From an uncultured Gammaproteobacteria bacterium (GTDB lineage: Bacteria > Patescibacteriota > Patescibacteriia > UBA9934 > CAZDDW01): 64,000 bases of DNA. How positions within the stretch are numbered: position 1 is the stretch's first letter; the number at the start of each line of letters is the position of its first letter. Below, one piece after another: positions 1 to 64,000 of the stretch. The position numbers were made by a program, and so were the translations under genes. The notes beneath the pieces are model-generated. The model made no database searches. It worked only from the letters and a program-made list of their open reading frames with translations, and was not told where the DNA came from. The stretch spans positions 132,293 to 196,292 of the forward strand of contig CAZDDW010000001.1 in NCBI GenBank assembly GCA_964504365.1, given 5' to 3'.

Positions 1-1
1 T

Positions 2-886
2 TATATTGATAAGTTGATTCGCCTGGCTGATTTGCCTTCGTTGAAAGGTTTAAAGATAGTGTTAGATACAGGTAATGGAATGAGCGGACTGGTTTTGCCA
101 AAACTTTTTAAACGACTTGATTGCGAGATCGTGCCAATGTATTTCGAGCTGGATGGAAATTTTCCAAATCACGAGTCCAATCCCACCAAAGAAGAAACTT
201 TAACCGATTTAAAGAACAGGATTATTGAGGTGGGAGCTAATTTCGGGGCTGGGTTTGATGGTGATGGTGACCGTGTTTGTTTTGTTGATGAAAAAGGACA
301 GTATATTCGCAGTGACCTTGCGTTGGCTGCATTGGCTGAAGAGTATTTGAAAAAACGGCCTGGTGGTAAGATTGTAATAAGTCCAAGCATGAGTTGGGTT
401 ACCAAAGAAGCAATTGAATCTGCTGGTGGTGAGGCGGTTCTAGAAAAAGTTGGTTATACTTATATAATAAAAAAATTGCGTGAAATTAAAGGTGTGATGA
501 GCGGGGAGGTTGCTGGTCATTTTTATTTCGACGACTTTGATGATTTGGATTCAAGTGAATTTGCCCTACTCTTGTTGATCAAGAAGCTGGTCCAGGAGGC
601 AAGGCCGTTATCAGAAATAATGGCTCCATACCATAAGTATCACAATCTAAAGGAAACGAATTTTGAAGTAGCTGATCAGCAGGCGGTGATAAAAAAAATA
701 GAAGAAGAATATCGACCAAAAGCAAAAGAGTTTAGTGATTATGATGGTATTCGGGCGGACTTTGATGATTGGTGGTTCAATATTCGTTTGTCCAATACAG
801 AGCCAGTGGTTCGATTAAATATGGAAGCAAAAACTCCAGAACTACTTGAAGAAAAGAAACAGGAAATAATAAGCATGATTAAATAA
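2..886 (+). CDS. alpha-D-phosphohexomutase (phosphoglucosamine/phosphomannomutase family), C-terminal part; 5' end outside window
   Basis: ORF in frame from window edge; GFDGDGDR metal-binding loop and C-terminal phosphohexomutase domain motifs in translation. Confidence 0.7.
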   Translation, partial: YIDKLIRLADLPSLKGLKIVLDTGNGMSGLVLPKLFKRLDCEIVPMYFELDGNFPNHESNPTKEETLTDLKNRIIEVGANFGAGFDGDGDRVCFVDEKGQYIRSDLALAALAEEYLKKRPGGKIVISPSMSWVTKEAIESAGGEAVLEKVGYTYIIKKLREIKGVMSGEVAGHFYFDDFDDLDSSEFALLLLIKKLVQEARPLSEIMAPYHKYHNLKETNFEVADQQAVIKKIEEEYRPKAKEFSDYDGIRADFDDWWFNIRLSNTEPVVRLNMEAKTPELLEEKKQEIISMIK

Positions 887-887
887 T

Positions 888-2015
888 ATGTTTGGATTTT
901 GGACATTAATAATTTTTCTAGCCGTTTTATCAATCTTGGTCTTGGTGCATGAGATTGGGCACTTTGTTGCTGCGCGACGTCTGGGCTGTAAGGTTGAGGA
1001 ATTTGGACTTGGTTTCCCGCCGCGTTTGTTTGCTTGGAAACGTAAGAAAGACGGGATTGAATATTCATTGAACTGGATTCCGCTTGGTGGTTTTGTTCGT
1101 ATCAAAGGAGAGTCAGGGCAGCACAAGGGTGATAACGACAGTTTTGCTTCAAAATCAGCTTGGAAACGATTTATTATTTTAGTTGCTGGTGTGGCCATGA
1201 ACTTTGTCTTGGCTGCGGTTCTGTTGTCGTTCGGATTCATGACAGGATTGCCAACTGCTGTTGATGAAGGATTGCCAGACGGGGCACGAGTATCTGATGC
1301 AGCTATTCGTGTCACAGCCGTGCTAGAAGATACACCAGCGGAAGCTGTTGGGTTTGAGTTGGGCGACGAGATCTTGTCGATCAATGGTCAGGCATTTGCT
1401 GAAGCAGAAGAGGCCCGAGCATTTATTCGCGATAATGCTGATCAGGAATTATCATTCTTGGTCGGTCGAGCTGATTCTGAGTTCGCGGTTCAGGTCACTC
1501 CGGAATATATCGAAGAGCTGGAAAAAGTAGGTATTGGTACTGGATTGATCACCACTGGCTTTGTTTCGTTCCCAATTCATTTAGCTGTTTGGTACGGGAT
1601 CACGACCACATATAAGTATACGATTTTGATCGTGGTCGCTTTGTACACGATTTTGAAGAGTCTGATAATGGGCCAAGGTGTTGGTTTGGACCTTTCTGGA
1701 CCAGTTGGTATTGCTGTTATGACCGGTCAAGCCGCTCGTTTAGGTCTGGCTTACCTGATCCAGTTTACAGCTATCCTATCCATAAATTTGGCTGTAATTA
1801 ACGTTTTACCCTTGCCAGCATTGGACGGAGGACGTATCCTATTCTTATTGATAGAAAAAATTCGCCGTCAACCGATTAATGAGAGAATTGAGGCGGTTGT
1901 GCACAATACTGGCTTTTTGATCTTAATTGGTTTAATTATATTGATTACATATCGTGATCTATTGCGCTACAGTGAACAGATTTTAGGCGGGATTAAAGGA
2001 TTAATTGGAATGTAA
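888..2015 (+). CDS. rseP: RIP metalloprotease RseP (site-2 protease) with PDZ domain
   Basis: HEIGH zinc motif in first TM helix, PDZ-like middle region, C-terminal LDGG motif; multi-TM. Confidence 0.8.
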   Translation: MFGFWTLIIFLAVLSILVLVHEIGHFVAARRLGCKVEEFGLGFPPRLFAWKRKKDGIEYSLNWIPLGGFVRIKGESGQHKGDNDSFASKSAWKRFIILVAGVAMNFVLAAVLLSFGFMTGLPTAVDEGLPDGARVSDAAIRVTAVLEDTPAEAVGFELGDEILSINGQAFAEAEEARAFIRDNADQELSFLVGRADSEFAVQVTPEYIEELEKVGIGTGLITTGFVSFPIHLAVWYGITTTYKYTILIVVALYTILKSLIMGQGVGLDLSGPVGIAVMTGQAARLGLAYLIQFTAILSINLAVINVLPLPALDGGRILFLLIEKIRRQPINERIEAVVHNTGFLILIGLIILITYRDLLRYSEQILGGIKGLIGM

Positions 2016-2016
2016 T

Positions 2017-2556
2017 ATGGATGGAGAAAGTGCAGCAGAAGCACAGGCTCGACGCGAAGCTTATCGTCAGAGCAAGTTAGAAACGTTGTCTGAGGATACG
2101 CTTAGGGTCTTTGAAGTTTTTCCTGATCTTAAGGCACACTATTTAGGTTTACAGGTTAGTGTTATGGGTTCAGGTAGTGGTGATAATTATATTTCCTTGT
2201 TTAAGAAATTGTTTGCTGAATTACCAGATGATTTTGGTACCTCTGAGCAAGCCGTGGCCATATTGAACGATATGGTTCGTCGTTTGGAAGAGTTGTCTGA
2301 TGAACAGTGGGAAGATGAAGATATTGCTGGAGAAAAGGAGACCCGGATTTCGAAAATGAGTCCAGGGGCACAAAAGGCCGTTAAAGAAAATCCGTTGTTG
2401 ATGCGAGAAATATTTACTGATCCGGATATGAGTAGCTTGCGTGAAGAGGCTGAGTGGCTGGCAGCACAAGGAGGATTCGTTGAGAAATATGGTGGATCTG
2501 ATAAATGGAAAAAGATAATTAGCGAGATTGAAAAAAACGTAGGAGAGCTTGAATAA
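2017..2556 (+). CDS. hypothetical acidic protein
   Basis: ORF; ATG at 2017 just after rseP stop; native low-GC composition. Confidence 0.45.
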   Translation: MDGESAAEAQARREAYRQSKLETLSEDTLRVFEVFPDLKAHYLGLQVSVMGSGSGDNYISLFKKLFAELPDDFGTSEQAVAILNDMVRRLEELSDEQWEDEDIAGEKETRISKMSPGAQKAVKENPLLMREIFTDPDMSSLREEAEWLAAQGGFVEKYGGSDKWKKIISEIEKNVGELE

Positions 2557-2562
2557 AAATAT

Positions 2563-3606
2563 ATGAAAGATGATTTAAACAAAATAAAACAAGAATTCTC
2601 TGACGCTATTGCTAGGGTTAAGGACTCGGACGGTTTGGAAGCCGTGCGGGTTGAGTTTTTAGGGCGCAAGGGAAAGCTGGGTGAATTGCTTAAAGGTCTT
2701 AAGGATATGAGTGATGCTGATCGTAAAAAGTTTGGTCAGTTGTCTAATCAGGTTAAGGGCGAGATCGAAAGTGCGTTCGCAGCCAAAGAATCTGAAATTG
2801 CCGCAGCGCGTGCTGGTGAGGTTGAGAAAGAAGAGTGGATCGATATTACGGTTCCTGGTTTGCAATGTCGCGAGGGCCATCTGCATCCAACAACTCAAGC
2901 GATCGAAGAGATTGAAGACATCTTTTCACACATTGGTTTCACCCGTTTCTCAGTACCAGACATTGATTGGGACTACTATTCGTTTGAATCATTAAACATG
3001 CCCAAAGGTCATCCTGCACGAGACGATTGGGAGACATTTTTTATCGACGCACCAGAAGGCAAGAAGGGAAAGATGGTGGCTACACCACACATTTCCAATG
3101 CACAGGTGCGCATCATGGAAAAGATAAAGCCGCCATTTAGAAAATTATATATAGGAAAGGCTTATCGTCGACAAAGTGATACTTCTCATTTACCGATTCA
3201 CAACCAGTTTGAGATTTTGATGGTTGATAAAGGTTTGTCTGTAGTTAATCTGAAGGGTGTGATTGAACATTTCGTCCACTCTTATTTTGGGCCAGACGTG
3301 AAAGTTCGTTTGCGTCCGCATCACTTTAGATTCACGGAGCCAAGCTTCGAAGTTGATATTAGCTGTGATCTTTGTAAGGGCGAAGGCGGTGCCTGTCGAA
3401 TGTGTAAAGGCGGCTGGCTCGAACTGGCTGGTGCTGGCATGACTCATCCGAATGTTTTGAAGGCGGGTGGTGTTGATCCAAAAGAATACTCAGCCATTGC
3501 TTTTGCCTTCGGAATTGAGCGCACCTTGATGATGCGTGCTGGTATTTCTATCCCTGACATCCGTTTGATGTACAAAAATGATTTAAGATTTGTGAACCAA
3601 TTTTAA
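2563..3606 (+). CDS. pheS: phenylalanine--tRNA ligase alpha subunit
   Basis: class II aaRS motifs (FRxE, GIERTLMM...) in translation; followed by pheT. Confidence 0.9.
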   Translation: MKDDLNKIKQEFSDAIARVKDSDGLEAVRVEFLGRKGKLGELLKGLKDMSDADRKKFGQLSNQVKGEIESAFAAKESEIAAARAGEVEKEEWIDITVPGLQCREGHLHPTTQAIEEIEDIFSHIGFTRFSVPDIDWDYYSFESLNMPKGHPARDDWETFFIDAPEGKKGKMVATPHISNAQVRIMEKIKPPFRKLYIGKAYRRQSDTSHLPIHNQFEILMVDKGLSVVNLKGVIEHFVHSYFGPDVKVRLRPHHFRFTEPSFEVDISCDLCKGEGGACRMCKGGWLELAGAGMTHPNVLKAGGVDPKEYSAIAFAFGIERTLMMRAGISIPDIRLMYKNDLRFVNQF

Positions 3607-3607
3607 T

Positions 3608-6022
3608 ATGAATATTTTAGCTTCTTACAATTGGGTCAAAGATTATCTTAATACAAAGGATACGATTGCTCAGTTTGATAAAAAAATGAGTTTAACTGGT
3701 TCTAGTGTTGAATATATTCATCGCGGGAAAGATCAGTTTGAAAAAATGGTTGTTGGACTGGTTAAAGAACTTAAGGACCACCCAGATGCCAATGCTCTTA
3801 AGGTTTGTGTGACTGATATCGGAAAAGAAGAGGTTGAGATTGTTTGTGGTGGTACGAATTTACGCGAAGGCATGAAAGTGTTTGTGGCTTTGCCAGGGTC
3901 TAAGGTCCGTTGGCACGGTGAAGGTGATTTAGTTGAGCTTGGAAAAACTAAGGTTCGCGGCGTGGAAAGTCATGGAATGATATGTGCGCCAAGTGAAGTT
4001 GGTTTTATTAAATTACAACAAGGTGAGAAAGATATTTGGGATTTGAGCGAACTGACTAAAGCCAAGTCAGGCACGTCTGTGGTCACTGCTTTGGATCTGA
4101 ACGATACAATTTTTGATATCGAGGCAACAACCAATCGTCCTGATCAGATGAGTATTATTGGTCTGGCTCGTGAAGGTGGTGCTGTTGGTTTGGGTGAATT
4201 TAAGTGGAATCGTGGTGCGGCTAAGAAACGAGTTGGTAGTAAGCTCGAGGTTGCTGGCGAAGAGTTGCCACTTAAGGTTTCAGTCAAGGACAAAGATTTG
4301 TGTCGACGATATCAAGCGATTGTTATCGATGGTGTTAAGGTTGGTCCATCACCTTGGTGGTTGCAGAAACGATTGCTTCAGGCCGGACATCGTCCGTACA
4401 ATAATATTGTTGACATTACTAACTACGTGTTACATGAGCATGGTCAACCAATGCATACTTTTGATTATGAGAAACTTGAAGGTGGTGAGATTGTTGTACG
4501 CAAAGCCAAGAAGGGCGAGAAGTTTTTAGCACTTGATGAGAGCGAGCATAAGTTGAGCGATAAGCATTTGGTTATTGCTGATAGTTCTCGACCAGTGGCT
4601 GTGGCCGGTGTCATGGGTGGAATGGAAACAGGGACAACTGATAAGACAACAACGATCGTATTTGAGTGCGCTAGTTTTGAGCCAGTTAATGTTCGTCGTA
4701 CTGCCCGTGATTTAAATCTGTATTCCGACTCGCAGCTTTTATTTGAAAAAGGATTGTCAACCGAAGCAACTGAGCCAGCATTAATGCGAGCGATTGAATT
4801 GACTTTGGAGATTGCGGGCGGTCGAGTTGCTTCTCAAGTGTTTGACGAGCGTTCGTCTGAGTACAAGCCATTGCAATTTCCATTTGATCCAAAGAAGGCT
4901 TCGGAGTTAATCGGAGTTGGTATCCCAGAAGTCCAGCAAATGTCAATTTTGGGGAACCTTGGTTTTACTGCCAAGAAAACCGGTGATCATTATATGGTTA
5001 CTGTGCCTTATTGGCGTGATCATGATGTTGAAGCTTCGGTTGATTTTACTGAGGAGATAGCTCGTGTGTACGGATATCACAATATGCCTTCGAAGCTGCC
5101 AAGCGGAGAACTGCCAACCGAAGCTTGGTTGCCAGAATTTGTTTGGGATCGTCGAGTGAAACAGGTTTTGGCCGGCGCTGGTGCAACAGAGACTTTTAGT
5201 GAGACCTTTGTTTCTGAGGATGATCTTGCACGCTATGGTCTGTCAGCAAGCAATGCTTTGCATCTGAAGAATCCACTCTCTAGTGATCTGGAATATTTGC
5301 GACCAAACTTGATTATTTCCATGCTGCGTTCAATCGAAGCTAACCAGCGTGAATTTTCTGAAGCGACTCTATTCGAGTTGGCTCGAACCTTTGTTCCAAA
5401 GAAAGGGAAGTTACCAGACGAAGCGCCGCGATTGTTGCTTGCGGCTTACGGACCTGACGGTGAGCAATCTTTCTTGCGAGTCAAGGGTCTGGTAGAGCGC
5501 TTGTTCCGCGAGGCTGGAGTTCATGGTCAATCTTTAGATAGGGGAACAGAAGATTCGCGTTGGCACACAACTCGCTCAGCCACGATTTCGATTAATGAAA
5601 AACCGATCGGTGTGATCGGGGAGATTTCTCGTGCCACAGCTGAGGTATTTGGTCTTGAAGCAAAGGTTGCTTTGGTTGATTTGGATTTTGCAGCTCTGTT
5701 GCCACATCTGTCGATCAATAAGCAGTACACCGCAACTCCAGATTTTCCAGCAGTCAAACGTGACCTGGCTTTTGTTCTCGATAATTCAGTTGAATATTAT
5801 CAGGTCGAGTCAGTAATTCACGAGATCGATCCTATGATTCGTCGAGTTGAGTTGTTTGATGTTTACTCAGGTAAAGGAGTTGAAGAAGGGAAAAAGAGCT
5901 TGGCTGTGCACTTAGAATTCCGAGCAGATGATCGGACCTTGAAGTCAGAGGAGGTTGATAAAGCAGTGGATGAGATTATCCAGATGCTAAAGAAGCAATT
6001 TTCTGCTACAATAAGAGGGTAA
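3608..6022 (+). CDS. pheT: phenylalanine--tRNA ligase beta subunit
   Basis: 804 aa; tRNA-binding N-term, B3/4, B5, FDX-ACB domains recognisable; adjacent to pheS. Confidence 0.9.
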   Translation: MNILASYNWVKDYLNTKDTIAQFDKKMSLTGSSVEYIHRGKDQFEKMVVGLVKELKDHPDANALKVCVTDIGKEEVEIVCGGTNLREGMKVFVALPGSKVRWHGEGDLVELGKTKVRGVESHGMICAPSEVGFIKLQQGEKDIWDLSELTKAKSGTSVVTALDLNDTIFDIEATTNRPDQMSIIGLAREGGAVGLGEFKWNRGAAKKRVGSKLEVAGEELPLKVSVKDKDLCRRYQAIVIDGVKVGPSPWWLQKRLLQAGHRPYNNIVDITNYVLHEHGQPMHTFDYEKLEGGEIVVRKAKKGEKFLALDESEHKLSDKHLVIADSSRPVAVAGVMGGMETGTTDKTTTIVFECASFEPVNVRRTARDLNLYSDSQLLFEKGLSTEATEPALMRAIELTLEIAGGRVASQVFDERSSEYKPLQFPFDPKKASELIGVGIPEVQQMSILGNLGFTAKKTGDHYMVTVPYWRDHDVEASVDFTEEIARVYGYHNMPSKLPSGELPTEAWLPEFVWDRRVKQVLAGAGATETFSETFVSEDDLARYGLSASNALHLKNPLSSDLEYLRPNLIISMLRSIEANQREFSEATLFELARTFVPKKGKLPDEAPRLLLAAYGPDGEQSFLRVKGLVERLFREAGVHGQSLDRGTEDSRWHTTRSATISINEKPIGVIGEISRATAEVFGLEAKVALVDLDFAALLPHLSINKQYTATPDFPAVKRDLAFVLDNSVEYYQVESVIHEIDPMIRRVELFDVYSGKGVEEGKKSLAVHLEFRADDRTLKSEEVDKAVDEIIQMLKKQFSATIRG

Positions 6023-6023
6023 G

Positions 6024-6103
6024 AAGTTGTCTAGTATACTGGTTATTTAGTTATCTAGTTTTCGCAACCAGACAACCAGACAACTAGTTAACTAGAAAAC
6101 AAT
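6024..6103. repeat. palindromic element with aaccagacaaccagacaac units after pheT
   Basis: ttgtctagtatactggttatttagttatctagtt ... aaccagacaaccagacaactagttaactag. Confidence 0.55.
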
Positions 6104-6397
6104 ATGATCGACGCAATAGATATTTTATACATAGTCCTTGCTTTCTCAGTTCTCTGGTTCACAGCTTTCGTTTGTTGGCTCATTTGGCAAGTTGCCATGA
6201 TTCTCAAGAATGTGAATGACACTATGACTGAGGCGCGGGAAAAGATCGCCAAGATCGAACTGGCTTTGACAGCCATGAAAGATCGTTTTGAACATGCGAC
6301 AACCAGTCTTGGTCTGCTGGTTGACGGCGGTAAACGTGTGATTGACTACGTCATTGATAAGAAGACCAAGAAAAAGAAAGAAAAAGATGAGGAATAG
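6104..6397 (+). CDS. small membrane protein, Lys/Glu-rich C-terminus
   Basis: N-terminal TM helix; followed by GNRA-loop hairpin terminator 6405-6427. Confidence 0.45.
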   Translation: MIDAIDILYIVLAFSVLWFTAFVCWLIWQVAMILKNVNDTMTEAREKIAKIELALTAMKDRFEHATTSLGLLVDGGKRVIDYVIDKKTKKKKEKDEE

Positions 6398-6404
6398 AAT
6401 AAAG

Positions 6405-6427
6405 ACCGTCCGCAAGGGCGGTTTTAA
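6405..6427 (+). terminator. intrinsic terminator
   Basis: accgtcc-gcaa-gggcggt hairpin followed by TTTT. Confidence 0.5.
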
Positions 6428-6460
6428 AATTTATTTGGATTGTGGTAAAGTGAGGCCGAT

Positions 6461-9400
6461 ATGAGCTCAGAATTTGTCCATCTACATAATCACAGTCACT
6501 ACTCATTGCTTGGTGCGCTCCCGAAAATCGGGCAGATTTTAGATCAGGTCAAAGAACAGGGTGGTGATGCTGTGGCTTTGACAGACAACGGGGCCATGTA
6601 CGGAATTATTGAATTTTACAAAAAAGCCAAGAAAATGGATATCAAGCCGATTGTTGGTATGGATGCCTACATCGCTCCACATGGTCGGCTTCAGAAACGG
6701 GCCAAGGTGGATGCCAAACCATATCGATTGGTTTTGCTTGCTGAGAATAATATTGGATACAAAAATTTGTTAAAGCTCTCAAGTATTGGATTTCTTGAGG
6801 GTTTTTATTATAGACCACGAATTGATAAGGAGATTTTGAAAGAACACTCGGAAGGGCTAATTGCTTTGTCTGCCGGAGCTTTTGGCGAGATTCCTTCATT
6901 GGTTCGTGATTATGGTAAGGATAAGGCACGTGAAGCATTGGACGAGTATCTAGAGATTTTTGATCGTGATCATTTTTATATTGAACTGGTTGATCGTCCT
7001 GAGATTCCAGAACAAGAATCAACCAATGCTATTTTGATCGAACTAGCTAAAGAAACCAACACACAACTTGTTGCTTGTAAGGATTCGTTTTATTTGCACC
7101 CTGAAGATTCTCAGGCTTGGAAGATTTTACAGTGTGTGCGTGGCGGCAAGACATTAGAAGACCATGAGCGCATGAATCAGTTTGATTACGATGCATCACT
7201 GGTTGCTCCAGAAACCATGATCGAGCGTTTCAAGGATGTGCCCGAGGCGATTGCTAACACTCGCAAGATTGCTGATCGCTGCAACGTTGAGATCGAGCTT
7301 GGGGTCTGGCACTTTCCGCCAGTTGATATTCCTGAAGGCGAAACCGCAGACTCGTTGTTGCGTAAGCAGACTTATGAGTTGGCTGGTGAGAAATATGATG
7401 AACCCTTGTCGGATGTGGTTAAAGAACGCATCGATTATGAGTTGGATATTATTAAGTTGAAAGAATACTCGGGTTATTTTATTTCTGTTGCTGATTACAC
7501 AAAGTGGGCGCGTGATAATGCGGTTGTTACCACGACCCGAGGTTCAGCTGCTGGTTCGATCGTTTCATATATTATTGGTATTTCTTCGATCGACCCATTG
7601 GAATATCAGCTACCGTTTGAGCGTTTCTTAAACCCGGAACGTCCTTCAGCGCCTGATGTTGATGCTGACTTTGCTGATAACCAACGCGACCGAGTTTTGA
7701 AATATGTGTCTGAGAAGTACGGTCAGGATCGAGTGGCTCAGATCTGCACCTTTGGAACCATGCTTGCCAGAGGTTCGGTTCGTGATGTTGGTAGAGCATT
7801 GGGTTTTGAATACAGTTTTATTGACCAGATCGCCAAAGAGATTCCAATGGGAGCTCAAGGTATGCCAATGACTTTGAAGCGAGCTTTGGATGAAAATCCG
7901 GATTTGAAAAAAATGTATGACGGTGATGGTCGTGTGCGTCAAGTGATTGATACAGCTATGCAGATCGAAGGTTGTGCTCGCCACGTTTCGGTTCATGCTG
8001 CTGGGGTGGTTATTTCTCCAGGGCCTTTAACAGACTACACTCCGCTTCAGATTGATACCCGCGAGGGTAAGGTGATTACTCAATATGAGATGCACGCAGT
8101 AGAAGATGCTGGGTTAGTTAAGATGGACTTTTTAGGAATTCGTAATTTGTCGATTCTTGGAGATGCAATCAAGATCGTTAGTAAAACAAAAGGTGTAGAT
8201 GTGGATATAGAAAATATTCCAGTTGATGATAAAACAACCTTTGATCTTTTAGCCAAGGGGCACACCATGGGCGTGTTCCAACTCTCTGGTGATGGTATGA
8301 CCAAGTATCTAGTCGAGCTCAAGCCAACTCGAGTAGAGGACATTATGGCTATGGTGGCTTTGTATCGCCCAGGTCCTATCGAGTTCATTCCTGAATATAT
8401 CAAGCGCAAACATAATCCAGAACTAATCGATTATCCGCACGAGCTGCTTGAAGATATTTTGAAAAAATCACTTGGTCTTTTGATCTATCAAGATGACGTC
8501 ATGCTTACTGCGATCAAACTAGCTGGATATTCTTGGCTTGAAGCGGATTTATTTAGAAAGGCCATGGGAAAGAAAATTCCGGAGTTGATGCTTGAACAAG
8601 AAAAGAAGTTCAAGGATGGTTGTGTTGCAAAAAATATTCCCAAGGCCTTGGCTAATGATCTTTGGGAGCGGATTAAACCGTTTGCTATGTATGCCTTCAA
8701 CAAGTCGCACGCTTCTTCGTACGGAATGGTTGCTTACCAGACTGCGTATATGAAGGCCAATTATCCGGCCGAATACATGGCTTCGTTGATGACAGCCGAG
8801 TCTGCGGATCTGGAAAAGGTGGCTGCAGCTGTGCACGAGTGTGGGCGCATGGGGATCAAGGTCTTGCCGCCGGACATTAATGAGTCATTGAAGACCTTTA
8901 CTTATATTGATGATCAGACAATTCGCTTTGGATTATTAGTGATTAAGAATTTGGGTTCTGAAGTGATTGAATCAATGATCGAGGAACGTAAGGTTAATGG
9001 ACCTTTTGTTGATCTGGCTGACTTTGCTGGACGTATTTCACACAGAGCGTTTAACAAGAAGTCTTTAGAAGCAATGATCAAGGCAGGGGCTTTGGATCGT
9101 TTTGGAAACCGGAACATGTTGCTTCAGAACGCTGATCAGATTTTAAATTATAATCGTGAAACGATTCGTGAAAAAGAACAGAACCAGACTTCATTGTTTG
9201 ATTTGGCTCCTGACTTAGAGCAGAGCAAGCTGCGTTTGAAAGAATATCCGCGCGCACCAAAGCAGGAGTATCTTGGTTGGGAAAAAGAGTTTCTTGGATT
9301 GTATATTACGAATCACCCATATGCAGATCAGGCCAAGGTTCTTGAGGGGCATGTGATAACTTGCGATCAGGTCGAGGATCAGAAAGTGAACAAATTTGTC

Positions 9401-9997
9401 CGCGTTGCCGGGATGATTGCCACGGCCAAGAAGATTGTTACTAAGAAGGGTGATGACATGGCCTTTGTTACATTGCAGGACATGGTTGAGTCAACTGAAC
9501 TAATAATCTTCCCACGGACTTTTAAAGAGTTCGAGCACTTGCTTGAAGATGGGAATACGATATTGGTATCAGCAAAAGTAAATGAGCGTGAAGGTGAAAA
9601 GAGCTTGATTGCTAATAGTGTTATTCAGTTGACTGATGAGGGGATAGAGGATGTGGCCGAGATGCTCAAGAGCGGTCTTTGGATAACTGATGATAAGCCA
9701 GCGGGATCACCCCCTTCATCCTCGTCACCTCCGACACCTTCGCAACCATCGCCACCCCCTGAACCAACTACAACCGGCGGCATTTCAGTAAGACTTCGCG
9801 GAAAGCCCTCGCAAGAGATGGTCGCTGAGCTGCGTGATATATTTCAGTCCTGTCCAGGCAGAGAGCGAGTTTACTTCCTGATTGAATCTGGTGGCAACTT
9901 TCGTAAAATAGAAACTGACTATATGGTCGACAAGACCCCGAATTTGATAGGGGCCTTACGCAACATCGTCGGCCGCGAGAATGTGGAGGTTAATTAG
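6461..9997 (+). CDS. dnaE: DNA polymerase III alpha subunit
   Basis: 1178 aa; PHP domain N-term (HLHNHSHYSLL), polymerase core, OB fold; Pro/Ser-rich linker near C-terminus. Confidence 0.9.
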   Translation: MSSEFVHLHNHSHYSLLGALPKIGQILDQVKEQGGDAVALTDNGAMYGIIEFYKKAKKMDIKPIVGMDAYIAPHGRLQKRAKVDAKPYRLVLLAENNIGYKNLLKLSSIGFLEGFYYRPRIDKEILKEHSEGLIALSAGAFGEIPSLVRDYGKDKAREALDEYLEIFDRDHFYIELVDRPEIPEQESTNAILIELAKETNTQLVACKDSFYLHPEDSQAWKILQCVRGGKTLEDHERMNQFDYDASLVAPETMIERFKDVPEAIANTRKIADRCNVEIELGVWHFPPVDIPEGETADSLLRKQTYELAGEKYDEPLSDVVKERIDYELDIIKLKEYSGYFISVADYTKWARDNAVVTTTRGSAAGSIVSYIIGISSIDPLEYQLPFERFLNPERPSAPDVDADFADNQRDRVLKYVSEKYGQDRVAQICTFGTMLARGSVRDVGRALGFEYSFIDQIAKEIPMGAQGMPMTLKRALDENPDLKKMYDGDGRVRQVIDTAMQIEGCARHVSVHAAGVVISPGPLTDYTPLQIDTREGKVITQYEMHAVEDAGLVKMDFLGIRNLSILGDAIKIVSKTKGVDVDIENIPVDDKTTFDLLAKGHTMGVFQLSGDGMTKYLVELKPTRVEDIMAMVALYRPGPIEFIPEYIKRKHNPELIDYPHELLEDILKKSLGLLIYQDDVMLTAIKLAGYSWLEADLFRKAMGKKIPELMLEQEKKFKDGCVAKNIPKALANDLWERIKPFAMYAFNKSHASSYGMVAYQTAYMKANYPAEYMASLMTAESADLEKVAAAVHECGRMGIKVLPPDINESLKTFTYIDDQTIRFGLLVIKNLGSEVIESMIEERKVNGPFVDLADFAGRISHRAFNKKSLEAMIKAGALDRFGNRNMLLQNADQILNYNRETIREKEQNQTSLFDLAPDLEQSKLRLKEYPRAPKQEYLGWEKEFLGLYITNHPYADQAKVLEGHVITCDQVEDQKVNKFVRVAGMIATAKKIVTKKGDDMAFVTLQDMVESTELIIFPRTFKEFEHLLEDGNTILVSAKVNEREGEKSLIANSVIQLTDEGIEDVAEMLKSGLWITDDKPAGSPPSSSSPPTPSQPSPPPEPTTTGGISVRLRGKPSQEMVAELRDIFQSCPGRERVYFLIESGGNFRKIETDYMVDKTPNLIGALRNIVGRENVEVN

Positions 9998-10067
9998 ACT
10001 CCCCCTCCTTTCAAAGGAGGGGTTAGGGGTGGTTCTGATTACAAAGTAGTTTCGATACAATTATACC

Positions 10068-10115
10068 CAGAACCCCCCTTAAGTCCCCCCTTGGAGAAGG
10101 GGGGAGAGCAAAATT
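10068..10115. repeat. 48-bp conserved element CAGAACCCCCCTT-N5-CCCCCCTTGGAGAAGGGGGGAGAG-CAAAATT (copy 1 of 2)
   Basis: about 43/48 identical to 31715-31761; C6-loop-G6 hairpin; upstream GGGGTGGTTCTG (10026-10037) complementary to CAGAACCCCCC. Confidence 0.7.
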
Positions 10116-10143
10116 AACCCGTTTAAATAAGCTTATCGTCTCT

Positions 10144-10172
10144 TGACAGATAAGCTTATTTGTGTTAATCTG
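10144..10172 (+). promoter_or_regulatory. sigma70-like promoter TTGACA-17-TAATCT flanked by a perfect 13-bp inverted repeat (AAATAAGCTTATC/GATAAGCTTATTT, 10130-10167)
   Basis: consensus -35, 17-nt spacer, -10; AGGAGG RBS 10188-10193 and ATG 10200 downstream. Confidence 0.55.
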
Positions 10173-10199
10173 CCAAGTCTTATTCAAGGAGGAGAGACG

Positions 10200-10649
10200 A
10201 TGTCCGAAAGCATTCCCAGTCCGGATTCGGGAAAGTCGAAAAAGGGCATGTCCCCGCTTTGGCACCTGGTATACATTCTGTTGTTGATCGTCGGCTTTGT
10301 GGTTCTGATGAAAACCAGCTTTCAGTCAAGGGCCCGAGTCGTGGATCTACAGCAGCAGGTCGATGCCTACAAGGCGATGGTCAATACGACTACCGCCCGT
10401 GCCATGATTCTCGGATGCGATCCGTATCAGGCTCAGAACAAGGACCAGAACTGGTGCGGCGCCAAGCTGGCCAACGGTCGTGACAACAAGACCTTTCACA
10501 TCTACGATGAAGACGGGGTGACCCACTTCTTCCGGCTCTACCTGGTCGATCAGCCGATCACTGGTCAGCTGGAAGGAACGGAGGGTACCAAGATCATGCT
10601 CGGTCATGTCGAGATCCGGTACATCCAGTCTGACTACCCCGATTCCTAG
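10200..10649 (+). CDS. membrane-anchored hypothetical protein (NWCG-motif family, paralog 1); GC-rich
   Basis: start at ATG 10200 after AGGAGG; N-terminal TM; shares GCD...NWCG core with next gene. Confidence 0.5.
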   Translation: MSESIPSPDSGKSKKGMSPLWHLVYILLLIVGFVVLMKTSFQSRARVVDLQQQVDAYKAMVNTTTARAMILGCDPYQAQNKDQNWCGAKLANGRDNKTFHIYDEDGVTHFFRLYLVDQPITGQLEGTEGTKIMLGHVEIRYIQSDYPDS

Positions 10650-10672
10650 CCGGAACGCTCGGCTGGTCGTTG

Positions 10673-10704
10673 CTCTGGAACACGTGTTCCAGAGTTTTTT
10701 CTTT
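10673..10704 (+). terminator. intrinsic terminator
   Basis: ctctggaacacgtgttccagag hairpin plus T6. Confidence 0.6.
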
Positions 10705-10708
10705 TGGC

Positions 10709-10737
10709 TTGACGAAATGGTATCAGTGTCGTAAGTT
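10709..10737 (+). promoter_or_regulatory. promoter TTGACG-17-TAAGTT
   Basis: spacing and hexamers; GGAG RBS then ATG 10775. Confidence 0.45.
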
Positions 10738-10774
10738 GTCGTTAGTTGATACATGTCAACAGACTGGAGCAAAG

Positions 10775-11173
10775 ATGCGCAGGACATTGATTATCTGTCT
10801 GGGAATTGGTATGGTCGCAGTCATCTGTTTGACTTTGCTGGCAATGCGTTGTGTCCACCTGAACGGACAGGTCGCACAGCTGCAGGACAAGGTCGAAGTG
10901 CAGGATCTTTACCTGGAGCAGATCGTTCGCATCGTTGCTGTCGAAGGATGTGATTCGATCGATCGTTCTTACAAGCAGCACAACTGGTGCGGTGATCTGA
11001 TCGTCTGGAACGAAGGCGATGACACCCGCATCACCCTGACTCGACGGGCTGACAATCGCGGTTACTACATGAACTTGCACTGGAACAATTACCCGATCAT
11101 CAACGACGCCAACGGCAGTCAGCACATCACTGGCGAAGCACACGACTACTCGCTCAAGCACGTGGACGAGTGA
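10775..11173 (+). CDS. membrane-anchored hypothetical protein (NWCG-motif family, paralog 2); GC-rich
   Basis: ATG at 10775 preceded by GGAG; TM then coiled-coil then KQHNWCGD motif aligning with paralog 1. Confidence 0.5.
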   Translation: MRRTLIICLGIGMVAVICLTLLAMRCVHLNGQVAQLQDKVEVQDLYLEQIVRIVAVEGCDSIDRSYKQHNWCGDLIVWNEGDDTRITLTRRADNRGYYMNLHWNNYPIINDANGSQHITGEAHDYSLKHVDE

Positions 11174-11183
11174 CAAACTTCTA

Positions 11184-11212
11184 CTGGGGAACACGTCCCC
11201 AGCTTTTTTATT
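11184..11212 (+). terminator. intrinsic terminator
   Basis: ctggggaacacgtccccag hairpin plus T-run; loop sequence related to terminator at 10673. Confidence 0.6.
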
Positions 11213-11273
11213 CCACAGTGCACAAATAAGCATATTTATGGTATTATATTAGAGATATAATAAGGAGGAATAT

Positions 11274-12656
11274 ATGACGCCAACAGCTAAAAAATCGACG
11301 TCAAAAAAGAAGCCTGCTGCTAAACAGCCACCAAAGAGGAAAACTCCGGCTAAGAAAAAAGCACCAGCCAAAAAGGTTGCTCCGAAAAAGAAGCCTGCGC
11401 CAAAGAAAAAAACACAGGCTGCAAAGGATGCAGAGATTCTTGAGGTATTGGAGGAGATTTATGAAGAGCCGGAAGAGGAACCAAAGAACAAAAAAACCAA
11501 AAAACTAAAGAACAAGGCACCGGTTTCACCATCAATGAAGATGTATCGCAGGATTGCTATTGGGTTTATCGCTGTGACTTTGTTTTTGTTAGCCACGGTA
11601 ATTATTTTGTCGACCATTCGGGCCACGGTTACTGTTTATTCGTCGGTCACAACAATGAACACAGAATTTATTGCAGATGTGGTTGCTGAAACACAAATGG
11701 AAGGTGAGATTCCAGGGCGAGTGATTGATACAACGATTGATGAGACACGAGAGTTTGTTGTTGATGAAGAAGGGGCAAGCGCGGTTCCAGCCAAAGCCGG
11801 AGGCTTGGTAACCATTTATAATACTTCGAATCGATCTCAACCATTGGTCGCTACAACACGACTTATGACCCCGGACGGGATTTTGTTTCGTATCGATTCT
11901 GGTGTGACTGTACCAGCCCAAGGAACTGTAGAAACTATGGCTCATGCTGATGAAGAGGGTGCGGCTGGTGAGATTGAACCAACAACGTTTAGTATTCCAG
12001 GTTTGAACTCGACTAGGCAAAAGGAAGTTTACGCCGAGAGCTTTGAGCCAATGACTGGTGGGGTTGAGTATCACAAGATTGTTACAGAAGAAGATTTGCA
12101 AGCGGCACGTAATCAGTTAAGTATGGATTTGTTGGCCGTGGCTGAGGAAGATTTACGAGCCGAGGTTCCAGACACTTATACAGGTGAAACATTTTTTGAA
12201 GAGGTCATTGGTGAAGTGGTTAGTGTTAGCGCTGGAGATGAGGCTGATAGTTATAGTATTTCAATGAGTGTGCATGTGATCGGAGTATTTTATGACCAAG
12301 CTCCGTTGTTAACTATTGCTGAAGCTAAATTATACGAAGGTTTGGAAAAGGGTTATCAGTTGTTCATGGTTGATCGAGAGGGTATGGCGGTTGAGGTTGA
12401 ACGGTATGATTTGGAGCATGAGATTGCCAATGTGCGCGTCGTTCTTGAAGGGCTCACAATGGTTTCGCCAACTAACGCGTTGCTTGATAAAACAAATTTG
12501 GTTGGATTACCAGCACAAGATTTAAAGGACATGCTGATCGATGCTGGAATAGCGGTTGGGGTTGATGTTGAGTTTTTCCCATTCTGGATACGAAAAGTAC
12601 CTAAGCTGCGTGATCACGTTGAGATCAAGATTCAAACACCTGATCCAGCACTATAG
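11274..12656 (+). CDS. membrane protein with histone-H1-like Lys/Ala/Pro-rich N-terminal tail and large extracytoplasmic domain
   Basis: KKPAAKQPPKRK... repeats, single TM at about aa 95-115; AAGGAGG RBS; TATTAT -10 upstream. Confidence 0.55.
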   Translation: MTPTAKKSTSKKKPAAKQPPKRKTPAKKKAPAKKVAPKKKPAPKKKTQAAKDAEILEVLEEIYEEPEEEPKNKKTKKLKNKAPVSPSMKMYRRIAIGFIAVTLFLLATVIILSTIRATVTVYSSVTTMNTEFIADVVAETQMEGEIPGRVIDTTIDETREFVVDEEGASAVPAKAGGLVTIYNTSNRSQPLVATTRLMTPDGILFRIDSGVTVPAQGTVETMAHADEEGAAGEIEPTTFSIPGLNSTRQKEVYAESFEPMTGGVEYHKIVTEEDLQAARNQLSMDLLAVAEEDLRAEVPDTYTGETFFEEVIGEVVSVSAGDEADSYSISMSVHVIGVFYDQAPLLTIAEAKLYEGLEKGYQLFMVDREGMAVEVERYDLEHEIANVRVVLEGLTMVSPTNALLDKTNLVGLPAQDLKDMLIDAGIAVGVDVEFFPFWIRKVPKLRDHVEIKIQTPDPAL

Positions 12657-12677
12657 GGGACATAAATTTTATGCAGG

Positions 12678-12705
12678 GGCGGACTCACATGTCCGCCTTT
12701 TTGAT
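12678..12705 (+). terminator. intrinsic terminator
   Basis: ggcggactcacatgtccgcc hairpin plus TTTTT. Confidence 0.6.
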
Positions 12706-12720
12706 TTGACCGGCCTGTGC

Positions 12721-13136
12721 TTGACATGGGTCTGATACGTGATATCATATTTGTACCTGCAGTGACAGGGAACACGTCTGTTTGAGACGAACTTATAGAG
12801 ACTTTGAACCATGGCTGAGAGTTCAGAGAGTGACGTCAAACAAGATACCACCCCTGGGGGCACTGCTACACAATACCGTATTTGGTCTAAATCCCAGAAA
12901 TTCGGTCTATTCCTTCAAAAATTTTTTCGTCAATGCTACGGCATTGCCTTAAAAATTGTTTGAATGAATATCCTCGAATTTCAGGTGTTTATCCTCAAAA
13001 GAGTATTGTGGAGCAGCGCCAAGAGCAGCGTTTGGTCGAGCGTGATCGGCTGTAAGTAAGAGGTTCGCTTTGGAGACAACTAGGCGAACAATTCGGGTGG
13101 AACCGTCGAGCTTAGCTCGATCCCGAAACTTCACCA
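12721..13136 (+). promoter_or_regulatory. thrS leader with TTGACA promoter and T-box-like riboswitch (candidate Thr ACC specifier)
   Basis: AATTCGGGTGGAACCGTCG at about 13078-13096 matches the T-box consensus AAUUAGGGUGGNACCGCG; AGAGAG/UGA motifs and an ACC-A candidate specifier upstream; 480-nt untranslated gap before thrS. Confidence 0.5.
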
Positions 13137-14945
13137 ATGAGTGAAGTTTTTTGTTTAATAACAGAACCTATGTCTAAAGATGAGAATAATAAATTAGAAG
13201 CCATGCGTCATTCCTGTGAGCATGTGCTAACTATGGCCATGTTGCGTTTGTGGCCGGGAAAAGTAAAGGCAGCCATGGGACCGGCCACAGAGGAAGGTTT
13301 TTATTTTGATTTTGACTCAGATGAAAAAATTTCTGAGGATGATTTTGAAACAATTGAAAAAGAAATGGCCAAAATAATAAAAGAGGATTTGCCAATTATT
13401 AAAGATGAGATGACTGTGCAAGAGGCTCGAGATTTTTTTAATAGCAATACTTATAAAGGAAATGAATATAAACACGAGTGGATTGATGATATCGAGGCTC
13501 GTGGTGACAAGGTTGCGGTTTATTGGATGGGAGAAAAGGGTAAGGACATCCCCGAGACTTTTGTGGACATTTGTTCTGGTCCACACGTGGATTCAACCGG
13601 GCAGATCGGACCATTCAAGTTATTAAACATTGCGGGGGCCTATTGGCATGGTGATGAAAAAAACAAAATGTTAACCCGTATTTATGGTACAACTTTTGAG
13701 ACCCAACAGGAACTAGATGAATATTTGAAGATGTTAGAGGAGGCCAGGAAACGCGATCACCGTAAGATCGGTAAGGAATTGGACCTGTTTTGTTTTTCTG
13801 ATTTAGTTGGTCCAGGTTTACCCCTGTTTACCCCAAAAGGAACCGCAGTTCGTAATGCTATTGCTGATTTATTGAATCGCCTAAAAGAAGAAAAGGGATA
13901 TGAACAGGTTGATATTCCACATTTGGCTAAATGTGATTTGTATAAAACATCAGGGCATTGGGACAAGTTTAAAGATGATATCTTTCATGTAAAAGGTAAG
14001 TCTGAAGAGTTTGTCTTGAAACCAATGAACTGTCCACATCATACTCAGATCTATGCTTGCCAGCCGCGTAGCTATCGAGATTTGCCATTAAGATACGCTG
14101 AGATCACTAAGCAGTATCGTGATGAGCAAACCGGAGAACTGCACGGTCTTTCACGTGTCCGCTCGATCAGTATTGATGATACTCATGTCTTTTGTCGCCC
14201 AGATCAAATACTTGAAGAAGCCAAAGGTGCTTACGATATTATTTTTTCGTTTTACAAGGTATTTGGCATGGAATTGGAAGTCCACTTGTCAGTTCGTGAC
14301 TCAAAAGATCATTCAAAGTATCTTGGAACTGATGAGATTTGGGACAAAGCTGAAGAGAATTTAAAACAGTTATTAAAGCAAGAAAAATGTGAGTATGAAT
14401 TGGATGAGGGGGAAGCGGCTTTTTACGGTCCAAAACTTGATTTCGTTGGACGAGATTCGATTGGACGAACTTGGCAGCTAGCAACGATTCAGTTAGATTT
14501 CAACATGCCAGATCGTTTTGGTCTTGAGTATGCTGATGCAGAAGGTGGTCAGGCCCAGCCTGTAATGTTGCATATAGCGATTGCTGGATCATTGGAACGG
14601 TTTTTGTCAGTTATCCTGGAACATTTTGCAGGGGTGCTCCCGCTGTGGTTGGCGCCAGTGCAGTTGCGATTAATCAGCGTCGGAGAGGGTCATGTTGGGT
14701 TTGCTAATGAGTTGGCTGGCGAGCTGAAAGTAGCTGGTGTTCGAGCCGAGGTTGATTCAAGTGACGAAACAGTGGGGAATAAGATTCGCAAGAGTGCTAA
14801 GGACAAGATACCGTGGACAATCGTTCTTGGTGATAAAGAAGTCTCTGGTGAACCGTTTAAGATACGGGTGTTTGGACAAGAAGATGAATTAGTTCTGAAA
14901 CGGGATGAGCTGGCAGATAAGATAAAAGAACAAGAGGTGGTTTGA
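13137..14945 (+). CDS. thrS: threonine--tRNA ligase
   Basis: 602 aa; class II core and anticodon-binding domain; HxxxH editing-domain remnants. Confidence 0.9.
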   Translation: MSEVFCLITEPMSKDENNKLEAMRHSCEHVLTMAMLRLWPGKVKAAMGPATEEGFYFDFDSDEKISEDDFETIEKEMAKIIKEDLPIIKDEMTVQEARDFFNSNTYKGNEYKHEWIDDIEARGDKVAVYWMGEKGKDIPETFVDICSGPHVDSTGQIGPFKLLNIAGAYWHGDEKNKMLTRIYGTTFETQQELDEYLKMLEEARKRDHRKIGKELDLFCFSDLVGPGLPLFTPKGTAVRNAIADLLNRLKEEKGYEQVDIPHLAKCDLYKTSGHWDKFKDDIFHVKGKSEEFVLKPMNCPHHTQIYACQPRSYRDLPLRYAEITKQYRDEQTGELHGLSRVRSISIDDTHVFCRPDQILEEAKGAYDIIFSFYKVFGMELEVHLSVRDSKDHSKYLGTDEIWDKAEENLKQLLKQEKCEYELDEGEAAFYGPKLDFVGRDSIGRTWQLATIQLDFNMPDRFGLEYADAEGGQAQPVMLHIAIAGSLERFLSVILEHFAGVLPLWLAPVQLRLISVGEGHVGFANELAGELKVAGVRAEVDSSDETVGNKIRKSAKDKIPWTIVLGDKEVSGEPFKIRVFGQEDELVLKRDELADKIKEQEVV

Positions 14946-16291
14946 TTATGACCAAAGGAAAGTTTCACATTATCACTTTTGGCTGCCAGATGAATAAGAA
15001 CGATTCTGAGCGAATTGCTGGGTTGCTTGAGCAAGTTGGTATGGTCTCGACTGATCAGGTTGAGGAGGCTGATTTGGTGCTCCTGAACAGCTGTAGTGTG
15101 CGCCAGACAGCTGAAGATCGGATTTTTGGTAGAGTTAAGCAGTTGGCCAAGTTGCGTCGCAAGCGACCAAATTTGATTATTGGTGTGACTGGCTGCATGG
15201 CTGGGCGAGACAAGGACGGTTCACTAAAACGCAAGTTGCCTGACGTTGATTTATTTTTTCCAACCATCGAGGCGACACAGTTGCCACGTTGGGTTGCTGA
15301 GTTGAATCCAGACCTTATTCATGATCCAGAGTGTGACAATGAGTTTTTTGATATCCAGCCGATTCACAACTCTGACTTTCAGGCTTTTGTTCCGATTCAG
15401 ACTGGGTGCAACAATTTTTGTTCTTACTGTGTTGTGCCGTATGCGCGTGGGCTGCAGAAGAATCGTCCAGCAAAGCAGATCTTAGATGAGGTACGCAAGT
15501 TGGCTGAGAAGGGGTGTGTAGAAATTAGTTTGCTTGGGCAGGCAGTGAATACGTTTGAAGCTTCAGATTCGGAAGTGTTTAGCAAAGACAATCCGTATAA
15601 AGATCACTTTGCAGCTTTGCTTTGGGAAATCAACCAGATCGATGGGGTAGAGCGAATTTTTTATACTGCACCGTATCCAAAGGATATGACTGATGATGTT
15701 ATTGATGCGCTAGCTCTTCCGAAAATGTTTAACTACCTTCATATCCCAGTTCAGTCAGGTGACAATGAGGTGTTGCGTCGGATGAATCGCAAGTACGATC
15801 GTGAAGAGTATTTAGAAATTATCGATCGGATCAAGAAGCGGGTTCCTGAGATTGCTTTGGGAACAGACATTATCGTTGGTTTTTGCGGTGAGACTGAAGA
15901 GGAGTTTCAGAATACAGTGGATTTGTATCGCCAAGTGGAGTTTGATATTTCATACACGGCCATGTATTCAACCAGATCTGGGACTGTGGCTGCGAAGAAG
16001 TTTAAGGACAATGTCTCACGGGAAGAAAAAAAGCGCCGTTGGCGCATTTTGCATGAGCTGATGGAAGAGATTGTTTTGAAGAAGAATCAGAAGTTTGTTG
16101 GGCAAAAGGTTTCAGTCTTAGTTGAAAAATGTGAGCATGGTGTTTGTACAGGGAATTCACGAGAAATGAAAGTAGTTCAGTTTAAGGGTGATTCGAAGTT
16201 TGTTGGGCAGATTGTAGAAGTCGAAATTGAGCGAGCACAGGAATGGGTGCTGTTTGGTAAAGAAAATCCCTCGCCGCTCCTGCGGAGCTAA
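14942..16291 (+). CDS. miaB: tRNA-i6A37 methylthiotransferase
   Basis: MTTase N-domain Cys triad, radical-SAM CxxxCxxC (CSYCVVPY), TRAM domain. Confidence 0.85.
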   Translation: MIMTKGKFHIITFGCQMNKNDSERIAGLLEQVGMVSTDQVEEADLVLLNSCSVRQTAEDRIFGRVKQLAKLRRKRPNLIIGVTGCMAGRDKDGSLKRKLPDVDLFFPTIEATQLPRWVAELNPDLIHDPECDNEFFDIQPIHNSDFQAFVPIQTGCNNFCSYCVVPYARGLQKNRPAKQILDEVRKLAEKGCVEISLLGQAVNTFEASDSEVFSKDNPYKDHFAALLWEINQIDGVERIFYTAPYPKDMTDDVIDALALPKMFNYLHIPVQSGDNEVLRRMNRKYDREEYLEIIDRIKKRVPEIALGTDIIVGFCGETEEEFQNTVDLYRQVEFDISYTAMYSTRSGTVAAKKFKDNVSREEKKRRWRILHELMEEIVLKKNQKFVGQKVSVLVEKCEHGVCTGNSREMKVVQFKGDSKFVGQIVEVEIERAQEWVLFGKENPSPLLRS

Positions 16292-16310
16292 GAGGGACAG
16301 GTCCGACCGG

Positions 16311-17078
16311 TTAGTCCGGTCGGTGGAGCTCGGAGCGCATCATCCGGAAGCCAGTGTGAGTGGCTGTGTCTAGTCGGTAGGAGCGAGTGACATGAAGTCG
16401 CTCGCTAACGCTGGAAACGGGCCGTCTTGAGCCTTGACGACGACGGGAATGGTCGCTGTGTGCGTTGCGCATATGGTCCTCGACCACACGAGCACGCCAG
16501 GCCGTGGCCACACGCATGCAGGTTTCCATGTCGATATCGTCTTCGCGGTACATCAGTTCTGCCAACGGACCACCGTTGTGCAGATTGGTGATCAGCCACT
16601 CGAAGCAGGCTGGGTCGTGCAGATAGCGGCGATTGCGTTCTTCGAGAATGATCCCGATTGCTTCAGCAATCTCTGGGTGTATCTGCTTGCGACGGAAGGT
16701 GCCTTCCTTGAAGCGATAGCTCAGGCGATCCATCTTGATACGGATTGCCCGCATCACTCGCTTGTGGTGAGTATCCTGAACTCGCTGTCGAAGACCAAGC
16801 ATGGTAGCTTCGACTTGCGAGTCACGCGGCGTGTGGATGTTCAGCCAGTCGCTGTGGCGGTATTTCCGCCGCAGATCACCGGAGCGCCCTCGTTTTGACA
16901 CCCACAGGGTGCGTACGGTTCGCTCTTCTGTCAGCGGTAGTTTGCCCAGCGTCTGAGCCAGGGCAGCTGGATCTGCTTCTCGGACAAAGTCCAGGGAAAG
17001 AACTGGGAAGGTTTGTTCCGCGACCCGCACCTCGTGGCGCGGACCGAGATCGGCCAGTGCCTCGATTGCGGGACTCAT
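16311..17078 (-). CDS. hypothetical basic protein; GC-rich insert
   Basis: ORF track 16311-17228; probable start ATG 17078 after AAGGAGG; Arg-rich; overlapped by many spurious opposite-frame ORFs typical of high GC. Confidence 0.4.
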   Translation of the reverse strand: MSPAIEALADLGPRHEVRVAEQTFPVLSLDFVREADPAALAQTLGKLPLTEERTVRTLWVSKRGRSGDLRRKYRHSDWLNIHTPRDSQVEATMLGLRQRVQDTHHKRVMRAIRIKMDRLSYRFKEGTFRRKQIHPEIAEAIGIILEERNRRYLHDPACFEWLITNLHNGGPLAELMYREDDIDMETCMRVATAWRARVVEDHMRNAHSDHSRRRQGSRRPVSSVSERLHVTRSYRLDTATHTGFRMMRSELHRPD

Positions 17079-17153
17079 CACTACCTCCTTGATTTGCATC
17101 TTATCGGTTCCACGCCAGCAAGGGAAGTGGATAACTAGGAATTTTTTAAAACT

Positions 17154-18122
17154 ATGAAACCAAAAGTAATTGTCATTCTTGGTCCGACTGCGTCGGGCAA
17201 GACTTCCTTGAGTATCAAACTTGCTCAAGAGTTTTCTGGTGAAGTGATCAGTGTTGATTCACGACAGATTTATCGGGACATGAACATCGGAACCGCAAAG
17301 GAGCCCCAAGACCAGACAACCAGACAACCAGACAACCAGACAGCTGGCGAGTATCTGATCCAAGGCATCCCACATCACGGAATCGATATCCGGAATCCAA
17401 ATGAAGAGATGTCTGCAGCTGAGTTCAAGGAGTATGCAGAACAGAAAATCAAGGAAATTGTGGATCGTGGGAAAGTGCCAATTTTGGCTGGTGGTACAGG
17501 ATTTTGGATCCAGGCAATCATAGATAACCTTAAAATTCCGGCTGTTGCTCCTGATCCGACCCTGCGTCAAGTGCTTGATGGCAAGAGTACAGAGCAGTTA
17601 TTTGAGATGTATAAAGAAAAAGACCCTCAAGGAGCCAAGACGATTGATAAGGACAATCGGTTGCGCTTGATACGAGCCGTAGAGGTTTGTATCAAGTCTG
17701 GTCAGCCATTTTCTGAACAGCAGCAAAAAGGTGAACCAAAGTATGATGTATTGCAGATTGGGATTGATGTAGATCGCAAAGAGTTGTACAACAGAATTGA
17801 TCAACGCGTAGGTCAGATGATCGAGCAGGGTCTTGTTGAAGAGGTAAAACAGATTCGAGAAAAGTATGGTTGTGTCTCACTAGCTCTGACCGGAATCGGC
17901 TACCGTCAGATTTGCGAGTATCTGGACCAGGTTCAGGAACCCTCCTTCGCCAAGGCTTCGGAGGGTGACCTTCTCGCGCAAGCCGTGGAGAAGGTCAAAA
18001 AAGACACACGACATTATGCCAAGCGTCAGTTGAGTTGGTTTCGCCGTGATAAACGGATCAAGTGGGTCAAGGGGTATGAGGAAGCAGAGGATTTGGTTAG
18101 GCGATTCTTGAATGACCAATGA
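17154..18122 (+). CDS. miaA: tRNA dimethylallyltransferase
   Basis: GPTASGKT P-loop; contains in-frame (ACCAGACA)x4 repeat expansion at 17318-17345 encoding QTTRQPDNQT; last codons and stop lie in a palindromic repeat element. Confidence 0.85.
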   Translation: MKPKVIVILGPTASGKTSLSIKLAQEFSGEVISVDSRQIYRDMNIGTAKEPQDQTTRQPDNQTAGEYLIQGIPHHGIDIRNPNEEMSAAEFKEYAEQKIKEIVDRGKVPILAGGTGFWIQAIIDNLKIPAVAPDPTLRQVLDGKSTEQLFEMYKEKDPQGAKTIDKDNRLRLIRAVEVCIKSGQPFSEQQQKGEPKYDVLQIGIDVDRKELYNRIDQRVGQMIEQGLVEEVKQIREKYGCVSLALTGIGYRQICEYLDQVQEPSFAKASEGDLLAQAVEKVKKDTRHYAKRQLSWFRRDKRIKWVKGYEEAEDLVRRFLNDQ

Positions 18123-18235
18123 TCAATAACCAATGAACAAGATAATAATCAATAACCGAATAACCTAATTCGATTATTAGATTATTCTATCATTATTTCG
18201 ATCATTGGAATTTGGTTATTGGTTATTTTTGTATT
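18115..18235. repeat. palindromic AATAACC-unit intergenic element (MITE/REP-like), homolog of 58448-58560
   Basis: left arm (g)atcaataaccaatgaacaagataat..., right arm ...gatcattggaatttggttattggttatt; shares caagataat, gatcattgg and aataacc blocks with the eno-gpmI element. Confidence 0.6.
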
Positions 18236-18264
18236 GAAAAAGCCCCGGACCAGATGGTCCGGGG
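18233..18264 (-). terminator. intrinsic terminator (minus strand)
   Basis: ccccggaccagatggtccgggg hairpin with T-run on the minus strand. Confidence 0.55.
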
Positions 18265-18284
18265 ACTTGCGTTCTAGGGAAAGG

Positions 18285-18932
18285 TCAGATATCCAGGGCC
18301 CTGAGGTTGGTCTCGATCAGACGTCGGATATCGTGGTAAGTTTCCAGATCGTACTCAACCTGGAGGGCTGGGAAGAACATATCCGGACGCAGATGGTGCA
18401 GCAGCTGCTTGACGATCTGGTCCGGGGGTAGGGTCTTGTTGACCTTTTGACACCCCTCGAGTCCGAGACCAGAGTGGCCGCGGCCGAGCAGGATGTGGAA
18501 GCTGTCCAGGGCAGTGCCACTGACGTTGTTGGCCACGAAAACACGCGGCAGCTGGTGTCGCTTGCTGGGCAGATCAGCCCCATGCAGATCACAGCCAAGG
18601 ATGTGGACTGTATCGACCCTTCCATGGTAGCAGAAGCCTCTGGCCTGACTGATCCGAACATCCCCCATCAAGCAGCCAATGAACTCGGCCTCCTCGATGT
18701 CGCTCTGGCTCAGATCCATGCCCCGGAGGTCACAGGCAAAGAAGCTGCCGCTCAGCTTGACACCACGCAGATCGAATCCACGTAGATCCTGCCCACCGAA
18801 ATATTGGACCGCTGCCAACCGAGGATGGCCGCATTCCTGGCAGACCGGATCTTCGGTCCCGTCCACGAAGAGCTGCAGACGTCGGCAGCGCTCGTTCTGA
18901 CAAACCACGAACCAACTATTATACTCGCTCAA
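18285..18932 (-). CDS. pentapeptide-repeat protein with N-terminal CxxC...CxxC zinc ribbon; GC-rich insert
   Basis: DLRGFDLRGVKLSG...DLRGMDLSQSDI pentapeptide repeats. Confidence 0.5.
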   Translation of the reverse strand: MSEYNSWFVVCQNERCRRLQLFVDGTEDPVCQECGHPRLAAVQYFGGQDLRGFDLRGVKLSGSFFACDLRGMDLSQSDIEEAEFIGCLMGDVRISQARGFCYHGRVDTVHILGCDLHGADLPSKRHQLPRVFVANNVSGTALDSFHILLGRGHSGLGLEGCQKVNKTLPPDQIVKQLLHHLRPDMFFPALQVEYDLETYHDIRRLIETNLRALDI

Positions 18933-19073
18933 AACACCGCTCCTCTCAAAAGAGGTAAAGAACTAAGAGCAGGGGAATTCCTGCTCACCCTTGAAAACAA
19001 GAGCTTAATATAGCATAAAAATAAGGATCCGTCAACCCCTAAAGTGAGTTATTTGACTAAAAAAGCACCATTT

Positions 19074-19586
19074 TCAGGTGCTTTCGTGTGTTGAGCTTGG
19101 GAGGTGCTCGCGAAGGCGTTCGACCAGCTCGCGACAGTGATTGACAGCTGTTTCTAGCTGAGTGCTGTATGGCTGGGTTTCACGTTGACGCTCGAACTGT
19201 AGTAGGCAACATTCGAAGCTGTATAGGTACATGGCCACAGCTTCATCGTGCGAGATTGGCTCTTCCACCCGGCGTGGTTTGAGACGGGCCAAGCGCAGCG
19301 GGATTCGGACCAGTAGGCGATGGGATCGATATCGCCGCATGCGACGCTTGCTCGTCCGATGGTCTTGTAAGCTTGATTGGTGGATGTCTTGCACCGCACG
19401 CAAAACAATGGTTTCCAGTTGTTCGACTGGGAAGCGCCACTGCCCAGCAATCCGGTGTGGATTGAGCAGATCAGCTACTTCCTGTCTGGGTGTCAGAGTC
19501 GGCGGCGATGAGCTACCGAGCTCGGAATGCCCACCAGCCAGGCGCCCAGCCAATCCTCCGAGTGCAGATGTTGCGCGGAAAATCAT
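19074..19586 (-). CDS. hypothetical protein; GC-rich insert
   Basis: ORF with minus-strand terminator 19056-19083 downstream. Confidence 0.35.
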   Translation of the reverse strand: MIFRATSALGGLAGRLAGGHSELGSSSPPTLTPRQEVADLLNPHRIAGQWRFPVEQLETIVLRAVQDIHQSSLQDHRTSKRRMRRYRSHRLLVRIPLRLARLKPRRVEEPISHDEAVAMYLYSFECCLLQFERQRETQPYSTQLETAVNHCRELVERLREHLPSSTHEST

Positions 19587-19655
19587 ATGCCTCTCCTGTT
19601 TGGGTTGAAGGATCGAGGAAGTAGGTTAGCATGGACCAGGCTTGTTGTCAACCTA

Positions 19656-19690
19656 AAAGACGCCCTTTCGGGCGCCCCTTTCTTTTTTTA
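19656..19690. terminator. bidirectional hairpin terminator after gatB
   Basis: gacgccctttcgggcgcc hairpin flanked by A-run and T-run. Confidence 0.55.
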
Positions 19691-21199
19691 TTTTAGCTTG
19701 ACCCCTAAAATGTTTTTTACCACCCCGGGATCGGCGTTGCCTTCGGTTTCTTTGATTACCATACCGATGAAGAATTTGAGTAGTTGCTCTTCACCGGCTT
19801 TGAAGCGAGCTGCTTCATCTGGGTGATTAGCTATTACTCGATCAACCGCGTCAGCGATAACAGATTCATCCTCAAGTCGTCCCAGTTTTTTATCTTCCAT
19901 AACATGCGATGGATCGATTCCACTGTTAACCATTTCCTCAAGTACAGTCATACCATTCTTGCTCGATAATTTGCCAGTGGCTAATAAAGTGATCAGTTCA
20001 GCAAAGTTCTCAGGAGTGATTTTTAAGATTCGGATGTCAATTGCTTGAGCCTTCATGATTCCACCCAGCTTTGACAACAACCAACCACCAACCAGCTTAG
20101 CAATTTTCAATCGATCTTTCTCGCTCGGTTCCTCAGCATCAGGCTGAGAGCGCAACCAGGCATCCAGCTCAGAAAACACATGTTCAGTATAATCAGCCAA
20201 AGCAGGGTCATCACAGATCTGTTTGGCATCGGCTTGGCTTAATAAATACTCATCAACAAAACGACGACGGCGTGATTCTGGTAGCTCAGGAATTCGACCC
20301 TTGGCTTCTTCAGTAATCTCAGTCAGGTCAAGCATCGGAATATCAGGCTCAGGGAAGTAGCGATAGTCAGCCGCACCTTCTTTGGTCCGTTGCAGCTCTG
20401 TTACCTGCTTGCTTTCGTTCCAACCACGTGTCTCCTCAACCTTTGGTGGTTCACCTGCCTCCCATAATTTAGTCTGCCGCTGAATCTCGTGTTCCAAAGC
20501 TCGTTCAACAGCTTTGAACGAGTTTAAGTTCTTGACTTCAATTTTTGTATTCAGCTCTTTGCTCTTTGGTCTGCCTTCGTCATCCAGTTCACGCAGACTA
20601 ATGTTTGCATCACAGCGCAAGTGGCCTTTTTCCATGTCCGCGTCAGAAATCTCTAAGTAACGAGCAATTAAACGCAGTTCCTGCAAAAAAGCCTTGGCCT
20701 CACCTGGTGTACGAATATCTGGTTCAGAAACAATTTCAGCCAGCGGTGTGCCACCACGATTATAATCAACATAGGTCTTGCCAGAAGGGTCGTGAATATT
20801 CTTGGCAGCATCTTCTTCAAGGTGTAAGCGGGTAATTCCAACGCGCACACTCTGCCGTGGTGCGTTTGGAATATGTATATCCAAGTAGCCATCCTGCATA
20901 ACCGGCATATCAAACTGTGAGATCTGATATCCTTTTGGCAGGTCAGGGTAGAAGTAGTTTTTACGATCAAATTTTGAAGCCGTGGCGATTGTTCCGTTCA
21001 AAGCCAGTCCGGCCAGAACACCCCAACTAACAGCCTGTTCGTTGGGTACAGGCAAGGTTCCGGGGTGACCCAAACAAACCGGACACACATTAGTGTTCGG
21101 TGCTTTGGCACTGTTGTGTGTGGCACAGCCACAAAACATTTTGGATTTGGTTTTCAATTGGACATGTATTTCAAGTCCGATGATCGGTTCTAGATTCAT
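19688..21199 (-). CDS. gatB: Asp-tRNA(Asn)/Glu-tRNA(Gln) amidotransferase subunit B
   Basis: 503 aa; GatB N-terminal catalytic and C-terminal YqeY-like domain motifs. Confidence 0.9.
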   Translation of the reverse strand: MNLEPIIGLEIHVQLKTKSKMFCGCATHNSAKAPNTNVCPVCLGHPGTLPVPNEQAVSWGVLAGLALNGTIATASKFDRKNYFYPDLPKGYQISQFDMPVMQDGYLDIHIPNAPRQSVRVGITRLHLEEDAAKNIHDPSGKTYVDYNRGGTPLAEIVSEPDIRTPGEAKAFLQELRLIARYLEISDADMEKGHLRCDANISLRELDDEGRPKSKELNTKIEVKNLNSFKAVERALEHEIQRQTKLWEAGEPPKVEETRGWNESKQVTELQRTKEGAADYRYFPEPDIPMLDLTEITEEAKGRIPELPESRRRRFVDEYLLSQADAKQICDDPALADYTEHVFSELDAWLRSQPDAEEPSEKDRLKIAKLVGGWLLSKLGGIMKAQAIDIRILKITPENFAELITLLATGKLSSKNGMTVLEEMVNSGIDPSHVMEDKKLGRLEDESVIADAVDRVIANHPDEAARFKAGEEQLLKFFIGMVIKETEGNADPGVVKNILGVKLK

Positions 21200-21954
21200 A
21201 CTAGGGTTTCTTTAACATTTCGATACAAAATTGTCCAGTAAATAATATAAAGTGGCAGGAAGAATATATTTATCACATTTTCGACTATTTCTGGCCATAC
21301 AGGGATTTGATCAGTTCCAATTACAGCAGGATCAAGACCAGTGATTAACATACCTAGGCCGATGAGGAGAGAGAGGGCAACTAGGTAAATAAAGACCAGG
21401 ATTAGTGGTCCAAAAATTATTCGACGGACCATAGACCAGAAGCGTCCAGTAACCAGAGATCGACTATAGCTCAAGGCTTCTACCCCTCGTTTATTATCAA
21501 GAACTACCGCAGTTTGCGCAAAAACAAACCATATACTAAAGATAATTCCAGGGATGATGAGTAGAAGAAAACCGCCAAGTACCGCCAAGGTGCTTATCAG
21601 GGCTACCAAAAGTACAGGAATAATCACTTGCCAACTAAGTCGATTAACTAATGCGGGATCTATCTTTTTCCTACTCAGCGTTTCATTAACTATGATCATG
21701 ATTGCGTTGCTGGCCCAGATGGTGATGATTCCTTGGCTAAAAATGATCCCGATATACAGCGGTAACCATGGTCCAAAGATCTGATCCACGTCAGGAACTA
21801 AAAGGTAAAAGACAACTAAAGCCAAGTAGGGAACTAAGATCCATGCTGCGTATCCTATTAGGGTAGCAAAGTTAGAACGATAAAACTGCCAGCTACTGGC
21901 AAGTAGTGGCAGCACTCGAATCATCTTTTGTTTTTTATTTACTGGCTTTGGCAC
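21196..21954 (-). CDS. polytopic membrane protein, hypothetical
   Basis: 6-8 predicted TM helices; overlaps neighbours by 4 and 20 nt (operon). Confidence 0.5.
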   Translation of the reverse strand: MPKPVNKKQKMIRVLPLLASSWQFYRSNFATLIGYAAWILVPYLALVVFYLLVPDVDQIFGPWLPLYIGIIFSQGIITIWASNAIMIIVNETLSRKKIDPALVNRLSWQVIIPVLLVALISTLAVLGGFLLLIIPGIIFSIWFVFAQTAVVLDNKRGVEALSYSRSLVTGRFWSMVRRIIFGPLILVFIYLVALSLLIGLGMLITGLDPAVIGTDQIPVWPEIVENVINIFFLPLYIIYWTILYRNVKETLV

Positions 21955-22852
21955 TTTGGTAGATTAGGTAGTCGGTAATGAGAATAATTGGATTAATCAC
22001 AACAGTGATAATAATCACGATTAAAGTGTTCAGGATCGAGAATAAACGTTCAGCCAAATCAATATTCAATCCAGCCATGCCCATAACCAAGGCATAGATA
22101 ATGGCTATAACAATAAACTGGACAATAGCAAAGACTAAAAAGTAAAGCACTTTTGGTAGAAGAACACGCCAAAGTATTGGCCAGAAGCGATGGCCAACTG
22201 CTTTACGACTTGCTGTAAAAGCGGCTCGTCCGCGCTGTTTATCTAAAACCAAAGCATAGCCGATAAAGAAATATCGTACAGCCCAGTAAAGGACCAGGAT
22301 GAACATTACTAAAAATCCAAGGATCAGGGCAATCGTGCCGATGCTTCCCAAAAGCGGCATTGTCTTTATCGCTCCAATAGCTATTAAGATAAAACCAGGT
22401 ACTGTAGCTAGGCCAGGTAGGAGTAGAAGTAAGGTGAACAAAATATTAACTAGCACAAATGGCCAAAAGTACTTCCAGCTGCTGCTGGCAACTTCTCGTA
22501 AGTTGCGTCGCTTTCCAGTCGCTTGTAGATCAATAAGACGAACCAGGGCAATGAAAACCCAGAATCCGATAACTGGGGCAACAATAAAACCAGTAAACAT
22601 GGCTAAGTAAATTCCAATGTCTTGGGCCAGAGTTAGTTCCGCATTGAGTGCCAGCTCGACTGATGTTGGGTATAGAGCAAAAGCAATTGCATAAAGAACG
22701 GCCAGAACTAGGAGCCAGGCTGAGACACTAATCAGTTCCACAAAATTTTTGCGGTAATGATCCCAGGCATGGTCAATGATCTGTCCGACAGTAATTAACT
22801 GTTGAGGCATATTTTTTTGTTTTATTTTTTGATTGATGAAATGATTTGCCAA
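21935..22852 (-). CDS. polytopic membrane protein, hypothetical (paralog of preceding gene)
   Basis: similar TM architecture and WxL/YxxA motifs to 21196-21954. Confidence 0.5.
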   Translation of the reverse strand: MANHFINQKIKQKNMPQQLITVGQIIDHAWDHYRKNFVELISVSAWLLVLAVLYAIAFALYPTSVELALNAELTLAQDIGIYLAMFTGFIVAPVIGFWVFIALVRLIDLQATGKRRNLREVASSSWKYFWPFVLVNILFTLLLLLPGLATVPGFILIAIGAIKTMPLLGSIGTIALILGFLVMFILVLYWAVRYFFIGYALVLDKQRGRAAFTASRKAVGHRFWPILWRVLLPKVLYFLVFAIVQFIVIAIIYALVMGMAGLNIDLAERLFSILNTLIVIIITVVINPIILITDYLIYQSAKASK

Positions 22853-23502
22853 ATTTCGTTGTGGATGTCTTCTTTGCTGCGCAGCTCACCTTTGTCGTCG
22901 CAGGAGATTAGGTGACTGTTTGGGTAAACTTGAGCCAGGTGCAGGTAAGCTGCTTCTGCGTCGCGTAGATGTTGCTCATCTGTTTCATGAATATCAGTTT
23001 TCAAGTCGCTTTTCCAGCCACCGCGCCCCTCCTGTAGTTTAAGAGCGGTGTCTGTCGGTACGTGCAAGATAATGCAGATGTCTGGACGGGGGATACCAAA
23101 GACTTCGTGCTCAAGGTGATCATTCCAGTTAAAGAATTTTTCACGTTCAGCATGATCAGTAATCTTGCCGCCTTGGTGGCCCATGTTTGAAGTTACGTAG
23201 CGATCAGTAATCACCGTTTTGCCCTGATCTAGCCAGTCACGAATTTGAAATGATGCGTCAAAGCGGTCAACAGCGTAGAGGATTGAAGAAGCCTTTGGTC
23301 CGACTTCATGGGCTTTACCATACTTTCCAGATAAGTATTCTTCAGTTGGTCCAGCGCTTTTGTTGTTGTATTGCGGGAACGAGATCGTTTCATGCGCTCG
23401 CCCTTCTTTAAGCAGACGATTGAGCAAAAGTTTAGTCTGGGTACCTTTGCCAGTACTATCCGATCCATCGATTACAATAAAGAGGTTATCTGTGTTTTGC
23501 AT
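22822..23502 (-). CDS. tmk: thymidylate kinase
   Basis: IVIDGSDSTGKGTQ P-loop, DRY motif (TDRYVTSN), LID region. Confidence 0.85.
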   Translation of the reverse strand: MQNTDNLFIVIDGSDSTGKGTQTKLLLNRLLKEGRAHETISFPQYNNKSAGPTEEYLSGKYGKAHEVGPKASSILYAVDRFDASFQIRDWLDQGKTVITDRYVTSNMGHQGGKITDHAEREKFFNWNDHLEHEVFGIPRPDICIILHVPTDTALKLQEGRGGWKSDLKTDIHETDEQHLRDAEAAYLHLAQVYPNSHLISCDDKGELRSKEDIHNEIWQIISSIKK

Positions 23503-23537
23503 AAGCTTATTATAGCAGATTCACCGTGATTATAACA

Positions 23538-23567
23538 TAAAATAAAGAAACCGCGGTGAAGCGGTTT
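23538..23567 (-). terminator. intrinsic terminator (minus strand)
   Basis: aaccgcttcaccgcggtt hairpin plus T-run on minus strand. Confidence 0.5.
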
Positions 23568-23572
23568 GGAGT

Positions 23573-23869
23573 TCAGAGTTCCGTGGGGTCTGGTGCGCGC
23601 TGCGTCAGCCAGTTGAACGGAGTGCCAATCAGAGTGAACAGATCCATGGTCTCGGCTCCACAGCGGTTGCAGTGGGCGTGATCACCACCCCGGGTCTCGT
23701 TCATGTCCCAGTGCGGAGTAGCCGGACCGATCAGGTCTGGGAAGGATTCAGCACAGGCTTGGCAAACATCCGGAGCACTCATGGCCAGTCGGCTGCGCAG
23801 CCGATCGCCACACCAGCTACAATGGGCAGCTCCGTCTTCTCGTTGTTCATCACATCGTCCGCAGGCCAT
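23573..23869 (-). CDS. Cys-rich zinc-finger protein; GC-rich insert
   Basis: CGRC...CSWCG...CQAC...CNRCG motifs. Confidence 0.4.
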   Translation of the reverse strand: MACGRCDEQREDGAAHCSWCGDRLRSRLAMSAPDVCQACAESFPDLIGPATPHWDMNETRGGDHAHCNRCGAETMDLFTLIGTPFNWLTQRAPDPTEL

Positions 23870-23884
23870 GGTTACCTCCGAGTA

Positions 23885-24379
23885 TCAGTGGATAACGAAT
23901 TGAAGCATTGTCTTGACCGGTGGCAGTTCAACCACGATCAAGAAGCCGATATCTTTGGATTCACTTTCCGGATCCGGGTACCTGACAATTATGCCCAGTT
24001 CCTGCCCTGGCCAGACCCGCTGCAGCTCATCGGCAATCTCGTGCAGTTTGGCCTCAGAGGTGAAGTTGTGTCTCGCTATGTCTTCTGGGGTGAACGTTCT
24101 TGACCATTGGCCGTGCAAGAGCAGCTGACCAATCACGTCGTAGTGGTGAATGAATTCACGGATATCATCCGTGAGCAGGCTGGAAAGCTCATCTCCGAGA
24201 TCGTCAAAAGCTTGCTTGACACCTCTGCGCTGTTGCTCTGCCTTGATCGCAATCTCCCGGTTGTCGTCGACGCTATCGCCAATGTTGCCGGTCAGGGCAG
24301 CTTCTTTCAGCCACCGATTCAGGTTGTCAGCAACCATCTGCTGCCGACGAACGTGTAATCCTAATGCTCCAGGTTTCAT
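23885..24379 (-). CDS. hypothetical protein; GC-rich insert
   Basis: RBS AGGAAAGGAAG before ATG; promoter TTGACA-17-TAACAT at 24445-24473 (minus). Confidence 0.4.
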   Translation of the reverse strand: MKPGALGLHVRRQQMVADNLNRWLKEAALTGNIGDSVDDNREIAIKAEQQRRGVKQAFDDLGDELSSLLTDDIREFIHHYDVIGQLLLHGQWSRTFTPEDIARHNFTSEAKLHEIADELQRVWPGQELGIIVRYPDPESESKDIGFLIVVELPPVKTMLQFVIH

Positions 24380-24485
24380 TTTCTTCCTTTCCTTGGGTCG
24401 TTGGTTTCCCCTTCCTTGGGGTTGAAAGAGCGAGTAAGAGAAGAATGTTATCTTATTTAGGCTACTTTGTCAAGCCTGTCAAGAT

Positions 24486-24517
24486 TAAATAAAAAACCCT
24501 GTACCAGATTCAGGGTC
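24486..24517 (-). terminator. intrinsic terminator (minus strand)
   Basis: accctgaatctggtacagggt hairpin followed by TTTTTTATTT on minus strand. Confidence 0.6.
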
Positions 24518-24556
24518 CATCGGTGCAGGGCAAGCCGCGATATGCGGTTAAGTGGT

Positions 24557-24985
24557 TTAGGCCTCGCCACCGCCTTCGGCTGGCCGGGCGATGCGAATTG
24601 TATATCTGGCAAAATAAGGACCAGCCTTGAGGTCAGTGGTTATGTTGTTGCCCCAAAGATCATTGAGTGGATTGAGGGTCTCACCAATCATTTCTGGATG
24701 ATCGCTGTCCAATTCGGGGAGTCCCCGACTGATCGGAATGCAGACCTCTCCATCTCTGAGCAATGTGATGATCAGATCGACGCTGACCAACTGAGCCAGT
24801 AGCCCATGCTGTTCCAGCCTGCGGTGCAGTATCTGGGCGCTGACTTTCAGGGCCGTGTCTTGCTCCAGTTTCTTCTGGGCAAGCTCAGCTTCGAGCCGGA
24901 CAATCTCACCCTTTCCGCGAGCATGGTTTGAATTGATTGCAGCCAGGGTTCCAGGTCTTATTTCGCCAGGAATAGGGGCACCCAT
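24557..24985 (-). CDS. hypothetical protein; GC-rich insert
   Basis: GGGAGG RBS; promoter 25017-25046 (minus) overlapping face-to-face with the plus promoter of the ThyX-like gene. Confidence 0.4.
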   Translation of the reverse strand: MGAPIPGEIRPGTLAAINSNHARGKGEIVRLEAELAQKKLEQDTALKVSAQILHRRLEQHGLLAQLVSVDLIITLLRDGEVCIPISRGLPELDSDHPEMIGETLNPLNDLWGNNITTDLKAGPYFARYTIRIARPAEGGGEA

Positions 24986-25039
24986 ATTTACCTCCCTTGA
25001 AGGTCCATTAGGCTAAAACTTATCACCATTTTATCCTTT

Positions 25040-25068
25040 TTGTCAACCGTCCGGACATCTGGTAAGAT
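25040..25068 (+). promoter_or_regulatory. promoter TTGTCA-17-TAAGAT; its -35 shares the hexamer with a divergent minus-strand TTGACA-18-TAAGTT promoter (25017-25046)
   Basis: hexamers and spacing read on both strands. Confidence 0.4.
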
Positions 25069-25089
25069 ACGGACGATAAAAATAAACAT

Positions 25090-26868
25090 GTGGATATGTC
25101 TGATCTTAAACTAATCGAAGCGGAGGACCGGGTGGCTGTTTTTGAGGACCCGGAAACAGGTGAGCGCATGGTCGCTTATGGTGATGGAACGACTTTGCCG
25201 TTCCGTTCTTTTATTACTGAGCAGGTTTTCCGCTTAGCCGAGCGCTTCATGGTTTCGCCAAATAGCACAGTTACCGCATTGAATTCCGAGCTCTTGTCTG
25301 GGCTAATGGGTGCAGCTTTGGCTCGCCAAAGCCGAGCTCCAGGAACAGTAATCGACGTTATTGCCAAAGAGTTCTTGAATGAGAAAGGGGACTTGAAGAA
25401 GAAAAAGTTAGACAAGTTGATCGAACGGGTGCTCATTCAGTACGGCGATGATTCTGTTCAGGAGCTGGAAACTGCGACAGTGTTGTTTAATTCGATCTCG
25501 AACTTGGCTACAAAAGCAATCGAGGATCGTCGTCTTGGAGCATTTATCGAACAGTCCAGCCGTTATGTTATTTACACTGAACGCGATCGAGCTACTGGTA
25601 ACTGGTTGTACTATCGTGAGCCGCGGATTATGGCCAGTTCCTTGGGTGAGGATTATGTAAAGGTTATGGATGGCTGTTTTGAGCTGTATGCTGAGATGGT
25701 TGATAAATTGATTGAGTATTACGGAGAACTTAAGCCAATCGAATCTGTTGAGTACGCTGTGAAACCAAATGATTCTAAGAAATATCGCTTAGATGAGCTG
25801 GATGATGATCGGCAGCGTAAAGAGTTTAAACGAACCTATACTTTTGATCTGCGTACACGTGCTTGCGACACAGGTCGAGTGGTTCTGCCAGCTGCGACTT
25901 TAACTAATATGGCCATGGTGGCTAACGGTCGGGTTTATGAGCATTTGCTAAAGCGCTTGTATTCTGATCCAAAGCCAGAGTTTAAGGATGTGGCTGAGCG
26001 TTTGCATGGCACTTTGAACGAGATTATTCCAAAGTATGTTAAGCGTGCTGATACTGATGGAGTGCCAATGTGGAAGGCGATTGATCAGAAGTTGAGAGGA
26101 TTGTGTCGCGAGATCGAAGAGATTTGGGAGCCGGAGCAGGGGCGGGAAGAAGTTGATTGGGTTGAGTTGCCGCCGCTGGTTGCCGATACTCCAGAGGCGC
26201 GTCGTCATATGTGCGCGGCCATCTTGTATCCGCACGCCCGAGCTTCGTATCGCCGTATCGTTGAAGTTCTTGGCGGTGCGTCTGACGCAACCATTGAGCA
26301 GATTCTGGATGTGGCTATTGGTCAGCGCGAGAATCGACGTGATCGTTCTCCGCGTGGATTTGAGCACGGTTATCCGATTACTGTTGATGTTGTCGGTAAC
26401 TTTGGAATCTTCCGTGATTTGCATCGACATCGTATGTGTACTTTGCAACGACAGGTTCTTAATCCACATGTAGAAATGACTGTACCAGAAGATATTGAAA
26501 AGATTGGGTATGGCGATCAGGTGCGTGGTATGGCGGCTGAGGTGGCCGAGCTGTACGATAAGATCGAAGCTGAGATTGGAACTGATGCAGCAGAGTACGT
26601 TGTCCTTTTTGGTCACCACGTGCGTTTCATGTTTGGAATGAATTTACGCGAGGCCCAGCACTTGCTTGAGATCCGGACTGTGCCGCAGGGACACCCGGAT
26701 TATCGTCGGGTTTGCCAGAAGATTGATCAGGAAATAAAAAATCGCGCCCCATGGATCAATAAGATTGGCGCACTAGACTTTGTCGATCACGAACAGTACC
26801 ACTGGGCTCGAGCAGATGCAGAGGCCAGACAGTCACAGAAAGTCTTAGAGCGGAATTTAGAGAATTAA
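25090..26868 (+). CDS. putative flavin-dependent thymidylate synthase (ThyX-like), tandem-duplicated domain
   Basis: first half DRRLGAFIEQSSRYV aligns to the ThyX RHR...SQRYV signature (RHR lost); second half LHRHRMCTLQRQV has intact RHR but degenerate SQRY; 592 aa is about 2x ThyX length; same neighbourhood as tmk and dCMP deaminase. Confidence 0.45.
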   Translation: MDMSDLKLIEAEDRVAVFEDPETGERMVAYGDGTTLPFRSFITEQVFRLAERFMVSPNSTVTALNSELLSGLMGAALARQSRAPGTVIDVIAKEFLNEKGDLKKKKLDKLIERVLIQYGDDSVQELETATVLFNSISNLATKAIEDRRLGAFIEQSSRYVIYTERDRATGNWLYYREPRIMASSLGEDYVKVMDGCFELYAEMVDKLIEYYGELKPIESVEYAVKPNDSKKYRLDELDDDRQRKEFKRTYTFDLRTRACDTGRVVLPAATLTNMAMVANGRVYEHLLKRLYSDPKPEFKDVAERLHGTLNEIIPKYVKRADTDGVPMWKAIDQKLRGLCREIEEIWEPEQGREEVDWVELPPLVADTPEARRHMCAAILYPHARASYRRIVEVLGGASDATIEQILDVAIGQRENRRDRSPRGFEHGYPITVDVVGNFGIFRDLHRHRMCTLQRQVLNPHVEMTVPEDIEKIGYGDQVRGMAAEVAELYDKIEAEIGTDAAEYVVLFGHHVRFMFGMNLREAQHLLEIRTVPQGHPDYRRVCQKIDQEIKNRAPWINKIGALDFVDHEQYHWARADAEARQSQKVLERNLEN

Positions 26869-27131
26869 CTTGATAGTATTGTTTCTAATTCCTGCTTCTC
26901 TTGTTCTAATATATTGTCCCAGTGTTGGTGGTCAGAATCATCAACACTGGTTTTTTGTTTGATGTTCTTGGCCAGTTTTTCTAACCATTGAGGATGTTTT
27001 TTTGTTAAATCAATCACTGCAGCTAACTCTTGATCATTAACTTTTTTAAAGAAAGACAATAAAAGCTGTTTATCCTGGAACGGTAAAATACTGTTATAAA
27101 TTATTCGATCAAGTTTTATAAAATTTTTCAT
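26865..27131 (-). CDS. small hypothetical protein
   Basis: last ORF of the minus-strand operon 29666-26865; low GC. Confidence 0.35.
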   Translation of the reverse strand: MKNFIKLDRIIYNSILPFQDKQLLLSFFKKVNDQELAAVIDLTKKHPQWLEKLAKNIKQKTSVDDSDHQHWDNILEQEKQELETILSS

Positions 27132-27132
27132 A

Positions 27133-28140
27133 TTATTCTACTAAGGTAACCTGTCCAGTAGAAAGATCAAGAACAATATTGCGAGCAATATCATATCCCA
27201 AGACATCTTCCCCGGTTATTTGAGCACCCAGCCTGTCAATAGCTTGGCGCAGATAGTATATATTCCTCTCAGACATACCACTCCATCCGCCAACCATTTG
27301 AACTTGTAGCCGAGATGAGTCCTCAATGTTTAATTCGCTGATCATGGCGTCCAAGCTCTGATCTGCTTTTTGAACTGGATCAAGATGAAGGACACCTCCA
27401 TGGCGTGATTCCGGGTCAAAGACAGTTATTCCAACACAAGGCCCCAGGCCAAAAGTAGCCAGCAGTTCTCCTTCCTGGCCAACAACAAATGTTCCTTGAC
27501 CAGCTGTTTGGTCTATTTCAAATTCTTCTCTTGGAAGAATTGTTTTTTTGTCCGGTGAGACCGGCTCAATTTGATCTATTTCTTGTGCCAGTTGCGGTTC
27601 GTTGGTCGATGTGTTGTCACGTGTAATAAAGCCTTCTTCGAGCAAGTATTGTATAAAAGGATTTTCCAAATCTGCCGCTTCAAGTCTAACTGCTGTCTGT
27701 TCCGGTCTGTCATAACTTTCTAATTCTCCATCTCTAATAAAGAAACTGACCAACCTGGTGTCATAATCACCATCCCGGACACCTTTTTTGATTACTCTGA
27801 TCAGCCCCTCTTTTGAGTGTTCAACCCTAATAAAAGGTGTGCTGTAAAGAAAATCACCAGTTCGGTGCTTGTATTCTGGGTTTGCCATCATTTGTTCAAG
27901 GGCCTGGATGGTCTCTTTGTTGCTCTCGATAGATTCTAAATGATTCTCATCAGTAGCCTCTTGTGCATGGCTGAATTCTGGTCGAGCAGCGCCAGCAGTA
28001 AAAGCTGTAATTAATAGCATTACTTTAGCAATATCGCGGGTGATTGGATTGTTTAGAAAATCTGCAAGAAAGAGTTTTTCTTTTCCCACACGCTCCTCGG
28101 CTTGTTCTGGCGATCTTAATGTTGTTTCTAAGCCTCTCAT
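27133..28140 (-). CDS. membrane-anchored protein with C-terminal CheD-like (protein glutamine deamidase) domain
   Basis: N-terminal hydrophobic anchor; C-terminal LGPCVGITVFDPESRHGGVLHLDP resembles the CheD catalytic Cys/His region. Confidence 0.45.
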   Translation of the reverse strand: MRGLETTLRSPEQAEERVGKEKLFLADFLNNPITRDIAKVMLLITAFTAGAARPEFSHAQEATDENHLESIESNKETIQALEQMMANPEYKHRTGDFLYSTPFIRVEHSKEGLIRVIKKGVRDGDYDTRLVSFFIRDGELESYDRPEQTAVRLEAADLENPFIQYLLEEGFITRDNTSTNEPQLAQEIDQIEPVSPDKKTILPREEFEIDQTAGQGTFVVGQEGELLATFGLGPCVGITVFDPESRHGGVLHLDPVQKADQSLDAMISELNIEDSSRLQVQMVGGWSGMSERNIYYLRQAIDRLGAQITGEDVLGYDIARNIVLDLSTGQVTLVE

Positions 28141-28715
28141 TATTTTAGGTTTTCTATAAGTTTTGCGATCTTTTCTTGATAATCCTCAAGTGTCCCGTCG
28201 TTGACTATTGTGTAATCAGCCATGGCAATTGGTCCGCCTTTGGCCAGATTCTCCAGCTCAGCGTAGTCACGGCTCTTAGCCTCTTCGCGACTGAACCCAC
28301 GATTGCGCAGATCAGGATCATCTGCACCAGAGCTTCGAGCTTCAAGTCGGGCATAGCGCATTTTTGGTGGGGCATAGATAGCAACTACAATCAGGTTTTC
28401 ACCATATCGTTCTTTAAGCACTTTGTATTCGTCCCAGCTGTACAGCCCGTCACCAACTACATGTCCCTGCTCAAGCAGCTGATCGAACTTTGGAATATTT
28501 AGAATAGCAAACGCAGCCATGCCGTGTTCTTTGCGGAACCCTTCACGAATTTCGCGCTCTAGTTCCTCGCTTGGTTCTTGCCCGCGGCGTTTGACTTCGT
28601 CGAGCGTGATCTGACCAAAACGCAGGAATCCATATCCGCGCTCAACCAAAGCATCGGCCAAGACGCTCTTGCCACTGCCGCACATGCCAACAATGGCTAC
28701 TAATTTATTTGCCAT
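28140..28715 (-). CDS. P-loop nucleoside/nucleotide kinase (dephospho-CoA kinase-like fold)
   Basis: IVGMCGSGKS Walker A; 191 aa. Confidence 0.55.
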   Translation of the reverse strand: MANKLVAIVGMCGSGKSVLADALVERGYGFLRFGQITLDEVKRRGQEPSEELEREIREGFRKEHGMAAFAILNIPKFDQLLEQGHVVGDGLYSWDEYKVLKERYGENLIVVAIYAPPKMRYARLEARSSGADDPDLRNRGFSREEAKSRDYAELENLAKGGPIAMADYTIVNDGTLEDYQEKIAKLIENLK

Positions 28716-28718
28716 ATT

Positions 28719-29666
28719 TCAAATTGCTAATTTAACTTCACCCTCAGGAGCCTTTGTCCCCTCTACGCCGTTAGAAAACATTTTCTGCACTTCTTTATTC
28801 CAGCGAGGATTTTCTTTATGAATATCAACTTCAATTCCGGCTCTCTCTAAATATCTTATCACATCTGTGTTTCGATAGACCCTGCCCATAACCACTCGCT
28901 TGATTCCAGCAGCAACAATGTATTTAGCGCAGTGGATACAAGGGCTGAATTTCGTGTATAGAGTTGCTCCGGCAGTCGTTGCCCCTGGCACAATAGCTGC
29001 TTGCAAAATTGTATTATGCTCACCATGAATCGTACGCACACAATGTCCCTCTTCCATTAGGTGTCCTTCAGCCTCATCACAATGAGGAAGCCCAGGAGGA
29101 GATCCGTTGTATCCGGTCGACATAATTCGATTATCTTTAACTAAAACAGCGCCAGATCGCAGTCGGTCGCAAGTGCTACGAGTTCCAACAATTCTACAGA
29201 TGGCCATGTAATAATCATCCCAGCCTGGTCGAACATATTTTGGTTCAGCCTGTTTTTCAATTGTGGCCCAAAGTTTTTGTTTTAGATCAGCCAGGTCTTT
29301 ATATTTAACAACTGTGATCTCCGGAGTCCCGAGCAGCATGCGAGAAACTTGCTGGTCCTCTCGAACCAGGACGATAATCGGAATCTGTTTTTCATGAGCA
29401 AGCATAATCTCCATGCCATTGCCCGTGCTTGGGTTGGTGCATTCCAGAACAACCAGATCCGATTGTTTAACCGCGTAGTAGTCTTTATGAAAAATCTCCG
29501 CTGGAGTGATATCCGGGGAGTCCAAGTTTTCCTTATTGGTCTCCTTTTCTGCGCAGAATACATTGTATCCTGCCTCCTCGACTACCTTAATCATGGCATC
29601 AACCACACCTTCACCAGGTCGTGTATCAGCCACTGTAATTGGTCCCCCTACATATGCTGTTTTCAT
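28719..29666 (-). CDS. fusion of nucleoside 2-deoxyribosyltransferase-like domain and dCMP deaminase
   Basis: C-terminal HGEHN...PCIHC zinc motif of CDA/dCMP deaminase; N-terminal Rossmann-like PTD/NDT-type domain. Confidence 0.65.
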   Translation of the reverse strand: MKTAYVGGPITVADTRPGEGVVDAMIKVVEEAGYNVFCAEKETNKENLDSPDITPAEIFHKDYYAVKQSDLVVLECTNPSTGNGMEIMLAHEKQIPIIVLVREDQQVSRMLLGTPEITVVKYKDLADLKQKLWATIEKQAEPKYVRPGWDDYYMAICRIVGTRSTCDRLRSGAVLVKDNRIMSTGYNGSPPGLPHCDEAEGHLMEEGHCVRTIHGEHNTILQAAIVPGATTAGATLYTKFSPCIHCAKYIVAAGIKRVVMGRVYRNTDVIRYLERAGIEVDIHKENPRWNKEVQKMFSNGVEGTKAPEGEVKLAI

Positions 29667-29719
29667 ACGGTGTTCCTTTAATTTATATCGAACCCAATTT
29701 ACCAGATTTACTGTGTTCG

Positions 29720-29751
29720 GGCAAACAAAGAACCCACCGGTTGGGGTGGGC
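29720..29751 (-). terminator. intrinsic terminator (minus strand)
   Basis: cccaccccaaccggtggg hairpin plus TTCTTTGTTTG on minus. Confidence 0.5.
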
Positions 29752-29771
29752 GAGTGAGCTGGGGGCTAGAT

Positions 29772-30320
29772 CTATCTATCTTCGAGCATTGCACGAAGTT
29801 CGTGTAGGCGATCCGGGACTTCGCTGAAATGGTCGCGGATGCCATTGCGGTACATGCGTCGTTTGATGGTCAGGTAGATGTTGACCAGGGTAGCGACAAT
29901 GATCGGTCCGAAGACCCAGGGTGTCTGGAACTTGTCTATCCAGAGGATGGTGACGAGTCCTGGGTAGGTGACCAGATTCAGTAGCACGAAGGATACCCTC
30001 GTCTTTTTCAGCTTGGCCACTGTGGCATCCGATGGCCCCTCGGATTGTTTGACAATGGAAGCCAGCTCGTCGCTATCCTTGCCGTCGATATGAGCCTCGA
30101 CCAACAATCTGACCCATTGAGTGAACTTCACATGCGGAGTGCTGTCGCACATCCGAACGATTCGTTCTGGTGTACCTTTAGAGATCAGTTTGGTGTAACC
30201 TTTCACGAATCCGTCGAGGTTACAAGTGAATCGGTGGTATGCCGCCTTCGGGATTTTCTGGTGGTAGTAGAACACTCCCATGGTCACGACTGAGGCGATG
30301 ATACTGATGGTAATGAGCAC
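29772..30320 (-). CDS. membrane protein, hypothetical; GC-rich insert
   Basis: ORF track start 30365 falls inside the -10 of promoter 30356-30384; GTG at 30320 follows CAGGAGGA RBS. Confidence 0.4.
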   Translation of the reverse strand: MLITISIIASVVTMGVFYYHQKIPKAAYHRFTCNLDGFVKGYTKLISKGTPERIVRMCDSTPHVKFTQWVRLLVEAHIDGKDSDELASIVKQSEGPSDATVAKLKKTRVSFVLLNLVTYPGLVTILWIDKFQTPWVFGPIIVATLVNIYLTIKRRMYRNGIRDHFSEVPDRLHELRAMLEDR

Positions 30321-30355
30321 GATGTCCTCCTGTTCCTTGGTTGAATGAACGGGAA

Positions 30356-30384
30356 ATAATAGCACGGATGAGCTTATTTGTCAA
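30356..30384 (-). promoter_or_regulatory. promoter TTGACA-17-TATTAT (minus) with AATAAGCTCAT spacer motif
   Basis: consensus hexamers; spacer motif related to the GATAAGCTTAT promoter at 10144. Confidence 0.5.
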
Positions 30385-30417
30385 CCGAACCAGGCTTATT
30401 TAAGTAAAGCGTGCCCA

Positions 30418-30446
30418 AAAGAAAAATCCCGCCGTGTGGGGCGGGG
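30418..30446 (-). terminator. intrinsic terminator (minus strand)
   Basis: cccgccccacacggcggg hairpin plus T-run on minus. Confidence 0.5.
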
Positions 30447-30448
30447 TG

Positions 30449-30916
30449 CTACACGCCAGTGAGCGTGGCACGGATGCGATAGAGCATGGCGATGAAGGTG
30501 TTTGCTCGCAAAGTGGTTGTTGGCGATTCGGGCCGACCAGTGTTGTGGGTCAAGGTCATGCCACTGGTTTCACGCAAGGCTTGGCCAGACGCTTCATGCT
30601 GAGTGAACTTGGCTGTTAGTGCACGTTCGACTAGGTCGAAGTGTCCTATGGAGCCGAGCTCGATCTCTTGACCTAGCCACCAGAGCCTGCCTTCTCGTAC
30701 GACTTGCTCGTGGACCTCTCCACTACCAGCTCGCTTTGCTTCGATGCCGACCAGTCCGCAGATGCGACGCTGTTCGTCTGGATCCCGGCGCTTCAGCGCT
30801 TGGATGAAACCTTCTGCCGAAGCACAGGTCATACCATCGATCACGAACTCACTGGCTGCGAGGTTCGAGAGTTGGTTGCCCGGCCAGGGCGCGGTGCTGA
30901 ATACGTTGATCGTCAT
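30449..30916 (-). CDS. NADAR-family (YbiA/DUF1768-like) protein; GC-rich insert
   Basis: QLSNLAASEFVIDGMTCASAEGFIQALK matches the NADAR core (SNF...DG...S.EH.FQA.K); start at M19 (30916) removes the overlap with the next gene. Confidence 0.5.
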   Translation of the reverse strand: MTINVFSTAPWPGNQLSNLAASEFVIDGMTCASAEGFIQALKRRDPDEQRRICGLVGIEAKRAGSGEVHEQVVREGRLWWLGQEIELGSIGHFDLVERALTAKFTQHEASGQALRETSGMTLTHNTGRPESPTTTLRANTFIAMLYRIRATLTGV

Positions 30917-30938
30917 CGACTCGATACTCCGTTTCGAC

Positions 30939-31367
30939 TCAGTGGTCGCGTGCGATCTGGACGACCGCATCGGTTAGCGGGTTGTCTTGTTCACTTAAGG
31001 TATGAGGGAAGTAGCGGTCAATAATCGTACGAATCTGCCATGAGAACTCTCTGGCCATTCTCTCACTCGGGGCAACAATGTGCACCAATGCATCCGGTAA
31101 CTGTCCGGTCAGCCAGGTGAACCATTGGTCGCCGCCTGCAGCTGCGCCGCGGCCAAATGCACTGCTTTTTGGATAACCATCTCGACGAAGGATGATTACG
31201 TCGTACGGTGGTTCTGTGATCGGTTTTTGGACCATTACCACCGCGATCTTGGATCCTTCGGGCATGCGTTGAAGCAGTTGCTGAACCATTCCGTCGCCGT
31301 TCAGTCCGAGCTTGCTCATGTGCTGCAAGCCGACCCTCCATCCCACGATGAAGATAATGCGGTTCAT
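30939..31367 (-). CDS. hypothetical protein; GC-rich insert
   Basis: ORF co-directional and nearly abutting the NADAR gene. Confidence 0.35.
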   Translation of the reverse strand: MNRIIFIVGWRVGLQHMSKLGLNGDGMVQQLLQRMPEGSKIAVVMVQKPITEPPYDVIILRRDGYPKSSAFGRGAAAGGDQWFTWLTGQLPDALVHIVAPSERMAREFSWQIRTIIDRYFPHTLSEQDNPLTDAVVQIARDH

Positions 31368-31375
31368 GATTATCC

Positions 31376-31633
31376 CTAGAGCAGATGTTCCAGCCCAGCC
31401 TGGCGGAGCATGGTCACGCTCAGGTCATTGGAACTTGATCCTTCGTGTCCAGTGCTCTTGGCGATCTGCATGACTCGTCTCAGCTGCGATCGACCGAAGC
31501 GCATGGTGAACCGGCCTTTGCAGCCGGTCCAGTGCAACTCGCTCTGCGCTTTCGAGCTCATCTTTGCTCCGCAGTCATCGCAGACAAAGATCGGTTGTTC
31601 ACCGTGGATTGTTTCATCGAATACCAGTTTCAT
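31376..31633 (-). CDS. small zinc-ribbon protein; GC-rich insert
   Basis: CDDCG motif; start ATG 31633 after GGAGG; promoter TTGACA-17-TAACCT at 31668-31696 (minus). Confidence 0.4.
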   Translation of the reverse strand: MKLVFDETIHGEQPIFVCDDCGAKMSSKAQSELHWTGCKGRFTMRFGRSQLRRVMQIAKSTGHEGSSSNDLSVTMLRQAGLEHLL

Positions 31634-31714
31634 CACGCCTCCGAATATGTTCAAGGTGCGAGGAAGAAGGTTATCACTGAGGGACTGTTTTGTCAAACCA
31701 AAAGAGGGTTCACG

Positions 31715-31761
31715 CAGAACCCCCCTTTGATCCCCCCTTGGAAAGGGGGGAGAGTCAAATT
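31715..31761. repeat. conserved element CAGAACCCCCCTT-N5-CCCCCCTTGGAAAGGGGGGAGAG-TCAAATT (copy 2 of 2)
   Basis: near-identical to 10068-10115; preceded by a gggttc-acgca-gaaccc hairpin; lies between rplA 3' end and the promoter of the zinc-ribbon gene. Confidence 0.7.
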
Positions 31762-31770
31762 TTGTTCAAT

Positions 31771-32490
31771 TTATTCCACTTCCACCTTGATACTTGGTCC
31801 CATTGAAGTGGTTAGGTAAGCTCCTTTAAGGAAAATTCCTTTTGAAGAAGCTGGTTTGGCTTTTTTGATCGCTCCTAGGAAAGCTTCGAAATTGGCCTTG
31901 ACCTCAGCCTCAGCCTGAGAAACTTTTCCAATGATTTGGTGCAAGTTACCACCATTGTCATTTCGGAAACTCATCTTTCCAGCCTTTTGCTCTTTAATCA
32001 TTTTAGCTACATCTGTATCAACTGTATCAGTCTTTGGGTTTGGCATTAAACCGCGTGGCCCAAGAACTTTAGCTGCTTTGGCGATTTTAGGCATCATGCT
32101 TGGTGTTGCAACAGCTACATCAAAATCGATTTTACCTTTGTTAACGATTTCGTTAATTAGCTCTTCGCTTCCAATAACATCGGCTCCAGCTGCCTTAGCC
32201 TCGGCTTCTTTGTCAGCATCAACGAAAGCTGCAACGCGTTTTGTTTTACCAGCCATGTGTGGCAGGGAAATGGTCCCACGGACCAACTGATCGGTTTTAC
32301 CTGGATCAATTCCTAGTTTCAGGTGTAGTTCGATTGAAGCATCAAACTTTACTGTTGAAGTTTTTTTAGCAAGTTCGATCGCTTCGTCGATCGGATAGGT
32401 CTTATCAGCTTCGATCTGACCTTTAGCCTCCTGCATTCTCTTTGACATAGATTCGTGGTTCGGACGTCCCGCCGTTGGCGGGACTCCCAC
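31771..32490 (-). CDS. rplA: 50S ribosomal protein L1
   Basis: 239 aa; L1 family sequence; rplK-rplA order. Confidence 0.9.
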   Translation of the reverse strand: MGVPPTAGRPNHESMSKRMQEAKGQIEADKTYPIDEAIELAKKTSTVKFDASIELHLKLGIDPGKTDQLVRGTISLPHMAGKTKRVAAFVDADKEAEAKAAGADVIGSEELINEIVNKGKIDFDVAVATPSMMPKIAKAAKVLGPRGLMPNPKTDTVDTDVAKMIKEQKAGKMSFRNDNGGNLHQIIGKVSQAEAEVKANFEAFLGAIKKAKPASSKGIFLKGAYLTTSMGPSIKVEVE

Positions 32491-32494
32491 TTAA

Positions 32495-32917
32495 TTATTT
32501 AATTTCAACCCCCATCTGTTTTGCAGTTCCTTCAATAATCTTCATTGCCTGCTCTACGTCATCAGTGTTTAGGTCAGGCATCTTTTTCTCAGCGATCTCC
32601 TTGAGCTGAGCTTTGCTGATTGAACCAACTTTTTCAGTTAGCGCCTTGCCAGAACCCTTTTTCAGTTTAGCGGCTTTAAGGATTAATCCGGATGCCGGTG
32701 GAGTCTTGGTTACAAAATCGAATGAACGATCTTCGTAAACAGTGATCACACACGGAATGACGTCCCCCTTCTTGTCTGCTGTGGCTGCATTGAACTGAGT
32801 ACAGAAATCCTGAATGTTCAGTCCGTGCTGCCCAAGCGCAGGCCCTACTGGAGGTGCGGGGTTAGCGCCACCTGCGGGAATCTGCAACTTGATCTGTGTT
32901 AGTACTTTCTTAGCCAT
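32495..32917 (-). CDS. rplK: 50S ribosomal protein L11
   Basis: 140 aa; L11 N-terminal PPVGPALG motif. Confidence 0.9.
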
Positions 32918-32924
32918 ATGATTA

Positions 32925-33470
32925 TTAAATCTTTTTAACTTGCAAGAAATCTAATTCTACAGGTGTTTCGCGCCCAAACATAGACACCAGCACCTTGACT
33001 TTTCCGCGGGCTTCGTCGACTTCATCAACCTTACCTTCGAAGTTTTTAAACGGTCCGTCGCTGATACGAACAGGTGTGCCTGCTTCAATATCAATTTTGT
33101 ACTCTGGTTCATCAACACCCATGCGTTTCTGAAGAGCTTTGATTTCTTCGTCAGCTACTGGGGTTGGGGTAGTGCCGGTTCCAATGAATCCAGTTACGTT
33201 TGGTGTGTTTCGCACCACGTACCATGAATCATCTGTCACAACCATCTCAACCAGAACATATCCAGGGAAAATCTTTTCTTCAACAATTCGCCGTTTCCCG
33301 TTGCGAATTTTAATTTTCTTTTCTTTCGGAACCATGATATCGAAGATCTTGTCTTCCATGTCCATGGAATCGATTCGTTGACGCAAGTTTTGAGCCACGT
33401 TTTCCTCATATCCAGAATAGGTGTGGATGGCGTACCAGCGTCGACCTTGTTGGGCTGTTTGTTTTGCCAT
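32925..33470 (-). CDS. nusG: transcription termination/antitermination protein NusG
   Basis: NGN domain plus KOW; secE-nusG-rplK-rplA order. Confidence 0.85.
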
Positions 33471-33476
33471 AAGGTT

Positions 33477-33665
33477 TTAGAAGTTAATGAGCGTTGAAAG
33501 TCCTTGGGTGAAAAGCTTATCAAGGACGAAAAAGAATACACCGACAGATAAACAGATCCCGATCACGATCAGGCTGTATCTGGTGGTCTCTTTTCTATTT
33601 GGCCAAGTTACTTTGGTAAGCTCTGACTTTGACTCACGTAAGTACTTGAAGAGTTTATTTATCAT
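33477..33665 (-). CDS. secE: preprotein translocase subunit SecE
   Basis: 62 aa, single C-terminal TM; conserved position upstream of nusG. Confidence 0.7.
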   Translation of the reverse strand: MINKLFKYLRESKSELTKVTWPNRKETTRYSLIVIGICLSVGVFFFVLDKLFTQGLSTLINF

Positions 33666-33684
33666 ATTTTAGAGAAATTTGGAT

Positions 33685-33707
33685 CTTAAAACCCCCGTTC
33701 GGGGGTC
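33685..33707 (-). terminator. intrinsic terminator (minus strand)
   Basis: acccccgaacgggggt hairpin plus TTTTAAG on minus. Confidence 0.5.
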
Positions 33708-33753
33708 TTGATGTGGGTATTCTAGCTTAAGCCTGGAATTGTGTCAAGTAAGC

Positions 33754-34590
33754 CTAATCTTCGATATTATTCTCTACTACTGTAACCGTGCCGCAGGAGT
33801 CGTTTATAGGTATGTCGTTATCATAAGCACTACGGCAGGTAAAGTGATAAAAGCCGGGTTCATAGAAATGAGAAATGAAATCACCATCAGCTTCGATTAT
33901 CCCACTACTCCATTCGCCGTTGTTTCCGGTAATAATTACCTCTGGGCTTTCGTCTGTGGAAGTGTTTTCAAAATGAACTACACCATTAACAAATATCGTT
34001 GCTTGTTCATCGCTAACAGTTAGTTCTCGAGAAAATGGATCAGACATGATGCGGACGTACTCCGGTTCAATCAGGCCCTTGTCTTCACTGATGGTTGTTG
34101 CTATATCATTATCAAAATCTAGAGTTGGTTCGAAAATATCAACTGGCATACCTAAGGTGTACCCAGCAAAGACAGTGTCTGGTAGATCTATGATCCGCGA
34201 AGCCCAGTCGGTTCCACCAAGTTCTTCTGCCATTTCTTCACTTGAGATCCAATGCAGAATGCCGCCATTGCTGACTGTGTAGACTTTTGGATCTGACTGA
34301 ATTTTTACCCAAGTATCACCGCCTGGCTTTACTGTGACCAGTCCACCGATGGGTGTGTGGTTCAGAATGTCCTCATCGACTTCAACTACATTATCGAAAT
34401 CATCAAACCAGCTGTCATATGTGGCTGAGTTAGGAAAAATGTATCGGTGCAGATCGTTCCCGAGGTAGAACAGGGAAGAGGAGCTGTCGATTTTATAAAC
34501 CGTGTTTGTTTCCAAAGAGTCATCAAGGGCTGAAACAGAAAATGGAAAAGCGAAAAAGATCACCAGCGTGATCGCAATGAGTCGTGACAT
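33754..34590 (-). CDS. secreted hypothetical protein (signal peptide)
   Basis: start M43 (34590) just after gyrB stop gives MSRLIAITLVIFFAFPFSVSA signal peptide. Confidence 0.5.
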   Translation of the reverse strand: MSRLIAITLVIFFAFPFSVSALDDSLETNTVYKIDSSSSLFYLGNDLHRYIFPNSATYDSWFDDFDNVVEVDEDILNHTPIGGLVTVKPGGDTWVKIQSDPKVYTVSNGGILHWISSEEMAEELGGTDWASRIIDLPDTVFAGYTLGMPVDIFEPTLDFDNDIATTISEDKGLIEPEYVRIMSDPFSRELTVSDEQATIFVNGVVHFENTSTDESPEVIITGNNGEWSSGIIEADGDFISHFYEPGFYHFTCRSAYDNDIPINDSCGTVTVVENNIED

Positions 34591-34600
34591 AGATGTGATA

Positions 34601-36727
<2,127 letters not shown>

Positions 36728-36796
36728 TTAGCACATTTACCCCTAAAATGGAAGGGGCAGCCAGAGTGCATTTTTTTTGCTATAATAAAGAGCGTT

Positions 36797-37699
36797 ATGA
36801 TGGAGGATAATTATATAGCCCCTGAGCTTGCTGCAGAAGAGAAGCGTTTTAAATATTCGCTTATCTGGGTTGAGCACCGGGACTTATTAAGAAAAATTGG
36901 ATTAACGATTTGGGGCGGTGTAGCCGGGCTAATGATTTTGTATTCGCTTTGGGTAATGGTTGATACGTTTTTGATTAGTTATGAAACCGAGCGGGCCTTG
37001 CTAGTTAACACGGGCCTTAATCAATCAACGCGGCACAACGCTGTGCTGGCCAGCGCTCCTGGAGCCCTCAAACTTTCATCAAGCTCAGACATTTTTGCTA
37101 TTGATGATGACCGGTATGATTTTTACACTACCGTTGAAAATGAAAATGAAGATTATTGGGCTGAGTTTGATTATTATTTTAGTTACGGCAGTTCGGTCAC
37201 AGAAACAAAGCATGGGTTTGTATATCCAGTTGAAGAAAAACCATTGGTTTACTTGGCTTGGGAAAGCGACTCACGGCCAAGTAGTGCACAAGTGATTCTC
37301 GAGAATATTCAGTGGCACATGATTGATGGACACACGATTCCAGATTTTGTAACCTATCGTGAAGACATGATTGATTTTGATATTACTGATGCCGATTTTG
37401 AGTCTTCCATTGGCTACGATACTACAATCGGCCGTAGCACATTTACTGTTGAGAATGATTCTGCCTTTGCTTATTGGGAGCCGTTGTTTTATGTGATTTT
37501 GCATCGCGGAGAATCTGTGGCTGGTGTGACAACAACTGTTGCTCCACAATTTGCTCCTGGAGATAAGGATACGATTGAACAGAATTGGTACGGAACCTTG
37601 CCAGCAATAACTGATGTAGAAATTATTCCAGAAGTTGAATTACTTGACGATTCAGTCTTCATGCCGTTAACTGGAGAACTACAGGAGGGTTTACGATAG
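36797..37699 (+). CDS. membrane-anchored hypothetical protein
   Basis: extended -10 TGCTATAAT upstream; single TM then soluble domain. Confidence 0.5.
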   Translation: MMEDNYIAPELAAEEKRFKYSLIWVEHRDLLRKIGLTIWGGVAGLMILYSLWVMVDTFLISYETERALLVNTGLNQSTRHNAVLASAPGALKLSSSSDIFAIDDDRYDFYTTVENENEDYWAEFDYYFSYGSSVTETKHGFVYPVEEKPLVYLAWESDSRPSSAQVILENIQWHMIDGHTIPDFVTYREDMIDFDITDADFESSIGYDTTIGRSTFTVENDSAFAYWEPLFYVILHRGESVAGVTTTVAPQFAPGDKDTIEQNWYGTLPAITDVEIIPEVELLDDSVFMPLTGELQEGLR

Positions 37700-37722
37700 T
37701 TTGTTGAGAGAGAAAATCCTTT

Positions 37723-38826
37723 ATGTTTAGAATTCCAGGTTTTAGTCGACAATTTGATTGGATGTTAGCTGTAGCTGTTTTTGCCTTGGTTTTGCTTGGC
37801 TTGGCAGCAATTTATAGCGTGGCCCTTTCGCAAGAGAGTGCTGATTTTTTATTTGTTAAAAAACAGCTGATCGCGCTGTTAATCGGTGTGGGCTTGTTTG
37901 CTGTATTTGCTTTTACTAATTATCGATTACTTCGAAGCTATAGTGCGATTTTTTATGTTCTTGGTATTTTGCTCTTGGTTCTGGTTTTAATTTTTGGAGT
38001 TACGGTTCGCGGAACCACGGGTTGGTTTTCAATGTTTGGTTTTAGCTTTCAGCCGGTTGAGCTAATGAAGATTATTTTGGTTGTTGTTCTGGCACGCTAC
38101 TTTGCTGATCGAGCTCGGCGGCAGCTGGGTTGGCGGGAGATCCTTGAAAGTGGGGGGCTTGCCGCGATTCCAGTTGGATTGGTCTTGTTGCAGCCTGATC
38201 TGGGTTCTGCTTTGGTTTTGGTTTTTATCTGGGGCTTTGTTTTAATTATGTCTGGACTGAAGAAACGACATGCACTGGCCCTGTTTGCCTCTGGAACGAT
38301 CGTATTTATTTTGTCCTGGTTGTTCTTGTTCGCTGACTATCAGAAAGCTCGCATTCTGACCTTTTTAAATCCAACAGCGGATCCTCTGGGTCAGGGCTAC
38401 AACGTGACACAGGCAATTATTGCTATTGGTTCTGGTCAATGGTTTGGTCGTGGTCTGGGATTTGGGTCGCAGAGCCAACTTAAGTTTTTACCTGAAGCAC
38501 AAACTGACTTTATTTTTGCTGTGATTGCTGAAGAGTTGGGTTTCTTAGGGGTCGCTCTAATATTAACGGCTTTTGCCTTGTTGTTCTTGCGCATCATTCG
38601 TTTAGCCAAGCTATCAACAGATAATTTCACCAGCTATTTATTGCTCGGTATTGGTGGGTCATTGTTTTTCCAGTTTGTAGTCAATGTCGGCATGAACCTG
38701 GGATTATTGCCAGTGACAGGAATTGCTTTGCCCTTTGTTAGTTACGGTGGATCAGCCCTGATCTCGGCTCTACTTATGCTTGGGATCGTGGAAAGTATTG
38801 CCTTGCGCACACAAAGCGTGAGATAA
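37723..38826 (+). CDS. SEDS-family peptidoglycan glycosyltransferase (FtsW/RodA)
   Basis: 10-TM profile, conserved GxxGxSQ.K.LPEAxTDFIF motif. Confidence 0.85.
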   Translation: MFRIPGFSRQFDWMLAVAVFALVLLGLAAIYSVALSQESADFLFVKKQLIALLIGVGLFAVFAFTNYRLLRSYSAIFYVLGILLLVLVLIFGVTVRGTTGWFSMFGFSFQPVELMKIILVVVLARYFADRARRQLGWREILESGGLAAIPVGLVLLQPDLGSALVLVFIWGFVLIMSGLKKRHALALFASGTIVFILSWLFLFADYQKARILTFLNPTADPLGQGYNVTQAIIAIGSGQWFGRGLGFGSQSQLKFLPEAQTDFIFAVIAEELGFLGVALILTAFALLFLRIIRLAKLSTDNFTSYLLLGIGGSLFFQFVVNVGMNLGLLPVTGIALPFVSYGGSALISALLMLGIVESIALRTQSVR

Positions 38827-38836
38827 TACTTATAAT

Positions 38837-39169
38837 ATGTTTCCTTTGCAAAATGCCAATCTTTGGAACGAGAGCTTGAAAGTGGTTTCTCAATGTCCGC
38901 TGTGCCAATCGCGTCAAAATGATATGGAGGCACGTATGCTTGGGCAGGACGGCGAGGCCCGCTTGTTGTACTTGAATTGCCACAAATGTGGAAATTCGTT
39001 ACTAGCTCTTGTTTTAGTTTCGCATGGTGGAGTAAGTTCGATCGGCATGGTCACAGATCTGACTTACGACGATGTCCGGCGGTTTCACCAGGTCGACCAA
39101 GTTTGCACAGATGATGTGCTGGATATACATCAGGCTTTACAGGATCAAGATTTCATGAAAGCAATATAA
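38837..39169 (+). CDS. small zinc-ribbon protein
   Basis: CPLC...CHKC pairs. Confidence 0.4.
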   Translation: MFPLQNANLWNESLKVVSQCPLCQSRQNDMEARMLGQDGEARLLYLNCHKCGNSLLALVLVSHGGVSSIGMVTDLTYDDVRRFHQVDQVCTDDVLDIHQALQDQDFMKAI

Positions 39170-39182
39170 TAAAAAGAAAGCG

Positions 39183-39210
39183 GACCATCCTGGCGGATGG
39201 TCCTTTTTTG
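39183..39210. terminator. bidirectional intrinsic terminator bounding the cassette array
   Basis: ggaccatcc-tggc-ggatggtcc hairpin with A-run before and T6 after. Confidence 0.65.
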
Positions 39211-39224
39211 ATCCCGAGTTACGG

Positions 39225-39770
39225 TTAGGGCAAGAGCTTGGACAGCTCGTTGATGATGCCCGCGTCGTGGTCCGGGTGAAGGGAAGGTTCTCGGTGGCAG
39301 GAGCCGTGGCAGGGGACCAGCTTGACCGAGTGTTCCTGGTGGTGCGGCGAGTTGGGGTCGGCCCAGTGGCTGAAGTCGGTGCGGATGATCAGGTGCTGGT
39401 CGCCAAGGCAATAGTCGATACCGCTGCCGGAGCGCTTGGCGTAGTAACGATCAAAGCGAGCGCCGACGATCGGCTGACCACTGTCGATTAGTTCCTGAAC
39501 TCCATCGCCGAGGGTGATCTGGCTGTGCAGGGTGCGTTTGCCGTCCTGAAGGGTCTTGCTTCGCCAGCGCTTGATCATCTTGGCCAGCTCGATCGCTTTC
39601 ATGCGCTGCTGCACCTGGCAGGAACCGTCACAGGGGCCATGCACATCTTCCAGCCCGGTTTCGCAGTTGTAGGTTACGTGAATCAGGCCATTGACGCACC
39701 AGTACTGGTCATCGATTCCATCGACCGAGTCGGCGTCATAAACCACAACGTGAAGGCGAGGGGAAGTCAT
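39225..39770 (-). CDS. array gene A: Cys/His-rich hypothetical protein
   Basis: ORF track 39225-39830; start ATG 39770 after GGAG, 33 nt downstream of repeat R1; GC-rich. Confidence 0.45.
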   Translation of the reverse strand: MTSPRLHVVVYDADSVDGIDDQYWCVNGLIHVTYNCETGLEDVHGPCDGSCQVQQRMKAIELAKMIKRWRSKTLQDGKRTLHSQITLGDGVQELIDSGQPIVGARFDRYYAKRSGSGIDYCLGDQHLIIRTDFSHWADPNSPHHQEHSVKLVPCHGSCHREPSLHPDHDAGIINELSKLLP

Positions 39771-39803
39771 AAGACATCTCCGTTGATTGTTTGAAAGTAC
39801 GTT

Positions 39804-39843
39804 CCCATCACAGAACACGATCGTGGTCATGTGCTTTGATTGG
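39804..39843. repeat. array palindromic repeat R1 (cccatcacagaacacgat-cgtg-gtcatgtgctttgattgg)
   Basis: imperfect inverted repeat; matches consensus shared by seven copies. Confidence 0.8.
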
Positions 39844-39877
39844 AGCTCGATTTGTAGGCATCGAGCAGGCCTCCTTT

Positions 39878-40177
39878 CTAGGGAAGTAGATGGTTAACAT
39901 CAATGGCATGGCAAATGACGACCTGGTCTCCCGTAACCAGTACGCCGAGTTCGCTATCCACAATTTCCTTGGCTCCGTGCTCCTTGTGTTTGCAACGAAT
40001 GGCCACGCGCACTCGATGCGTTTTTCCGGTCAGATTCAGCTGAGCGTAGACAGTACAGCCGTGTTGGCATTCTGGTTGGATTCGGTGGTCAAGGGTGTCG
40101 AGATGGTGCATGATCAGGTCATCAGCGTCTCCCGTGACCTTCCAGTTGCCATAGTTCGGATAAAAACTCTCGTACAT
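39878..40177 (-). CDS. array gene B: hypothetical protein
   Basis: ORF track 39878-40219 (its first ATG lies inside R2); likely start M15 at 40177 after GGGGA RBS. Confidence 0.4.
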   Translation of the reverse strand: MYESFYPNYGNWKVTGDADDLIMHHLDTLDHRIQPECQHGCTVYAQLNLTGKTHRVRVAIRCKHKEHGAKEIVDSELGVLVTGDQVVICHAIDVNHLLP

Positions 40178-40211
40178 TGTGTCCCCTAAGAATTTAGTGT
40201 TGAAGGATCGA

Positions 40212-40252
40212 TCCATCACAGAACACGATCATGATCATGTGCTCTGATGGGG
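40212..40252. repeat. array palindromic repeat R2
   Basis: tccatcacagaacacgat-catg-atcatgtgctctgatgggg. Confidence 0.8.
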
Positions 40253-40269
40253 TGCCCAAGAAGATTGGG

Positions 40270-40815
40270 CTAGTGAGTGGCCTGCCAAGGCCGTTGATTG
40301 CGGCCTGTGATCCGTTGCAGGACCAAGGTCAGCGAAGGTGGGGCGTGGGGAAGCAGGGCCTCCCGGATCCGGTGGCGACGCTGGTATCTGGCGTCACGGC
40401 GAAGGTGGGGGAAGAGCGGAGCTAGTTCCGGGTCGCTCAGGTTATCGAACACGTGCAGGTACAACAGGCGGAAGTTTTCCTCGGCCGAAGCCGCCTGCTT
40501 GTCGGGCATCTGCTCTCGTGCTCTGGCTGCCGTTGCCCAGAACTGGGATCGGGCTCGCTCGAAGGTTTCCTGCCAGCGCTGTCGTTCGCGTTCCTGTGCT
40601 TGTCGTATGCGCTCACGCTTCTCGGCGTTGGCCAGGGCCACGGCGTGTCGCTGCTGGTCAATGGACCAGTTCATGGCCAGTCGGTGGGCGTAGGCGGTGG
40701 GGTTGTCCGGTTGGGCCTGTTCGACCCGGCCGACCAGCTCGTCGAGCTTGTCGGGGCTGCAGGTTTGACCGTAACGGTCGATCACGTCGGAGATTACAGT
40801 ACGGATGTCAGTCAT
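40270..40815 (-). CDS. array gene C: Arg/Glu-rich coiled-coil hypothetical protein
   Basis: ORF track 40270-40851; start ATG 40815, 28 nt downstream of R3. Confidence 0.45.
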   Translation of the reverse strand: MTDIRTVISDVIDRYGQTCSPDKLDELVGRVEQAQPDNPTAYAHRLAMNWSIDQQRHAVALANAEKRERIRQAQERERQRWQETFERARSQFWATAARAREQMPDKQAASAEENFRLLYLHVFDNLSDPELAPLFPHLRRDARYQRRHRIREALLPHAPPSLTLVLQRITGRNQRPWQATH

Positions 40816-40843
40816 CTGGGGTTCCTTGCGGATAGGGACGATT

Positions 40844-40883
40844 CCCATCACAGAACACGATTTTCATCATGTGCTCTGAAGGG
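40844..40883. repeat. array palindromic repeat R3
   Basis: cccatcacagaacacgat-tttc-atcatgtgctctgaaggg. Confidence 0.8.
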
Positions 40884-41237
40884 TTGCCCGACCAGAACGG
40901 CCGGGCAAGAGGCGCAACTCACTGACAGTGGTATCAGTCAGAGGATGCTGTGACGGTGCGAAAACAACTGCTTGTCCCACCCCATGACAGATCAAGGGGC
41001 CTATTCCTGACCTGCCATGAGTATGACATGGCAACCTAACACCCAAGAGTGCCACTTCGTTAGGTGCTGGTTGACAGCTGCAAACCACCAATCGCTGGGT
41101 TTTTCAGTTCTCCTGCGTATACCAACGCACATGCCTTTAATGGATAAACCCAGAAACCAGAAGTACTACCGGGGAAACATGTAACCCCATGTTATTAGGA
41201 CACTGCCTTGATCCTTTGTTTTCTGTTTTGTGTTATT

Positions 41238-41277
41238 CCCATCACAGAACACGATTTAGATCATGGGCTATGATGGG
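41238..41277. repeat. array palindromic repeat R4 (followed by an empty slot, no convincing ORF to R3)
   Basis: cccatcacagaacacgat-ttag-atcatgggctatgatggg. Confidence 0.8.
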
Positions 41278-41585
41278 TGCCCGAGGATTCGGGCAAGAAG
41301 TATAGGAGGGGGAGACACGATGGAAACGTGTAGCTTTTGTGAGTGCTAAGGGCTAAATCTTCAGCGCTAATGGTTGAGGGCTAAGTCTTTGAATGCTGAA
41401 CCCTGAGGCCATAGCCTTCGCTGTCGATGTCAAGCTCTTAGAGCATCGGCGTAAGCCGAGCACTCCTGGCGTCCTTTCGGACGATCAGTTTGTTACTACA
41501 TATCTCGACCGTGCTCCCCCCACCAAATTGGACTGAACCGTTAGGGCTGGGGGCCCTTGGGAACAGTGTCAATCTAGTGTTTTTC

Positions 41586-42103
41586 CTAATTCGTCGGGAG
41601 GGGGGTGGTGTGGTTGGTGGACTCGAGAAGGTCGTTCAGGGCCTCGATCCGTTCTTGCAGTCGCTCGATACGCTGGACGCGCTCGGGTTCGTGCAGAGCG
41701 GCTTCGTAGGTTACCATCTCGTACTCGGTCTCGTAGGTCCGCGGGTTGGTGCCGGTCTGCTCGCGGCGATCGCCGTAGGTCAGGTTCAGACGCTGCCAGA
41801 AAGCGATCTCGCCAGCCAGCTCGCTCTTCAGGCGAACGGCCAGGGTCAGGCTGATCTGGCGGTCCTCGAACTCGATCGTCGTCGTCGCGTTGGCCTCGGC
41901 GATGCCGGCTCGCAGGCTCATCAGCTCCTCGACCAGCTCCTGGCGCTGGGCGACCAGATCGTCGAAGACGAACTCTGGTTCCAGGTCCTGGCGCCAGCTG
42001 ACGTGGGCCTCGGACGCTGGGTGATGGTACTGATGCGTCCCTCGATTCGGCTGGCGTTGCGCAAGGCCTGGGCGATGGTCAGGGTGGTCTGGGTGGCGGT
42101 CAT
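41586..42103 (-). pseudogene. array gene D: hypothetical protein interrupted by a frameshift near 41921
   Basis: two ORFs (42103-41921, 60 aa; 41921-41586, 111 aa) abut in different frames; first starts 35 nt downstream of R5 after AGGGAG RBS. Confidence 0.4.
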
Positions 42104-42138
42104 GTCAATGTCTCCCTATTGGGTGTTGAAGGTTCGTT

Positions 42139-42178
42139 CCCATCACAGAACACGATTTAGATCATGGGCTATGATGGG
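42139..42178. repeat. array palindromic repeat R5
   Basis: identical to R4 across the element. Confidence 0.8.
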
Positions 42179-42228
42179 TGGCTCTGAGCCGCAGAGCGTG
42201 CCAGCAAGGACTGCTGGACTTTGGTGGG

Positions 42229-42489
42229 CTAAAGGTGGAAGAGGGTTTTCCACTCGCCGTCACACCGTTTCTCGACGTAGTGTGAGGTCTGGACGTGACT
42301 CCCGGTCACCGGGTCCTCGTGGTAGTCGTGAGGAGGAGTGTAGAATCCCGATGTCTCGAAGCGGTCCCTGCCTGGCGTTTTGTCGAATTTTCCGCGCCAC
42401 AGCACTTGGCAAGTCCCTTCTGTACAACCGGAGCCATCTCCTTGGTAAAGGTGGTAGGTGAAAGTTCGGCGGACAATGCGGAACAACAT
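42229..42489 (-). CDS. array gene E: hypothetical protein
   Basis: ORF track 42229-42531; start ATG 42489 after GGAG, 27 nt downstream of R6. Confidence 0.4.
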   Translation of the reverse strand: MLFRIVRRTFTYHLYQGDGSGCTEGTCQVLWRGKFDKTPGRDRFETSGFYTPPHDYHEDPVTGSHVQTSHYVEKRCDGEWKTLFHL

Positions 42490-42516
42490 AGGAGACTCCG
42501 GTGGATAGGGATGATT

Positions 42517-42555
42517 CCCATCACAGAACACGATTTAGATCATGGGCTATGATGG
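42517..42555. repeat. array palindromic repeat R6
   Basis: cccatcacagaacacgat-ttag-atcatgggctatgatgga. Confidence 0.8.
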
Positions 42556-42864
42556 ACACCCGGCACGTATTGCCAGGTGGAAAGAAGTTGGGGAAGACAC
42601 GCTATCAACCCGGAATGGTGATGATCCAGGGTACCCTGGATTTACGAACGCCGACCAAGGCGCCATCACCTTACGTCACTCTGGTGCACCTCTTCCGTCG
42701 AAGAGAGTGCTTATACCCATCAGAGCATGGGGTCCCATCAGCGTGAGCTGCGGGAGAGCAAGAACTCTTTAGACGCTTCGAGTGCTTGCCGGGGTCCGTG
42801 TGTTTGGTCGATGGTGGTCACCTATCTGGCCGACACACCCACACCACCCCTGGATATTTAATGT

Positions 42865-42904
42865 CCCATCACAGAACATGATTTAGATCATGTGCTCTGA
42901 TGGG
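42865..42904. repeat. array palindromic repeat R7 (downstream slot about 310 bp without ORF; contains relic ctgatggg fragments)
   Basis: cccatcacagaacatgat-ttag-atcatgtgctctgatgggg. Confidence 0.8.
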
Positions 42905-42944
42905 GTGCCCAGATAACTGGGCAGAAGTGGAGCGGTGGGTAGGC

Positions 42945-43196
42945 CTAGGCGGCCTGTGGGAGCTCCTGGGGCGGGGTCTCGCGGCGCTCATCGGGCTGAC
43001 CCGGGCGGCGCAAGATACGGACGTAGGGCTGTGCGGGGCTGGGCTGACGCGACTCGGCACGCAGCTGTTGAGGCGAGGTGGTGAACCAGGCTCGAAGTCG
43101 GTGTACGTTTCCGTAGCAGTTGGTGTTGAAGTTGCGCATTTGCTGTCCCCTTTGTGTGTTGAACGAACATTCAGTTTTACCCTGAACGCTGATCAC
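42945..43196 (-). CDS. array-proximal low-complexity ORF (GTG start; alternative ATG 43139)
   Basis: only ORF between R7 and the control region; no repeat upstream; weak. Confidence 0.2.
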   Translation of the reverse strand: MISVQGKTECSFNTQRGQQMRNFNTNCYGNVHRLRAWFTTSPQQLRAESRQPSPAQPYVRILRRPGQPDERRETPPQELPQAA

Positions 43197-43478
43197 CTCC
43201 TGGCCTTCTCTCCAAAGGTCAGTGCTGGTGAGGTGAATCAGTCTTCAAGGTAAAATAAGTTGTAATGTCTTGATTTGCCTTGGCCAGATCGTCGCTGTGT
43301 GTTCGTAAGCTCTGCTCGAGCTTATTACCTCCTGGAATCAGATTGAACCGACTGGCGATAGATCTAGTGGTTCTTATCAAGCATGGAGCTAAGAACCGCT
43401 ACGCATTTAGGCAAAATAAAACGATGCTAGTGAGTATGTGGCTTGCTGGAGCCACAGATCGACCAGCATCGAACAAAG

Positions 43479-43507
43479 CATACTAGCATGGATTTAAAAA
43501 CTTGTCA
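43479..43507 (-). promoter_or_regulatory. promoter TTGACA-17-TAGTAT pointing into the array, followed about 15-65 nt downstream by a hairpin plus U-run (attenuator or short sRNA)
   Basis: hexamers and spacing; minus-strand hairpin gatgctggtcgatctgtggctcc...gccacatactcactagcatc then GTTTTATTTTG at about 43400-43465. Confidence 0.45.
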
Positions 43508-43612
43508 AGCCCTGGTGTACAAACCAGGTTTTTTTGTAGATTATTTCGCTAAATTTAGGTAAGTCAGATAAAAAAATAGGTCCAGGCATGCCGGACAAGG
43601 TCTTGCTTTGGG

Positions 43613-43641
43613 CTTGACAAAATAGCCGTTTTATGCTATAC
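43613..43641 (+). promoter_or_regulatory. promoter TTGACA-17-TATACT (plus), divergent from the array promoter
   Basis: perfect -35, 17-nt spacer, TATACT -10. Confidence 0.55.
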
Positions 43642-43649
43642 TTGCTTGT

Positions 43650-44133
43650 TCCTGTGAAAACCGTTGGATTTTGTTCCGGGATCTATCTCGGCTTAATCTG
43701 CTTTTTTCGACAGGCTACCGTGAGGAGGATATATGAAGATGGGTGATTGATGACCGAGTTTCAGGGTTACAGCTTCACAAGATGGGCTGCGGCTAGATTC
43801 CACAATGGAGAACCAAGGAAAACGATCCTTTTACTGCTACGGGTAGCCCCCGAGTTGACAATGGGACAAGGCTGAGGTTTCCAAGCCGATCTGCCGGAAG
43901 ACGCCGGCGATCAGATCGCGCCAGTTAAGGGCGCAAACGATGACGAACAAAGGAGGGTGCAACGTGCACTCCTAAGTCGCGATAGGCGACATCTTCGACA
44001 CCGAAACCAGCCAAGCTCCGAATGTCAACAGTCCGCCAACGAAAGGAGGCGAACATGGGTGGCTAGCCCTCTTGGACCCGGCTCGGACGCGCACTTCAGC
44101 GCGTCCGGGTCGGGACCAGATACTCAATAAGAA
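43650..44133 (+). ncRNA. candidate about 500-nt noncoding or small-ORF transcript of unknown function
   Basis: bounded by strong promoter and terminator; no ORF >=60 aa; GAGGAGG RBS with 5-codon uORF (MKMGD) overlapping the ATG of a 41-codon ORF; 19-bp-stem hairpin 44066-44109. Confidence 0.3.
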
Positions 44134-44163
44134 AACCTGCCTAATGGCAGGTCTATTTGTTTT
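44134..44163. terminator. bidirectional intrinsic terminator
   Basis: acctgcc-taat-ggcaggt hairpin with T-run after and A-run before. Confidence 0.6.
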
Positions 44164-44168
44164 CAAAA

Positions 44169-44909
44169 TTATTTGTTGTATTTATTCCAAAGCCCTTTTA
44201 GCAAAGCTCGTTGTGTGGCAGCAAAGTCCTTATTCTCAATAACAATCATGTTACCACCCTTTTCAAAACTGACCATAACCACTGTGTCGTCGTATACAGC
44301 AACGTCACCTTTGAATTCGCCAATGTCTTTTTTATCGACCTTGCAATAACTGACCATCTCTCGATTCCTTATTTTATCGCCTGAATGCATGAAGTATACT
44401 CTAACATTCTTTAGTTCCATTCCTTGTCTGGCTTGGTCAACTGTTTCTTTTGTAAAGTGTTTATAGAGTTCATCAACATTTGACAGCTCGTACATTTCCT
44501 TAGGTTTTTTTTTACATACATCATCAAAGAAAGCATAAAACATTTCTGTGCCTTGGAAAAAGCGGACCTTTGGCCGTTCGCCACCCGCCAGTAGTATCAG
44601 GTCATCTAGCTTTTTTTCAATTAAAGATACTTTATTTGAGAATTCAAGTTGCTGTCCTTGCAAGTGTTGAAGAAGTCGATCCGGCTCTTCAGCAACATAG
44701 AGTGTTTTTTTACCACGTTGGTAAGTAGAAAAAAGCTCTTTGCTTTTTAGGTTTTCGATTGCATCATAAGCTGCGGTCCGTGATAACTTGGCTGCTTTGG
44801 CAATGTCTTGAACACTGGCTGCGCCGAGCTTGAGTCCGGCTAGATAAGTTTTGGCTTCAGACTCGGTCATGCCGAGCGCGTGAAGGATTGAAGTAAAGTC
44901 AGTTGGCAT
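44169..44909 (-). CDS. TrmB-family transcriptional regulator
   Basis: N-terminal winged HTH LGMTESEAKTYLAGLKLGAASVQDIAKAAKLSRTAAYDAIENL typical of TrmB; low GC. Confidence 0.6.
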   Translation of the reverse strand: MPTDFTSILHALGMTESEAKTYLAGLKLGAASVQDIAKAAKLSRTAAYDAIENLKSKELFSTYQRGKKTLYVAEEPDRLLQHLQGQQLEFSNKVSLIEKKLDDLILLAGGERPKVRFFQGTEMFYAFFDDVCKKKPKEMYELSNVDELYKHFTKETVDQARQGMELKNVRVYFMHSGDKIRNREMVSYCKVDKKDIGEFKGDVAVYDDTVVMVSFEKGGNMIVIENKDFAATQRALLKGLWNKYNK

Positions 44910-44997
44910 ATATTATTATTTCGATACTTATTTTACCTCATTCTTGACAATTCTGCCATATTCAGGCAAACTACGCCTCGTTAATAAGATTATATTT

Positions 44998-45723
44998 ATG
45001 GATACCATTACATTAAACGCTGAGCCACGTGAGGCTAAGGGTCGAGATACAAATGCTCTACGAGCAGATTCGATTGTGCCTGCTGTGGTTTACGGACCAA
45101 ACTCAGAATCAAGAAGTGTTCAGGTTATTCGAAATGAAGTAATTGCTGCTTTTCGACAGGCTGGACGTAGTTCTTTGGTTGATCTGGTGATTGGAGGAGA
45201 CAAGCCAGTTAAGGTGATTATTCAGGACGTACAACGCGATCCATTGAAAGATGACCTTACTCATATTGATTTTTATGAGGTTGATCTGACCAAGGAAGTT
45301 TCGGCTACTGTAAAGCTCGAGTTCATTGGTACTTCTGCTGCAGTTAAGGAACTGGGTGGAACTTTGGTCAAGGCTCGTGATAGAATAGAAGTGAAAGGTT
45401 TGCCAGACAGGCTGGTTGCTTCTCTCGAGGTTGATATTTCAAAACTAAATACCTTTGACGATGTCTTCCATGTTAAAGATATTGTTTTACCAGAAGGATT
45501 GAGTTTGGATATGGATGAGGAACGCGCGGTTGCCTTAGTTAACCCACCACGAACTCAGGAAGAAATGGAGAAACTGGATGAAGCAATTGAAGAAGAGGTC
45601 ACTGGCGCTGACGAAGATGAAGAGGGTGAAGCCAAGGAAGGTGAGGAAGGCGAGGCTCCTGCTGATGGTGAAGCCAAGGAAGAGGGTGACAAGCCTGCAG
45701 ACGGAGAGTCAAAGGACAAATAA
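44998..45723 (+). CDS. rplY: 50S ribosomal protein L25/general stress protein Ctc with acidic C-terminal tail
   Basis: L25 beta-barrel then CTC domain; start taken at M19 (MDTITLN). Confidence 0.7.
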   Translation: MDTITLNAEPREAKGRDTNALRADSIVPAVVYGPNSESRSVQVIRNEVIAAFRQAGRSSLVDLVIGGDKPVKVIIQDVQRDPLKDDLTHIDFYEVDLTKEVSATVKLEFIGTSAAVKELGGTLVKARDRIEVKGLPDRLVASLEVDISKLNTFDDVFHVKDIVLPEGLSLDMDEERAVALVNPPRTQEEMEKLDEAIEEEVTGADEDEEGEAKEGEEGEAPADGEAKEEGDKPADGESKDK

Positions 45724-45729
45724 ACTTCA

Positions 45730-46806
45730 ATGAAAATTCCAAAGCCGACACAATTGCAGTTGGTAATCATAGGAGCGGTGATGTTAGCAGTCGCCGCTGC
45801 TTTGATTTTAGTATTAATGCGCGAGCAGGTTTTGCCGTACTTTTCAGATCAGGCTGCTCAGTACGTAGAGCCACAGAACGGGACTGAAGTTTTGTTTCGA
45901 CATCCAATAACCGGGGAGCCGGCTTTTGAGGAGGTTGAGCGTCCAAGGTTATATGGGGTGATGGTTGAGAATATGGTTGAAGCGTGGCCATTGTCTGGAA
46001 TTGATCAAGCCTTATTGGTCATTGAGGCGCCAGTTGAAGCTGCAATCCCACGGCTGTTGGCTTTTTATTCTGAAGAGCAAGAAGTTGAGAAGATTGGACC
46101 CGTGCGTTCTGCGCGGCCGTATTACCTAGACTGGAGTGAAGAGCTTGAGGCTATGTATGTTCATGTTGGTGGTAGTCCGGCGGCATTGTCACAGATTGAA
46201 CACGATGACATCTTTGATTTAAATGAGTTTTATCGAGGTTGGTATTTTTGGCGTGGCTCTGATCGTTCAGCCCCTCACAATGTTTACACTTCGACCAAGA
46301 ATTTGGGTGAGGCTTATGAAGGTGAGAGTGCTTGGCGTACAGTTGGTCCGGCTGATTATGGCTTGTGGCAGTTTAAGAATGATGTTTCTGAGGACGAGCG
46401 GCCTGAGTATCAATTTGTGAGCATGAATTTTTCACCGTATTTTGGAGATTTGTATGAAGCGGGCTGGGAGTATGATCCAGAAACGAATGAGTATATTCGC
46501 TATCAAAGTGGATATGAGATGTCTATGTTAGAAGGTGGGCAGATTCGAGCCAATAATATTGCTATCTTAGAAACCGATATTGTTGTTTTGGATGAGATTG
46601 GCCGTCGGCAGATCACTACAGTTGGAGAAGGTCCTGCTATGGTTATTCAAGATGGACAGGTGGTTGTTGGAACCTGGGCCAAGTCTTCTGTGGATGAGCG
46701 ATTACGTTTCTATAATAACGAAACCGGCGCAGAAGTGCAGTTCAACGCCGGGGTAACTTGGATTGAAGTTTTGTCTAGTTTGGAAACCGTAGAGGTGGTC
46801 AATTAG
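45730..46806 (+). CDS. membrane-anchored DUF3048-like (YerB-like) protein
   Basis: N-terminal TM; GVMVEN...RSARPYY family-like motifs. Confidence 0.45.
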   Translation: MKIPKPTQLQLVIIGAVMLAVAAALILVLMREQVLPYFSDQAAQYVEPQNGTEVLFRHPITGEPAFEEVERPRLYGVMVENMVEAWPLSGIDQALLVIEAPVEAAIPRLLAFYSEEQEVEKIGPVRSARPYYLDWSEELEAMYVHVGGSPAALSQIEHDDIFDLNEFYRGWYFWRGSDRSAPHNVYTSTKNLGEAYEGESAWRTVGPADYGLWQFKNDVSEDERPEYQFVSMNFSPYFGDLYEAGWEYDPETNEYIRYQSGYEMSMLEGGQIRANNIAILETDIVVLDEIGRRQITTVGEGPAMVIQDGQVVVGTWAKSSVDERLRFYNNETGAEVQFNAGVTWIEVLSSLETVEVVN

Positions 46807-46809
46807 TAT

Positions 46810-47729
46810 TTAAAATTCACTGGCAATTATTATTCGATCAAGACCAGCCAGGTCTTTTTTTGTTTCTAGCTCTGCTTCAGGGAAATGGTGTTTGATAAGT
46901 TTGTTGGCTGCTGCGGTTTGTGATGGATCAATCTCGATTAAGATAAACAGGTTCTTTGGTAAAAGCGATCGGTGTTGTGCTAACTGTTTAAACAAAACCC
47001 AATAAACATCTAGGCCGTCACTGCCAGCTTCGAGTGCTTGTTTGGGTTCCCAGTCACGTACTTCGGGTTGAGCCTTTCCCATTGTTCAGTTGTCAGGTAG
47101 GGAAGATTGGCACAAAGGATCAGATTTTCTGGAAGCGGTTGTTTGATCTTCTTAAGTTGTCTGAACAGTTTGACGATTGGAACCAGAGTATCACCAGTTT
47201 TAAAATCGACAAGATCCGTGACCTTGTGCTCTTCGGTGTTCTGTCGAGCAATAGCCAGTGCTTCAGGGCTAATATCTGTAGCAATCACCGGAAGCTTGGT
47301 TTCAGCGGCCATAGTTACCGCAATTGCTCCGGATCCAGTTCCGATATCAACAAACCATGTGTCACCAGAATTTTCTTCAGATATCTCAAGAACGTTTTCG
47401 ACCAACACTTCGGTTTCCGGTCGTGGAGTTAGTACAAAACGATTGACAGCGAAATCGCGTTTGAAGAATTCTTTTTTACCAATAATCGTGGCTACTGGCT
47501 CATGCTTTAGCCGGCGTTTGATCATGCGTTGGTATAAATCAGCCTTCTTGGCCGGAACGTCTTCATTTAAGTGGGTGAATAAATAAGATTTGGATTCATC
47601 AAGTACATGCGATAACAAAATTTCAGCATCAAGCATGGGCGAGTCCAGCTTGTCGCCTGTGAAAGCATCAATATCTCGGTGCCCCTTTAATTTGTTGTTG
47701 CCCCATTCAAGGAGTTCTAGGATAGTCAT
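46810..47729 (-). pseudogene. prmC: release factor glutamine methyltransferase PrmC/HemK interrupted by a frameshift (overlap 47010-47082)
   Basis: ORF 47729-47010 carries DIGTGSGAIAV and N(L)PY; ORF 47082-46810 carries VRDWEP...AL.GG.DGLD C-terminal motif in another frame; shift in the gggaaagg run near 47045; adjacent to prfA. Confidence 0.6.
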
Positions 47730-47894
47730 GGCAATATTAAAGCACGATTAGGGAAAAAGAAAAAGGCGCCCGGGAGTTGGGCGCGAAAGGAAGGTGGGCC
47801 ACCAGACAGGGCTTAGGGCAGAGGTCGGAGGCGGGGGTCGATCCGCCCAGGGGCCCTGGCGGCATCTGGTGACCCACCGCAAGTTGTATTGATA

Positions 47895-48449
47895 CTATAT
47901 CGTTGATCCGGAATAGATGTCAATCAGGGCCAGTTCACCTGGTTGAATGACGATTTTTTGTGGATCAGGAGGCACATTTCCGTTGAACAGAATGGTCGGT
48001 CTAGGAGGTGGCTCGGGTTGGTCTGAGATGATGTAGGTCAAGCGACCGGCTTCCATGAAGAATTCGATCTGCTCCCCAGGTCCACATTCCTGTGTACCTT
48101 TAGTCTGAGTGAGTAAGTCAGGCCAGAACAGGAACCGAGGCATGGTTGGATCGTGCCTGATCACACATCGATCGGTCCTTCCAGCGTGTAGCCAATCAGT
48201 TTCGAAACGTATACGGTAAGTACCTGGAGGAATGTTCAGCTGCTGGTCCTTGTCCAGTAACAAGCGGACCCCGTCTCCGAGAAGCCAGTATTTGCCGAGA
48301 ACGTCTTCGAAGATGAAGGTGTCGACATACAGGGTGGCCAACGGCTGTTCGGTTGCGGTTTCATTGGATGGCCCTGTTTGTGCAGAAGCCATGGCAGTGA
48401 TCATGATTGTCAGGAGCAATAAGCTGATTTTGATCAGCGGGCTGTGCAT
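47895..48449 (-). CDS. secreted hypothetical protein; GC-richer
   Basis: signal peptide MHSPLIKISLLLLTIMITAMASA. Confidence 0.4.
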   Translation of the reverse strand: MHSPLIKISLLLLTIMITAMASAQTGPSNETATEQPLATLYVDTFIFEDVLGKYWLLGDGVRLLLDKDQQLNIPPGTYRIRFETDWLHAGRTDRCVIRHDPTMPRFLFWPDLLTQTKGTQECGPGEQIEFFMEAGRLTYIISDQPEPPPRPTILFNGNVPPDPQKIVIQPGELALIDIYSGSTI

Positions 48450-49138
48450 TGTGACCCCTTTGTCGATACGGCTTGTTCAGCTGTTTCTAGTTCTTGTGCT
48501 GTACCGATTGGACACCAAAATGTAGCACGTTCAACATGGGCGGTCAAGTCTTGGGCCATGTCGATTAGGGTGTGTGGAAGGGAATATTCGGTTTTGTTGT
48601 GCACGATAATTTCGTGCAACGGTTGTTCAAAGAAACGCATATCAAGCATGTAGGCGCCAGTGTTTCTGAGGATAGGTTTGTCTGCTGGGAGATTTGTTTC
48701 AATCCCAAGTAAGCCATCTGTTTCATCGACCAGAATCGAGGACGGGGCCGGGCCAGTTGCTTCGGCCACAAGCATGGCCAAGGGGTGTTGGCTTAGTTGT
48801 GTCAGATCTTCTTTCGAATACAGATCGTCACCATTAACGACTAAGAACGGTTCGCTAACGCGTTCTTTGATCAGATGGATCGCTGATCCAGTGCCATTCA
48901 GTGGTGCCTGTTCGATATATTCGATCGGGATCCCGTTCCATGACTCGCCCAGGTATTCGGTGATCTGTTCTTTTAGATATCCAACAACGACCACGATCCG
49001 GTCAACTGAATCTGGTAGTGATTCTAAGATATGAACAATAATCGGCTTTCCACCGACTTTGATCATTGTTTTGGGAGTTGTTTCAGTGTGTGGTCGAAGC
49101 CGAAGGCCCTGACCAGCAGCTAAGATTACTGCGAGCAT
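48434..49138 (-). CDS. sugar-phosphate nucleotidyltransferase
   Basis: LAAGQGLRLRP (GxGxRLxP) motif; start taken at MLAVIL. Confidence 0.6.
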   Translation of the reverse strand: MLAVILAAGQGLRLRPHTETTPKTMIKVGGKPIIVHILESLPDSVDRIVVVVGYLKEQITEYLGESWNGIPIEYIEQAPLNGTGSAIHLIKERVSEPFLVVNGDDLYSKEDLTQLSQHPLAMLVAEATGPAPSSILVDETDGLLGIETNLPADKPILRNTGAYMLDMRFFEQPLHEIIVHNKTEYSLPHTLIDMAQDLTAHVERATFWCPIGTAQELETAEQAVSTKGSQCTAR

Positions 49139-49139
49139 A

Positions 49140-50204
49140 TTAAGCAAGTTTCTGTTCAATCTCAACCTCTTTGAGCTTGTCGATAATCAGGCCGATTTCA
49201 CCGTTCATGATTCCTGGCAAGTTACTCCAATTCTCATTGACTCGGTGATCAGTTACTCGGTCCTGTGGATAGTTGTAGGTTCGGATTTTTTCTGAACGCT
49301 CTCCGGTTCCAATCTGTCCACGCCGCGCTTCTTCTAATTCCTGGCGTCGTTTTTCTTCTTCCATGGCAAAGACACGGGCACGGATGATCGATAAAGCACG
49401 CTCTTTGTTTTGTTTCTGAGAGCGCTCATCCTGACAATAGACCATTAGTCCAGAAGGTAAGTGGGTAATGCGGATCGCTGAGTAAGTTGTGTTCACTGAC
49501 TGTCCACCAGCTCCAGTTGAGGTAGTTGCTTCGATCTTCAGGTCTTTTGGATCAATCTTAACGTCCACCTCTTCGGCCTCTGGCAAAACAGCCACAGTTG
49601 CAGTAGAAGTATGAATTCGTCCCTGTTTCTCAGTTTCAGGAACACGCTGTACTCGGTGCACTCCGGATTCAAACTTTAGTTTTCCATAAACCCCAGAACC
49701 TTCAATCGAAAAAATAACTTCTTTGAATCCACCCAAGTCATTTTGGCTTGAGCTGATTAACTTGCTCTTCCATCCTTGAGTCTCAGCAAAGTGACTGTAC
49801 ATGCGGAACAGGTTTCCTGCGAACAAGGCAGCTTCGTCTCCGCCAGTTCCAGCCCGAATTTCAACGATAATATTTTTCTTGTCTAATGGATCAGGTGGCA
49901 CCAAAGCAACCAACATGTTTTTTTCAAGGCTTTCCAACTGAACGCTCAAGCTTTCAATCTCAGACTCAGCCAATTCTTTCATTTCCGGATCAGTAGCCTC
50001 ACTCAAAGCCTCTTTGGCGCTGGCCAAATCTGACTGCATTTTATCTAGTTGATCTCCCAGTTCAATCACGCCCTTTAGATCGCTGTATTCCTCGTTTACC
50101 TGACGCATCTTTTTTGGATCAGAAGCCACGCTTGGATCAGCCATCTGCTGCTCCAGCTCTTGGAAACGTTCTCGGCGATTGTTTAATTCTTTACTGATGT
50201 CCAT
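49140..50204 (-). CDS. prfA: peptide chain release factor 1
   Basis: PxT tripeptide region, GGQ motif (GAGGQSVNT). Confidence 0.9.
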   Translation of the reverse strand: MDISKELNNRRERFQELEQQMADPSVASDPKKMRQVNEEYSDLKGVIELGDQLDKMQSDLASAKEALSEATDPEMKELAESEIESLSVQLESLEKNMLVALVPPDPLDKKNIIVEIRAGTGGDEAALFAGNLFRMYSHFAETQGWKSKLISSSQNDLGGFKEVIFSIEGSGVYGKLKFESGVHRVQRVPETEKQGRIHTSTATVAVLPEAEEVDVKIDPKDLKIEATTSTGAGGQSVNTTYSAIRITHLPSGLMVYCQDERSQKQNKERALSIIRARVFAMEEEKRRQELEEARRGQIGTGERSEKIRTYNYPQDRVTDHRVNENWSNLPGIMNGEIGLIIDKLKEVEIEQKLA

Positions 50205-50258
50205 ATAATCAAAAAGCGTTCTTCTATTATATTCGAAGAACGCCTTTTATTACAAATG

Positions 50259-50594
50259 TTACTCGTCAGCCTTAACAACTTTCTTTTTAACAGTTGCTGT
50301 TTTTGTGGTCTCAATTTCGTACTTTGGACCTTTGGCATCTCGCTTAGCTCGCTTAGCCGCCTTTTTAGTGGCCTTGTTTTTAGAGTCATCAGTCTTTTTG
50401 GCAGCACGAGCCTGGAATTTTTCAACACGACGGGCAGTGTCGACAATCTTCTGCGTACCAGTATAAAAAGGGTGGCAAGCTGAACAAAGCTCGATCTGAG
50501 TCTCGTCCTGAGTTGAGCCAACTTTATAAGTCGCACCACAAGCACAAGTGATAGTGGCGTCGCTGTTATAAGCTGGGTGAATATCTTTTTTCAT
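50259..50594 (-). CDS. rpmE: 50S ribosomal protein L31 with Lys-rich C-terminal extension
   Basis: MKKDIHP...CxxC...[10 protein letters not shown] zinc ribbon. Confidence 0.85.
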
Positions 50595-50635
50595 ACGGCA
50601 GGAGTGTACCAGGAGAAAAGAAATGTGTCAAGCGA

Positions 50636-50722
50636 GAGTTATCTGGTTTTCTGGTTATCTTGTTGTCTAGTTTCAGGAACCAAATAACCAGAGAACTAGA
50701 CAACCAGACAACTTTTGATATC
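50636..50722. repeat. palindromic element built of ctggtt/gttgtctagtt and aaccagacaac units (same family as 6024-6103)
   Basis: tctggttttctggttatcttgttgtctagtt ... aaccaaataaccagagaactagacaaccagacaac. Confidence 0.6.
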
Positions 50723-50733
50723 ATGTCTTCACT

Positions 50734-51762
50734 ATGTCAACTCCCATATCACAATACGACTACGACTTACCCACTGAATTCATAGCCCAAACACCAGTTG
50801 AGCCGCGGGATCAGTCTCGTTTGTTGGTTTTGAATCGTGACACTGGATCAATTGAGCATAAGCGATTCTATCAGATTGGAGATTTTTTACGTGATGATGA
50901 TGTGTTGGTGTTTAACGATACCAAGGTTTTTAAGGCTCGATTGCGGGGGGAAGTTGGAATACATGAGATCGAGGTTTTTCTGCTCCGCGCTGAGGATCAT
51001 GTTTGGCAGGCCATGGTTCGACCGGGACGGAAGATTGCGATTGGCTCGGAGATCGGGTTTGAAGATGGTCTGAAAGCGCATGTGATTGAAAAGTTGCCAA
51101 ACGGAATAGTTAAGATCGAATTTAGTGTTGGGGTCGACCAGGTGCTTGAATACTGCGATAGGCACGGTGAGATTCCAGTTCCTCCATACGTTAAACAACA
51201 GCCGGATCAGCTTGATACGTATCAAACCGTGTATGCTCGTGAAACTGGTTCTGTGGCCGCACCAACTGCCGGATTCCATTTCACAGATCAATTACTCGAT
51301 GAGCTGCGAGATCGCGGAATCCAAATGGAATACATCACTTTGCACGTTGGAATCGGTACGTTCCAGCCAGTTAAGACCGAGACGCTAGAAGAACACGAGA
51401 TGCATAGCGAGTTTGTGCAGGTTGATCAAGATACAGCCGATCGTATCAATCAGGCCAAAGTTGCTGGCCGCCGGATAGTTGTGGTTGGGACAACTACGAC
51501 TCGTGCACTCGAAGGTGTAGCCAGACAATCTGCTTCAGGCAAACTCGAGGCTTTTGCAAGCGATGTTAATCTGTTTATCACCCCAGGATACGAATTTAAA
51601 GTTGTTGATGCTTTAGTCACCAACTTTCATTTACCAAAATCAACCTTACTCGCCCTGGTCTCAGCCCTGGCCAGCCGTGAGCAAATATTCAAAGCTTACG
51701 AAGAAGCAAAGCAACACGGCTACCGTTTTTACTCCTTCGGTGATGCCATGTTCATTGCTTGA
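50734..51762 (+). CDS. queA: S-adenosylmethionine:tRNA ribosyltransferase-isomerase
   Basis: 342 aa; YDYDLP N-terminus and FHF/PKSTL motifs. Confidence 0.9.
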   Translation: MSTPISQYDYDLPTEFIAQTPVEPRDQSRLLVLNRDTGSIEHKRFYQIGDFLRDDDVLVFNDTKVFKARLRGEVGIHEIEVFLLRAEDHVWQAMVRPGRKIAIGSEIGFEDGLKAHVIEKLPNGIVKIEFSVGVDQVLEYCDRHGEIPVPPYVKQQPDQLDTYQTVYARETGSVAAPTAGFHFTDQLLDELRDRGIQMEYITLHVGIGTFQPVKTETLEEHEMHSEFVQVDQDTADRINQAKVAGRRIVVVGTTTTRALEGVARQSASGKLEAFASDVNLFITPGYEFKVVDALVTNFHLPKSTLLALVSALASREQIFKAYEEAKQHGYRFYSFGDAMFIA

Positions 51763-51787
51763 CAAAAGTCAGCTTATTTGCTAAGCT
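51759..51787 (+). promoter_or_regulatory. promoter TTGACA-17-TAAGCT with AGCTTATTTG spacer and inverted repeat agtcagctta/taagctgact
   Basis: hexamers and spacing; spacer motif shared with promoter at 10144. Confidence 0.5.
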
Positions 51788-51831
51788 GACTCCTTCGTTA
51801 GCTCCTTGAATCTGAACGTTGGGAGAAAAAT

Positions 51832-52329
51832 ATGTTCGTCAAAATCGCTTTGTGGACGATTTTTTGTGCAATCGTGACCGTCATTCTGATCCTGGTCAAG
51901 GTGCCTCACCCGATCTGGATCGGGATCGAAGTCCTGTTCGCCCCGCTCGAGATCTGGGCCGCCTGGATCATCGTCAGCTGGGTCCTCGGCACTCTGTTCG
52001 ATGGCTGGGATACTCACTCCAGAGGGAAGGAGTATCAGGCCACGGCCAACACCTTCGAGGTCATGGTCATTGGAGAAGGGGTCCGTGAAGTACTCGAGGC
52101 CAATGGTGGGTCGATCAGTGACCCGAAAGACGTTCATTGGCTAGGTCGCCATGGTCACCATATGCACTATGTGACCATTCCGTACGATCGTGAACCAGAC
52201 CTGTTCGATGGGGTCACCCTGATGACCTTGCCTGACAGCACGGTCTTGGCGCTCACGCCATGGCAGGATGAACAGACTGGGTGGCCGAAGAAACCATTCG
52301 TTCCTTCTCGCCTGGAACTCAAGAACTGA
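51832..52329 (+). CDS. membrane protein, hypothetical; GC-rich insert
   Basis: two N-terminal TM helices; GGGAGA RBS; terminator 52332-52356. Confidence 0.4.
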   Translation: MFVKIALWTIFCAIVTVILILVKVPHPIWIGIEVLFAPLEIWAAWIIVSWVLGTLFDGWDTHSRGKEYQATANTFEVMVIGEGVREVLEANGGSISDPKDVHWLGRHGHHMHYVTIPYDREPDLFDGVTLMTLPDSTVLALTPWQDEQTGWPKKPFVPSRLELKN

Positions 52330-52331
52330 AC

Positions 52332-52356
52332 ACCGCTCACTGCGAGCGGTCTTTTA
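52332..52356 (+). terminator. intrinsic terminator
   Basis: accgctcac-t-gcgagcggt hairpin plus CTTTT. Confidence 0.55.
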
Positions 52357-52369
52357 ATACCATCTATGC

Positions 52370-52398
52370 TTGACATATTTAAGCCAAGAAGTTATACT
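52370..52398 (+). promoter_or_regulatory. rpsB promoter TTGACA-17-TATACT
   Basis: consensus hexamers; about 105-nt leader to rpsB ATG 52505. Confidence 0.55.
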
Positions 52399-52504
52399 AT
52401 CGCCACTTAATCAATCAGGTGATTTAGCCGAGAAAGGCACGATCGAGCCCTGCTTAAACAATAAGCTCTCGAACGATATCACCGTCGTTAAAAGGAACTA
52501 TAAT

Positions 52505-53356
52505 ATGCCAAATATTCCATCTCTTGAAGAGATGTTGCAGGCCGGAGTTCACTTTGGTCACAAAACATCTCGTTGGCACCCTAAAATGGCGCCGTTTATT
52601 TTCACGGCCCGTGGCGGAGTGCATATCGTTAATTTAGAAGAAACCCAAAAGCAACTTGAAGATACTTTGGGTTATTTGAAAAGCATTGCCGCTCGTGGTG
52701 GTGTTGTTTTGTTTGTTGGGTCTAAAAAGCAGGCTAAAGGCTTTGTAAAACAGTATGCTGATCAGGTTGGTATGCCGTACGTTAATGAGCGTTGGCTTGG
52801 TGGGACTTTGACTAACTTTGGTCAGATCCAGAAACTTGTTAAGCATTATAAAAAGCTTAAAGACCAGCAGGACAAGGGTGAACTTGGAAAGTACACCAAA
52901 AAAGAGCGCTTGATGATTTCACGAGAAATTGCTGACATGGAGCGCAAGATTTTTGGAATCAGTAACATGGACAAGAAGCCAGATGCTTTGTTTATCATCG
53001 ATACCAAAACTGAGAAGACAGCAGTGCAAGAAGCAAATCATCAGAACATTCCAGTCGTTGCTGTTTGTGACACTAACGTTAATCCGGATAAAATGAAGTT
53101 TGTTGTGCCTGCAAATGATGATGCTGTTAAGTCGATTGAAATGATGTTGCGTTTGGCAGCTGAAGCGATTGCTGAAGGAAAAGCTGAGGGAACCAAGGTT
53201 GTAAATGCTGCTGAAAAGCCAGCAGAGAAAAAAGCCCCAGCAGAAGCAGAAGACGTGGCGGTTACAGAGACTTCAAAGAAAGTGGTTGAAGAGCTAGATC
53301 TAAAATTACACGATCAGATCTTGTCTGAGAAACAGGATGAGGAAAAACAAAAGTAA
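52505..53356 (+). CDS. rpsB: 30S ribosomal protein S2 with Ala/Glu/Lys-rich C-terminal extension
   Basis: MPNIPSLEEMLQAGVHFGH start after AAGGA; ORF-track start 52370 is an upstream alternative. Confidence 0.9.
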   Translation: MPNIPSLEEMLQAGVHFGHKTSRWHPKMAPFIFTARGGVHIVNLEETQKQLEDTLGYLKSIAARGGVVLFVGSKKQAKGFVKQYADQVGMPYVNERWLGGTLTNFGQIQKLVKHYKKLKDQQDKGELGKYTKKERLMISREIADMERKIFGISNMDKKPDALFIIDTKTEKTAVQEANHQNIPVVAVCDTNVNPDKMKFVVPANDDAVKSIEMMLRLAAEAIAEGKAEGTKVVNAAEKPAEKKAPAEAEDVAVTETSKKVVEELDLKLHDQILSEKQDEEKQK

Positions 53357-53385
53357 ACAACAAAATAAAATTAACAATCAAAATT

Positions 53386-53976
53386 ATGAGCATTGATGCT
53401 AAAACTGTTGTCGAGCTTCGTAAGATGACTGGAGCCGGCATGATGGATGCTAAAAAAGCTTTAGAAGCCTGTGATGGTGATTTAGAAAAAGCAGCAGAGG
53501 AGCTTCGAAAAAAAGGAGTTGCTAAAGCAGCTAAGCGTGCTGACCGTGAAACTACAGAAGGTCGCGTTTATTCTTACATCCACGCTAATGGAAAAGTTGG
53601 TGCAATGGTTGAGGTTTTGTCTGAAACAGACTTTGTTGCACGCAATGAGGCTTTCACTGAATTCTGTCACGATCTTGCCATGCACATTGTTGCCGCAGAT
53701 CCATTGTATCTAACACGTGAGGATGTTCCTGTTGAAGTGTTGGATAAAGAAAAGGAGTTGTTTGCTGCGGAAATGAAAGAGCAAAACAAACCGGATGATG
53801 TGATCGCCAAGATCGTCGAAGGCAAGATGACCAAGTACTATTCTGAGGTTTGTCTGATGGAGCAGTCATATATTAAGGACGAGGATAAGACCATCGAAGA
53901 TCTGTTGAAAGAGAAGATTGCTTCTATGGGTGAGAACATCCAGATCGGTAGATTTGCAAGATTTAATATTGGATAA
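53386..53976 (+). CDS. tsf: elongation factor Ts (short form)
   Basis: UBA-like N-term LRKMTGAGMMDAKKAL; rpsB-tsf order. Confidence 0.85.
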   Translation: MSIDAKTVVELRKMTGAGMMDAKKALEACDGDLEKAAEELRKKGVAKAAKRADRETTEGRVYSYIHANGKVGAMVEVLSETDFVARNEAFTEFCHDLAMHIVAADPLYLTREDVPVEVLDKEKELFAAEMKEQNKPDDVIAKIVEGKMTKYYSEVCLMEQSYIKDEDKTIEDLLKEKIASMGENIQIGRFARFNIG

Positions 53977-53991
53977 AAGAAATTGTTGTAA

Positions 53992-54018
53992 GGGCACCCC
54001 TTGTGGGTGCCCTTTTGT
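53992..54018 (+). terminator. intrinsic terminator, followed by extended -10 TGTGATATAAT (54017-54029)
   Basis: gggcacccc-ttgt-gggtgccc hairpin plus TTTTG. Confidence 0.6.
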
Positions 54019-54052
54019 GATATAATCAAATAGTTAAAAGTAATCTAAATTT

Positions 54053-55069
54053 ATGATCCGTGTTGCAATTAATGGTTTTGGGCGGATTGGGCGCAATACG
54101 CTCAAGGCTGGCTGGAACAATAAGAATATAAAGTTCGTAGCGATTAACGATTTGACTGAGCCAAAGATCCTGGCCCATTTGTTGAAATACGATTCAGTTT
54201 TTGGTCGTTGGGATAAAAAAGTTAGTGCAGATGCAAATCATTTGATTATTGGTGGTAAGAAGATTCCGGTTAGTTCTGAAAAGGATCCTTCGAAATTGCC
54301 ATGGGGAAAGCACGACGTTAATGTGGTCATCGAGTCAACTGGACGGTTCACAGATCGTAAGTCAGCTGGTGGACATTTGAAAGCTGGAGCCAAGCGTGTG
54401 GTCGTGTCAGCACCAGCAAAGAACACACCAACGTATTTAATGGGAGTAAATCATAAGAAGTGTCGTTTGAACGATAAGATCGTTAACAATGCTTCTTGTA
54501 CAACAAATTCGATTGCGCCTGTGGCAGCGATCATGGCTGAGACCTTTGGGGTAAAGAAAGCCATGATGACCACGATTCATTCAGTCACAGCTGGGCAGAG
54601 TACGGTCGATGGAGTTCCTAAGCCACCAAAGAATGATTTGCGTCGTTCCCGATCTGCATTGGTTAATATGATTCCTACCACAACTGGTGCAGCTGTGGCC
54701 ACTACTCAGGCCATACCACGGTTGAAGAACAAATTCGACGGTGTGGCAGTGCGTGTGCCAACGATTGATGTTTCGCTTTCTGATTTTACTTTCATGCTAC
54801 GCAAGAAAGTAACTGCAGATCAGGTGAATAAGGTATTCAAAAAGGCAGCTCGCAGCGCTCGTTGGAAAGGTGTTCTCGGAGTAACTGACGAACCAGTTGT
54901 ATCTAGTGATTTTATTGGCAGCCCATATTCTTCAGTAGTTGATTTGGGCATGACTCGGGTTGTTGATGGTGACATGGTCAAGGTTATGGCTTGGTACGAT
55001 AATGAGTGGGGATATTCAGTACACCTGCTGGGAATGGTTGAGAACACGGCACGATTTATTCGCAAGTAA
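54053..55069 (+). CDS. gap: glyceraldehyde-3-phosphate dehydrogenase
   Basis: INGFGRIGR NAD-binding motif, ASCTTN catalytic Cys. Confidence 0.9.
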   Translation: MIRVAINGFGRIGRNTLKAGWNNKNIKFVAINDLTEPKILAHLLKYDSVFGRWDKKVSADANHLIIGGKKIPVSSEKDPSKLPWGKHDVNVVIESTGRFTDRKSAGGHLKAGAKRVVVSAPAKNTPTYLMGVNHKKCRLNDKIVNNASCTTNSIAPVAAIMAETFGVKKAMMTTIHSVTAGQSTVDGVPKPPKNDLRRSRSALVNMIPTTTGAAVATTQAIPRLKNKFDGVAVRVPTIDVSLSDFTFMLRKKVTADQVNKVFKKAARSARWKGVLGVTDEPVVSSDFIGSPYSSVVDLGMTRVVDGDMVKVMAWYDNEWGYSVHLLGMVENTARFIRK

Positions 55070-55070
55070 C

Positions 55071-55979
55071 ATGAATTTGTATTTTGATTTAGTGATATTC
55101 TTTTTTCTGATCATGGTTGGAGCCTATTTGGTCGAACTAATGGTTCAGATGAGAGGAGATAAAAGAAAGCGTTTACACACGCTTTTCTTTGTTATTTTAG
55201 GAGCTGCTTGGTTAGTGATTTTTTACGGCAGTATTATCGAACCTCGCTTTATTTCAGTGAACGAATATGAGTTCAGTCTTTCTGATAACGCAAGCTCGAA
55301 CCTTCGTGTGGCAGTTTTGTCGGATTTGCACATGGGGCCATATAAAAAAGCGGGCTGGACTTCGCAGGTAGTTCGTCAAACCAATGAGCTACAGCCAGAC
55401 ATGGTTTGGTTGGTTGGTGATTATATTTTTGATCAGGCAGAGCAAGCAGACATGTTGTCTGCTTTGTCGCAAATTGAAGCGCCTCTTGGTGTGTATGCAG
55501 TGACTGGGAATCATGATTATTATGACGAGAATGTTGATTACGTGATCGCTGAACTCAAGGAGCATGGAATTACAGTGCTTCAAAATGAGTCGCAAGAGAT
55601 TGGGATTGATACAGGGGGCTTTGTTCTTGCTGGGGTCGATGATCTTTGGTACGGCGGCAATCTATCACAAACGCTCCAGGATTTGGGCACAGACGATTCA
55701 GTCGTGCTTTTGTCACATAATCCTGATGCTGTCTTATCTGAGATCGTGATTGAGAAAGCAGATCTGGTTGTTTCAGGTCATACCCACGGTGGGCAGATCC
55801 GTTTGCCTTGGCTTGGCCCGATTTCCGACATTCCAGATCTCTTGGGTCGCGACTACGATCAAGGACTGTTTGAATTTCAAGGAACAAATTTGTTGATCAG
55901 CTCTGGGTTAGGGGAAACCGGACCACGTGCTCGTCTGTTCAACCCACCAGAGATAGTTTTGTTAGAGCTCTGGTTTTAG
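55071..55979 (+). CDS. membrane-anchored metallophosphoesterase (calcineurin-like)
   Basis: GDYIFD, GNHDYY, SGHTHGGQ motifs; start at MNLYFDL. Confidence 0.7.
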   Translation: MNLYFDLVIFFFLIMVGAYLVELMVQMRGDKRKRLHTLFFVILGAAWLVIFYGSIIEPRFISVNEYEFSLSDNASSNLRVAVLSDLHMGPYKKAGWTSQVVRQTNELQPDMVWLVGDYIFDQAEQADMLSALSQIEAPLGVYAVTGNHDYYDENVDYVIAELKEHGITVLQNESQEIGIDTGGFVLAGVDDLWYGGNLSQTLQDLGTDDSVVLLSHNPDAVLSEIVIEKADLVVSGHTHGGQIRLPWLGPISDIPDLLGRDYDQGLFEFQGTNLLISSGLGETGPRARLFNPPEIVLLELWF

Positions 55980-56002
55980 GTGCTGTTTTTTGGTAAAATA
56001 GG

Positions 56003-57190
56003 TTGGCTATGCGATTGAAAACCTTACGTAATACAACCAAGCTTCAAGGGAAGCGTGTTTTAGTTAGAATCGATGCCAACGTTCCAATCAAACGTGGAAA
56101 GGCTGTTGATGGGGAATATGGGCGAATCGCTCGGGCCACTGTTGATTTGGAGTGGTTGCGACAGCGTGGTGCTAAAGTTATTGTTATGACACACTTGGGT
56201 CGGCCAGGTGGAAAGCGGATCGCGGCTTATTCAACATTGCCAGTGATGCGCCGCATTGATGAATTAATTGGTAATCACATCAAACACTGTCGTCAGGTTA
56301 CTGGTCCGTCAGCAGAAAAGATGGTTGCCAAGATGGAGGATGGGGATATATTGGTTCTGGAAAATTTACGTTATGATCCCCGTGAACGTGACAACGCAAA
56401 ATCGTTTGCCTCTACGTTGGCGGCATACGGCGATATTTATATCAATGACGCATTTGCTAATAGTCATCGTGCCCACGCCTCAATGGATGCTATTACAGAT
56501 GAGCTATCCTCTTACGCAGGCCCTTCACTGATTCATGAAGTAGAGGTGCTGGATGGTGTGATGAAAAAAGCTGGGCATCCATTTGTGCTTGCAATGGGCG
56601 GATTGAAAATGGATGATAAGATTGCGGTCATGAAAGAGTTTTTACAAAAAGCAGATACAATTGCTGTTGGTGGGGCTTTGGCCACCGCTTTTTTAGTTGC
56701 TCAAGGAACCAGTGTGGGCAAGTCGGTTTATGATAAAAAAGGTGTGGCTTTGGCTAAGAAGATGCTGCGGCAAGAGCCGGATAAATTTATTTTGCCAACT
56801 GACGTACGGGTAGCCCGTAGTCTGTCTGGTAGTTGGTCAGTGATCAAGCCAGTGGAAGAAATTAAATCGAACGAAATGATTGTTGATCTGGGCAGTAGTT
56901 CAATGCGTGCTATAAGAAAGGAGATCAAGAAAGCCAAGACGATCGTTTGGAACGGCCCATTTGGTTATTGTGAGAATAAACGTTTTTGTGATGGGACTGA
57001 AAGTTTGGCTCGAGCCATTGCACGACGCACTGGTTCAGCAAAGACGATCGTTGGTGGGGGTTACACTTTGCCAGTTGTTGAAGGTTTGCACTTGGCCAAA
57101 CGTTATACTTTATTATCAAGTGGCGGTGGAGCCATGCTCGACTTTCTGGCTGGGAAAAAGCTGCCAGGTTTAGAAGCATTAAAAATGTAG
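56003..57190 (+). CDS. pgk: phosphoglycerate kinase
   Basis: RVDANVP N-term, hinge and C-terminal GGGA motifs. Confidence 0.9.
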   Translation: MAMRLKTLRNTTKLQGKRVLVRIDANVPIKRGKAVDGEYGRIARATVDLEWLRQRGAKVIVMTHLGRPGGKRIAAYSTLPVMRRIDELIGNHIKHCRQVTGPSAEKMVAKMEDGDILVLENLRYDPRERDNAKSFASTLAAYGDIYINDAFANSHRAHASMDAITDELSSYAGPSLIHEVEVLDGVMKKAGHPFVLAMGGLKMDDKIAVMKEFLQKADTIAVGGALATAFLVAQGTSVGKSVYDKKGVALAKKMLRQEPDKFILPTDVRVARSLSGSWSVIKPVEEIKSNEMIVDLGSSSMRAIRKEIKKAKTIVWNGPFGYCENKRFCDGTESLARAIARRTGSAKTIVGGGYTLPVVEGLHLAKRYTLLSSGGGAMLDFLAGKKLPGLEALKM

Positions 57191-57194
57191 AAAT

Positions 57195-58463
57195 ATGTCA
57201 TCTGCAATAGAACACATTCACGCTCATGAGATTCTGGACTCTCGTGGCAACCCAACACTGAACGTCTCGGTGTTATTAAAGAATGGTAAGATCGGTCGAG
57301 CTTCAGTGCCCTCTGGTGCTTCCACTGGAACGCACGAGGCTTTGGAGTTACGCGATGGAGATAAGAAGCGTTATCGCGGTAAAGGTGTTTTGAAAGCTGT
57401 TCGTAATGTTAATGTTAAGATCGCCAAAGAGTTGGTTGGGATGTCTGTTTTGCACCAACGCGAGATCGATCAAAAGATGATCATGCTAGACGGGACGCTG
57501 AATAAAAAGAAGCTGGGAGCAAACGCGATCTTGGGAGTTTCGCTTGCTTGTGCTCATGCTGGAGCGAAGTCAAAGAAGATGCCGTTATACGAATACATCC
57601 GCTGGGCCTATGATTTGCAATACAAGAACTATCGACAACCAACCCCGTTGATGAACGTGTTCAATGGTGGAGCACATGCTGATACGAATCTAGACATGCA
57701 AGAGTTTATAATTATTCCCCATGGTATTAAGACCCAGCATCGACGTGTTCAGGCTGGTGCTGAGATATTTCATGCTCTAGGTGATGTTCTGTCTCGCGCT
57801 GGACTTGATACGGATGTTGGAAATGAGGGTGGCTATGCTCCGGACGTGGGCAAGACTGAACAAGCTCTTGAATACATTATGAAAGCAATCAAGAAGGCTG
57901 GTTACAAGCCTGGCAAACAGATCTCACTTGGGCTTGATGTGGCTGCCTCTGAGTTTTATAACGTAAAAAAGAATCGTTATGACTTAAGTACTGATCGACG
58001 GAAATTATCGGCTGATGGAATGACTGATCTTTATGAAGCCTGGATGAAAAAATATCCGCTGTTGTCTATCGAAGATGGATTGGATCAGGATGCTTGGGAG
58101 GATTGGCAAGAGCAAACAAAACGAATTGGTAAAAAAGTTATTTTGATCGGTGATGATTTGTTTGTTACTCAAAGCGAGCGGTTGCAAAAGGGAATTGATG
58201 AGAAGGTGGCCAATGCTATCTTGATCAAGTTGAACCAGGTCGGCAGCCTTTCAGAAACCATTGACACGATCTTGCTGGCTCAGGCAAATAAGTATAAGAT
58301 CGCTGTATCACATCGCTCTGGTGAAACCTGTGACACAACTATTGCTGATCTGGCTGTGGCTGTAAACGCGGAATACATCAAGACCGGCAGTTTGTCTCGA
58401 TCAGAAAGGTTGGCAAAGTATAATCGATTAATGGAGATCGAAGAAGAGATTAATAACCAATAA
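57195..58463 (+). CDS. eno: enolase; last codons (INNQ) and stop supplied by the repeat element
   Basis: SGETEDTTIADLAV-like motif (SGETCDTTIADLAV), Mg-binding residues. Confidence 0.9.
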   Translation: MSSAIEHIHAHEILDSRGNPTLNVSVLLKNGKIGRASVPSGASTGTHEALELRDGDKKRYRGKGVLKAVRNVNVKIAKELVGMSVLHQREIDQKMIMLDGTLNKKKLGANAILGVSLACAHAGAKSKKMPLYEYIRWAYDLQYKNYRQPTPLMNVFNGGAHADTNLDMQEFIIIPHGIKTQHRRVQAGAEIFHALGDVLSRAGLDTDVGNEGGYAPDVGKTEQALEYIMKAIKKAGYKPGKQISLGLDVAASEFYNVKKNRYDLSTDRRKLSADGMTDLYEAWMKKYPLLSIEDGLDQDAWEDWQEQTKRIGKKVILIGDDLFVTQSERLQKGIDEKVANAILIKLNQVGSLSETIDTILLAQANKYKIAVSHRSGETCDTTIADLAVAVNAEYIKTGSLSRSERLAKYNRLMEIEEEINNQ

Positions 58464-58560
58464 CCAAATAACAATGATCAAGATAATGACCAAATGATCT
58501 AATGTTCGAAAATTTGAACATTGATTATCATCTCGGTCATTGATTATTGATCATTGGTCA
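58448..58560. repeat. palindromic AATAACC-unit element between eno and gpmI (homolog of 18115-18235)
   Basis: aataaccaataaccaaataacaatgatcaagataatgacc ... ggtcattgattattgatcattggtcattt. Confidence 0.6.
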
Positions 58561-58563
58561 TTT

Positions 58564-60141
58564 ATGTCCAGTATTGTTCCAGTAACCCTATGTATTCTTG
58601 ATGGGTTTGGAATTGCTCCGGATTCTGAAGGGAACGCAATTACTCGCGCCAAGACTCCAAATCTAGATCAGTTGTTACAGCGTTATCCAGCCATGGCTTT
58701 GCGTGCTTCTGGTGAGGATGTTGGTTTGAGTTGGGGGGAGATGGGGAATTCTGAAGTTGGACACTTGGCCATTGGTTCTGGTCGAGTTTTTTATCAAATG
58801 CTGCCGCGGATTGATCGTGATATTAAACAGGGTCAATTTTTTAATAATCCAGCTTTGGTAAAGGCAATTGAGCATGCTAAAGAAAATAAAAGCGCTCTGC
58901 ACCTGGTCGGTTTGGTTAGTGAGGGGCTGATTCACTCGTCTGATGCACATGCTCACGCCTTGCTTGATCTAGCCAAAGAACACAAGTTTAAGAACGTGTA
59001 TGTACATGCGATTCTTGATGGGCGAGACACAAACAAAGACGCGGCAATCGATTTTGTGGCCAATTTGCAGGCCAAGATGAAAGATGTAAAGATTGGGAAG
59101 ATCGCAAGTTTATCCGGACGGTTTTACGCCATGGATCGTAACAAGAGCTGGGATCGGACCGAAGCTGCCTTTCGAGCAATGGTTGATGGACAAAGCGCAG
59201 TCACGTTTGACGATCCTGTTGAAGCGATTAAGGCGTCATATGCCAAAGAGGTCTTTGATGAGCAGTTTGTACCAACTGTAATAACACATCGCAAAAAGCC
59301 AGTTGCCAAGATCAAAGATAAGGACGCAGTTATATTTTTTAACTACAGACCGGACCGGGCACGGCAGTTAACCAAATCTTTTGTTTTGCCAGATTTCGAC
59401 AAGTTCCAGCGCAAGTATTTTCCAAATTTGTTTTTTACAACAATGGCTGAGTATGAAGAAGGTTTGCCGGTTGAGGTGGCCTTTCCTCCAGAGGTAATCA
59501 CTAATTCTCTGGGCGAGACCGTGGCCAATGCTGGATTGAAACAATTCCATATTTCTGAGACAGAGAAGTATGCACACGTAACCTTCTTTATAAACGGAAC
59601 ACATGAAGACCCATTTACTGGTGAAGAGCGGGCGATTGTTCACTCACCGCGGGTGGCTTCGTACGATGAAACGCCAGCAATGAGTACTAAGGAGGTGACA
59701 GATCGCGCGGTCAAGGAAATTAAGTCTGGAAAACATGATCTGACAATTATGAATCTGGCTAACCCTGATATGGTCGGACATACTGGAAATTTGAATGCAG
59801 CAATGAAAGCCGTTCAGGCAGCAGATACTTGTGTTGGTCGAATTGTTGAGGCAACTTTAAATCGTGGCGGAGTGACTATTGTTACTGCTGACCACGGGAA
59901 CGCTGAAGAGATGGTTAACCTGGCTACTGGCGAAGTTTCCAAAGTACACTCAACAAATCCAGTGCCATTATATTTGGTTGGTAAACAGTTTGAAGGGCAA
60001 CTGTCACCGTCTGGAGAAATTCCAAGTGGAGATTTGTCTTTGGTGCAACCGATCGGTCTGTTAGCTGATATTGCACCAACAGTTTTGTCTGCTATGGGAA
60101 TTGAAAAACCAGAAGGTATGATTGGCACAAGTTTGTTTTAA
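58564..60141 (+). CDS. gpmI: 2,3-bisphosphoglycerate-independent phosphoglycerate mutase
   Basis: start at MSSIVPVTLCILDGFG (the ORF-track N-terminal extension derives from the repeat); metal-binding motifs. Confidence 0.9.
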   Translation: MSSIVPVTLCILDGFGIAPDSEGNAITRAKTPNLDQLLQRYPAMALRASGEDVGLSWGEMGNSEVGHLAIGSGRVFYQMLPRIDRDIKQGQFFNNPALVKAIEHAKENKSALHLVGLVSEGLIHSSDAHAHALLDLAKEHKFKNVYVHAILDGRDTNKDAAIDFVANLQAKMKDVKIGKIASLSGRFYAMDRNKSWDRTEAAFRAMVDGQSAVTFDDPVEAIKASYAKEVFDEQFVPTVITHRKKPVAKIKDKDAVIFFNYRPDRARQLTKSFVLPDFDKFQRKYFPNLFFTTMAEYEEGLPVEVAFPPEVITNSLGETVANAGLKQFHISETEKYAHVTFFINGTHEDPFTGEERAIVHSPRVASYDETPAMSTKEVTDRAVKEIKSGKHDLTIMNLANPDMVGHTGNLNAAMKAVQAADTCVGRIVEATLNRGGVTIVTADHGNAEEMVNLATGEVSKVHSTNPVPLYLVGKQFEGQLSPSGEIPSGDLSLVQPIGLLADIAPTVLSAMGIEKPEGMIGTSLF

Positions 60142-60145
60142 AAAT

Positions 60146-60604
60146 ATGCCTAGCACAGAACAGAAATTTTACATATTCGGAGCGCGTTGGCTGATTTTTG
60201 TTTTGCTGGCAGCGGCAGTGACTGTTACACCAGAGATGTGGTTTTTTATTGCAGTGGCCGCATTAGGTACCTGGGGAATTACAGCAGTGATTCAACACTT
60301 TATAAATCGTCCACGCCCGTTCACTAAAAACCACCGTAAACCTTTGATTGATCTTTGGATTAAATCAAAGTCTTTTCCATCAGCCCATTCCTCAATTGCT
60401 TTTTCTATTGCAACCATGGTTTGGTTGGCTGAACCTGTTTGGGGAAGTATTTTCTTGATCGTTGCTGCGCTGGTTGGTTGGTCGCGAGTCAAAGTTGGCG
60501 TGCACTATATTTCTGATGTTATAGTTGGGGCCATTCTGGGGGCAGGTATTGCCTTATTGGTCCAACCTGTGTTACTAGTAATTCTGGGAGTGATACTTTT
60601 TTAA
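60146..60604 (+). CDS. PAP2-family phosphatase
   Basis: KX6RP (NRPRPF), PSAHS and SRx5Hx3D (SRVKVGVHYISD) motifs; 4 TM. Confidence 0.7.
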   Translation: MPSTEQKFYIFGARWLIFVLLAAAVTVTPEMWFFIAVAALGTWGITAVIQHFINRPRPFTKNHRKPLIDLWIKSKSFPSAHSSIAFSIATMVWLAEPVWGSIFLIVAALVGWSRVKVGVHYISDVIVGAILGAGIALLVQPVLLVILGVILF

Positions 60605-60607
60605 GCT

Positions 60608-61696
60608 ATGAAAGCAGTTATTTTAGCCGGTGGTGGGGGAACTAGGCTTTGGCCAATGAGTCGTAAAGACAAGCCAAAGCAATTTTTTAATTTGATTTCT
60701 GATGATCCTTTGATTCGCGATACTTATCGACGGTTGTTGCGCATCTTCGCGGTTGAGGATATTTACTTTGCTGTTTCACCACAGATCGTTCCTCTGATTA
60801 AAGAAGCTTTTCCTGAGGTTGAAGACGATCATATTATTGTTGAGCCAGCTAAGCGTGATACTGGTCCGGCCATGGGTTATGCCGCGGCCATCTTGGAACT
60901 ATCTTGTCCGGACGAGTCAATCATGTTCTTTCCATCTGATCATTGGATCAATGATAAGGATCAGGAAACGTATCTGCGCTGTTTCAAAGTAGCTGATCGT
61001 TTGATTCAGGAAACTGGTAAGTTGCTTGACATTGCTATTGCTCCATCGTTTCCGAGTACGGTTCTTGGATATACTCGAGTTGGTGATCAGCATGAAACGA
61101 TCGATGGAATTGAGGTGTACAAGTTTCGTGGCCATACTGAGAAACCGGATTTTGAAACTGCGAAAGGTTTTCTTGAGGAAGGGAGTTATCTTTGGCACGC
61201 TAACTACTACATGTGGACACCACGTAAGTTTGTGGCTGCGTTGGAAAAGCATGCACCGCTGATTGGCCAGGCCTTGCGTCAGATACAAAAGAAGTTGAAA
61301 GCAGGGGATCGCGCGGGGATTGATCAGATTTTTGCTGATGTACCTTCGATCTCAATTGATTATGCCATGACTGAGAAGTTAGACAATGAAGACATGTTGA
61401 TTATAAAGGGTGACTTTGGTTGGTCTGACATCGGGGCTTGGGACACGTTGCATGATCAACGAGTTGATACCGATGATGTTTCAAAGAACGTGACCAAGGG
61501 TCAGGTCATCGCAGTTGATTCAAATGATAATTTATTTTATGCTTCGCATGAGCGCGTGATCGCGGCTGCTGGTGTGTCGAACCTGGTTGTTGTTGATACT
61601 GGCGACGTGGTGCTGGTCTGCGACAAGAATCAGGCTCAACGCGTGAAAGAACTGATTACAGAAATTAAAACACAAGGTTTAGAACATCTTTTATGA
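60608..61696 (+). CDS. mannose-1-phosphate guanylyltransferase-like nucleotidyltransferase
   Basis: AVILAGGGGTRLWPMSR motif. Confidence 0.7.
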   Translation: MKAVILAGGGGTRLWPMSRKDKPKQFFNLISDDPLIRDTYRRLLRIFAVEDIYFAVSPQIVPLIKEAFPEVEDDHIIVEPAKRDTGPAMGYAAAILELSCPDESIMFFPSDHWINDKDQETYLRCFKVADRLIQETGKLLDIAIAPSFPSTVLGYTRVGDQHETIDGIEVYKFRGHTEKPDFETAKGFLEEGSYLWHANYYMWTPRKFVAALEKHAPLIGQALRQIQKKLKAGDRAGIDQIFADVPSISIDYAMTEKLDNEDMLIIKGDFGWSDIGAWDTLHDQRVDTDDVSKNVTKGQVIAVDSNDNLFYASHERVIAAAGVSNLVVVDTGDVVLVCDKNQAQRVKELITEIKTQGLEHLL

Positions 61697-62664
61697 AACA
61701 CAAGTCACGGATATTAGCCACACTTATCACCATATTCTTACTCCTTTTTGCTTTGACTGTTTGGGAACTGTTTTTGCGTCAGCCGGATCAGGAGACTGGT
61801 GTGGTTGAGGTAACGATTGAAAGCGGTTCGACTTTAGGTGAGGTGGCTGATTTGTTAAAAGATAAAAAAGTAATCGCTAGCACTTGGTTATTTGAGTGGT
61901 ATGCGCGAATTCGTGGAGTTGATCGTGATGTGGTTGCTGGTACGTTTTTCTTAAATCCAGAGCAGAGTATTCTTGATGCCATCCGTGCCGTGACTGAACC
62001 GCAATTGGCTGACGAGCGTCAGGTAACAATTCTGGAGGGCTGGAGCCTGCGTGAGATTGGGTCCTATTTAGTTGAGCAGGGTGTGATTGATAATGAAGAT
62101 GAACTTTACACGATTACTGGAAGCCCAGTACAGGCAAATAGTTACGAAGGGTATTTGTTTCCAAATACTTATCGTGTCTTTGCGGATGCAACTGCACAAG
62201 ACGTGGTCGATAAGATGCTGGCTAACTTTGAAGAGCAGGTAACTGATCAAATGCGAGCTGATATTACAGCTCAAGGAAAGACATTGGATCAGGTGATTAT
62301 TATGGCTTCGATTTTGGAGCGTGAGGCGCGTGGGGAAGAGGACATGGGCTTGGTTGCGGATATCTTTTGGCGACGTTGGGAAATCAATTGGGCTTTGCAA
62401 TCCTGTGCTTCTGTAAACTATATTACTGGCAAGAACGATCCAGCGATTACGTACGACGATCAGCAGATCGACTCGCTGTACAACACTTACAAATATCCAG
62501 GCTTGCCACCAGGCCCGATTTCCAATCCTGGCCTGCAAGCGATCGAAGCTGCGATATATCCAACAGCGAACGACTACTGGTACTTCCTGAATGACGAAGA
62601 AGGTACAACCCACTTCGCAACCACGAACGAAGAACACGCTGCGAACAAAACAGAACATCTATAA
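61693..62664 (+). CDS. mltG: endolytic murein transglycosylase MltG (YceG-like)
   Basis: N-terminal TM then YceG domain. Confidence 0.75.
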   Translation: MKHKSRILATLITIFLLLFALTVWELFLRQPDQETGVVEVTIESGSTLGEVADLLKDKKVIASTWLFEWYARIRGVDRDVVAGTFFLNPEQSILDAIRAVTEPQLADERQVTILEGWSLREIGSYLVEQGVIDNEDELYTITGSPVQANSYEGYLFPNTYRVFADATAQDVVDKMLANFEEQVTDQMRADITAQGKTLDQVIIMASILEREARGEEDMGLVADIFWRRWEINWALQSCASVNYITGKNDPAITYDDQQIDSLYNTYKYPGLPPGPISNPGLQAIEAAIYPTANDYWYFLNDEEGTTHFATTNEEHAANKTEHL

Positions 62665-62679
62665 CGAAAAGACAGGGGC

Positions 62680-62708
62680 TTGACCCTGTTTTTTAATTGC
62701 TGTAAGCT
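62680..62708 (+). promoter_or_regulatory. promoter TTGACC-17-TAAGCT overlapping the mltG terminator hairpin (62672-62695)
   Basis: hexamers and spacing; GGAGGG RBS and GTG start at 62742. Confidence 0.45.
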
Positions 62709-62741
62709 AATCAACCACAGCACATTCCAACGGAGGGAATT

Positions 62742-63899
62742 GTGAGAACATATCGAATCGAAGAGCAGACGCTGTTGACCAAGTATGGTGAGCACACGGC
62801 CAAGTATCAGGTCGTGTTGAACAATACGATTTACATCCTGGCCGAAGACTGGTTAGACATCGCCCGTGGCGCAGTGTTCATCTGGAACAAGCGCATGGGG
62901 ATTTACCAGATTTGGCGCGGTGGTTTGTTCGACGCAATTCGAGCCACCAAGCACGTGCAGGCTGGTTACGGTCTGGCTGATGGGCAGCATGACGAGTTCG
63001 GTGAGATCAATCAGCTCACCCTGGCTCGGGTTACTTTGGGTATGCTCCTGCGGCAGATTTGGGACTACGGCAATCTGACTGACCGGCAACGTGCCGAGTA
63101 CGCTGAGGATTGCATTGCTCTGGCTGAGGAGCTGGGGTTGGTTCGTGATGAAGACAAGGCCAAGGCCCGGGACCGTATTGCATTGGCCATCAGTGTGATC
63201 GATTCACTCGGTCGCTACAATCCGCCTTCCCGCGCACCCATGCTTTGGTCTTCGGCTGATCTGCTCAAGTATCGGCAGGAAACGATTCGTTTCATTGCCA
63301 AGTGGGTTGATGTTCGTCAGTTCGCCTTGTTGACCATGCTTGATGAGATTTACGAGACCGTGAATTTCGCCTATCACCAGATCGACAAACTGACTCTGCA
63401 AGATGAACAAGGGCGAGGCGGCAGGCATCAGATCATACAAATCGAAGATCTTGTCGAGCGACTTCAGGTGCCAATAGTTCTACCTTTCCGACATGGCTTT
63501 GCTCGTACGGCCACAGACCTAGATTCGGTGCGTGTATTGCTATCCAGAGAGCAGTTGAGTCCAGCTGAGAACCGGCAGATTGGCCGTCTTTACGACCGAT
63601 CACAGCGGGCCATGGCTTTGTACATGATCCGTCGTGACCTGGAGCCGATCATCTGGGGGTTGACTTCGGAGCTAGCCAGGCGTAAAGCCAATCGGCGTCC
63701 GAAAGTGCTCGACCAGGCCATGCGCGAGCTGGCCGCCTTCACCGACTACATTAGCTCTATTCAGAGCTTTGATCTGGCTTTCCGTAATCCAGTGCTGCCA
63801 CGTATGTACCGCCATCTCAGGGCTGTTACGCACAGCTATACACACGATGACTGGTCTGGTGTGCGCAAACACCTGCGCCGCGCTACAGTCATGTTCTGA
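62742..63899 (+). CDS. hypothetical protein; GC-rich insert
   Basis: 385-aa ORF, higher GC than flanks, own promoter and terminator. Confidence 0.4.
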   Translation: MRTYRIEEQTLLTKYGEHTAKYQVVLNNTIYILAEDWLDIARGAVFIWNKRMGIYQIWRGGLFDAIRATKHVQAGYGLADGQHDEFGEINQLTLARVTLGMLLRQIWDYGNLTDRQRAEYAEDCIALAEELGLVRDEDKAKARDRIALAISVIDSLGRYNPPSRAPMLWSSADLLKYRQETIRFIAKWVDVRQFALLTMLDEIYETVNFAYHQIDKLTLQDEQGRGGRHQIIQIEDLVERLQVPIVLPFRHGFARTATDLDSVRVLLSREQLSPAENRQIGRLYDRSQRAMALYMIRRDLEPIIWGLTSELARRKANRRPKVLDQAMRELAAFTDYISSIQSFDLAFRNPVLPRMYRHLRAVTHSYTHDDWSGVRKHLRRATVMF

Positions 63900-63905
63900 C
63901 TTCTA

Positions 63906-63932
63906 CGCGTCCTGAAACGGACGCTTTTTTAT
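63906..63932 (+). terminator. intrinsic terminator
   Basis: gcgtcc-tgaaac-ggacgc hairpin plus T6. Confidence 0.6.
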
Positions 63933-64000
63933 TTAAGAAAAGAACCCACCGAGTGTTGGTGGGTTAGCGGTTGCGACGGGCAGCGTCGAGTGGGGTGTGG

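Follow-up and report, generated by a model that had tools for sequence, protein, structure and literature searches.

The window (the whole 64-kb stretch of DNA analysed here) comes from the chromosome of a Candidatus Uhrbacteria (Patescibacteria/CPR). GC-rich accessory genes make up ~21% of it and are wedged between conserved AT-rich housekeeping genes (Table 1). A first-pass annotation had described at least nine such blocks as single-gene modules encoding only hypothetical proteins. The gene content bears out the latter description. Among the module ORFs, Pfam matched only a pentapeptide repeat (E=8e-7), Phage_30_3/NADAR (E=3e-28) and, weakly, a DZR zinc ribbon. However, not all of the blocks are single-gene: they hold 1, 2, 3, 4 and about 8 genes.

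Table 1. Features of the GC-rich blocks, the cassette array and its neighbourhood (positions within the window).
Feature	Position	Strand	Details
Block 1	10143..11233	+	promoter 10143-10171 (TTGACA-17-TAATCT); two paralogous membrane-protein genes 10200-10649, 10775-11173; similar terminators, one after each gene, 10672-10695, 11184-11202
Block 2	16311..17078	-	255-aa gene, GC 0.59, Shine-Dalgarno AAGGAGG
Block 3	18243..19651	-	gene 19074-19586, promoter 19651-19623; pentapeptide-repeat gene 18285-18932, promoter 19035-19007, terminator 18264-18243
Block 4	23548..25045	-	genes 24557-24985, 23885-24379 (promoter 24473-24445); zinc-ribbon gene 23573-23869, terminator 23567-23548
Block 5, first unit	29732..31696 (whole block)	-	promoter 31696-31668; genes 31376-31633, 30939-31367, 30449-30916 (Phage_30_3/NADAR); terminator 30445-30428
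Block 5, second unit		-	promoter 30384-30356; membrane-protein gene 29772-30320; terminator 29751-29732
Cassette array	39225..42940	-	seven H1+H2 junctions
Array head promoter	43480..43508	-	TTGACA-17-TAGTAT with TG; conserved in L240
First small gene of array	42945..43139	-	conserved, 64 aa, MRNFNTNCYGNVHRLRAWFT...
H2 copies 1-4	42866-42904, 42518-42556, 42140-42178, 41239-41277		plus-strand coordinates
H2 copies 5-7	40845-40883, 40213-40251, 39805-39843		plus-strand coordinates
Cassette gene	42229-42489	-	
Cassette gene	41586-42103	-	DUF6847, split into two frames
Cassette gene	40270-40815	-	ECF-sigma-like
Cassette gene	39878-40177	-	
Cassette gene	39225-39770	-	
Cassettes with no clear ORF	42557-42863, 40884-41236		
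Bidirectional terminator at array end	39182-39203		
Divergent promoter	43614-43642	+	TTGACA-17-TATACT
ORF-free segment, ~470 nt	within 43614..44152	+	ends in hairpins 44073-44118, 44135-44152
TrmB-family regulator gene	44169..44909	-	AT-rich, same strand as array
Block 7	47766..48547	-	184-aa gene 47895-48449, signal-peptide protein; promoter 48547-48519 (TTGACC-17-TACATT); terminator 47784-47766
Block 8	51759..52350	+	promoter 51759-51787; membrane-protein gene 51832-52329; terminator 52332-52350
Block 9	62680..63924	+	promoter TTGACC-17-TAAGCT; 385-aa gene 62742-63899; terminator 63907-63924

All nine blocks were GC-richer than the backbone, as originally proposed. The 20 module ORFs have a mean GC of 0.561 (range 0.51-0.64) and a mean GC3 of 0.651 (0.55-0.86), compared with 0.442 (0.30-0.49) and 0.408 (0.28-0.48) for the 41 backbone ORFs. 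The ranges are disjoint for both measures (Mann-Whitney, p=3e-10), a test that is partly circular because the two classes were defined by GC. Shine-Dalgarno sites and the other features are independent of that definition, and such a site was found upstream of 19/20 module genes but only 9/41 backbone genes (Fisher, p=4e-8). The two pools are further set apart by their GC-normalised dinucleotide signatures (delta*=0.094), with each module block closest to the module pool and each backbone block closest to the backbone pool. Parcubacteria, both related and distant, show the same dichotomy. At L251, a locus from a distant member, two genes of GC 0.65-0.68 carry AAGGAGG in a backbone of GC 0.43-0.46, and in relatives other slots hold GC-rich ORFs of their own with Shine-Dalgarno sites. 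The anti-SD motif is less often detected in part of the Parcubacteria (PMC9297842).

Since composition changes abruptly at the block edges, and several short contigs stop inside an array gene (39184-39482), we considered contaminant sequence fused to the backbone by mis-assembly. However, positions 9688-31199 and 30837-47169 are matched at 99.98-100% identity by contigs from many samples, and independent assemblies of different samples, made with the JGI and ENA pipelines, show identical junctions between backbone and modules. Moreover, the same architecture is seen in related genomes. A chimeric assembly, which the first-pass annotation had asked to be checked, is therefore excluded, its probability being practically nil.

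Exact TTGACA-N17-TAnnnT promoters were found at 11 sites in the window against 0.63 expected, with 6 before modules, 2 at the array head and 3 before backbone genes, whilst under a relaxed definition the total number of matches in the window was not above that in shuffles. All seven promoters reported earlier are present, and exact or one-mismatch promoters were found in blocks left unchecked at that time (19651-19623, 19035-19007, 48547-48519). The proposal that every module carries its own consensus promoter therefore holds as an enrichment at modules, but such promoters also serve backbone genes, the array cassettes are promoterless and no clear promoter was found for 16311-17078. Modules and backbone do not differ in promoter type, which is sigma-70 in both, an observation that sits uneasily with an acquired origin of the modules. 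The module promoters have a common style (TTGACAA, TGn and a weak TAAsCT -10), and the leader motif CYTTSAA precedes 8/20 modules compared with 1/41 backbone genes. Hairpin/T-run terminators lie 3′ of nearly every block and terminator-like sites exceed shuffles (34 vs 18.6; 27 vs 20.8; 34 vs 18.9), but they are not specific to modules. A spacer motif had been proposed for three promoters. ATAAGCT(T/C)AT does lie directly 3′ of the -35 at 10143 and 30356, and further occurrences are at 10127 and 23501; at 51759, the shared AGCTTATTTG is in another register. The related AATAAGCAT is directly 3′ of the -35 in the backbone promoter at 11219. The ATAAGC copies at 10143, 30356 and 11219 each have a second copy 22-23 nt upstream.

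The variability of the modules is apparent from their slots, which in relatives are empty or filled otherwise. In L010 and L011, gatB, miaA and miaB directly adjoin, whilst ftsW, a 110-aa gene, rplY, DUF3048, prmC, an NTP-transferase gene and prfA are contiguous in L027, L049, L238 and L239. As these housekeeping genes are directly adjacent in relatives, the blocks are accessory insertions. Against 80 syntenic CPR loci, module proteins had no homologs except three weak matches, whereas the AT-rich hypothetical proteins of the backbone had many. One homolog of 16311-17078 lies in the same slot of L009 (50% identity), and synteny is kept in relatives for at least this module and 62742-63899. All traceable module homologs were in Patescibacteria or metagenome contigs, with no donor found; HGT among Patescibacteria is reported to be frequent and mostly within the phylum (PMC12455944).

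The module at 62742-63899 has four homolog clusters only, all in the YceG/APH slot. Its orthologs in four relatives are also GC-richer than their neighbours, with a dN/dS of about 0.18, and remain so even though synonymous sites are saturated (dS above 1-2), which fits a standing process or selection better than a simple foreign origin. Amino-acid identity is 71% for the window and L233 and drops to 55% for L233 and L235. The flanking genes, in contrast, reach 89-94% between L233 and L235 and 72-84% against the window. The phylogeny of this one module is thus incongruent with that of its flanking genes. Taken together, the shared slot, the GC-richness and the incongruence indicate horizontal allele exchange of the module between lineages at a fixed slot. 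The view of the blocks as acquired genes of foreign composition is supported by these data, by the few homologs, by the variable slots and by the exclusion of a chimeric assembly. For the dispersed modules, a family of promoter-bearing mobile modules is not supported, as they have no flanking repeats and no recombinase or mobility genes at their boundaries, and at least two are syntenically conserved.

Mobile-cassette anatomy was found in the array at 39225-43508 only, and there in promoterless cassettes. The head promoter is followed by a conserved small gene, which has a homolog in L240 at 5653-5808 and an 88%-identical counterpart, P0134, and then by the cassettes. On the sense strand of each junction, a variable GC hairpin (H1) lies just before a conserved 41-nt hairpin (H2). 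A second Uhrbacteria lineage (L246-L249) has the same repeat and homologous distal cassettes at the same locus, adjoining the 110-aa gene and ftsW; these distal cassettes are 60%, 49% and 31% identical in amino acids to those of the window with their order kept, whereas the promoter-proximal ones differ. The array is identical in all samples of the window's strain. L246 and L247, two strains that are 99.98% identical, differ by one cassette through a precise excision or insertion. The crossover lies within H2: in L247, the first copy is a hybrid of H2a and H2b of L246. This difference could be a RecA-dependent deletion between 35-nt identical repeats. On the other side of the head, the ORF-free segment looks like a non-coding RNA gene, and L240 and L251 likewise have a TrmB gene followed by a GC-rich stretch with few ORFs and by small genes.

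When 1.5 Mb of CPR loci were scanned with an H2 covariance model, the two arrays gave the only matches. The H2 core (AGAGCACATGA-TCTAAA-TCATGTTCTGT) has an 11-6-11 layout in which one arm is nearly invariant and the other variable, and proximal copies have an identical central hexamer (TCTAAA four times in the window, TCCAAA twice in L246). By analogy, this layout and pattern of conservation suggest a tyrosine-recombinase site of the dif/Xer type, and cassettes probably enter and leave by recombination at H2. Covariation within H2 was not significant. The RNA fold of the sense strand is more stable than that of the antisense strand in 7/7 junctions (mean ~6 kcal/mol), and H2 is therefore probably also an intercistronic processing or stabilising hairpin.

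In many respects the array resembles sedentary chromosomal integrons: a single head promoter, co-oriented and mostly promoterless cassettes of 350-900 bp encoding unknown proteins (some without an ORF), an imperfect hairpin repeat at each junction that is nearly identical within the array, distal cassettes common to lineages with differing proximal ones, and the precise gain or loss of one cassette at a repeat. However, there is no intI beside the head, H2 lacks the attC R''/R' boxes (RYYYAAC/GTTRRRY), its sequence itself is conserved rather than structure only, and its more stable fold is on the coding strand. Moreover, a conserved gene separates the promoter from the first junction and the last cassette has no trailing repeat. 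The Xer-dependent dif (pdif) modules of Acinetobacter plasmids and IMEX are likewise small modules bounded by recombination sites; as they use the host recombinase, no dedicated integrase is needed. The H2 core shares with dif sites the 11-6-11 layout with a palindromic inner part, as well as variability in the centre and in one arm while the other arm hardly varies (PMC6449649). In contrast to dif modules, which are flanked by inverted sites, the H2 sites are direct repeats, the array is chromosomal, and H2 is embedded in a longer 41-nt hairpin with a second hairpin before it. Only 18/28 positions of the core match the E. coli dif. We infer that the array is an integron-like row of cassettes gained and lost at a conserved hairpin repeat, possibly by an Xer-like mechanism.

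Alternatively, H2 may be purely an RNA element, with cassette differences arising by ordinary homologous recombination or slippage between repeats. It resembles the RNase III hairpins between phage T7 early genes and the REP/BIME stabilisers, which are conserved irregular hairpins of ~20 bp with an internal loop, strand-specific and placed between cistrons of one transcript. The sense-strand folding fits this, as do the transition-type mismatches (alignment A2), of which ~11 are G.U and one is C.A on the sense strand, a fixed distance of 26-36 nt 5′ of each start codon, and the lack of any recombinase or integrase within the window. However, H2 also marks cassette boundaries with DNA rearrangement, whilst its processing role is putative, and a pure RNA element leaves unexplained the shared distal and differing proximal cassettes, the identical central hexamer and the dif-like arms. 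We regard it as possible but rather unlikely. Of similar probability is the reading that the shared signals reflect a regulon of co-regulated accessory genes rather than a mobility family, governed for instance by the array's ECF-type sigma, the adjacent TrmB-family regulator or a protein binding ATAAGCTTAT. The common promoter style with its TGn extension, the CYTTSAA leader, the paired ATAAGC copies and the TrmB gene adjoining the array here and comparable gene sets in L240 and L251 speak for it, but the promoters look sigma-70-type and not ECF-type, the sigma-like protein matches no sigma model directly, and common descent of neighbouring promoter-leaders accounts in part for the motifs, which are short.

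As to origin, the blocks might be native, vertically inherited lineage-specific genes whose composition is no sign of foreign origin but is kept by a standing force, for instance GC-biased gene conversion where recombination is frequent, or selection acting on the mRNA and translation of Shine-Dalgarno-dependent genes. Consistent with this are the persistent GC-richness of the 62742-63899 orthologs in one slot of four genomes, homologs of 16311 and 19074 in the same slots of L009, host-type promoters and the lack of donors outside Patescibacteria. We nevertheless consider it unlikely, since the 62742 phylogeny conflicts with its flanks, most modules are missing from the closest relatives, slot content differs, and L009 keeps the promoter-leader of the 19651 slot with an unrelated ORF behind it. 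Far less probable still are prophage or plasmid remnants: despite the Phage_30_3/NADAR match and a weak PHROG tail-fibre match at 41586-41921, 19 module proteins had no tblastn match among 50,697 phage records and 72,556 plasmids, no DNA similarity was found in those collections, and no structural, integrase or replication genes are present.

The blocks recall the flexible islets and hypervariable regions of streamlined genomes, including Patescibacteria (PMC12455944), in their strain- or lineage-specific unknown genes, hot-spot slots between core genes, deviant composition and exchange mainly inside the phylum. They differ in being GC-richer than the host, in using Shine-Dalgarno initiation where core genes use none, in their very small size (0.5-2 kb) as complete transcription units, and in a composition that persists in orthologs. 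Acquired DNA is usually AT-richer than its host. We favour, as the probable explanation, two gene classes, an AT-rich core and exchanged GC-rich accessory units, with one slot being a cassette system that recombines at H2. Core genes would be rich in AT, with a GC3 of about 0.41; most would lack Shine-Dalgarno sites or be leaderless, and their synteny would hold throughout the clade. Accessory genes would be GC-rich, with a GC3 of about 0.65, would have Shine-Dalgarno sites, and would evolve fast or be lineage-specific. They would occupy a restricted set of intergenic slots in the form of small transcription units complete in themselves, each comprising a sigma-70-type promoter (strong -35, TGn), a leader that is rich in pyrimidines and contains CYTTSAA, and an intrinsic terminator. 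Such modules may represent a gene pool exchanged among Patescibacteria, probably through DNA uptake and homologous recombination via the conserved flanking core genes, and either repeated exchange or GC-biased recombination, or the two together, would uphold their GC-richness, which would then not be the fading signature of a donor.

The GC content of the window averages 46.3%, and a 500-nt profile is raised to 0.50-0.63 at every one of the nine blocks that the first-pass annotation had described as GC-richer than their neighbours, so this observation was borne out. The blocks sum to about 13.4 kb (21% of the window). GC and GC3 of the module ORFs (n = 20) range over 0.51-0.64 and 0.55-0.86, against 0.30-0.49 and 0.28-0.48 for the backbone ORFs (n = 41), with zero overlap between the classes (Mann-Whitney p = 3e-10). 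As the classes were set by GC itself, differences independent of GC were sought. The GC-normalised dinucleotide signature separates the two pools (delta* = 0.094), with 9/9 blocks closer to the module pool and 10/10 backbone segments closer to the backbone pool; the blocks deviate both in base composition and in oligonucleotide signature, as is expected of horizontally acquired islets. Moreover, a GGAG-type Shine-Dalgarno site lies within 20 nt of the start of 19/20 module genes versus 9/41 backbone genes (Fisher p = 4e-8), a comparison to be read knowing that chance GGAG is commoner in GC-rich leaders and that a few module starts were picked with a ribosome-binding site in view. ORF starts were taken from public gene calls wherever these existed. 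Backbone starts are typically preceded by A/T-rich sequence, e.g. AATAATATG, and some of these genes are apparently leaderless, including tmk (with TGCTATAATAAGCTTATG) and the gene starting at 36797, which has TATAAT about 12 nt upstream. Several backbone genes have a TATAAT box some 7-12 nt from the start codon (Table), a proximity which suggests leaderless mRNAs.

An assembly artefact as the source of the GC-rich blocks was ruled out by identical junctions in independent samples and assemblers. Contigs with exactly matching proteins were recovered from numerous independent samples and assemblers (JGI 3300009374, 3300009375, 3300009405, 3300009106 and 3300009332; ENA SUTE22-1 and SCRA20-1 series), and every backbone/module junction in 9688-31199 and 30837-47169 recurs on independent contigs at 99.98-100% identity. 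The sole structural difference among the same-strain contigs compared is a 42-bp in-frame deletion within a membrane-protein gene, on a contig (L004) from one sample.

The window is closest to MAGs of Candidatus Uhrbacteria, whose gatB is 80%, 78% and 73% identical. In two relatives' loci (L010, L011) gatB, miaA and miaB abut, whereas the window has blocks 16311-17078 and 18285-19586 between them. Four others (L027, L049, L238, L239) are contiguous through ftsW, a 110-aa gene, rplY, DUF3048, prmC, an NTP-transferase gene, prfA, rpmE and queA, an order that the window interrupts with 5.8 kb (39170-44940) and block 47895-48449. The blocks are absent from the same site in relatives, but some relatives do have the 62742 and 16311 modules and, weakly, those at 19074 and 23573. 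AT-rich hypothetical proteins of the backbone have homologs in dozens of 80 CPR loci; across the same 80 loci the GC-rich module proteins have none, except for three in the closest relative, L009 (50%, 27% and 24% identity). Relatives bear small GC-rich, Shine-Dalgarno-led ORFs of their own in other slots. Even a distant Parcubacteria MAG (L251), whose backbone has a GC content of 0.43-0.46 and is without Shine-Dalgarno sites, carries two adjacent small genes of GC 0.65 and 0.68 (GC3 0.84 and 0.88) with AAGGAGG sites. The dichotomy in GC and Shine-Dalgarno use is therefore a property of the lineage and not of the window only. Behind gatB, the promoter-leader at 19590-19651 is clearly homologous to L009 10020-10134 but the first ORF is unrelated, which suggests that the gene next to this conserved expression signal was replaced.

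A conflict between gene and core phylogeny was demonstrated for the module at 62742-63899 only, the other modules being without enough homologs. A search of 5.8 billion proteins gave no more than four clusters of homologs for its 385-aa protein (72, 67, 57 and 54% identity), and all placeable homologs occupy the same slot, with YceG ahead and an APH-family kinase gene behind. The homologs are Shine-Dalgarno-led and GC-richer than their neighbours (0.51 vs 0.38-0.43; 0.48 vs 0.36-0.44), and the module is under purifying selection (dN/dS about 0.18). Between two relatives, L233 and L235, YceG, NTP-transferase and enolase are 89-94% identical and the module 55%. Between the window and either relative the same three proteins are 72-84% identical, and the module is 71% identical to that of L233 and 57% to that of L235; its pS between window and L233 (0.59) is lower than that of the flanking genes (0.70-0.74). 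Replacement of alleles at a fixed slot accounts best for this conflict with the neighbours. Module GC3 stays high despite saturated synonymous sites, and therefore a fading donor signature is insufficient; we infer that GC3 is upheld by continued exchange, GC-biased recombination or selection. The AF2 model of this family (pLDDT 47) was left unused. Upstream of the 62742 homolog, three relatives share about 280 nt of conserved GC-rich sequence that has no ORF, is closed by GGCCAGCCACC...GGTGGCTGGCC and is absent from the window. It has no Rfam match at the gathering threshold and is a candidate structured RNA.

The modules had also been credited with promoters and terminators of their own. A relaxed sigma-70 scan did not rise above shuffles (20 vs 24.5, 31 vs 22.5 and 26 vs 27.7, observed vs shuffled). 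The exact form TTGACA-N17-TAnnnT, by comparison, occurs at 11 sites against 0.63 expected: six ahead of modules, two flanking the head of the array and three ahead of backbone operons (Table). Versions with one mismatch precede four further genes, and the promoter scan found no convincing promoter for block 16311-17078. Common to the module promoters are TTGACAA, a TGn extension and a weak -10 (TAACCT, TAAGCT, TAATCT, TAACAT). Canonical terminators stand behind nearly all blocks, and terminator-like sites are more numerous than in shuffles. An own promoter and terminator is thus typical of modules but not exclusive to them, and the description of the modules as single-gene is wrong for several blocks. 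The shared spacer motif exists but is small: ATAAGCT(T/C)AT lies directly 3′ of the -35 at 10143 and 30356, with a second AAATAAGC 22-23 nt upstream of each, and its relative AATAAGCAT follows the -35 of a backbone promoter at 11219. The palindrome ATAAGCTTAT overlaps the tmk start as well. A leader motif, C[CT]TT[CG]AA, is found within 60 nt upstream of 8/20 module genes versus 1/41 backbone genes (p = 3e-4), and is present at the array cassettes too. A reading in which leader TCAAC is the -10 of an ECF promoter and TAACC the -35 fitted two promoters only, and was rejected.

Several other repeats were observed. Two copies of a 39-nt repeat (85% identity, with a CCCCCCTT...AAGGGGGG hairpin) sit 3′ of dnaE and rplA respectively, just outside two GC-rich blocks, and are probably a terminator element common to both places. 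A tandem pair of paralogous membrane-protein genes, both with GCD...NWCG, has similar terminators (GGAACACGTGTTCC and GGAACACGTCCCC). An AT-rich, imperfectly palindromic intergenic element of about 105 nt (AATAACCAATAACCAAAT...ATTGATTAT...TTGGTTATTGA) occurs in two copies about 81% identical, one between block 18285 and miaA and the other upstream of gpmI; it could be MITE-like or regulatory. Runs of the octamer AACCAGAC and its variants lie in two promoter regions (upstream of dnaE; the rpmE-queA interval) and once inside the 5′ part of miaA. The window has no tRNA genes, and repeats flanking the dispersed modules do not exceed chance. Nor do the window ORFs scanned contain a recombinase domain, so the dispersed modules are without a mobility gene nearby. 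What stands of the proposed modules is that they are acquired accessory genes, horizontally exchanged and with common expression signals; the dispersed blocks do not form a mobile-element family, and the only real cassette system is a promoterless array which had not been recognised as such.

Coordinates of features in the window and, where a locus is named, in relatives
Feature	Coordinates	Strand
Exact promoters ahead of modules	10143, 19623, 24445, 30356, 31668, 51759	
Exact promoters flanking array head	43480; 43614	minus; plus
Exact promoters ahead of backbone operons	33719, 50603, 52370	
One-mismatch promoters, ahead of	18932, 24985, 48449, 62742	
TATAAT box near start codon (examples)	23502, 36797, 888, 3608, 27131	
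39-nt repeat	10065-10103; 31712-31750	
Tandem membrane-protein paralogs	10200-10649; 10775-11173	
~105-nt palindromic element	18123-18240; 58450-58563	
Octamer runs	6047-6100; 17291-17352; 50637-50720	
Deletion in L004 (membrane-protein gene)	22721-22762 (21935-22852)	
Cassette array	39225-43508	minus
Array head promoter	43508-43480	minus
Small conserved gene at array head	42945-43139	
Sigma-like cassette gene	40270-40815	minus
DUF6847 gene (two overlapping frames)	41586-42103 (41921-42103; 41586-41921)	minus
Bidirectional terminator at array end	39182-39203	
Contig ends in terminal array gene	39184-39482	
ORF-free segment with promoter	43614-44152	plus
Transposase at array head in relatives	L248 91-1430; L247 1-957	
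GC-rich segment without called genes	L240 5809-6850; L251 4753-7324	
~280-nt GC-rich segment in relatives	L233 9415-10000; L235 8539-8892; L236 4742-5095	

In this array, seven copies of a 41-nt imperfect palindrome (H2; sense-strand consensus CCCATCAGAGCACATGATCnAAATCGTGTTCTGTGATGGG) are spaced 348-901 bp apart. Immediately ahead of each on the sense strand is a GC hairpin (H1) whose sequence varies and whose stem is kept in every copy, and a Shine-Dalgarno site and the next ORF start follow 26-36 nt past each H2. All cassette ORFs are on the minus strand, are promoterless and have a predicted common promoter at the head, where a strong promoter is succeeded by a small conserved gene; the array ends at a bidirectional terminator. 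No sigma-70-like promoter was found within the array junctions, and H2 itself was dismissed as one, having no acceptable -10/-35 pair. It was likewise dismissed as a dispersed MITE or REP, having no copies beyond arrays in 1.5 Mb: a covariance model of H2, run across this amount of CPR sequence and the remainder of the window with it, matched only in the array of the window and in that of a second lineage (below). The 17-mer CCATCACAGAACAYGAT gave single chance matches only in metagenome and viral scans, and exact look-ups among same-strain contigs revealed no strain variation in the array. In the terminal array gene, seven short contigs from different samples come to a stop (three at 39482), which could stem from low coverage of GC-rich DNA or from strain variation. 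The DUF6847 gene is split into two overlapping frames and its homologs are single proteins of about 166 aa; it is either a pseudogene or frameshifted. A promoter of perfect consensus (TTGACA-17-TATACT with TG) points away from the array head and is followed by about 470 nt without an ORF and by two terminal hairpins, the 3′ end being conserved in L240. This segment, which has no Rfam family and yielded nothing in ARAGORN, is possibly an undescribed non-coding RNA tied to the TrmB gene. ARAGORN found no tRNA or tmRNA, and 43650-44120 was rejected as a tmRNA. More generally, no Rfam family was found for ORF-free regions of the window (gathering and E-value thresholds) or of the relatives (gathering threshold).

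An exhaustive HMMER search with a 1147-aa concatenation of module proteins placed three cassette proteins in families with tens of clusters. Three of the best matches lie on one contig, which led to a second Uhrbacteria lineage (L246-L249); its backbone has a GC content of about 0.40 and is 87% (gyrB) and 71% (FtsW) identical to that of the window. The same array is found at the same locus, with the same H2 and a variable H1. Its three promoter-distal cassettes are homologous to those of the window, with amino-acid identities of 60%, 49% and 31%, and follow one another in the same order; its proximal cassettes are unrelated. Moreover, L246/L248 and L247 are 99.98% identical, and L247 is without one 507-bp cassette (c73). 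The first H2 of L247 combines the left flank of H2a with the right flank of H2b, the crossover falling inside H2. An ISL3-family transposase is present solely at the array head of L248 and L247, where it replaces the promoter and small-gene region of the window. A further relative, L240, has the TrmB gene, head promoter and small gene but not the array; the array therefore arose downstream of an expression site that was already there. Between the TrmB-family gene and small accessory genes, L240 and L251 have 1-2.6 kb of GC-rich sequence without called genes. In L251, repeated hairpins of its own (ACATCGGTTGTTATCGATGTTCC; CTTCCTGAGTTTTCGAAAATATCGAATGTTCAGGAAG) precede small genes, DUF6847 among them; the 3′ arms of these hairpins share ATCRnTGTTC with H2.

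The array resembles an integron in its co-oriented promoterless cassettes with a predicted head promoter, in the precise gain or loss of a cassette at the repeat (c73, missing from L247) and in proximal cassettes that differ where three distal ones are shared. However, an integron has a divergent intI adjoining its array, where the window has a divergent ORF-free segment and then a TrmB-family gene; attC carries RYYYAAC ... GTTRRRY boxes 3′ of each cassette, and the H2 consensus is without such boxes; and attC ends each cassette, whereas the terminal cassette here has no repeat behind it. The window ORFs scanned contain no Phage_integrase or recombinase domain and no xer gene.

Two readings of H2 were considered, which do not exclude one another. 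Folds of the sense strand beat those of the antisense strand at 7/7 junctions (-25 to -38 vs -21 to -33 kcal/mol), and transition mismatches give G.U on the sense strand by about 11:1 (our own count, alignment A2), which fits an intercistronic hairpin for processing or stabilising RNA. We regard it as rather unlikely that H2 is a site-specific (Xer-like) recombination or capture site, although its layout and conservation pattern are compatible with dif-type sites. The core, AGAGCACATGA|TCTAAA|TCATGTTCTGT, has an 11-6-11 layout with a palindromic inner part, and among 12 H2 copies the left arm and the centre are variable and the right arm is nearly invariant; in the 28 bp of dif-type sites the 11-bp XerD arm is conserved, the 11-bp XerC arm less so and the 6-bp centre variable, and the inner part is palindromic (PMC6449649). 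Proximal H2 copies share their central hexamer, TCTAAA in four copies of the window and TCCAAA in both L246 copies bracketing the polymorphic cassette. The core is identical to E. coli dif at 18/28 positions by our own count, though the E. coli site may not resemble the clade's own dif. Against an Xer-like role are the insignificant covariation, the lack of a recombinase in the window and a 35-nt identical repeat which RecA-dependent deletion could use; homologous deletion between repeats may be the source of the cassette difference in L247. Furthermore, Xer/dif modules have inverted sites on plasmids, whereas the copies of H2 are chromosomal and lie in direct orientation.

Most of the module proteins are orphans. 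Beyond NADAR, no function was assigned by PHROGs, NCBIfam or PADLOC, leaving a defence-island reading without support, and the modules had no blastn or tblastn match among phages and plasmids. One cassette protein (40270-40815) is probably a divergent ECF-type sigma factor. Its family has a confident all-helical model (pLDDT 93.8), and Sigma70-ECF models match 5-7 of 21 members, though not the window protein; the Foldseek result was weak, and hhalign of the family against E. coli RpoE, with an approximate RpoE sequence, was negligible. The TrmB-family gene adjoining the array also neighbours comparable gene sets in L240 and L251. If the modules form a regulon, as the first-pass annotation alternatively proposed, then the putative sigma factor and the TrmB-family gene would be candidate regulators.

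Horizontal gene transfer is abundant in Patescibacteria and mostly within the phylum, according to passages of PMC12455944, and the anti-SD motif is less often detected in part of the Parcubacteria, according to passages of PMC9297842. Small islets acquired in this way are a general phenomenon already known in Patescibacteria. The GC/Shine-Dalgarno split and the array are absent from the searched passages of both papers, and in the literature passages searched we did not find described the reversed GC bias, the Shine-Dalgarno split or a cassette array with hairpin junctions. A speculative reading gives Patescibacteria a chromosomal expression site, formed by the head promoter and conserved small gene beside a TrmB-family regulator, which would gain and shed promoterless cassettes at the conserved 41-nt hairpin. 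The hairpin core would be a dif/Xer-type recombination site doubling as an intercistronic RNA hairpin. The array, together with slot-wise allele exchange, would supply GC-rich, Shine-Dalgarno-dependent accessory genes, an ECF-type sigma factor among them, to a pool spanning the phylum and held compositionally and translationally apart from a core genome without Shine-Dalgarno sites. We consider this whole picture, an integrase-less analogue of an integron with an Xer/dif-type hairpin core feeding a phylum-wide accessory pool kept apart from the core, to be unlikely as it stands.

CPR/Patescibacteria have tiny genomes, and how they gain and express new functions is poorly understood. Acquired DNA is usually AT-richer than its host, and this rule is reversed by the sharp, heritable division seen here, in which the core has no Shine-Dalgarno sites and the accessory pool is GC-rich and Shine-Dalgarno-led; the division also raises the question of two modes of translation initiation in one cell. 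The cassette array behaves like an integron with no attC sites and no integrase in the window. Both can be tested directly on existing metagenomes and metatranscriptomes. If cassette exchange is site-specific, whether Xer-like or other, a major uncultured radiation would possess a new way of capturing genes.

Follow-up and report, generated by a model that had tools for sequence, protein, structure and literature searches.

The window (the whole stretch of DNA that was analysed, 64 kb in length) is part of a Candidatus Uhrbacteria (Patescibacteria) genome and contains four intergenic palindromic elements, designated E1 to E4, located at the boundaries of pheT, miaA, rpmE, queA, eno and gpmI. 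The coordinates of the elements and of the features discussed with them are as follows.

6023 to 6103, no strand assigned: E3, the whole spacer from the pheT stop codon (6020-6022) to an ATG at 6104; arms 6026-6060 and 6066-6100, 35 nt each, 74% complementary, loop of 5 nt
17154 to 18122, + strand: miaA, encoding tRNA dimethylallyltransferase (322 aa), with its 3′ end inside E1
17311 to 17342, + strand: perfect tandem repeat (ACCAGACA)x4, from TRF, orthologue alignment and allele translation
18111 to 18227, no strand assigned: E1, a 117-nt AT-rich imperfect palindrome downstream of miaA; arms 18111-18149 and 18189-18227, 39 nt each, 74% complementary
18237 to 18268: GC-rich terminator-like hairpin, aaaaagccccggacc-agat-ggtccggggactt, separate from E1 and present also in relative L003
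50603 to 50631, - strand: rpmE promoter-like site, TTGACA-17-TACACT, adjoining E4 on the outside and conserved in relative L089
50634 to 50715, no strand assigned: E4, between the divergent genes rpmE (-) and queA (+), with the architecture of E3; arms 50637-50672 and 50678-50713, 36 nt each, 78% complementary, loop of 5 nt
50697 to 50724, + strand: queA promoter-like site, a consensus match only
57195 to 58463, + strand: eno, encoding enolase (422 aa), with its 3′ end inside E2
58452 to 58562, no strand assigned: E2, a 111-nt homologue of E1 that occupies the eno-gpmI spacer; arms 58446-58493 and 58521-58568, 48 nt each, 73% complementary
58564 to 60141, + strand: gpmI, true start ATG 58564, aligned with the start codon of relatives

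The initial annotation had described four intergenic quasi-palindromes; all four were found again, among the five best hairpins of the window, and under stricter scoring shuffled sequence yielded none; the folding z-scores of the four lie between -4.4 and -7.4 relative to shuffles. The elements have a G+C content of 25-38%, and their arms are built of short tandem units. E1 and E2 have approximately 5-6 units of 7 nt per arm (AATGACC, AATGATC and AATAACC in E1, mirrored by GGTTATT) with the AACC arm first, and their pairing runs nearly to the centre, leaving innermost loops of about 4-6 nt; their ends are AATRACCAATRAYCAA ... TTGGTTATTGGTTATT, i.e. terminal inverted repeats are present. In E3 and E4 the GGTT arm comes first and an arm contains 4.4-4.5 units of 8 nt (4.5 octamers RGTTNTCT in E3); the orf that starts at ATG 6104, 3′ of E3, encodes a small membrane protein. 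Unit sequences are over-represented in the window, with 19 matches to AATAACC versus 7.1 +/- 2.3 expected and 11 matches to ACCAGACA versus 2.0 +/- 1.4 expected. An assembly artefact, a possibility raised by the initial annotation, is excluded by two independent assemblies from other samples that are base-for-base identical over positions 15654-19622.

Two of the elements supply the ends of genes. The terminal codons AAT GAC CAA and the stop codon TGA of miaA are E1 sequence, and at the end of E1 every reading frame meets a stop within 21 nt; likewise the final codons AAT AAC CAA and the stop codon TAA of eno are E2 sequence. Orthologous MiaA and Eno proteins stop two to three residues earlier, with no repeat DNA there: the MiaA of an E1-free relative ends in FLK, and Eno proteins encoded without E2 end in EIEEEL followed by zero to three residues. 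Because element-free relatives have MiaA ending in FLK and Eno ending in EEEL(S), the terminal NDQ of MiaA, the terminal NNQ of Eno and a false N-terminus of GpmI can all be attributed to the elements. The last of these, an extension MIIDHWSF, arises from a TTG start at 58540 that falls within E2, and relatives start at the ATG corresponding to 58564. The alignment of orthologues thus bears out the initial annotation, which had derived both C-termini from the elements and dismissed the GpmI extension as spurious. The effect at the protein level is trivial: MiaA and Eno had their stop and their final one to three residues exchanged for N-D/N-Q-stop.

The elements are polymorphic among relatives of approximately 85% nucleotide identity. 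E1 is missing at the orthologous site of L003, which has the GC-rich hairpin at 18237-18268 as well; the ancestral miaA spacer had its 3′ end at this hairpin. E2 and E4 are missing in L089, and E2 is also missing in the independent assemblies L090 and L091; eno and gpmI are separated by 1 nt in all three. The reverse case is a 119-nt element with the unit TACGAAAN that adjoins prfA in L089 (L089a) and has no counterpart in the window. At each of the four polymorphic sites an element is either complete or missing, and no intermediate lengths were seen. Comparison with the empty sites revealed no target-site duplication of fixed length; the flank repeats (TTGAA for E1, TTA for E2, none for E4, TAAT for L089a) are indistinguishable from chance because the DNA is AT-rich. 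A terminal motif shared across the elements was sought and none was found; this and the lack of a consistent duplication count against the interpretation as copied repeats. Precise deletion from the relatives would account for the polymorphisms equally well. The eno-gpmI spacer of L093 resembles E2 weakly (p about 0.004, uncorrected), a similarity that hints at an older element in that spacer.

Homology between E1 and E2, as claimed in the initial annotation, is upheld by 101 identical positions out of 131 (77%) between E1 and the reverse complement of E2; the match is strongest in the opposite orientation although the loci are 40 kb apart. Since the deviant units come in the same order, E1 and E2 are copies and not products of convergence. 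The further claim that the four elements form one family had to be abandoned, as E1 and E2 align with E3 and E4 no better than shuffled sequences do. E3 and E4 are identical at 49 of 64 positions versus 48.5 +/- 1.7 when their units are permuted, i.e. their likeness is that of the unit consensus only, and on this alignment they could be of independent origin. The mismatches between their arms are concentrated at two fixed unit positions; random decay predicts otherwise, and this counts against their being copied repeats. Each family has only two copies in 83 kb of this genome, the 19 kb examined beyond the window having contained no additional copies, and this low number also counts against that interpretation. 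Among 225 loci, the end pattern of E1 and E2 was present only in copies of the same locus; a search of a plasmid collection with E1 gave only weak Bacillus matches, judged to be chance, and a literal sequence search of a collection of papers gave no match. A metagenome search with AACCAGACAACCAGACAAC retrieved at least 120 loci, mostly unrelated coding matches or long arrays, and none from this organism.

Elements of the same architecture occur in relatives with other units (ACGGAAAN, ATTTCAGN, GTTAANAG, AAGAAAYW and GGATTGAT) and with 11 to 54 nt between the arms, often as near-identical pairs within one genome; four unit types are found within 2.2 kb of L085. Period-8 arrays number 8.5 per 100 kb in the clade versus 0.9 in controls, and palindromes with periodic arms reach a density of 5.4 per 100 kb in the clade, compared with 0.7 in controls and 0 in other Uhrbacteria/CPR. 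Records titled Acidobacteriota, Gastranaerophilales and Peregrinibacteria contained such palindromes too, as did contigs assigned to Bacteroidota from orf content only. Palindromes with periodic arms of various units are enriched in the clade and patchy elsewhere. Arm size is nearly constant, at about 4-5 units, over unrelated unit sequences and phyla, which simple slippage does not explain; the constancy might reflect some function or the action of a specific enzyme, and in that respect counts against the interpretation as copied repeats.

The interpretation that E1/E2 and E3/E4 are two families of non-autonomous palindromic repeats copied into gene-boundary spacers is given about an even chance of being correct. 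Both would be families of small, non-coding elements (77-117 nt) with arms of approximately 4-6 degenerate units of 7-8 nt, gained in this Uhrbacteria lineage after its split from the relatives of approximately 85% identity and copied into very short spacers at gene boundaries. The term mobile would refer only to copies and polymorphism, because neither a transposase nor another enzyme that could mobilise the elements came to light. A copying process guided by hairpin or repeat structure, not by a specific sequence, is preferred over a dedicated sequence-specific transposase. The arrays may be built by slippage, the inverted arm may be built and homogenised by template switching, and ectopic copying may be occasional. 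A published route to the homogenisation and extension of such arms is template switching between imperfect inverted repeats (PMC13100816).

It is also possible, though unlikely, that nothing moved between loci and the elements grew in place, by slippage of a local 7-8-nt seed followed by formation of a template-switched inverted arm. Growth in place would suit the differences in units between loci and relatives, even within the same spacer: E2 and L092a both occupy the eno-gpmI spacer and have no significant similarity, and E3 and E4 are no more similar than their units. One-armed arrays are known, in the miaA loops described below and at 1138-1172 of L092 directly before an ATG, and the arms of an element in L085 surround a pre-existing terminator hairpin. 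Growth in place is contradicted by the identity of E1 and E2 at distant loci in opposite orientation with their variant units in the same order, by the near-identical arms of the pairs L085c/d and L092a/b, and by the all-or-none state of the four polymorphic sites.

Under the interpretation as copied repeats, the elements would be selfish or neutral and not regulatory. Insertion at the end of an orf or before a start codon would be nearly harmless because the elements are AT-rich, Shine-Dalgarno sequences are rarely used (an SD-like motif precedes only 10 of 50 genes) and the hairpin can fold out; an element folded out as an RNA hairpin would bring the upstream stop and the downstream start together again.

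A regulatory role would follow if the arrays were sites for a DNA- or RNA-binding protein that controls the flanking genes. The spacing of 7-8 nt is regular and the symmetry is two-fold, the fixed unit positions of the arm mismatches in E3 and E4 could be explained by binding, and many elements (E2, E3, L092a/b, L085c/d, L089a) end 0-12 nt upstream of a start codon. E4 lies in a divergent promoter region, where a unit of its right arm is the putative -35-like hexamer TAGACA of queA, the -10 hexamer TATCAT being in the flank. Analogous proposals exist: IHF or HU binding was guessed as the function of repeats in Geobacter metallireducens (PMC2700814), and S1/Csp/CsrA-type binding was proposed for heptamer repeats upstream of start codons (PMC4679880). 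Nevertheless, this explanation is quite improbable: several unrelated units occur within one small genome, four types within the 2.2 kb of L085, and each would need its own protein. The same genes lack elements in the relatives of approximately 85% identity, E1 is followed within a 3′ UTR by a terminator and has no gene downstream, and RNA folding reveals no strand preference. At a spacing of 8 bp, moreover, consecutive sites face different sides of the DNA helix.

The lack of strand preference (the sense strand folds better in four elements and the antisense strand in seven) also weighs against the hairpins being functional RNAs, i.e. intercistronic processing or stabiliser sites, attenuators or terminators. 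The elements do sit in transcribed spacers within operons and fold well, with RNA folding z-scores of about -4 to -8 relative to shuffled sequences. Comparable RNA roles are reported for ERIC/REP-type repeats. However, the elements are not conserved at orthologous sites, they have no G+C-rich stem followed by a run of T, and the real terminator of miaA is a separate hairpin; a functional RNA is accordingly very unlikely. In a search of Rfam 15 there was no match at gathering thresholds, and a permissive search gave only a chance match of E4 to mir-9 (E = 0.41).

The array inside miaA is best considered separately, as an event that would be distinct from the palindromes and similar in mutational style. 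Its existence and its position as an insertion between the conserved segments GTAKEP and PHHGID, both noted in the initial annotation, are confirmed by comparison with orthologues and with solved MiaA structures; its coordinates had been given as 17318-17345 and are corrected to 17311-17342 by TRF. The array (ACCAGACA)x4 translates to DQTTRQPDNQT and amounts to a one-unit progenitor plus 24 nt (eight codons); with three units subtracted, EPQDQTAGEYLIQG remains, a length typical of the clade. The 8-nt seed may thus have been triplicated by tandem duplication, adding 24 nt and eight residues. The loop between GTAKEP and PHHGID differs in length across all orthologues, as if this part of the protein surface tolerates any length, and in two other lineages it contains decayed arrays (82-96% matches) of different 7- or 8-nt units, (ATAAAAAA)x4.5 in L003 and (ACCTACA)x4.6 in L088. 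A MiaA profile search of genome contigs, in which the best identity among the matches listed was 50%, supplied loci that served as controls only. A supposed second in-gene array of the window, CAACCAC at 20075-20094 in gatB, is no insertion: it encodes the conserved residues LVGGWLL, and its repetition is due to chance.

Because the miaA unit is 8 nt long, the reading frame is preserved only when three units (24 nt) are added, and one unit more or less truncates the protein; the description of the array as an in-frame unit expansion is thus correct for the array as a whole and incorrect unit by unit. When alleles were translated, those with 1, 4 or 7 units were in frame and those with 2, 3, 5 or 6 units encoded a MiaA cut to 62-88 aa. 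These properties, a perfect tract within an orf and a unit that is not a multiple of three, are those of a phase-variable locus, in which adding or losing a single unit would switch miaA on and off. Copy-number polymorphism, the other mark of such loci, is absent from the three assemblies, in which the array DNA is identical, and from six contigs that encode an identical MiaA protein; the cluster of the protein at 90% identity contains a single member, which means that alleles of one or seven units are not on record. A metagenome search for alleles of other unit number, based on the left junction in miaA plus the repeat and made in a collection that does not include this organism, gave no match. 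With only four copies, in a housekeeping tRNA-modification gene, and with decayed arrays of other units in the same loop that fit neutral insertion at a permissive site, a contingency switch is extremely unlikely. The characterization of the array as slippage-prone is likewise unsupported, a single allele having been found.

The elements belong to a little-studied kind of bacterial repeat that has already been noticed elsewhere, and are not a new system. The closest description is that of paired tandem octa-, hepta- and nonanucleotide sites in G. metallireducens, named putative global regulator binding sites, classes 1-3 (Aklujkar et al. 2009, PMC2700814). Each site repeats a unit of 7-9 nt in tandem 3-5 times, one example being four copies of the octamer GTTGCTYN, and the sites form opposite-strand pairs with a variable spacer; they are multicopy and absent from G. 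sulfurreducens, one site is located between the operon genes proBA, and a related element of four heptamers is also found inside genes (PMC2700814). E1 to E4 share with them the short tandem units and the inverted pairing around a spacer, and differ in phylum, in unit sequences and in having two copies per family in 83 kb versus dozens; overlap with stop codons is seen here and is not reported for the Geobacter sites (PMC2700814).

E1 to E4 also resemble bacterial MITEs and the ERIC and Correia repeats, in being imperfect palindromes of approximately 80-130 bp in transcribed intergenic regions whose presence varies between related genomes and which can supply promoter hexamers or alter gene ends. 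Classic MITEs have defined terminal inverted repeats that match an insertion sequence and a fixed target duplication, often TA. Unlike these, E1 to E4 have no fixed target duplication and no ends seen to match an insertion sequence, although E1 and E2 do have terminal inverted repeats. To our knowledge, arms of tandem 7-8-mers are not a feature of the MITE, ERIC or Correia families. REP/REPIN sequences, which are mobilised by RAYT proteins, are extragenic hairpin doublets at gene ends that form lineage-specific families without target duplication; a REP is a short palindrome rich in G+C whose 5′ end is of a conserved GTAG type and which is accompanied by a cognate RAYT gene, whereas the present elements are AT-rich and periodic and have no GTAG-type end. 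Rickettsia palindromic elements (100-150 bp) are inserted whole and in frame inside protein genes, adding residues, and mycobacterial MIRUs occupy operon spacers and overlap the flanking stop and start codons, being direct repeats of 46-101 bp and not palindromes; neither has any sequence relation to the elements described here.

Intergenic direct repeats of heptamers include the STRR of Cyanobacteria and sets of TAACTGA. The TAACTGA repeats of marine Beggiatoaceae, Cyanobacteria and Bacteroidetes form 2-6 tandem copies, mostly intergenic and often ending a few nucleotides before a start codon that lacks a Shine-Dalgarno sequence; the corresponding spacers of relatives are shorter and repeat-free, and a few of the repeats overlap the ends of orfs or sit inside them (PMC4679880). 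Unlike TAACTGA repeats, which are one-armed arrays of a single heptamer with 1 of 170 sets inverted (PMC4679880), the arrays of E1 to E4 are mirrored and their unit is variable.

Three other assignments were rejected. Intrinsic terminators do not fit, as there is no terminator-like site within E4 and E1 does not include the G+C-rich hairpin that follows miaA at 18237-18268. Integron attC sites (RYYYAAC ... GTTRRRY) do not fit the ends AATGACC.../...GGTTATT and AGTTATCT.../...AGACAACT, and the neighbours are conserved housekeeping genes in conserved order, not promoterless cassettes. A TIGR array is a dual-repeat or stem-loop array with a period of 36 nt beside a Tas gene with a Nop domain (PMC12045711); the period here is 7-8 nt, the palindromes are single, and their neighbours are pheT, miaA, rpmE/queA and eno/gpmI, with no Tas.

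In the extremely compact genomes of Patescibacteria, where neighbouring genes are often separated by 1-10 nt, repeats of 80-120 nt that vary between relatives of approximately 85% identity are a visible source of genome change. The elements affect annotation by rewriting stop codons and C-terminal residues and by creating false N-terminal extensions, and they may supply promoter hexamers. Surface loops of essential enzymes, MiaA among them, are also extended by this style of repeat, which provides a route to lineage-specific protein insertions. A broader proposal, which is doubtful, is that palindromes with arms of about 4-5 tandem copies of an arbitrary 7-8-nt unit, among them the published Geobacter sites, constitute a distinct, cross-phylum class of self-propagating DNA generated and copied by one structure-directed, sequence-independent mechanism. 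If so, the candidates would be a replication or repair pathway with a step of 7-8 nt or a hairpin-specific enzyme, and the only significance of gene ends and permissive protein loops would be that its products can persist there. If one mechanism does underlie the constant architecture across unrelated units, it would be an undescribed mutational or mobility pathway of bacteria.

The DNA of the window comes from a genome of Candidatus Uhrbacteria (Patescibacteria/CPR). The MiaA protein encoded at 17154-18122 is found in identical form on six metagenomic contigs, and among named proteins its closest relatives are MiaA of Uhrbacteria. The segment 15654-19622, which includes a tandem repeat within miaA and the palindromic element after it, is matched exactly by contigs of two other, independently assembled samples, ruling out the assembly artefact that the initial annotation had allowed for. 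The minus-strand genes on either side of miaA (16311-17100 and 18285-19586) have 52-54% G+C versus about 44%, and Pfam gives them nothing or only a pentapeptide-repeat match; in two more distant relatives (contigs L084 and L085) they are missing and miaB, miaA and gatB are adjacent, so miaA of the window sits between lineage-specific insertions.

A hairpin search recovered all four of the quasi-palindromes previously claimed, in which each arm is an array of 7-8-nt units mirrored by the other:

6026-6060 and 6066-6100: E3, 35-nt arms, 74% complementary, 5-nt loop; between pheT and a small membrane ORF
18111-18149 and 18189-18227: E1, 39-nt arms, 74% complementary, pairing continuing inward; between miaA and a terminator followed by a pentapeptide-repeat gene on the opposite strand
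50637-50672 and 50678-50713: E4, 36-nt arms, 78% complementary, 5-nt loop; between rpmE (minus strand) and queA (plus strand)
58446-58493 and 58521-58568: E2, 48-nt arms, 73% complementary, pairing continuing inward; between eno and gpmI

All four rank among the five strongest hairpins of the 64 kb (shuffled sequence gave zero under strict scoring), and their folding surpasses that of shuffles by 4-7 standard deviations. TRF reported period-8 arrays for the arms of E3 and E4; the arm arrays of E1 and E2 have period 7 or 8. Both unit words of the initial annotation are over-represented in the window.

Treating the four elements as one set proved to be an over-unification: E1 and E2 are homologous as proposed, but E3 and E4 do not align with them above shuffles. 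E1 matches the reverse complement of E2 at 101 of 131 positions with long identical runs, the odd units of E1 and inverted E2 have the same order, and the alignment score is 67 inverted and only 43 direct (shuffles, 7 ± 3); E1 (18111-18227) and E2 (58452-58562) are thus two copies of a single element, about 115 nt long, that was inserted in opposite orientations. The architecture of E3 and E4 is exactly the same: 4.5 octamers RGTTNTCT, a 5-nt loop and 4.5 octamers. Their arms are identical at 49 of 64 positions, no better than with octamers permuted (48.5 ± 1.7), and their likeness would thus be at the level of the unit, alignment lending no support to further homology. The first arm is of AACC type in E1 and E2 and of GGTT type in E3 and E4. 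About 5 kb past the end of the window, in a contig of the same genome (L224, 6763-6831), a palindrome with non-periodic 32-nt arms and a centre as in E3 and E4 (...GTT, 5 nt, AACCAAAT...) lies in the long spacer that follows a lexA-like gene.

When the window is set beside relatives with about 85% nucleotide identity to it (82-86%), the elements emerge as lineage-specific insertions at the boundaries of genes. The miaA gene of contig L003 ends ...TTT CTT AAA TAA directly before a G+C-rich terminator hairpin, the same one that lies 3′ of E1 in the window, and E1 is absent. Contig L089 (9.7 kb, syntenic with window 49140-59100) cleanly lacks both E2 and E4: only 1 nt separates eno from gpmI, a junction shared by two further assemblies (L090 and L091), and the rpmE-queA spacer is 56 nt versus 139 in the window. 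L089 in turn carries a 119-nt element of its own (unit TACGAAAN), inserted between prfA and the rpmE terminator, which is conserved; the window is empty at that site.

That the last residues and stop codons of miaA and eno come from the elements, as first claimed, agrees with orthologue alignments. Eno ends in EIEEEL plus 0-3 residues in all close orthologues and in EIEEEINNQ in the window; MiaA ends in ...FL(K/V) in orthologues and in ...FLNDQ in the window. Both elements start AAT RAC CAA TRA, and therefore three codons and the stop are element-derived in each gene; the end of E1, read from its sequence, has a stop in all frames within 21 nt. The MIIDHWSF extension of gpmI was rightly called spurious, since its TTG (58540) lies inside E2 and the gpmI start of relatives aligns with ATG 58564. 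These protein-level changes to gene ends are minor. E4 stands between old divergent promoters, and a consensus scan (a pattern match only) places the -35-like hexamer of a queA promoter-like sequence, TAGACA-16-TATCAT, in its arm. A GGAG, GAGG or AGGA motif precedes the start by 4-18 nt in 10 of 50 genes (long ORFs of the window) versus a background of 8%; translation initiation appears to occur largely without Shine-Dalgarno pairing, and this rarity helps to explain the tolerance of elements that abut start codons.

Within miaA, TRF finds a perfect array, (ACCAGACA)x4, at 17311-17342, a few bases from where it was first placed. The claim that it is an insertion is borne out by orthologue alignment and solved MiaA structures: the stretch from GTAKEP to PHxGID can be anything between 0 and about 35 residues long among Uhrbacteria MiaA and is a 12-14-residue insertion relative to the structures. 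Three lineages have different short-unit arrays here, (ACCAGACA)x4 in the window, (ATAAAAAA)x4.5 in L003 and (ACCTACA)x4.6 in another contig (L088). The suggested slippage by in-frame units fails, because the unit is 8 nt and gain or loss of one breaks the frame; only 1, 4 or 7 units are in frame, and alleles with 2, 3, 5 or 6 units translate to proteins of 62-88 aa. No variation was found among identical DNA of three assemblies and identical protein of six contigs, and the 90%-identity cluster of this MiaA has one member. A one-unit version, EPQDQTAGEYLIQG, has the usual clade length, which would make a single tandem expansion of three units (+24 nt) the simplest history.

Other short repeats occur within genes. 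A small G+C-rich hairpin motif in miaA (17939-17966, CCCTCCTTCGCCAAGGCTTCGGAGGG) encodes PSFAKASEG in frame; only some of the orthologues (P0002, P0009, P0010) have the corresponding insertion of 11 residues, and the 13-mer CCTTCGCCAAGGC is found again in L085 (11036-11048, within the spacer that follows miaA) and in contig L092 (7161-7173). This appears to be a second dispersed motif, rich in G+C, that is able to lie within genes. In queA of L089 (2702-2739), a nonamer array (TTGCGGGGG)x4.2 with 96% matches is in frame, another short-unit tandem repeat in a housekeeping gene of the clade. At 11479-11513 in the window, an imperfect (AACCAAAA)x4.4 array lies in the gene of a membrane protein (460 aa, no Pfam match), where it encodes some of an N-terminal region of low complexity, rich in Lys (EPKNKKTKKLKNK), whose length varies among relatives.

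Three further features of the window are of different kinds. A long G+C-rich imperfect palindrome (9999-10106; 39-nt arms, CTCCCCCTCCTTTCAAAGGAGGGG... / ...CCCCCCTTGGAGAAGGGGGGAG), unlike the AT-rich periodic elements, lies directly 3′ of a large ORF (6461-9997) that synteny with L084 and L085 suggests is DNA polymerase III alpha. A T-box leader match spanning the full model length (12753-13128) scores below threshold (49 bits versus a gathering score of 93, E = 8e-8) and lies directly upstream of ORF 13137-14945, which by gene order conserved with L084 and L085 should be threonyl-tRNA synthetase (Pfam domains given: tRNA_SAD, tRNA-synt_2b, HGTP_anticodon). Two copies of a near-perfect palindrome, 2.6 kb apart (40213-40250 and 42865-42904; CCATCACAGAACAYGAT-4 nt-ATCATGTGCTCTGATGG(G)), lie where the window is richest in G+C (54-59% at 39-43 kb); they are possible operators belonging to an acquired island.

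The architecture of E1-E4 recurs with other units. Palindromes with units ACGGAAAN, ATTTCAGN and GTTAANAG (twice) surround rplA-rplK-nusG in L085; periodic-arm palindromes have the unit AATTTTC in L084, GGATTGAT in contig L093 and AAGAAAYW three times in L092, where one copy occupies the eno-gpmI spacer and is unrelated to E2. Period-8 arrays number 8.5 per 100 kb in the window's clade, 0.9 in other Uhrbacteria/CPR and 0.9 in unrelated bacteria; periodic-arm palindromes number 5.4 (9 in 166 kb), 0 (113 kb) and 0.7 (1.24 Mb), the control palindromes being clustered, with five in one 21-kb locus of a record titled uncultured Acidobacteriota (L058). Those five, at 2892-13424, use four 7-9-nt units (ATTGACG twice, CTGATTC, GTTTACGC and a CACGGAT type), the window's architecture in an unrelated phylum. 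A metagenome scan for AACCAGACAACCAGACAAC gave about twenty palindromes among the matches listed, with arms GGTTGTCT/GGTTGTTT...AACCAGAC/AACAAAAC, on contigs whose assignment as Bacteroidota-like, proteobacterial or low-G+C comes solely from inspection of ORFs and N-terminal sequences. Such palindromes, with 8-nt periodic arms, occur on contigs L095, L101, L104, L105, L136, L137, L154, L155, L172, L184, L189, L196, L212 and L213; their loops are 22-59 nt, some resembling a sigma-70 promoter (for example, TTGACT-17-TACAAA in L154), and an intrinsic terminator often comes after the A/C-rich arm. They could be small transcription units for an (CAACNNNA)n RNA.

A selected RNA is argued against by the lack of strand preference (RNA folding is better on the transcribed strand in 4 cases versus 7 for the other strand), of conservation at orthologous sites and of any Rfam family matching the elements. 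The presence of several unrelated units in one small genome and the absence of the elements from the same genes in relatives speak against dedicated binding proteins. The elements are read as selfish or neutral palindromic repeats copied between loci, a reading supported by the homology of E1 and E2 and by four clean polymorphisms. In the simplest account, slippage would build the periodic arms and template switching, which one report documents for inverted repeats (PMC13100816), would keep them symmetrical; the step of copying between loci is one we infer. This account does not explain two features: arms that are nearly always about 4-5 units long, and the concentration of E3 and E4 arm mismatches at two fixed unit positions. 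No conserved terminal motif was found at the elements, no consistent target duplication was visible at their flanks against the empty sites of relatives, and no transposase was identified.

The elements are not TIGR arrays, attC sites or terminators, and MITEs, ERIC, REPIN, RPE and MIRU resemble them only partially. The closest description is of paired sites in the Geobacter metallireducens genome, where 24, 21 and 8 pairs have their two sites on opposite strands and a site is a tandem run of 3-5 octa-, nona- or heptanucleotides (such as GTTGCTYN x4). These sites are species-specific, and one separates proB from proA; a four-heptamer element of that genome occurs inside as well as between genes, and the authors guessed that the sites serve a global regulator (IHF/HU) (PMC2700814). 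One-armed heptamer repeats directly 5′ of start codons without Shine-Dalgarno sequences have been reported from Beggiatoaceae, Cyanobacteria and Bacteroidetes (PMC4679880). No description of elements like E1-E4 in Patescibacteria was found in the literature searched. The elements belong to a known but poorly understood kind of repeat, and their direct consequences in the window are modest.

What the first reader, a model, noticed from the sequence alone, without database searches (positions are those of the whole stretch)
39183..43210. Repeat-delimited array of small GC-rich genes: seven copies of a 40-bp imperfect palindrome, each immediately upstream of a minus-strand ORF or an empty slot
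Seven copies of CCCATCACAGAACACGAT-N4-ATCATGTGCTCTGATGGG start at 39804, 40212, 40844, 41238, 42139, 42517 and 42865; the arms are about 15/18 self-complementary. Each copy lies 27-35 nt upstream of the probable start codon of a co-oriented small ORF (A 39770, B 40177, C 40815, D 42103, E 42489), and each ORF has its own GGAG-type RBS. In two cases the ATG inside the repeat (ATCATG) opens a spurious N-terminal extension. The ORFs have no recognisable family. The block looks clearly GC-richer than the flanking rodA and TrmB genes and is bounded by terminator hairpins. Two slots (after R4 and R7) carry no ORF and one gene (D) is frameshifted. The one-repeat-per-gene geometry resembles an integron-like cassette array (attC then a short spacer then the next ORF), or a tightly co-regulated operator regulon. 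The repeat lacks the canonical attC R-box (GTTRRRY), and no integrase or other recombinase is visible in the window.
Basis: seen in the sequence. Interest (0 to 1): 0.85.

Follow-up and report, generated by a model that had tools for sequence, protein, structure and literature searches.

The report
Hairpin-punctuated variable gene-cassette operon
A 4.3-kb GC-rich operon in the core chromosome of an uncultured marine bacterium consists of small genes and structured RNAs, each separated by the same 40-base hairpin-forming repeat, and close relatives carry different genes between the same repeats, so it behaves like an integron-style cassette array but has none of the integron's defining parts.

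Summary
Seven copies of a 40-nt imperfect palindrome (PAL) sit exactly where stated, and nowhere else in the 64 kb.

Read on the coding (minus) strand, every junction has the same layout: stop codon, a variable GC hairpin, PAL, a 27-35 nt CA-rich leader with a Shine-Dalgarno sequence, then ATG.

By consensus signals the block is one transcription unit. It has a near-consensus sigma70 promoter (43508-43480), a 335-nt structured leader, an overlooked first gene F, and a terminator at 39182-39203.

The "empty slots" are not empty. One holds a conserved structured RNA (X) and another folds very strongly (Y). Gene C is an ECF-sigma-like protein.

Related contigs carry the same PAL (89% column identity) between different cassettes. 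Homology breaks at the junctions, and one 507-bp single-cassette indel has its crossover inside PAL.

The attC core, an integrase, phage context and genome-wide spread are all absent.

My best reading, at moderate confidence, is that PAL acts as a hairpin in the polycistronic transcript, marking each cassette for processing, stability or translation, and that it also provides the homology at which cassettes are exchanged. A promoter/operator role and a novel recombination site remain live rivals.

The parts
43480..43508 (-). Array promoter: TTGACA-17-TAGTAT with a TG extension
   Evidence: 10 of 12 consensus positions. Conserved in the Tara contig L069. It is one of only two sigma70-like sites on the coding strand of the block, and the only strong one; a weak 9/12 match lies at 41326-41299.
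43140..43474 (-). Structured 335-nt leader between the promoter and gene F
   Evidence: MFE -117 kcal/mol, z = -5.7. It is 92% identical in L069, with a compensatory change in one stem (TGTGGCT..AGCCACA to TATGGCT..AGCCATA). No Rfam match.
42945..43139 (-). Gene F, 64 aa, Arg-rich; first gene of the operon and not preceded by the repeat
   Evidence: ORF. It is 87.5% identical to the Tara homologue. GC3 is 0.77. No family found.
42865..42904 (-). PAL copy R7, with its preceding variable hairpin at 42906-42923
42557..42864 (-). Cassette X: a non-coding structured RNA (conserved core about 42581-42720), ending in hairpin 42557-42579
   Evidence: Conserved in two copies on Tara contig L069. RNAalifold finds 55 pairs, 13 of them with compensatory changes. 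z = -3.7. No codon periodicity.
42517..42556 (-). PAL copy R6
42229..42489 (-). Gene E, 86 aa, Cys-containing
   Evidence: GC3 is 0.67. No family found.
42139..42178 (-). PAL copy R5, with its preceding hairpin at about 42180-42197
41586..42103 (-). Gene D, interrupted by a frameshift (frames switch near 42020-41990)
   Evidence: Three-frame translation. The same sequence appears in independent assemblies. There is a weak PHROG coiled-coil/tail-fibre hit, E = 7.6e-6.
41278..41585 (-). Y: 308-nt non-coding stretch after D, strongly structured, ending in hairpin 41278-41295
   Evidence: MFE -125.4 kcal/mol, z = -7.3. No codon periodicity.
41238..41277 (-). PAL copy R4
40884..41237 (-). [not shown]
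   Evidence: z = -2.5 only. No homologue among the held loci. Possibly a decayed cassette.
40844..40883 (-). PAL copy R3
40270..40815 (-). Gene C, 181 aa: ECF-sigma-like protein with two helical domains joined by a long linker helix
40212..40251 (-). PAL copy R2, with its preceding hairpin at 40254-40270
39878..40177 (-). Gene B, 99 aa, Cys/His-rich; the family recurs as paralogues in related arrays
   Evidence: Only four family members among 5.8 billion proteins, all located in PAL arrays. The structure model was unusable.
39804..39843 (-). PAL copy R1 (the most diverged), with its preceding hairpin at 39845-39866
39225..39770 (-). Gene A, 181 aa, with two PCDGSC-type motifs; last gene of the operon
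   Evidence: Three family members. No family found.
39182..39203 (.). Bidirectional intrinsic terminator closing the operon
43614..44160 (+). Divergent unit: near-consensus promoter (43614-43642) and a ~510-nt structured non-coding transcript ending at terminator 44133-44154. Its link to the array is not shown.
   Evidence: Promoter matches 11 of 12 positions. z = -5.8. No Rfam, tRNA or tmRNA match. The promoter is conserved in L069.

Best explanation
The block is a single, strongly transcribed operon of exchangeable cassettes in the core chromosome. The cassettes are small Cys/His-rich proteins, an ECF-sigma-like protein, and structured RNAs.

PAL is the conserved half of a two-part junction element (variable hairpin plus PAL). 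I think it most likely works as a stem-loop in the sense transcript, directly upstream of each cassette's CA-rich leader and ribosome-binding site. There it would mark each cassette for processing, 5'-end protection or translational control. Its sequence is conserved far beyond what pairing alone requires, so I infer that a sequence-specific factor recognises it.

The copies are near-identical direct repeats, so they are also the points at which cassettes are lost, gained and swapped.

Shown:
- the anatomy of the block;
- a single strong sigma70-like promoter on the coding strand (plus one weak 9/12 match at 41326-41299) and the terminator;
- the conservation of PAL and its hairpin potential;
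- cassette turnover with breakpoints at the junctions;
- the sigma-like fold of C;
- the structured RNAs.

Inferred:
- polycistronic transcription;
- action at the RNA level;
- the existence and identity of a binding factor;
- recombination by ordinary homologous exchange rather than by a dedicated enzyme.
For: 1. Pairing. 93.8% of cells pair. Three pairs change on both sides, and the covariation score exceeds all 500 shuffles and all slid controls. Position 15/26 is U-G, C-G or U-A and is never a mismatch.
2. Diverged copies on Tara contig L069 (starting at 1046 and 2065) keep a two-part stem with a different lower-stem sequence and a different arm length. They fold only on the sense strand (-15.9 and -13.0 kcal/mol against -5.8 and -5.3). 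A double-stranded operator or a -35/-10 pair would not tolerate that change in spacing.
3. In L055 the junction before A' has lost PAL but carries an unrelated 8-bp hairpin at the same position. In L074 a C homologue is flanked on both sides by a different 108-nt repeat made of two adjacent hairpins.
4. Between the strong sigma70-like promoter (43508-43480) and the terminator (39182-39203) the only other sigma70-like site on the coding strand is a weak 9/12 match at 41326-41299, and no terminator-like site lies on that strand. All PAL copies therefore lie inside one predicted transcript. X copy 2 in L069 follows a gene with no PAL in between.
5. Constraint. PAL has 89% mean column identity across lineages, whereas GyrB is 85%, RodA 71%, C 37-60%, B 49% and A 31% identical at the protein level.
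6. Turnover at junctions.
Against: - Stem sequence is conserved much more strongly than in the neighbouring hairpins, which covary freely. That pattern is more typical of double-stranded DNA sites read by proteins.
- The bias towards sense-strand wobble pairs in the canonical copies is weak (12 G-U-type against 7 A-C-type cells, and the copies are not independent).
- An ECF-sigma-like gene is a conserved member of these arrays. PAL ends at about the distance upstream of the start codons expected for a promoter.
- On the two strands PAL reads AGAGCAC-N16-TCTGT and AGAACAC-N16-TCTGA. This resembles ECF-type -35/-10 spacing (from my own knowledge; not tested).
- No transcript data exist, and no candidate RNA-binding or RNA-cleaving protein was identified.
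Confidence: 0.4

Rival explanations
1. PAL is a promoter plus operator, so each cassette is its own transcription unit. Under this model the array's ECF-sigma-like protein C (or host RNAP) initiates just downstream of PAL, a dimeric regulator binds the inner palindrome CAYGAT-N4-ATCRTG, and the variable hairpin before PAL terminates the previous unit.
For: - C has a sigma2/sigma4-like fold and is present in at least four PAL or PAL-like arrays.
- PAL ends 27-35 nt before the start codons.
- The gene-proximal arm is the better conserved one.
- The stem sequence is conserved overall rather than covarying.
- PAL is about 40 bp long, the size of a promoter footprint.
Against: - The diverged copies in L069 shift the spacing between the conserved blocks by about 3 nt, and the apical arms are separated by 5-7 nt across junction types, yet the hairpin is kept.
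- Complementarity of the outer 7 bp, and compensatory changes that differ between copies of one array, serve no purpose in a promoter.
- A' in L055 has no PAL but keeps a hairpin.
- The variable hairpins lack U-tracts.
- More distant C homologues (L072, L075, L076) have no PAL nearby.
Confidence: 0.25
2. PAL is the recombination site of a new integron-like system. A recombinase encoded elsewhere in the genome, or an activity of the island itself, would recognise the folded single-stranded hairpin and insert or excise cassettes, with the conserved promoter-leader-F region acting as the platform.
For: - The head region (promoters, leader, F) is 93% identical in L069, followed by entirely different cassettes.
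- There is a single-cassette indel with a hybrid repeat.
- ORF-less cassettes occur.
- Cassette composition is heterogeneous: GC3 0.36-0.86 against 0.32-0.48 in host genes.
- The mismatches at stem positions 8 and 11 are conserved.
- Neighbouring copies share loop sequences.
- The locus is fixed between the same flanks in three lineages.
Against: - There is no GTTRRRY/RYYYAAC core, no extrahelical bases, and the element is only 40 nt long.
- No repeat follows the last cassette.
- No recombinase was found in the 64 kb.
- The indel crossover falls in 34 bp of perfect identity, which ordinary homologous recombination explains.
- C-B-A order is conserved between lineages.
- The repeat is absent from 185,579 species-representative genomes, IMG/VR, phages and plasmids.
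Confidence: 0.12
3. PAL is a selfish miniature repeat (REP-, BIME- or MITE-like) that happened to spread within this locus.
For: It is an imperfect palindrome of REP-like size, located in intergenic positions.
Against: - All copies have one orientation and lie at a fixed distance from start codons.
- None lies elsewhere in the 64 kb, or in 15 kb of another contig (L072) from the same sample as the related L055 lineage.
- The sequence is conserved across lineages whose proteins are 31-85% identical.
- No RAYT or IS200-like gene is present.
Confidence: 0.04

Closest known systems
Integron cassette arrays and CALINs (attC sites)
   Same: - Co-oriented, mostly single-gene, promoterless cassettes lie behind one strong promoter in a conserved platform.
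- An imperfect palindromic hairpin with conserved mismatches sits at every junction.
- ORF-less cassettes occur, and cassette composition is heterogeneous.
- Cassette content differs between close relatives, with breakpoints at the repeats.
- The repeats are highly similar within an array, as in sedentary chromosomal integrons.
(Integron features from PMC8876359 and PMC6557892; data here.)
   Different: - There is no GTTRRRY/RYYYAAC core.
- The element is 40 nt long with equal arms and no bulged bases.
- No integrase was found in the 64 kb.
- The repeat precedes each cassette, and none follows the last one.
- A separate variable hairpin accompanies every copy.
- A structured RNA gene, not intI, lies divergent from the array promoter.
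Extended start-associated sequences (ESAS) of Cluster K mycobacteriophages
   Same: - Imperfect inverted repeats of about 17 bp, separated by a short variable spacer (4-13 bp), lie just upstream of the translation starts of a subset of genes.
- They all share one orientation.
- One arm is better conserved than the other.
- They are conserved across genomes in front of unrelated genes.
- Their function is still unknown.
(PMC3203893, PMC12699233.)
   Different: - The sequences are unrelated.
- The accompanying 13-nt SAS motif is absent.
- The context is chromosomal, in a low-GC uncultured marine bacterium, not a phage.
- Copies are confined to one operon, and cassette turnover occurs at the repeats.
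Intercistronic hairpins of polycistronic mRNAs (RNase III sites of the phage T7 early operon; REP stabilisers in E. coli operons). Established knowledge, not tested here.
   Same: One long transcript carries a hairpin of about two helical turns, with internal mismatches, between successive cistrons. A 3' hairpin is left on the upstream part and a 5' hairpin on the downstream part.
   Different: Those hairpins are not conserved at about 90% sequence identity across species. REP elements are genome-wide. No cleavage data exist here.
Regulons of ECF or phage-encoded sigma factors, with a repeated conserved promoter in front of each unit
   Same: A sigma-like gene sits inside the array. A conserved element of about 40 bp lies at promoter distance from each start codon.
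   Different: Conservation covers the would-be spacer. The whole element is self-complementary with compensatory changes. Spacing varies in the diverged copies.

Membership tests
Integron / CALIN attC site | Inverse core and core sites (RYYYAAC ... GTTRRRY) at the two ends of the repeat | tested here: not met
   Neither motif occurs within 15 nt of any of the seven copies, on either strand. There are 5 occurrences in the 4-kb array against 7.0 +/- 2.8 in shuffles. Core definition from PMC8876359.
Integron / CALIN attC site | Single-strand hairpin with extrahelical bases and an unpaired central spacer, roughly 55-140 nt long (dimensions from my own knowledge) | tested here: not met
   A hairpin is present, but it is only 40 nt long. 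Its arms are equal at 18 nt, with two conserved mismatched positions and no bulges. IntegronFinder's attC model could not be run.
Integron | IntI tyrosine recombinase gene next to the array, divergent from the cassette promoter | tested here: not met
   The divergent unit is a ~510-nt non-coding transcript. No recombinase domain was found in the 30 large ORFs scanned, nor in the precomputed Pfam calls for the neighbourhood. The rest of the genome was not available.
Integron / CALIN | Cassette content varies between relatives, with boundaries at the repeats | tested here: met
   Different cassettes lie behind a head region that is 93% identical. Different cassettes lie ahead of a conserved C-B-A block. 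Homology ends at the junctions. There is a 507-bp one-unit indel with a hybrid repeat.
ESAS/SAS of Cluster K mycobacteriophages | Imperfect inverted repeats of about 17 bp with a short spacer, upstream of start codons | tested here: met
   18-nt arms, a 4-nt spacer, and 27-35 nt to the ATG. Definition from PMC3203893.
ESAS/SAS of Cluster K mycobacteriophages | Association with the 13-nt SAS GGGATAGGAGCCC, and a phage genome context | tested here: not met
   No SAS match with up to 2 mismatches. No DNA or protein similarity to 50,697 phage records. The flanks are housekeeping genes.
REP/BIME elements | Many copies dispersed through the genome, with an associated RAYT transposase | tested here: not met
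   Copies occur only inside the array within the 64 kb. No IS200/RAYT-like domain was found. The whole genome was not available.
CRISPR array | Short direct repeats regularly spaced by spacers of about 30-40 nt, usually with cas genes | tested here: not met
   The spacings are 348-901 nt and are filled with genes. No cas domains were found.
ECF sigma factor (for gene C only) | Sigma-70 region 2 and region 4 domains | tested here: inconclusive
   [not shown]
Intrinsic terminator (for PAL) | GC-rich hairpin followed by a U-tract | tested here: not met
   No PAL copy and no preceding variable hairpin is listed by the terminator scan. Only the sites at 39182-39203, 43511-43528, 43580-43596 and 44133-44154, plus two weak 5-bp sites at 41315-41331 (+) and 43957-43969 (-), qualify.

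The most novel reading that the evidence does not exclude
This would be a previously unrecognised gene-capture system, functionally parallel to integrons but built from different parts. A conserved platform consists of two divergent strong promoters, a ~510-nt structured RNA in the position where integrons carry intI, a 335-nt structured leader and the small basic protein F. That platform would acquire and express cassettes, both protein genes and structured RNAs, through a 40-nt hairpin site, using a recombination activity that is not a nearby tyrosine integrase and is possibly RNA-dependent.
Probability: 0.1. Interest if true: 0.95.

Novelty: new variant of a known kind. Interest (0 to 1): 0.72.

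Why it matters
If the array is what it appears to be, it is a second, independent solution to a problem integrons solve: how to keep a set of exchangeable, promoterless genes expressed from one platform. It occurs in a small-genome uncultured marine bacterium where no integron machinery is visible.

It also makes a testable case for a sequence-specific intercistronic hairpin signal, because the junction element is kept at about 90% identity while the genes around it turn over. Such a signal would be of practical interest as a natural insulator between cistrons.

The island additionally contributes several uncatalogued items:
- four structured RNAs with no Rfam family (the leader, X, Y and the divergent transcript);
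- a clade of ECF-sigma-like proteins with a 60-residue linker helix;
- three orphan protein families (A, B, F) found almost nowhere else in 5.8 billion proteins.

Tried and rejected
**Searches for known RNAs.** Rfam at gathering thresholds over the whole window, and at E <= 10 over 39100-44200, gave only noise. ARAGORN found no tRNA or tmRNA, so there is no tRNA-type integration site.

**Protein family libraries.** Pfam, PHROGs, PADLOC and NCBIfam gave nothing credible for A, B, D, E or F.

**Phage or plasmid origin.** The whole block and PAL (blastn), and A and C (tblastn), found nothing in the phage collection except one 24-nt chance match. PAL (blastn) also found nothing in the plasmid collection. 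Three pattern scans of IMG/VR found only seven single chance 17-mers, then nothing.

**Species-representative genomes.** The scan returned 38 single 17-mer hits, none extending to the palindrome.

**Metagenome scan.** It returned nine loci, of which only one (L065) was a true array.

**Ideas rejected.**
- CRISPR was rejected on spacing.
- The TrmB TGM motif was rejected on half-site spacing, by eye only.
- A dif/Xer site was rejected on composition and arm/spacer geometry, by eye only.
- An ANTAR dual-hexaloop target was rejected because the loops are not conserved.
- An HUH nuclease motif was looked for in A and none was seen in the alignment.
- Assembly chimera was rejected because the identical block occurs in nine independent contigs from different samples.

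**Not resolved.** I could not determine the organism's taxonomy. The small housekeeping gene set suggests a reduced-genome lineage, but that is only an inference.

Full report
**Observation.** The repeat is real and sits at the stated coordinates.
- Seven matches to the 40-nt pattern (at most 3 mismatches) start at 39804, 40212, 40844, 41238, 42139, 42517 and 42865, with none in 100 shuffles.
- The left-arm 13-mer and a covariance model built later find no further copy in the 64-kb window.
- The block is 51-65% GC against 38-46% in the flanks.
- Its genes have third-codon-position GC (GC3) of 0.58-0.85, against 0.36-0.48 for rodA, gyrB and the TrmB-like gene.
- The gaps between repeat and start codon are 27-35 nt. 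D is frameshifted. An intrinsic terminator closes the block at 39182-39203.

**Anatomy on the coding (minus) strand.** Every junction has the same order:
- the stop codon of the upstream unit;
- a GC-rich hairpin of variable sequence;
- then immediately the repeat, CCCATCAGAGCACATGAT-N4-ATCGTGTTCTGTGATGGG (here called PAL);
- a CA-rich leader with a G-rich Shine-Dalgarno sequence;
- the ATG.

- A further co-oriented gene F (43139-42945) precedes the first repeat.
- Canonical transcription signals define one unit. A near-consensus promoter lies at 43508-43480 (TTGACA-17-TAGTAT with TG). The only other sigma70-like site on the coding strand of the block is a weak 9/12 match at 41326-41299, and the terminator is at 39182-39203. 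Between promoter and F lies a 335-nt leader that folds far better than shuffles (z = -5.7).
- The 'empty' stretches are not empty. The slot after R7 (X) is conserved in relatives and has 13 base pairs with compensatory changes among three copies. The 308 nt after D (Y) fold with z = -7.3. Only the slot after R4 (Z) looks decayed (z = -2.5).

None of these stretches shows codon periodicity, and none matches Rfam.

**Relatives.** Homologues of A, B and C are extremely rare: two other A-family members, four B-family members including B itself, and one close C homologue among 5.8 billion proteins. Their contigs were the key evidence.
- Nine contigs from different samples carry the identical block, so this is not an assembly artefact.
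- A related lineage (L055-L059; GyrB 85%, RodA 71% identical) has the array at the same place next to rodA and the 110-aa CxxC gene. It has five copies of the same PAL and a different gene set: 73-aa, 132-aa and 89-aa genes, then C' (60%), B' (49%) and A' (31%).
- A Tara Oceans contig (L069) is 93% identical through both promoters, the leader and F. It then continues with X, a distant B paralogue, a new gene, a second X and another new gene.
- A second Tara contig (L073) has a canonical PAL in front of a C homologue that is only 37% identical.
- Nucleotide homology between arrays begins and ends at the junctions.
- L056 differs from L057 by exactly one 507-bp unit. The remaining repeat has the left flank of one copy and the right flank of the next.
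- Cassette GC3 ranges from 0.36 to 0.86.

**The repeat itself.** Across 14 distinct copies from four contig families the mean column identity is 89%. That is far above what the protein divergence would allow for unconstrained intergenic DNA.
- The stem pairs in 93.8% of cells. Three pairs change on both sides, and the covariation score exceeds all 500 shuffles and all slid controls.
- Position 15/26 is U-G, C-G or U-A and is never mismatched. Positions 8/33 and 11/30 are almost always mismatched.
- Two diverged copies in L069 are too different for the covariance model to find. They still keep a two-part stem, with a different lower-stem sequence and different arm lengths, and they fold only on the sense strand.
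- In L055 the A' junction has lost PAL but has an unrelated 8-bp hairpin in its place.
- In L074 a C homologue is flanked on both sides by a different 108-nt repeat, 94% identical between the two copies, made of two adjacent hairpins.
- What all junction types share is an apical stem CAYGA-loop-UCRUG, with the arms 5-7 nt apart.

These facts favour a folded single strand over a double-stranded protein site with fixed half-site spacing. The strand preference among the canonical copies alone is weak (12 against 7 cells).

Sequence support is weak. I therefore call C ECF-sigma-like, not a proven sigma factor. More distant C homologues sit alone, without PAL.

A, B, D, E and F match no family in Pfam, PHROGs, PADLOC or NCBIfam. 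A carries two PCDGSC motifs. B-family paralogues recur within arrays. The model of B was unusable.

**What it is not.**
- There is no GTTRRRY/RYYYAAC core near any copy.
- There are no bulged bases, and no repeat follows the last cassette.
- There is no recombinase among the 30 large ORFs scanned or in the precomputed annotations. The window is a housekeeping stretch: PheST, DnaE, ThrRS, MiaA/B, GatB, Tmk, ThyX, QueA, S2, EF-Ts, GAPDH, PGK, enolase.
- There is no similarity to phages, plasmids or IMG/VR contigs.
- There is no second true copy in 185,579 species-representative genomes.
- It is therefore not an integron or CALIN by membership, not a phage region, not a REP-type dispersed repeat and not a CRISPR array.

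**Mechanism.** My preferred model (confidence about 0.4) is a single polycistronic transcript in which PAL folds directly upstream of each cassette's translation initiation region. A sequence-specific factor would recognise it to process, protect or gate each cassette. The near-identical copies would incidentally provide the homology for cassette exchange.

The main rival (about 0.25) is a promoter/operator read by the sigma-like protein C. It explains the sequence conservation and the distance to the start codons. It does not explain the full-length self-complementarity, the compensatory changes, or the spacing variation.

A dedicated recombination site for an unknown enzyme (about 0.12) would make this a true integron analogue. 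The platform-like conservation of the head region, and the structured RNA in the position where intI would sit, are suggestive. However, the only crossover observed lies in 34 bp of perfect identity and needs no special enzyme.

**Comparison with known systems.** In behaviour the closest system is the integron cassette array. In form the closest is the ESAS of Cluster K mycobacteriophages: 17-bp imperfect inverted repeats with a 4-13 bp spacer upstream of start codons, whose function was still unknown in 2025 (PMC3203893, PMC12699233). PAL shares neither the sequence, the SAS partner nor the phage context of ESAS. I rate it a new variant of a known kind, of high interest mainly because the comparative data already show cassette turnover around a strongly constrained junction element whose mode of action can be settled by simple transcript mapping.

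Noticed in passing
window 43614-44160 (+): A near-consensus sigma70 promoter (TTGACA-17-TATACT, with TG) drives a ~510-nt non-coding, GC-richer stretch that ends at the terminator 44133-44154. It folds with z = -5.8 and contains a perfect 16-bp hairpin at 44073-44118. It has no Rfam, tRNA or tmRNA match. It lies divergent from the array promoter, in the position where an integron would carry intI.
   Followed up: partly
window 43140-43474 (-): The 335-nt leader of the array is highly structured (z = -5.7). It is 92% identical in the Tara contig L069, with a compensatory stem change. It could be an uncatalogued cis-regulatory RNA.
   Followed up: partly
window 42581-42720 (-); L069 876-1028 and 1889-2040: The X element has a conserved multi-stem core: a 7-bp closing stem GGUGAUG/CAUCACC enclosing two hairpins, followed by a further hairpin. 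13 of its pairs show compensatory changes. There is no Rfam family. Two copies occur in one Tara array.
   Followed up: partly
window 42716-42741 (+): Inside the window's copy of X, the opposite strand carries partial PAL arms (CCCATCAGAGCA and CCCATCAG). They lie in a segment that is absent from the Tara X copies. This may be a relic of an inverted or aborted recombination at a PAL.
   Followed up: no
window 38837-39169 (+): A 110-aa protein with two CxxC pairs lies convergent with gene A and shares its terminator. It is the conserved neighbour of the array in three lineages (the window, L055 3244-3576, and the contig of P0002). It has host-like GC. Its function is unknown.
   Followed up: no
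L057 66-1504; L056 1-1384: An ISL3-family insertion sequence (28-nt inverted repeats, DDE_Tnp_ISL3 transposase) is inserted at the head of the array in the L055 lineage, apparently within the leader. It replaces the position of gene F.
   Followed up: partly
L074 297-410 and 968-1080: A more distant C homologue (34% identical) is flanked on both sides by a different 108-nt repeat, 94% identical between the two copies, that begins with two adjacent perfect hairpins. This suggests that 'sigma-like gene plus repeated hairpin junctions' is a wider theme.
   Followed up: partly
window 38943-38976 and 39878-40177 (variants in L048 and L051): Population variants exist among otherwise identical contigs. 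There is a 34-bp deletion in the 110-aa gene (L048), and an 18-nt in-frame deletion plus 11 substitutions around gene B (L051).
   Followed up: no
window 39804-42904, all PAL copies: On the + strand PAL reads AGAACAC-N16-TCTGA, and on the coding strand AGAGCAC-N16-TCTGT. The first resembles the -35/-10 geometry of E. coli sigmaE-type promoters (from my own knowledge). The conserved arm asymmetry at positions 8 and 11 is what creates the difference between the two strands. An antisense promoter function was not tested.
   Followed up: no
L072 5420-5720: Upstream of a stand-alone C paralogue, in a contig from the same sample as the related L055 lineage, lies a ~640-nt gene-free stretch with its own sigma70-like promoter and apparent secondary structure. 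It was not analysed.
   Followed up: no
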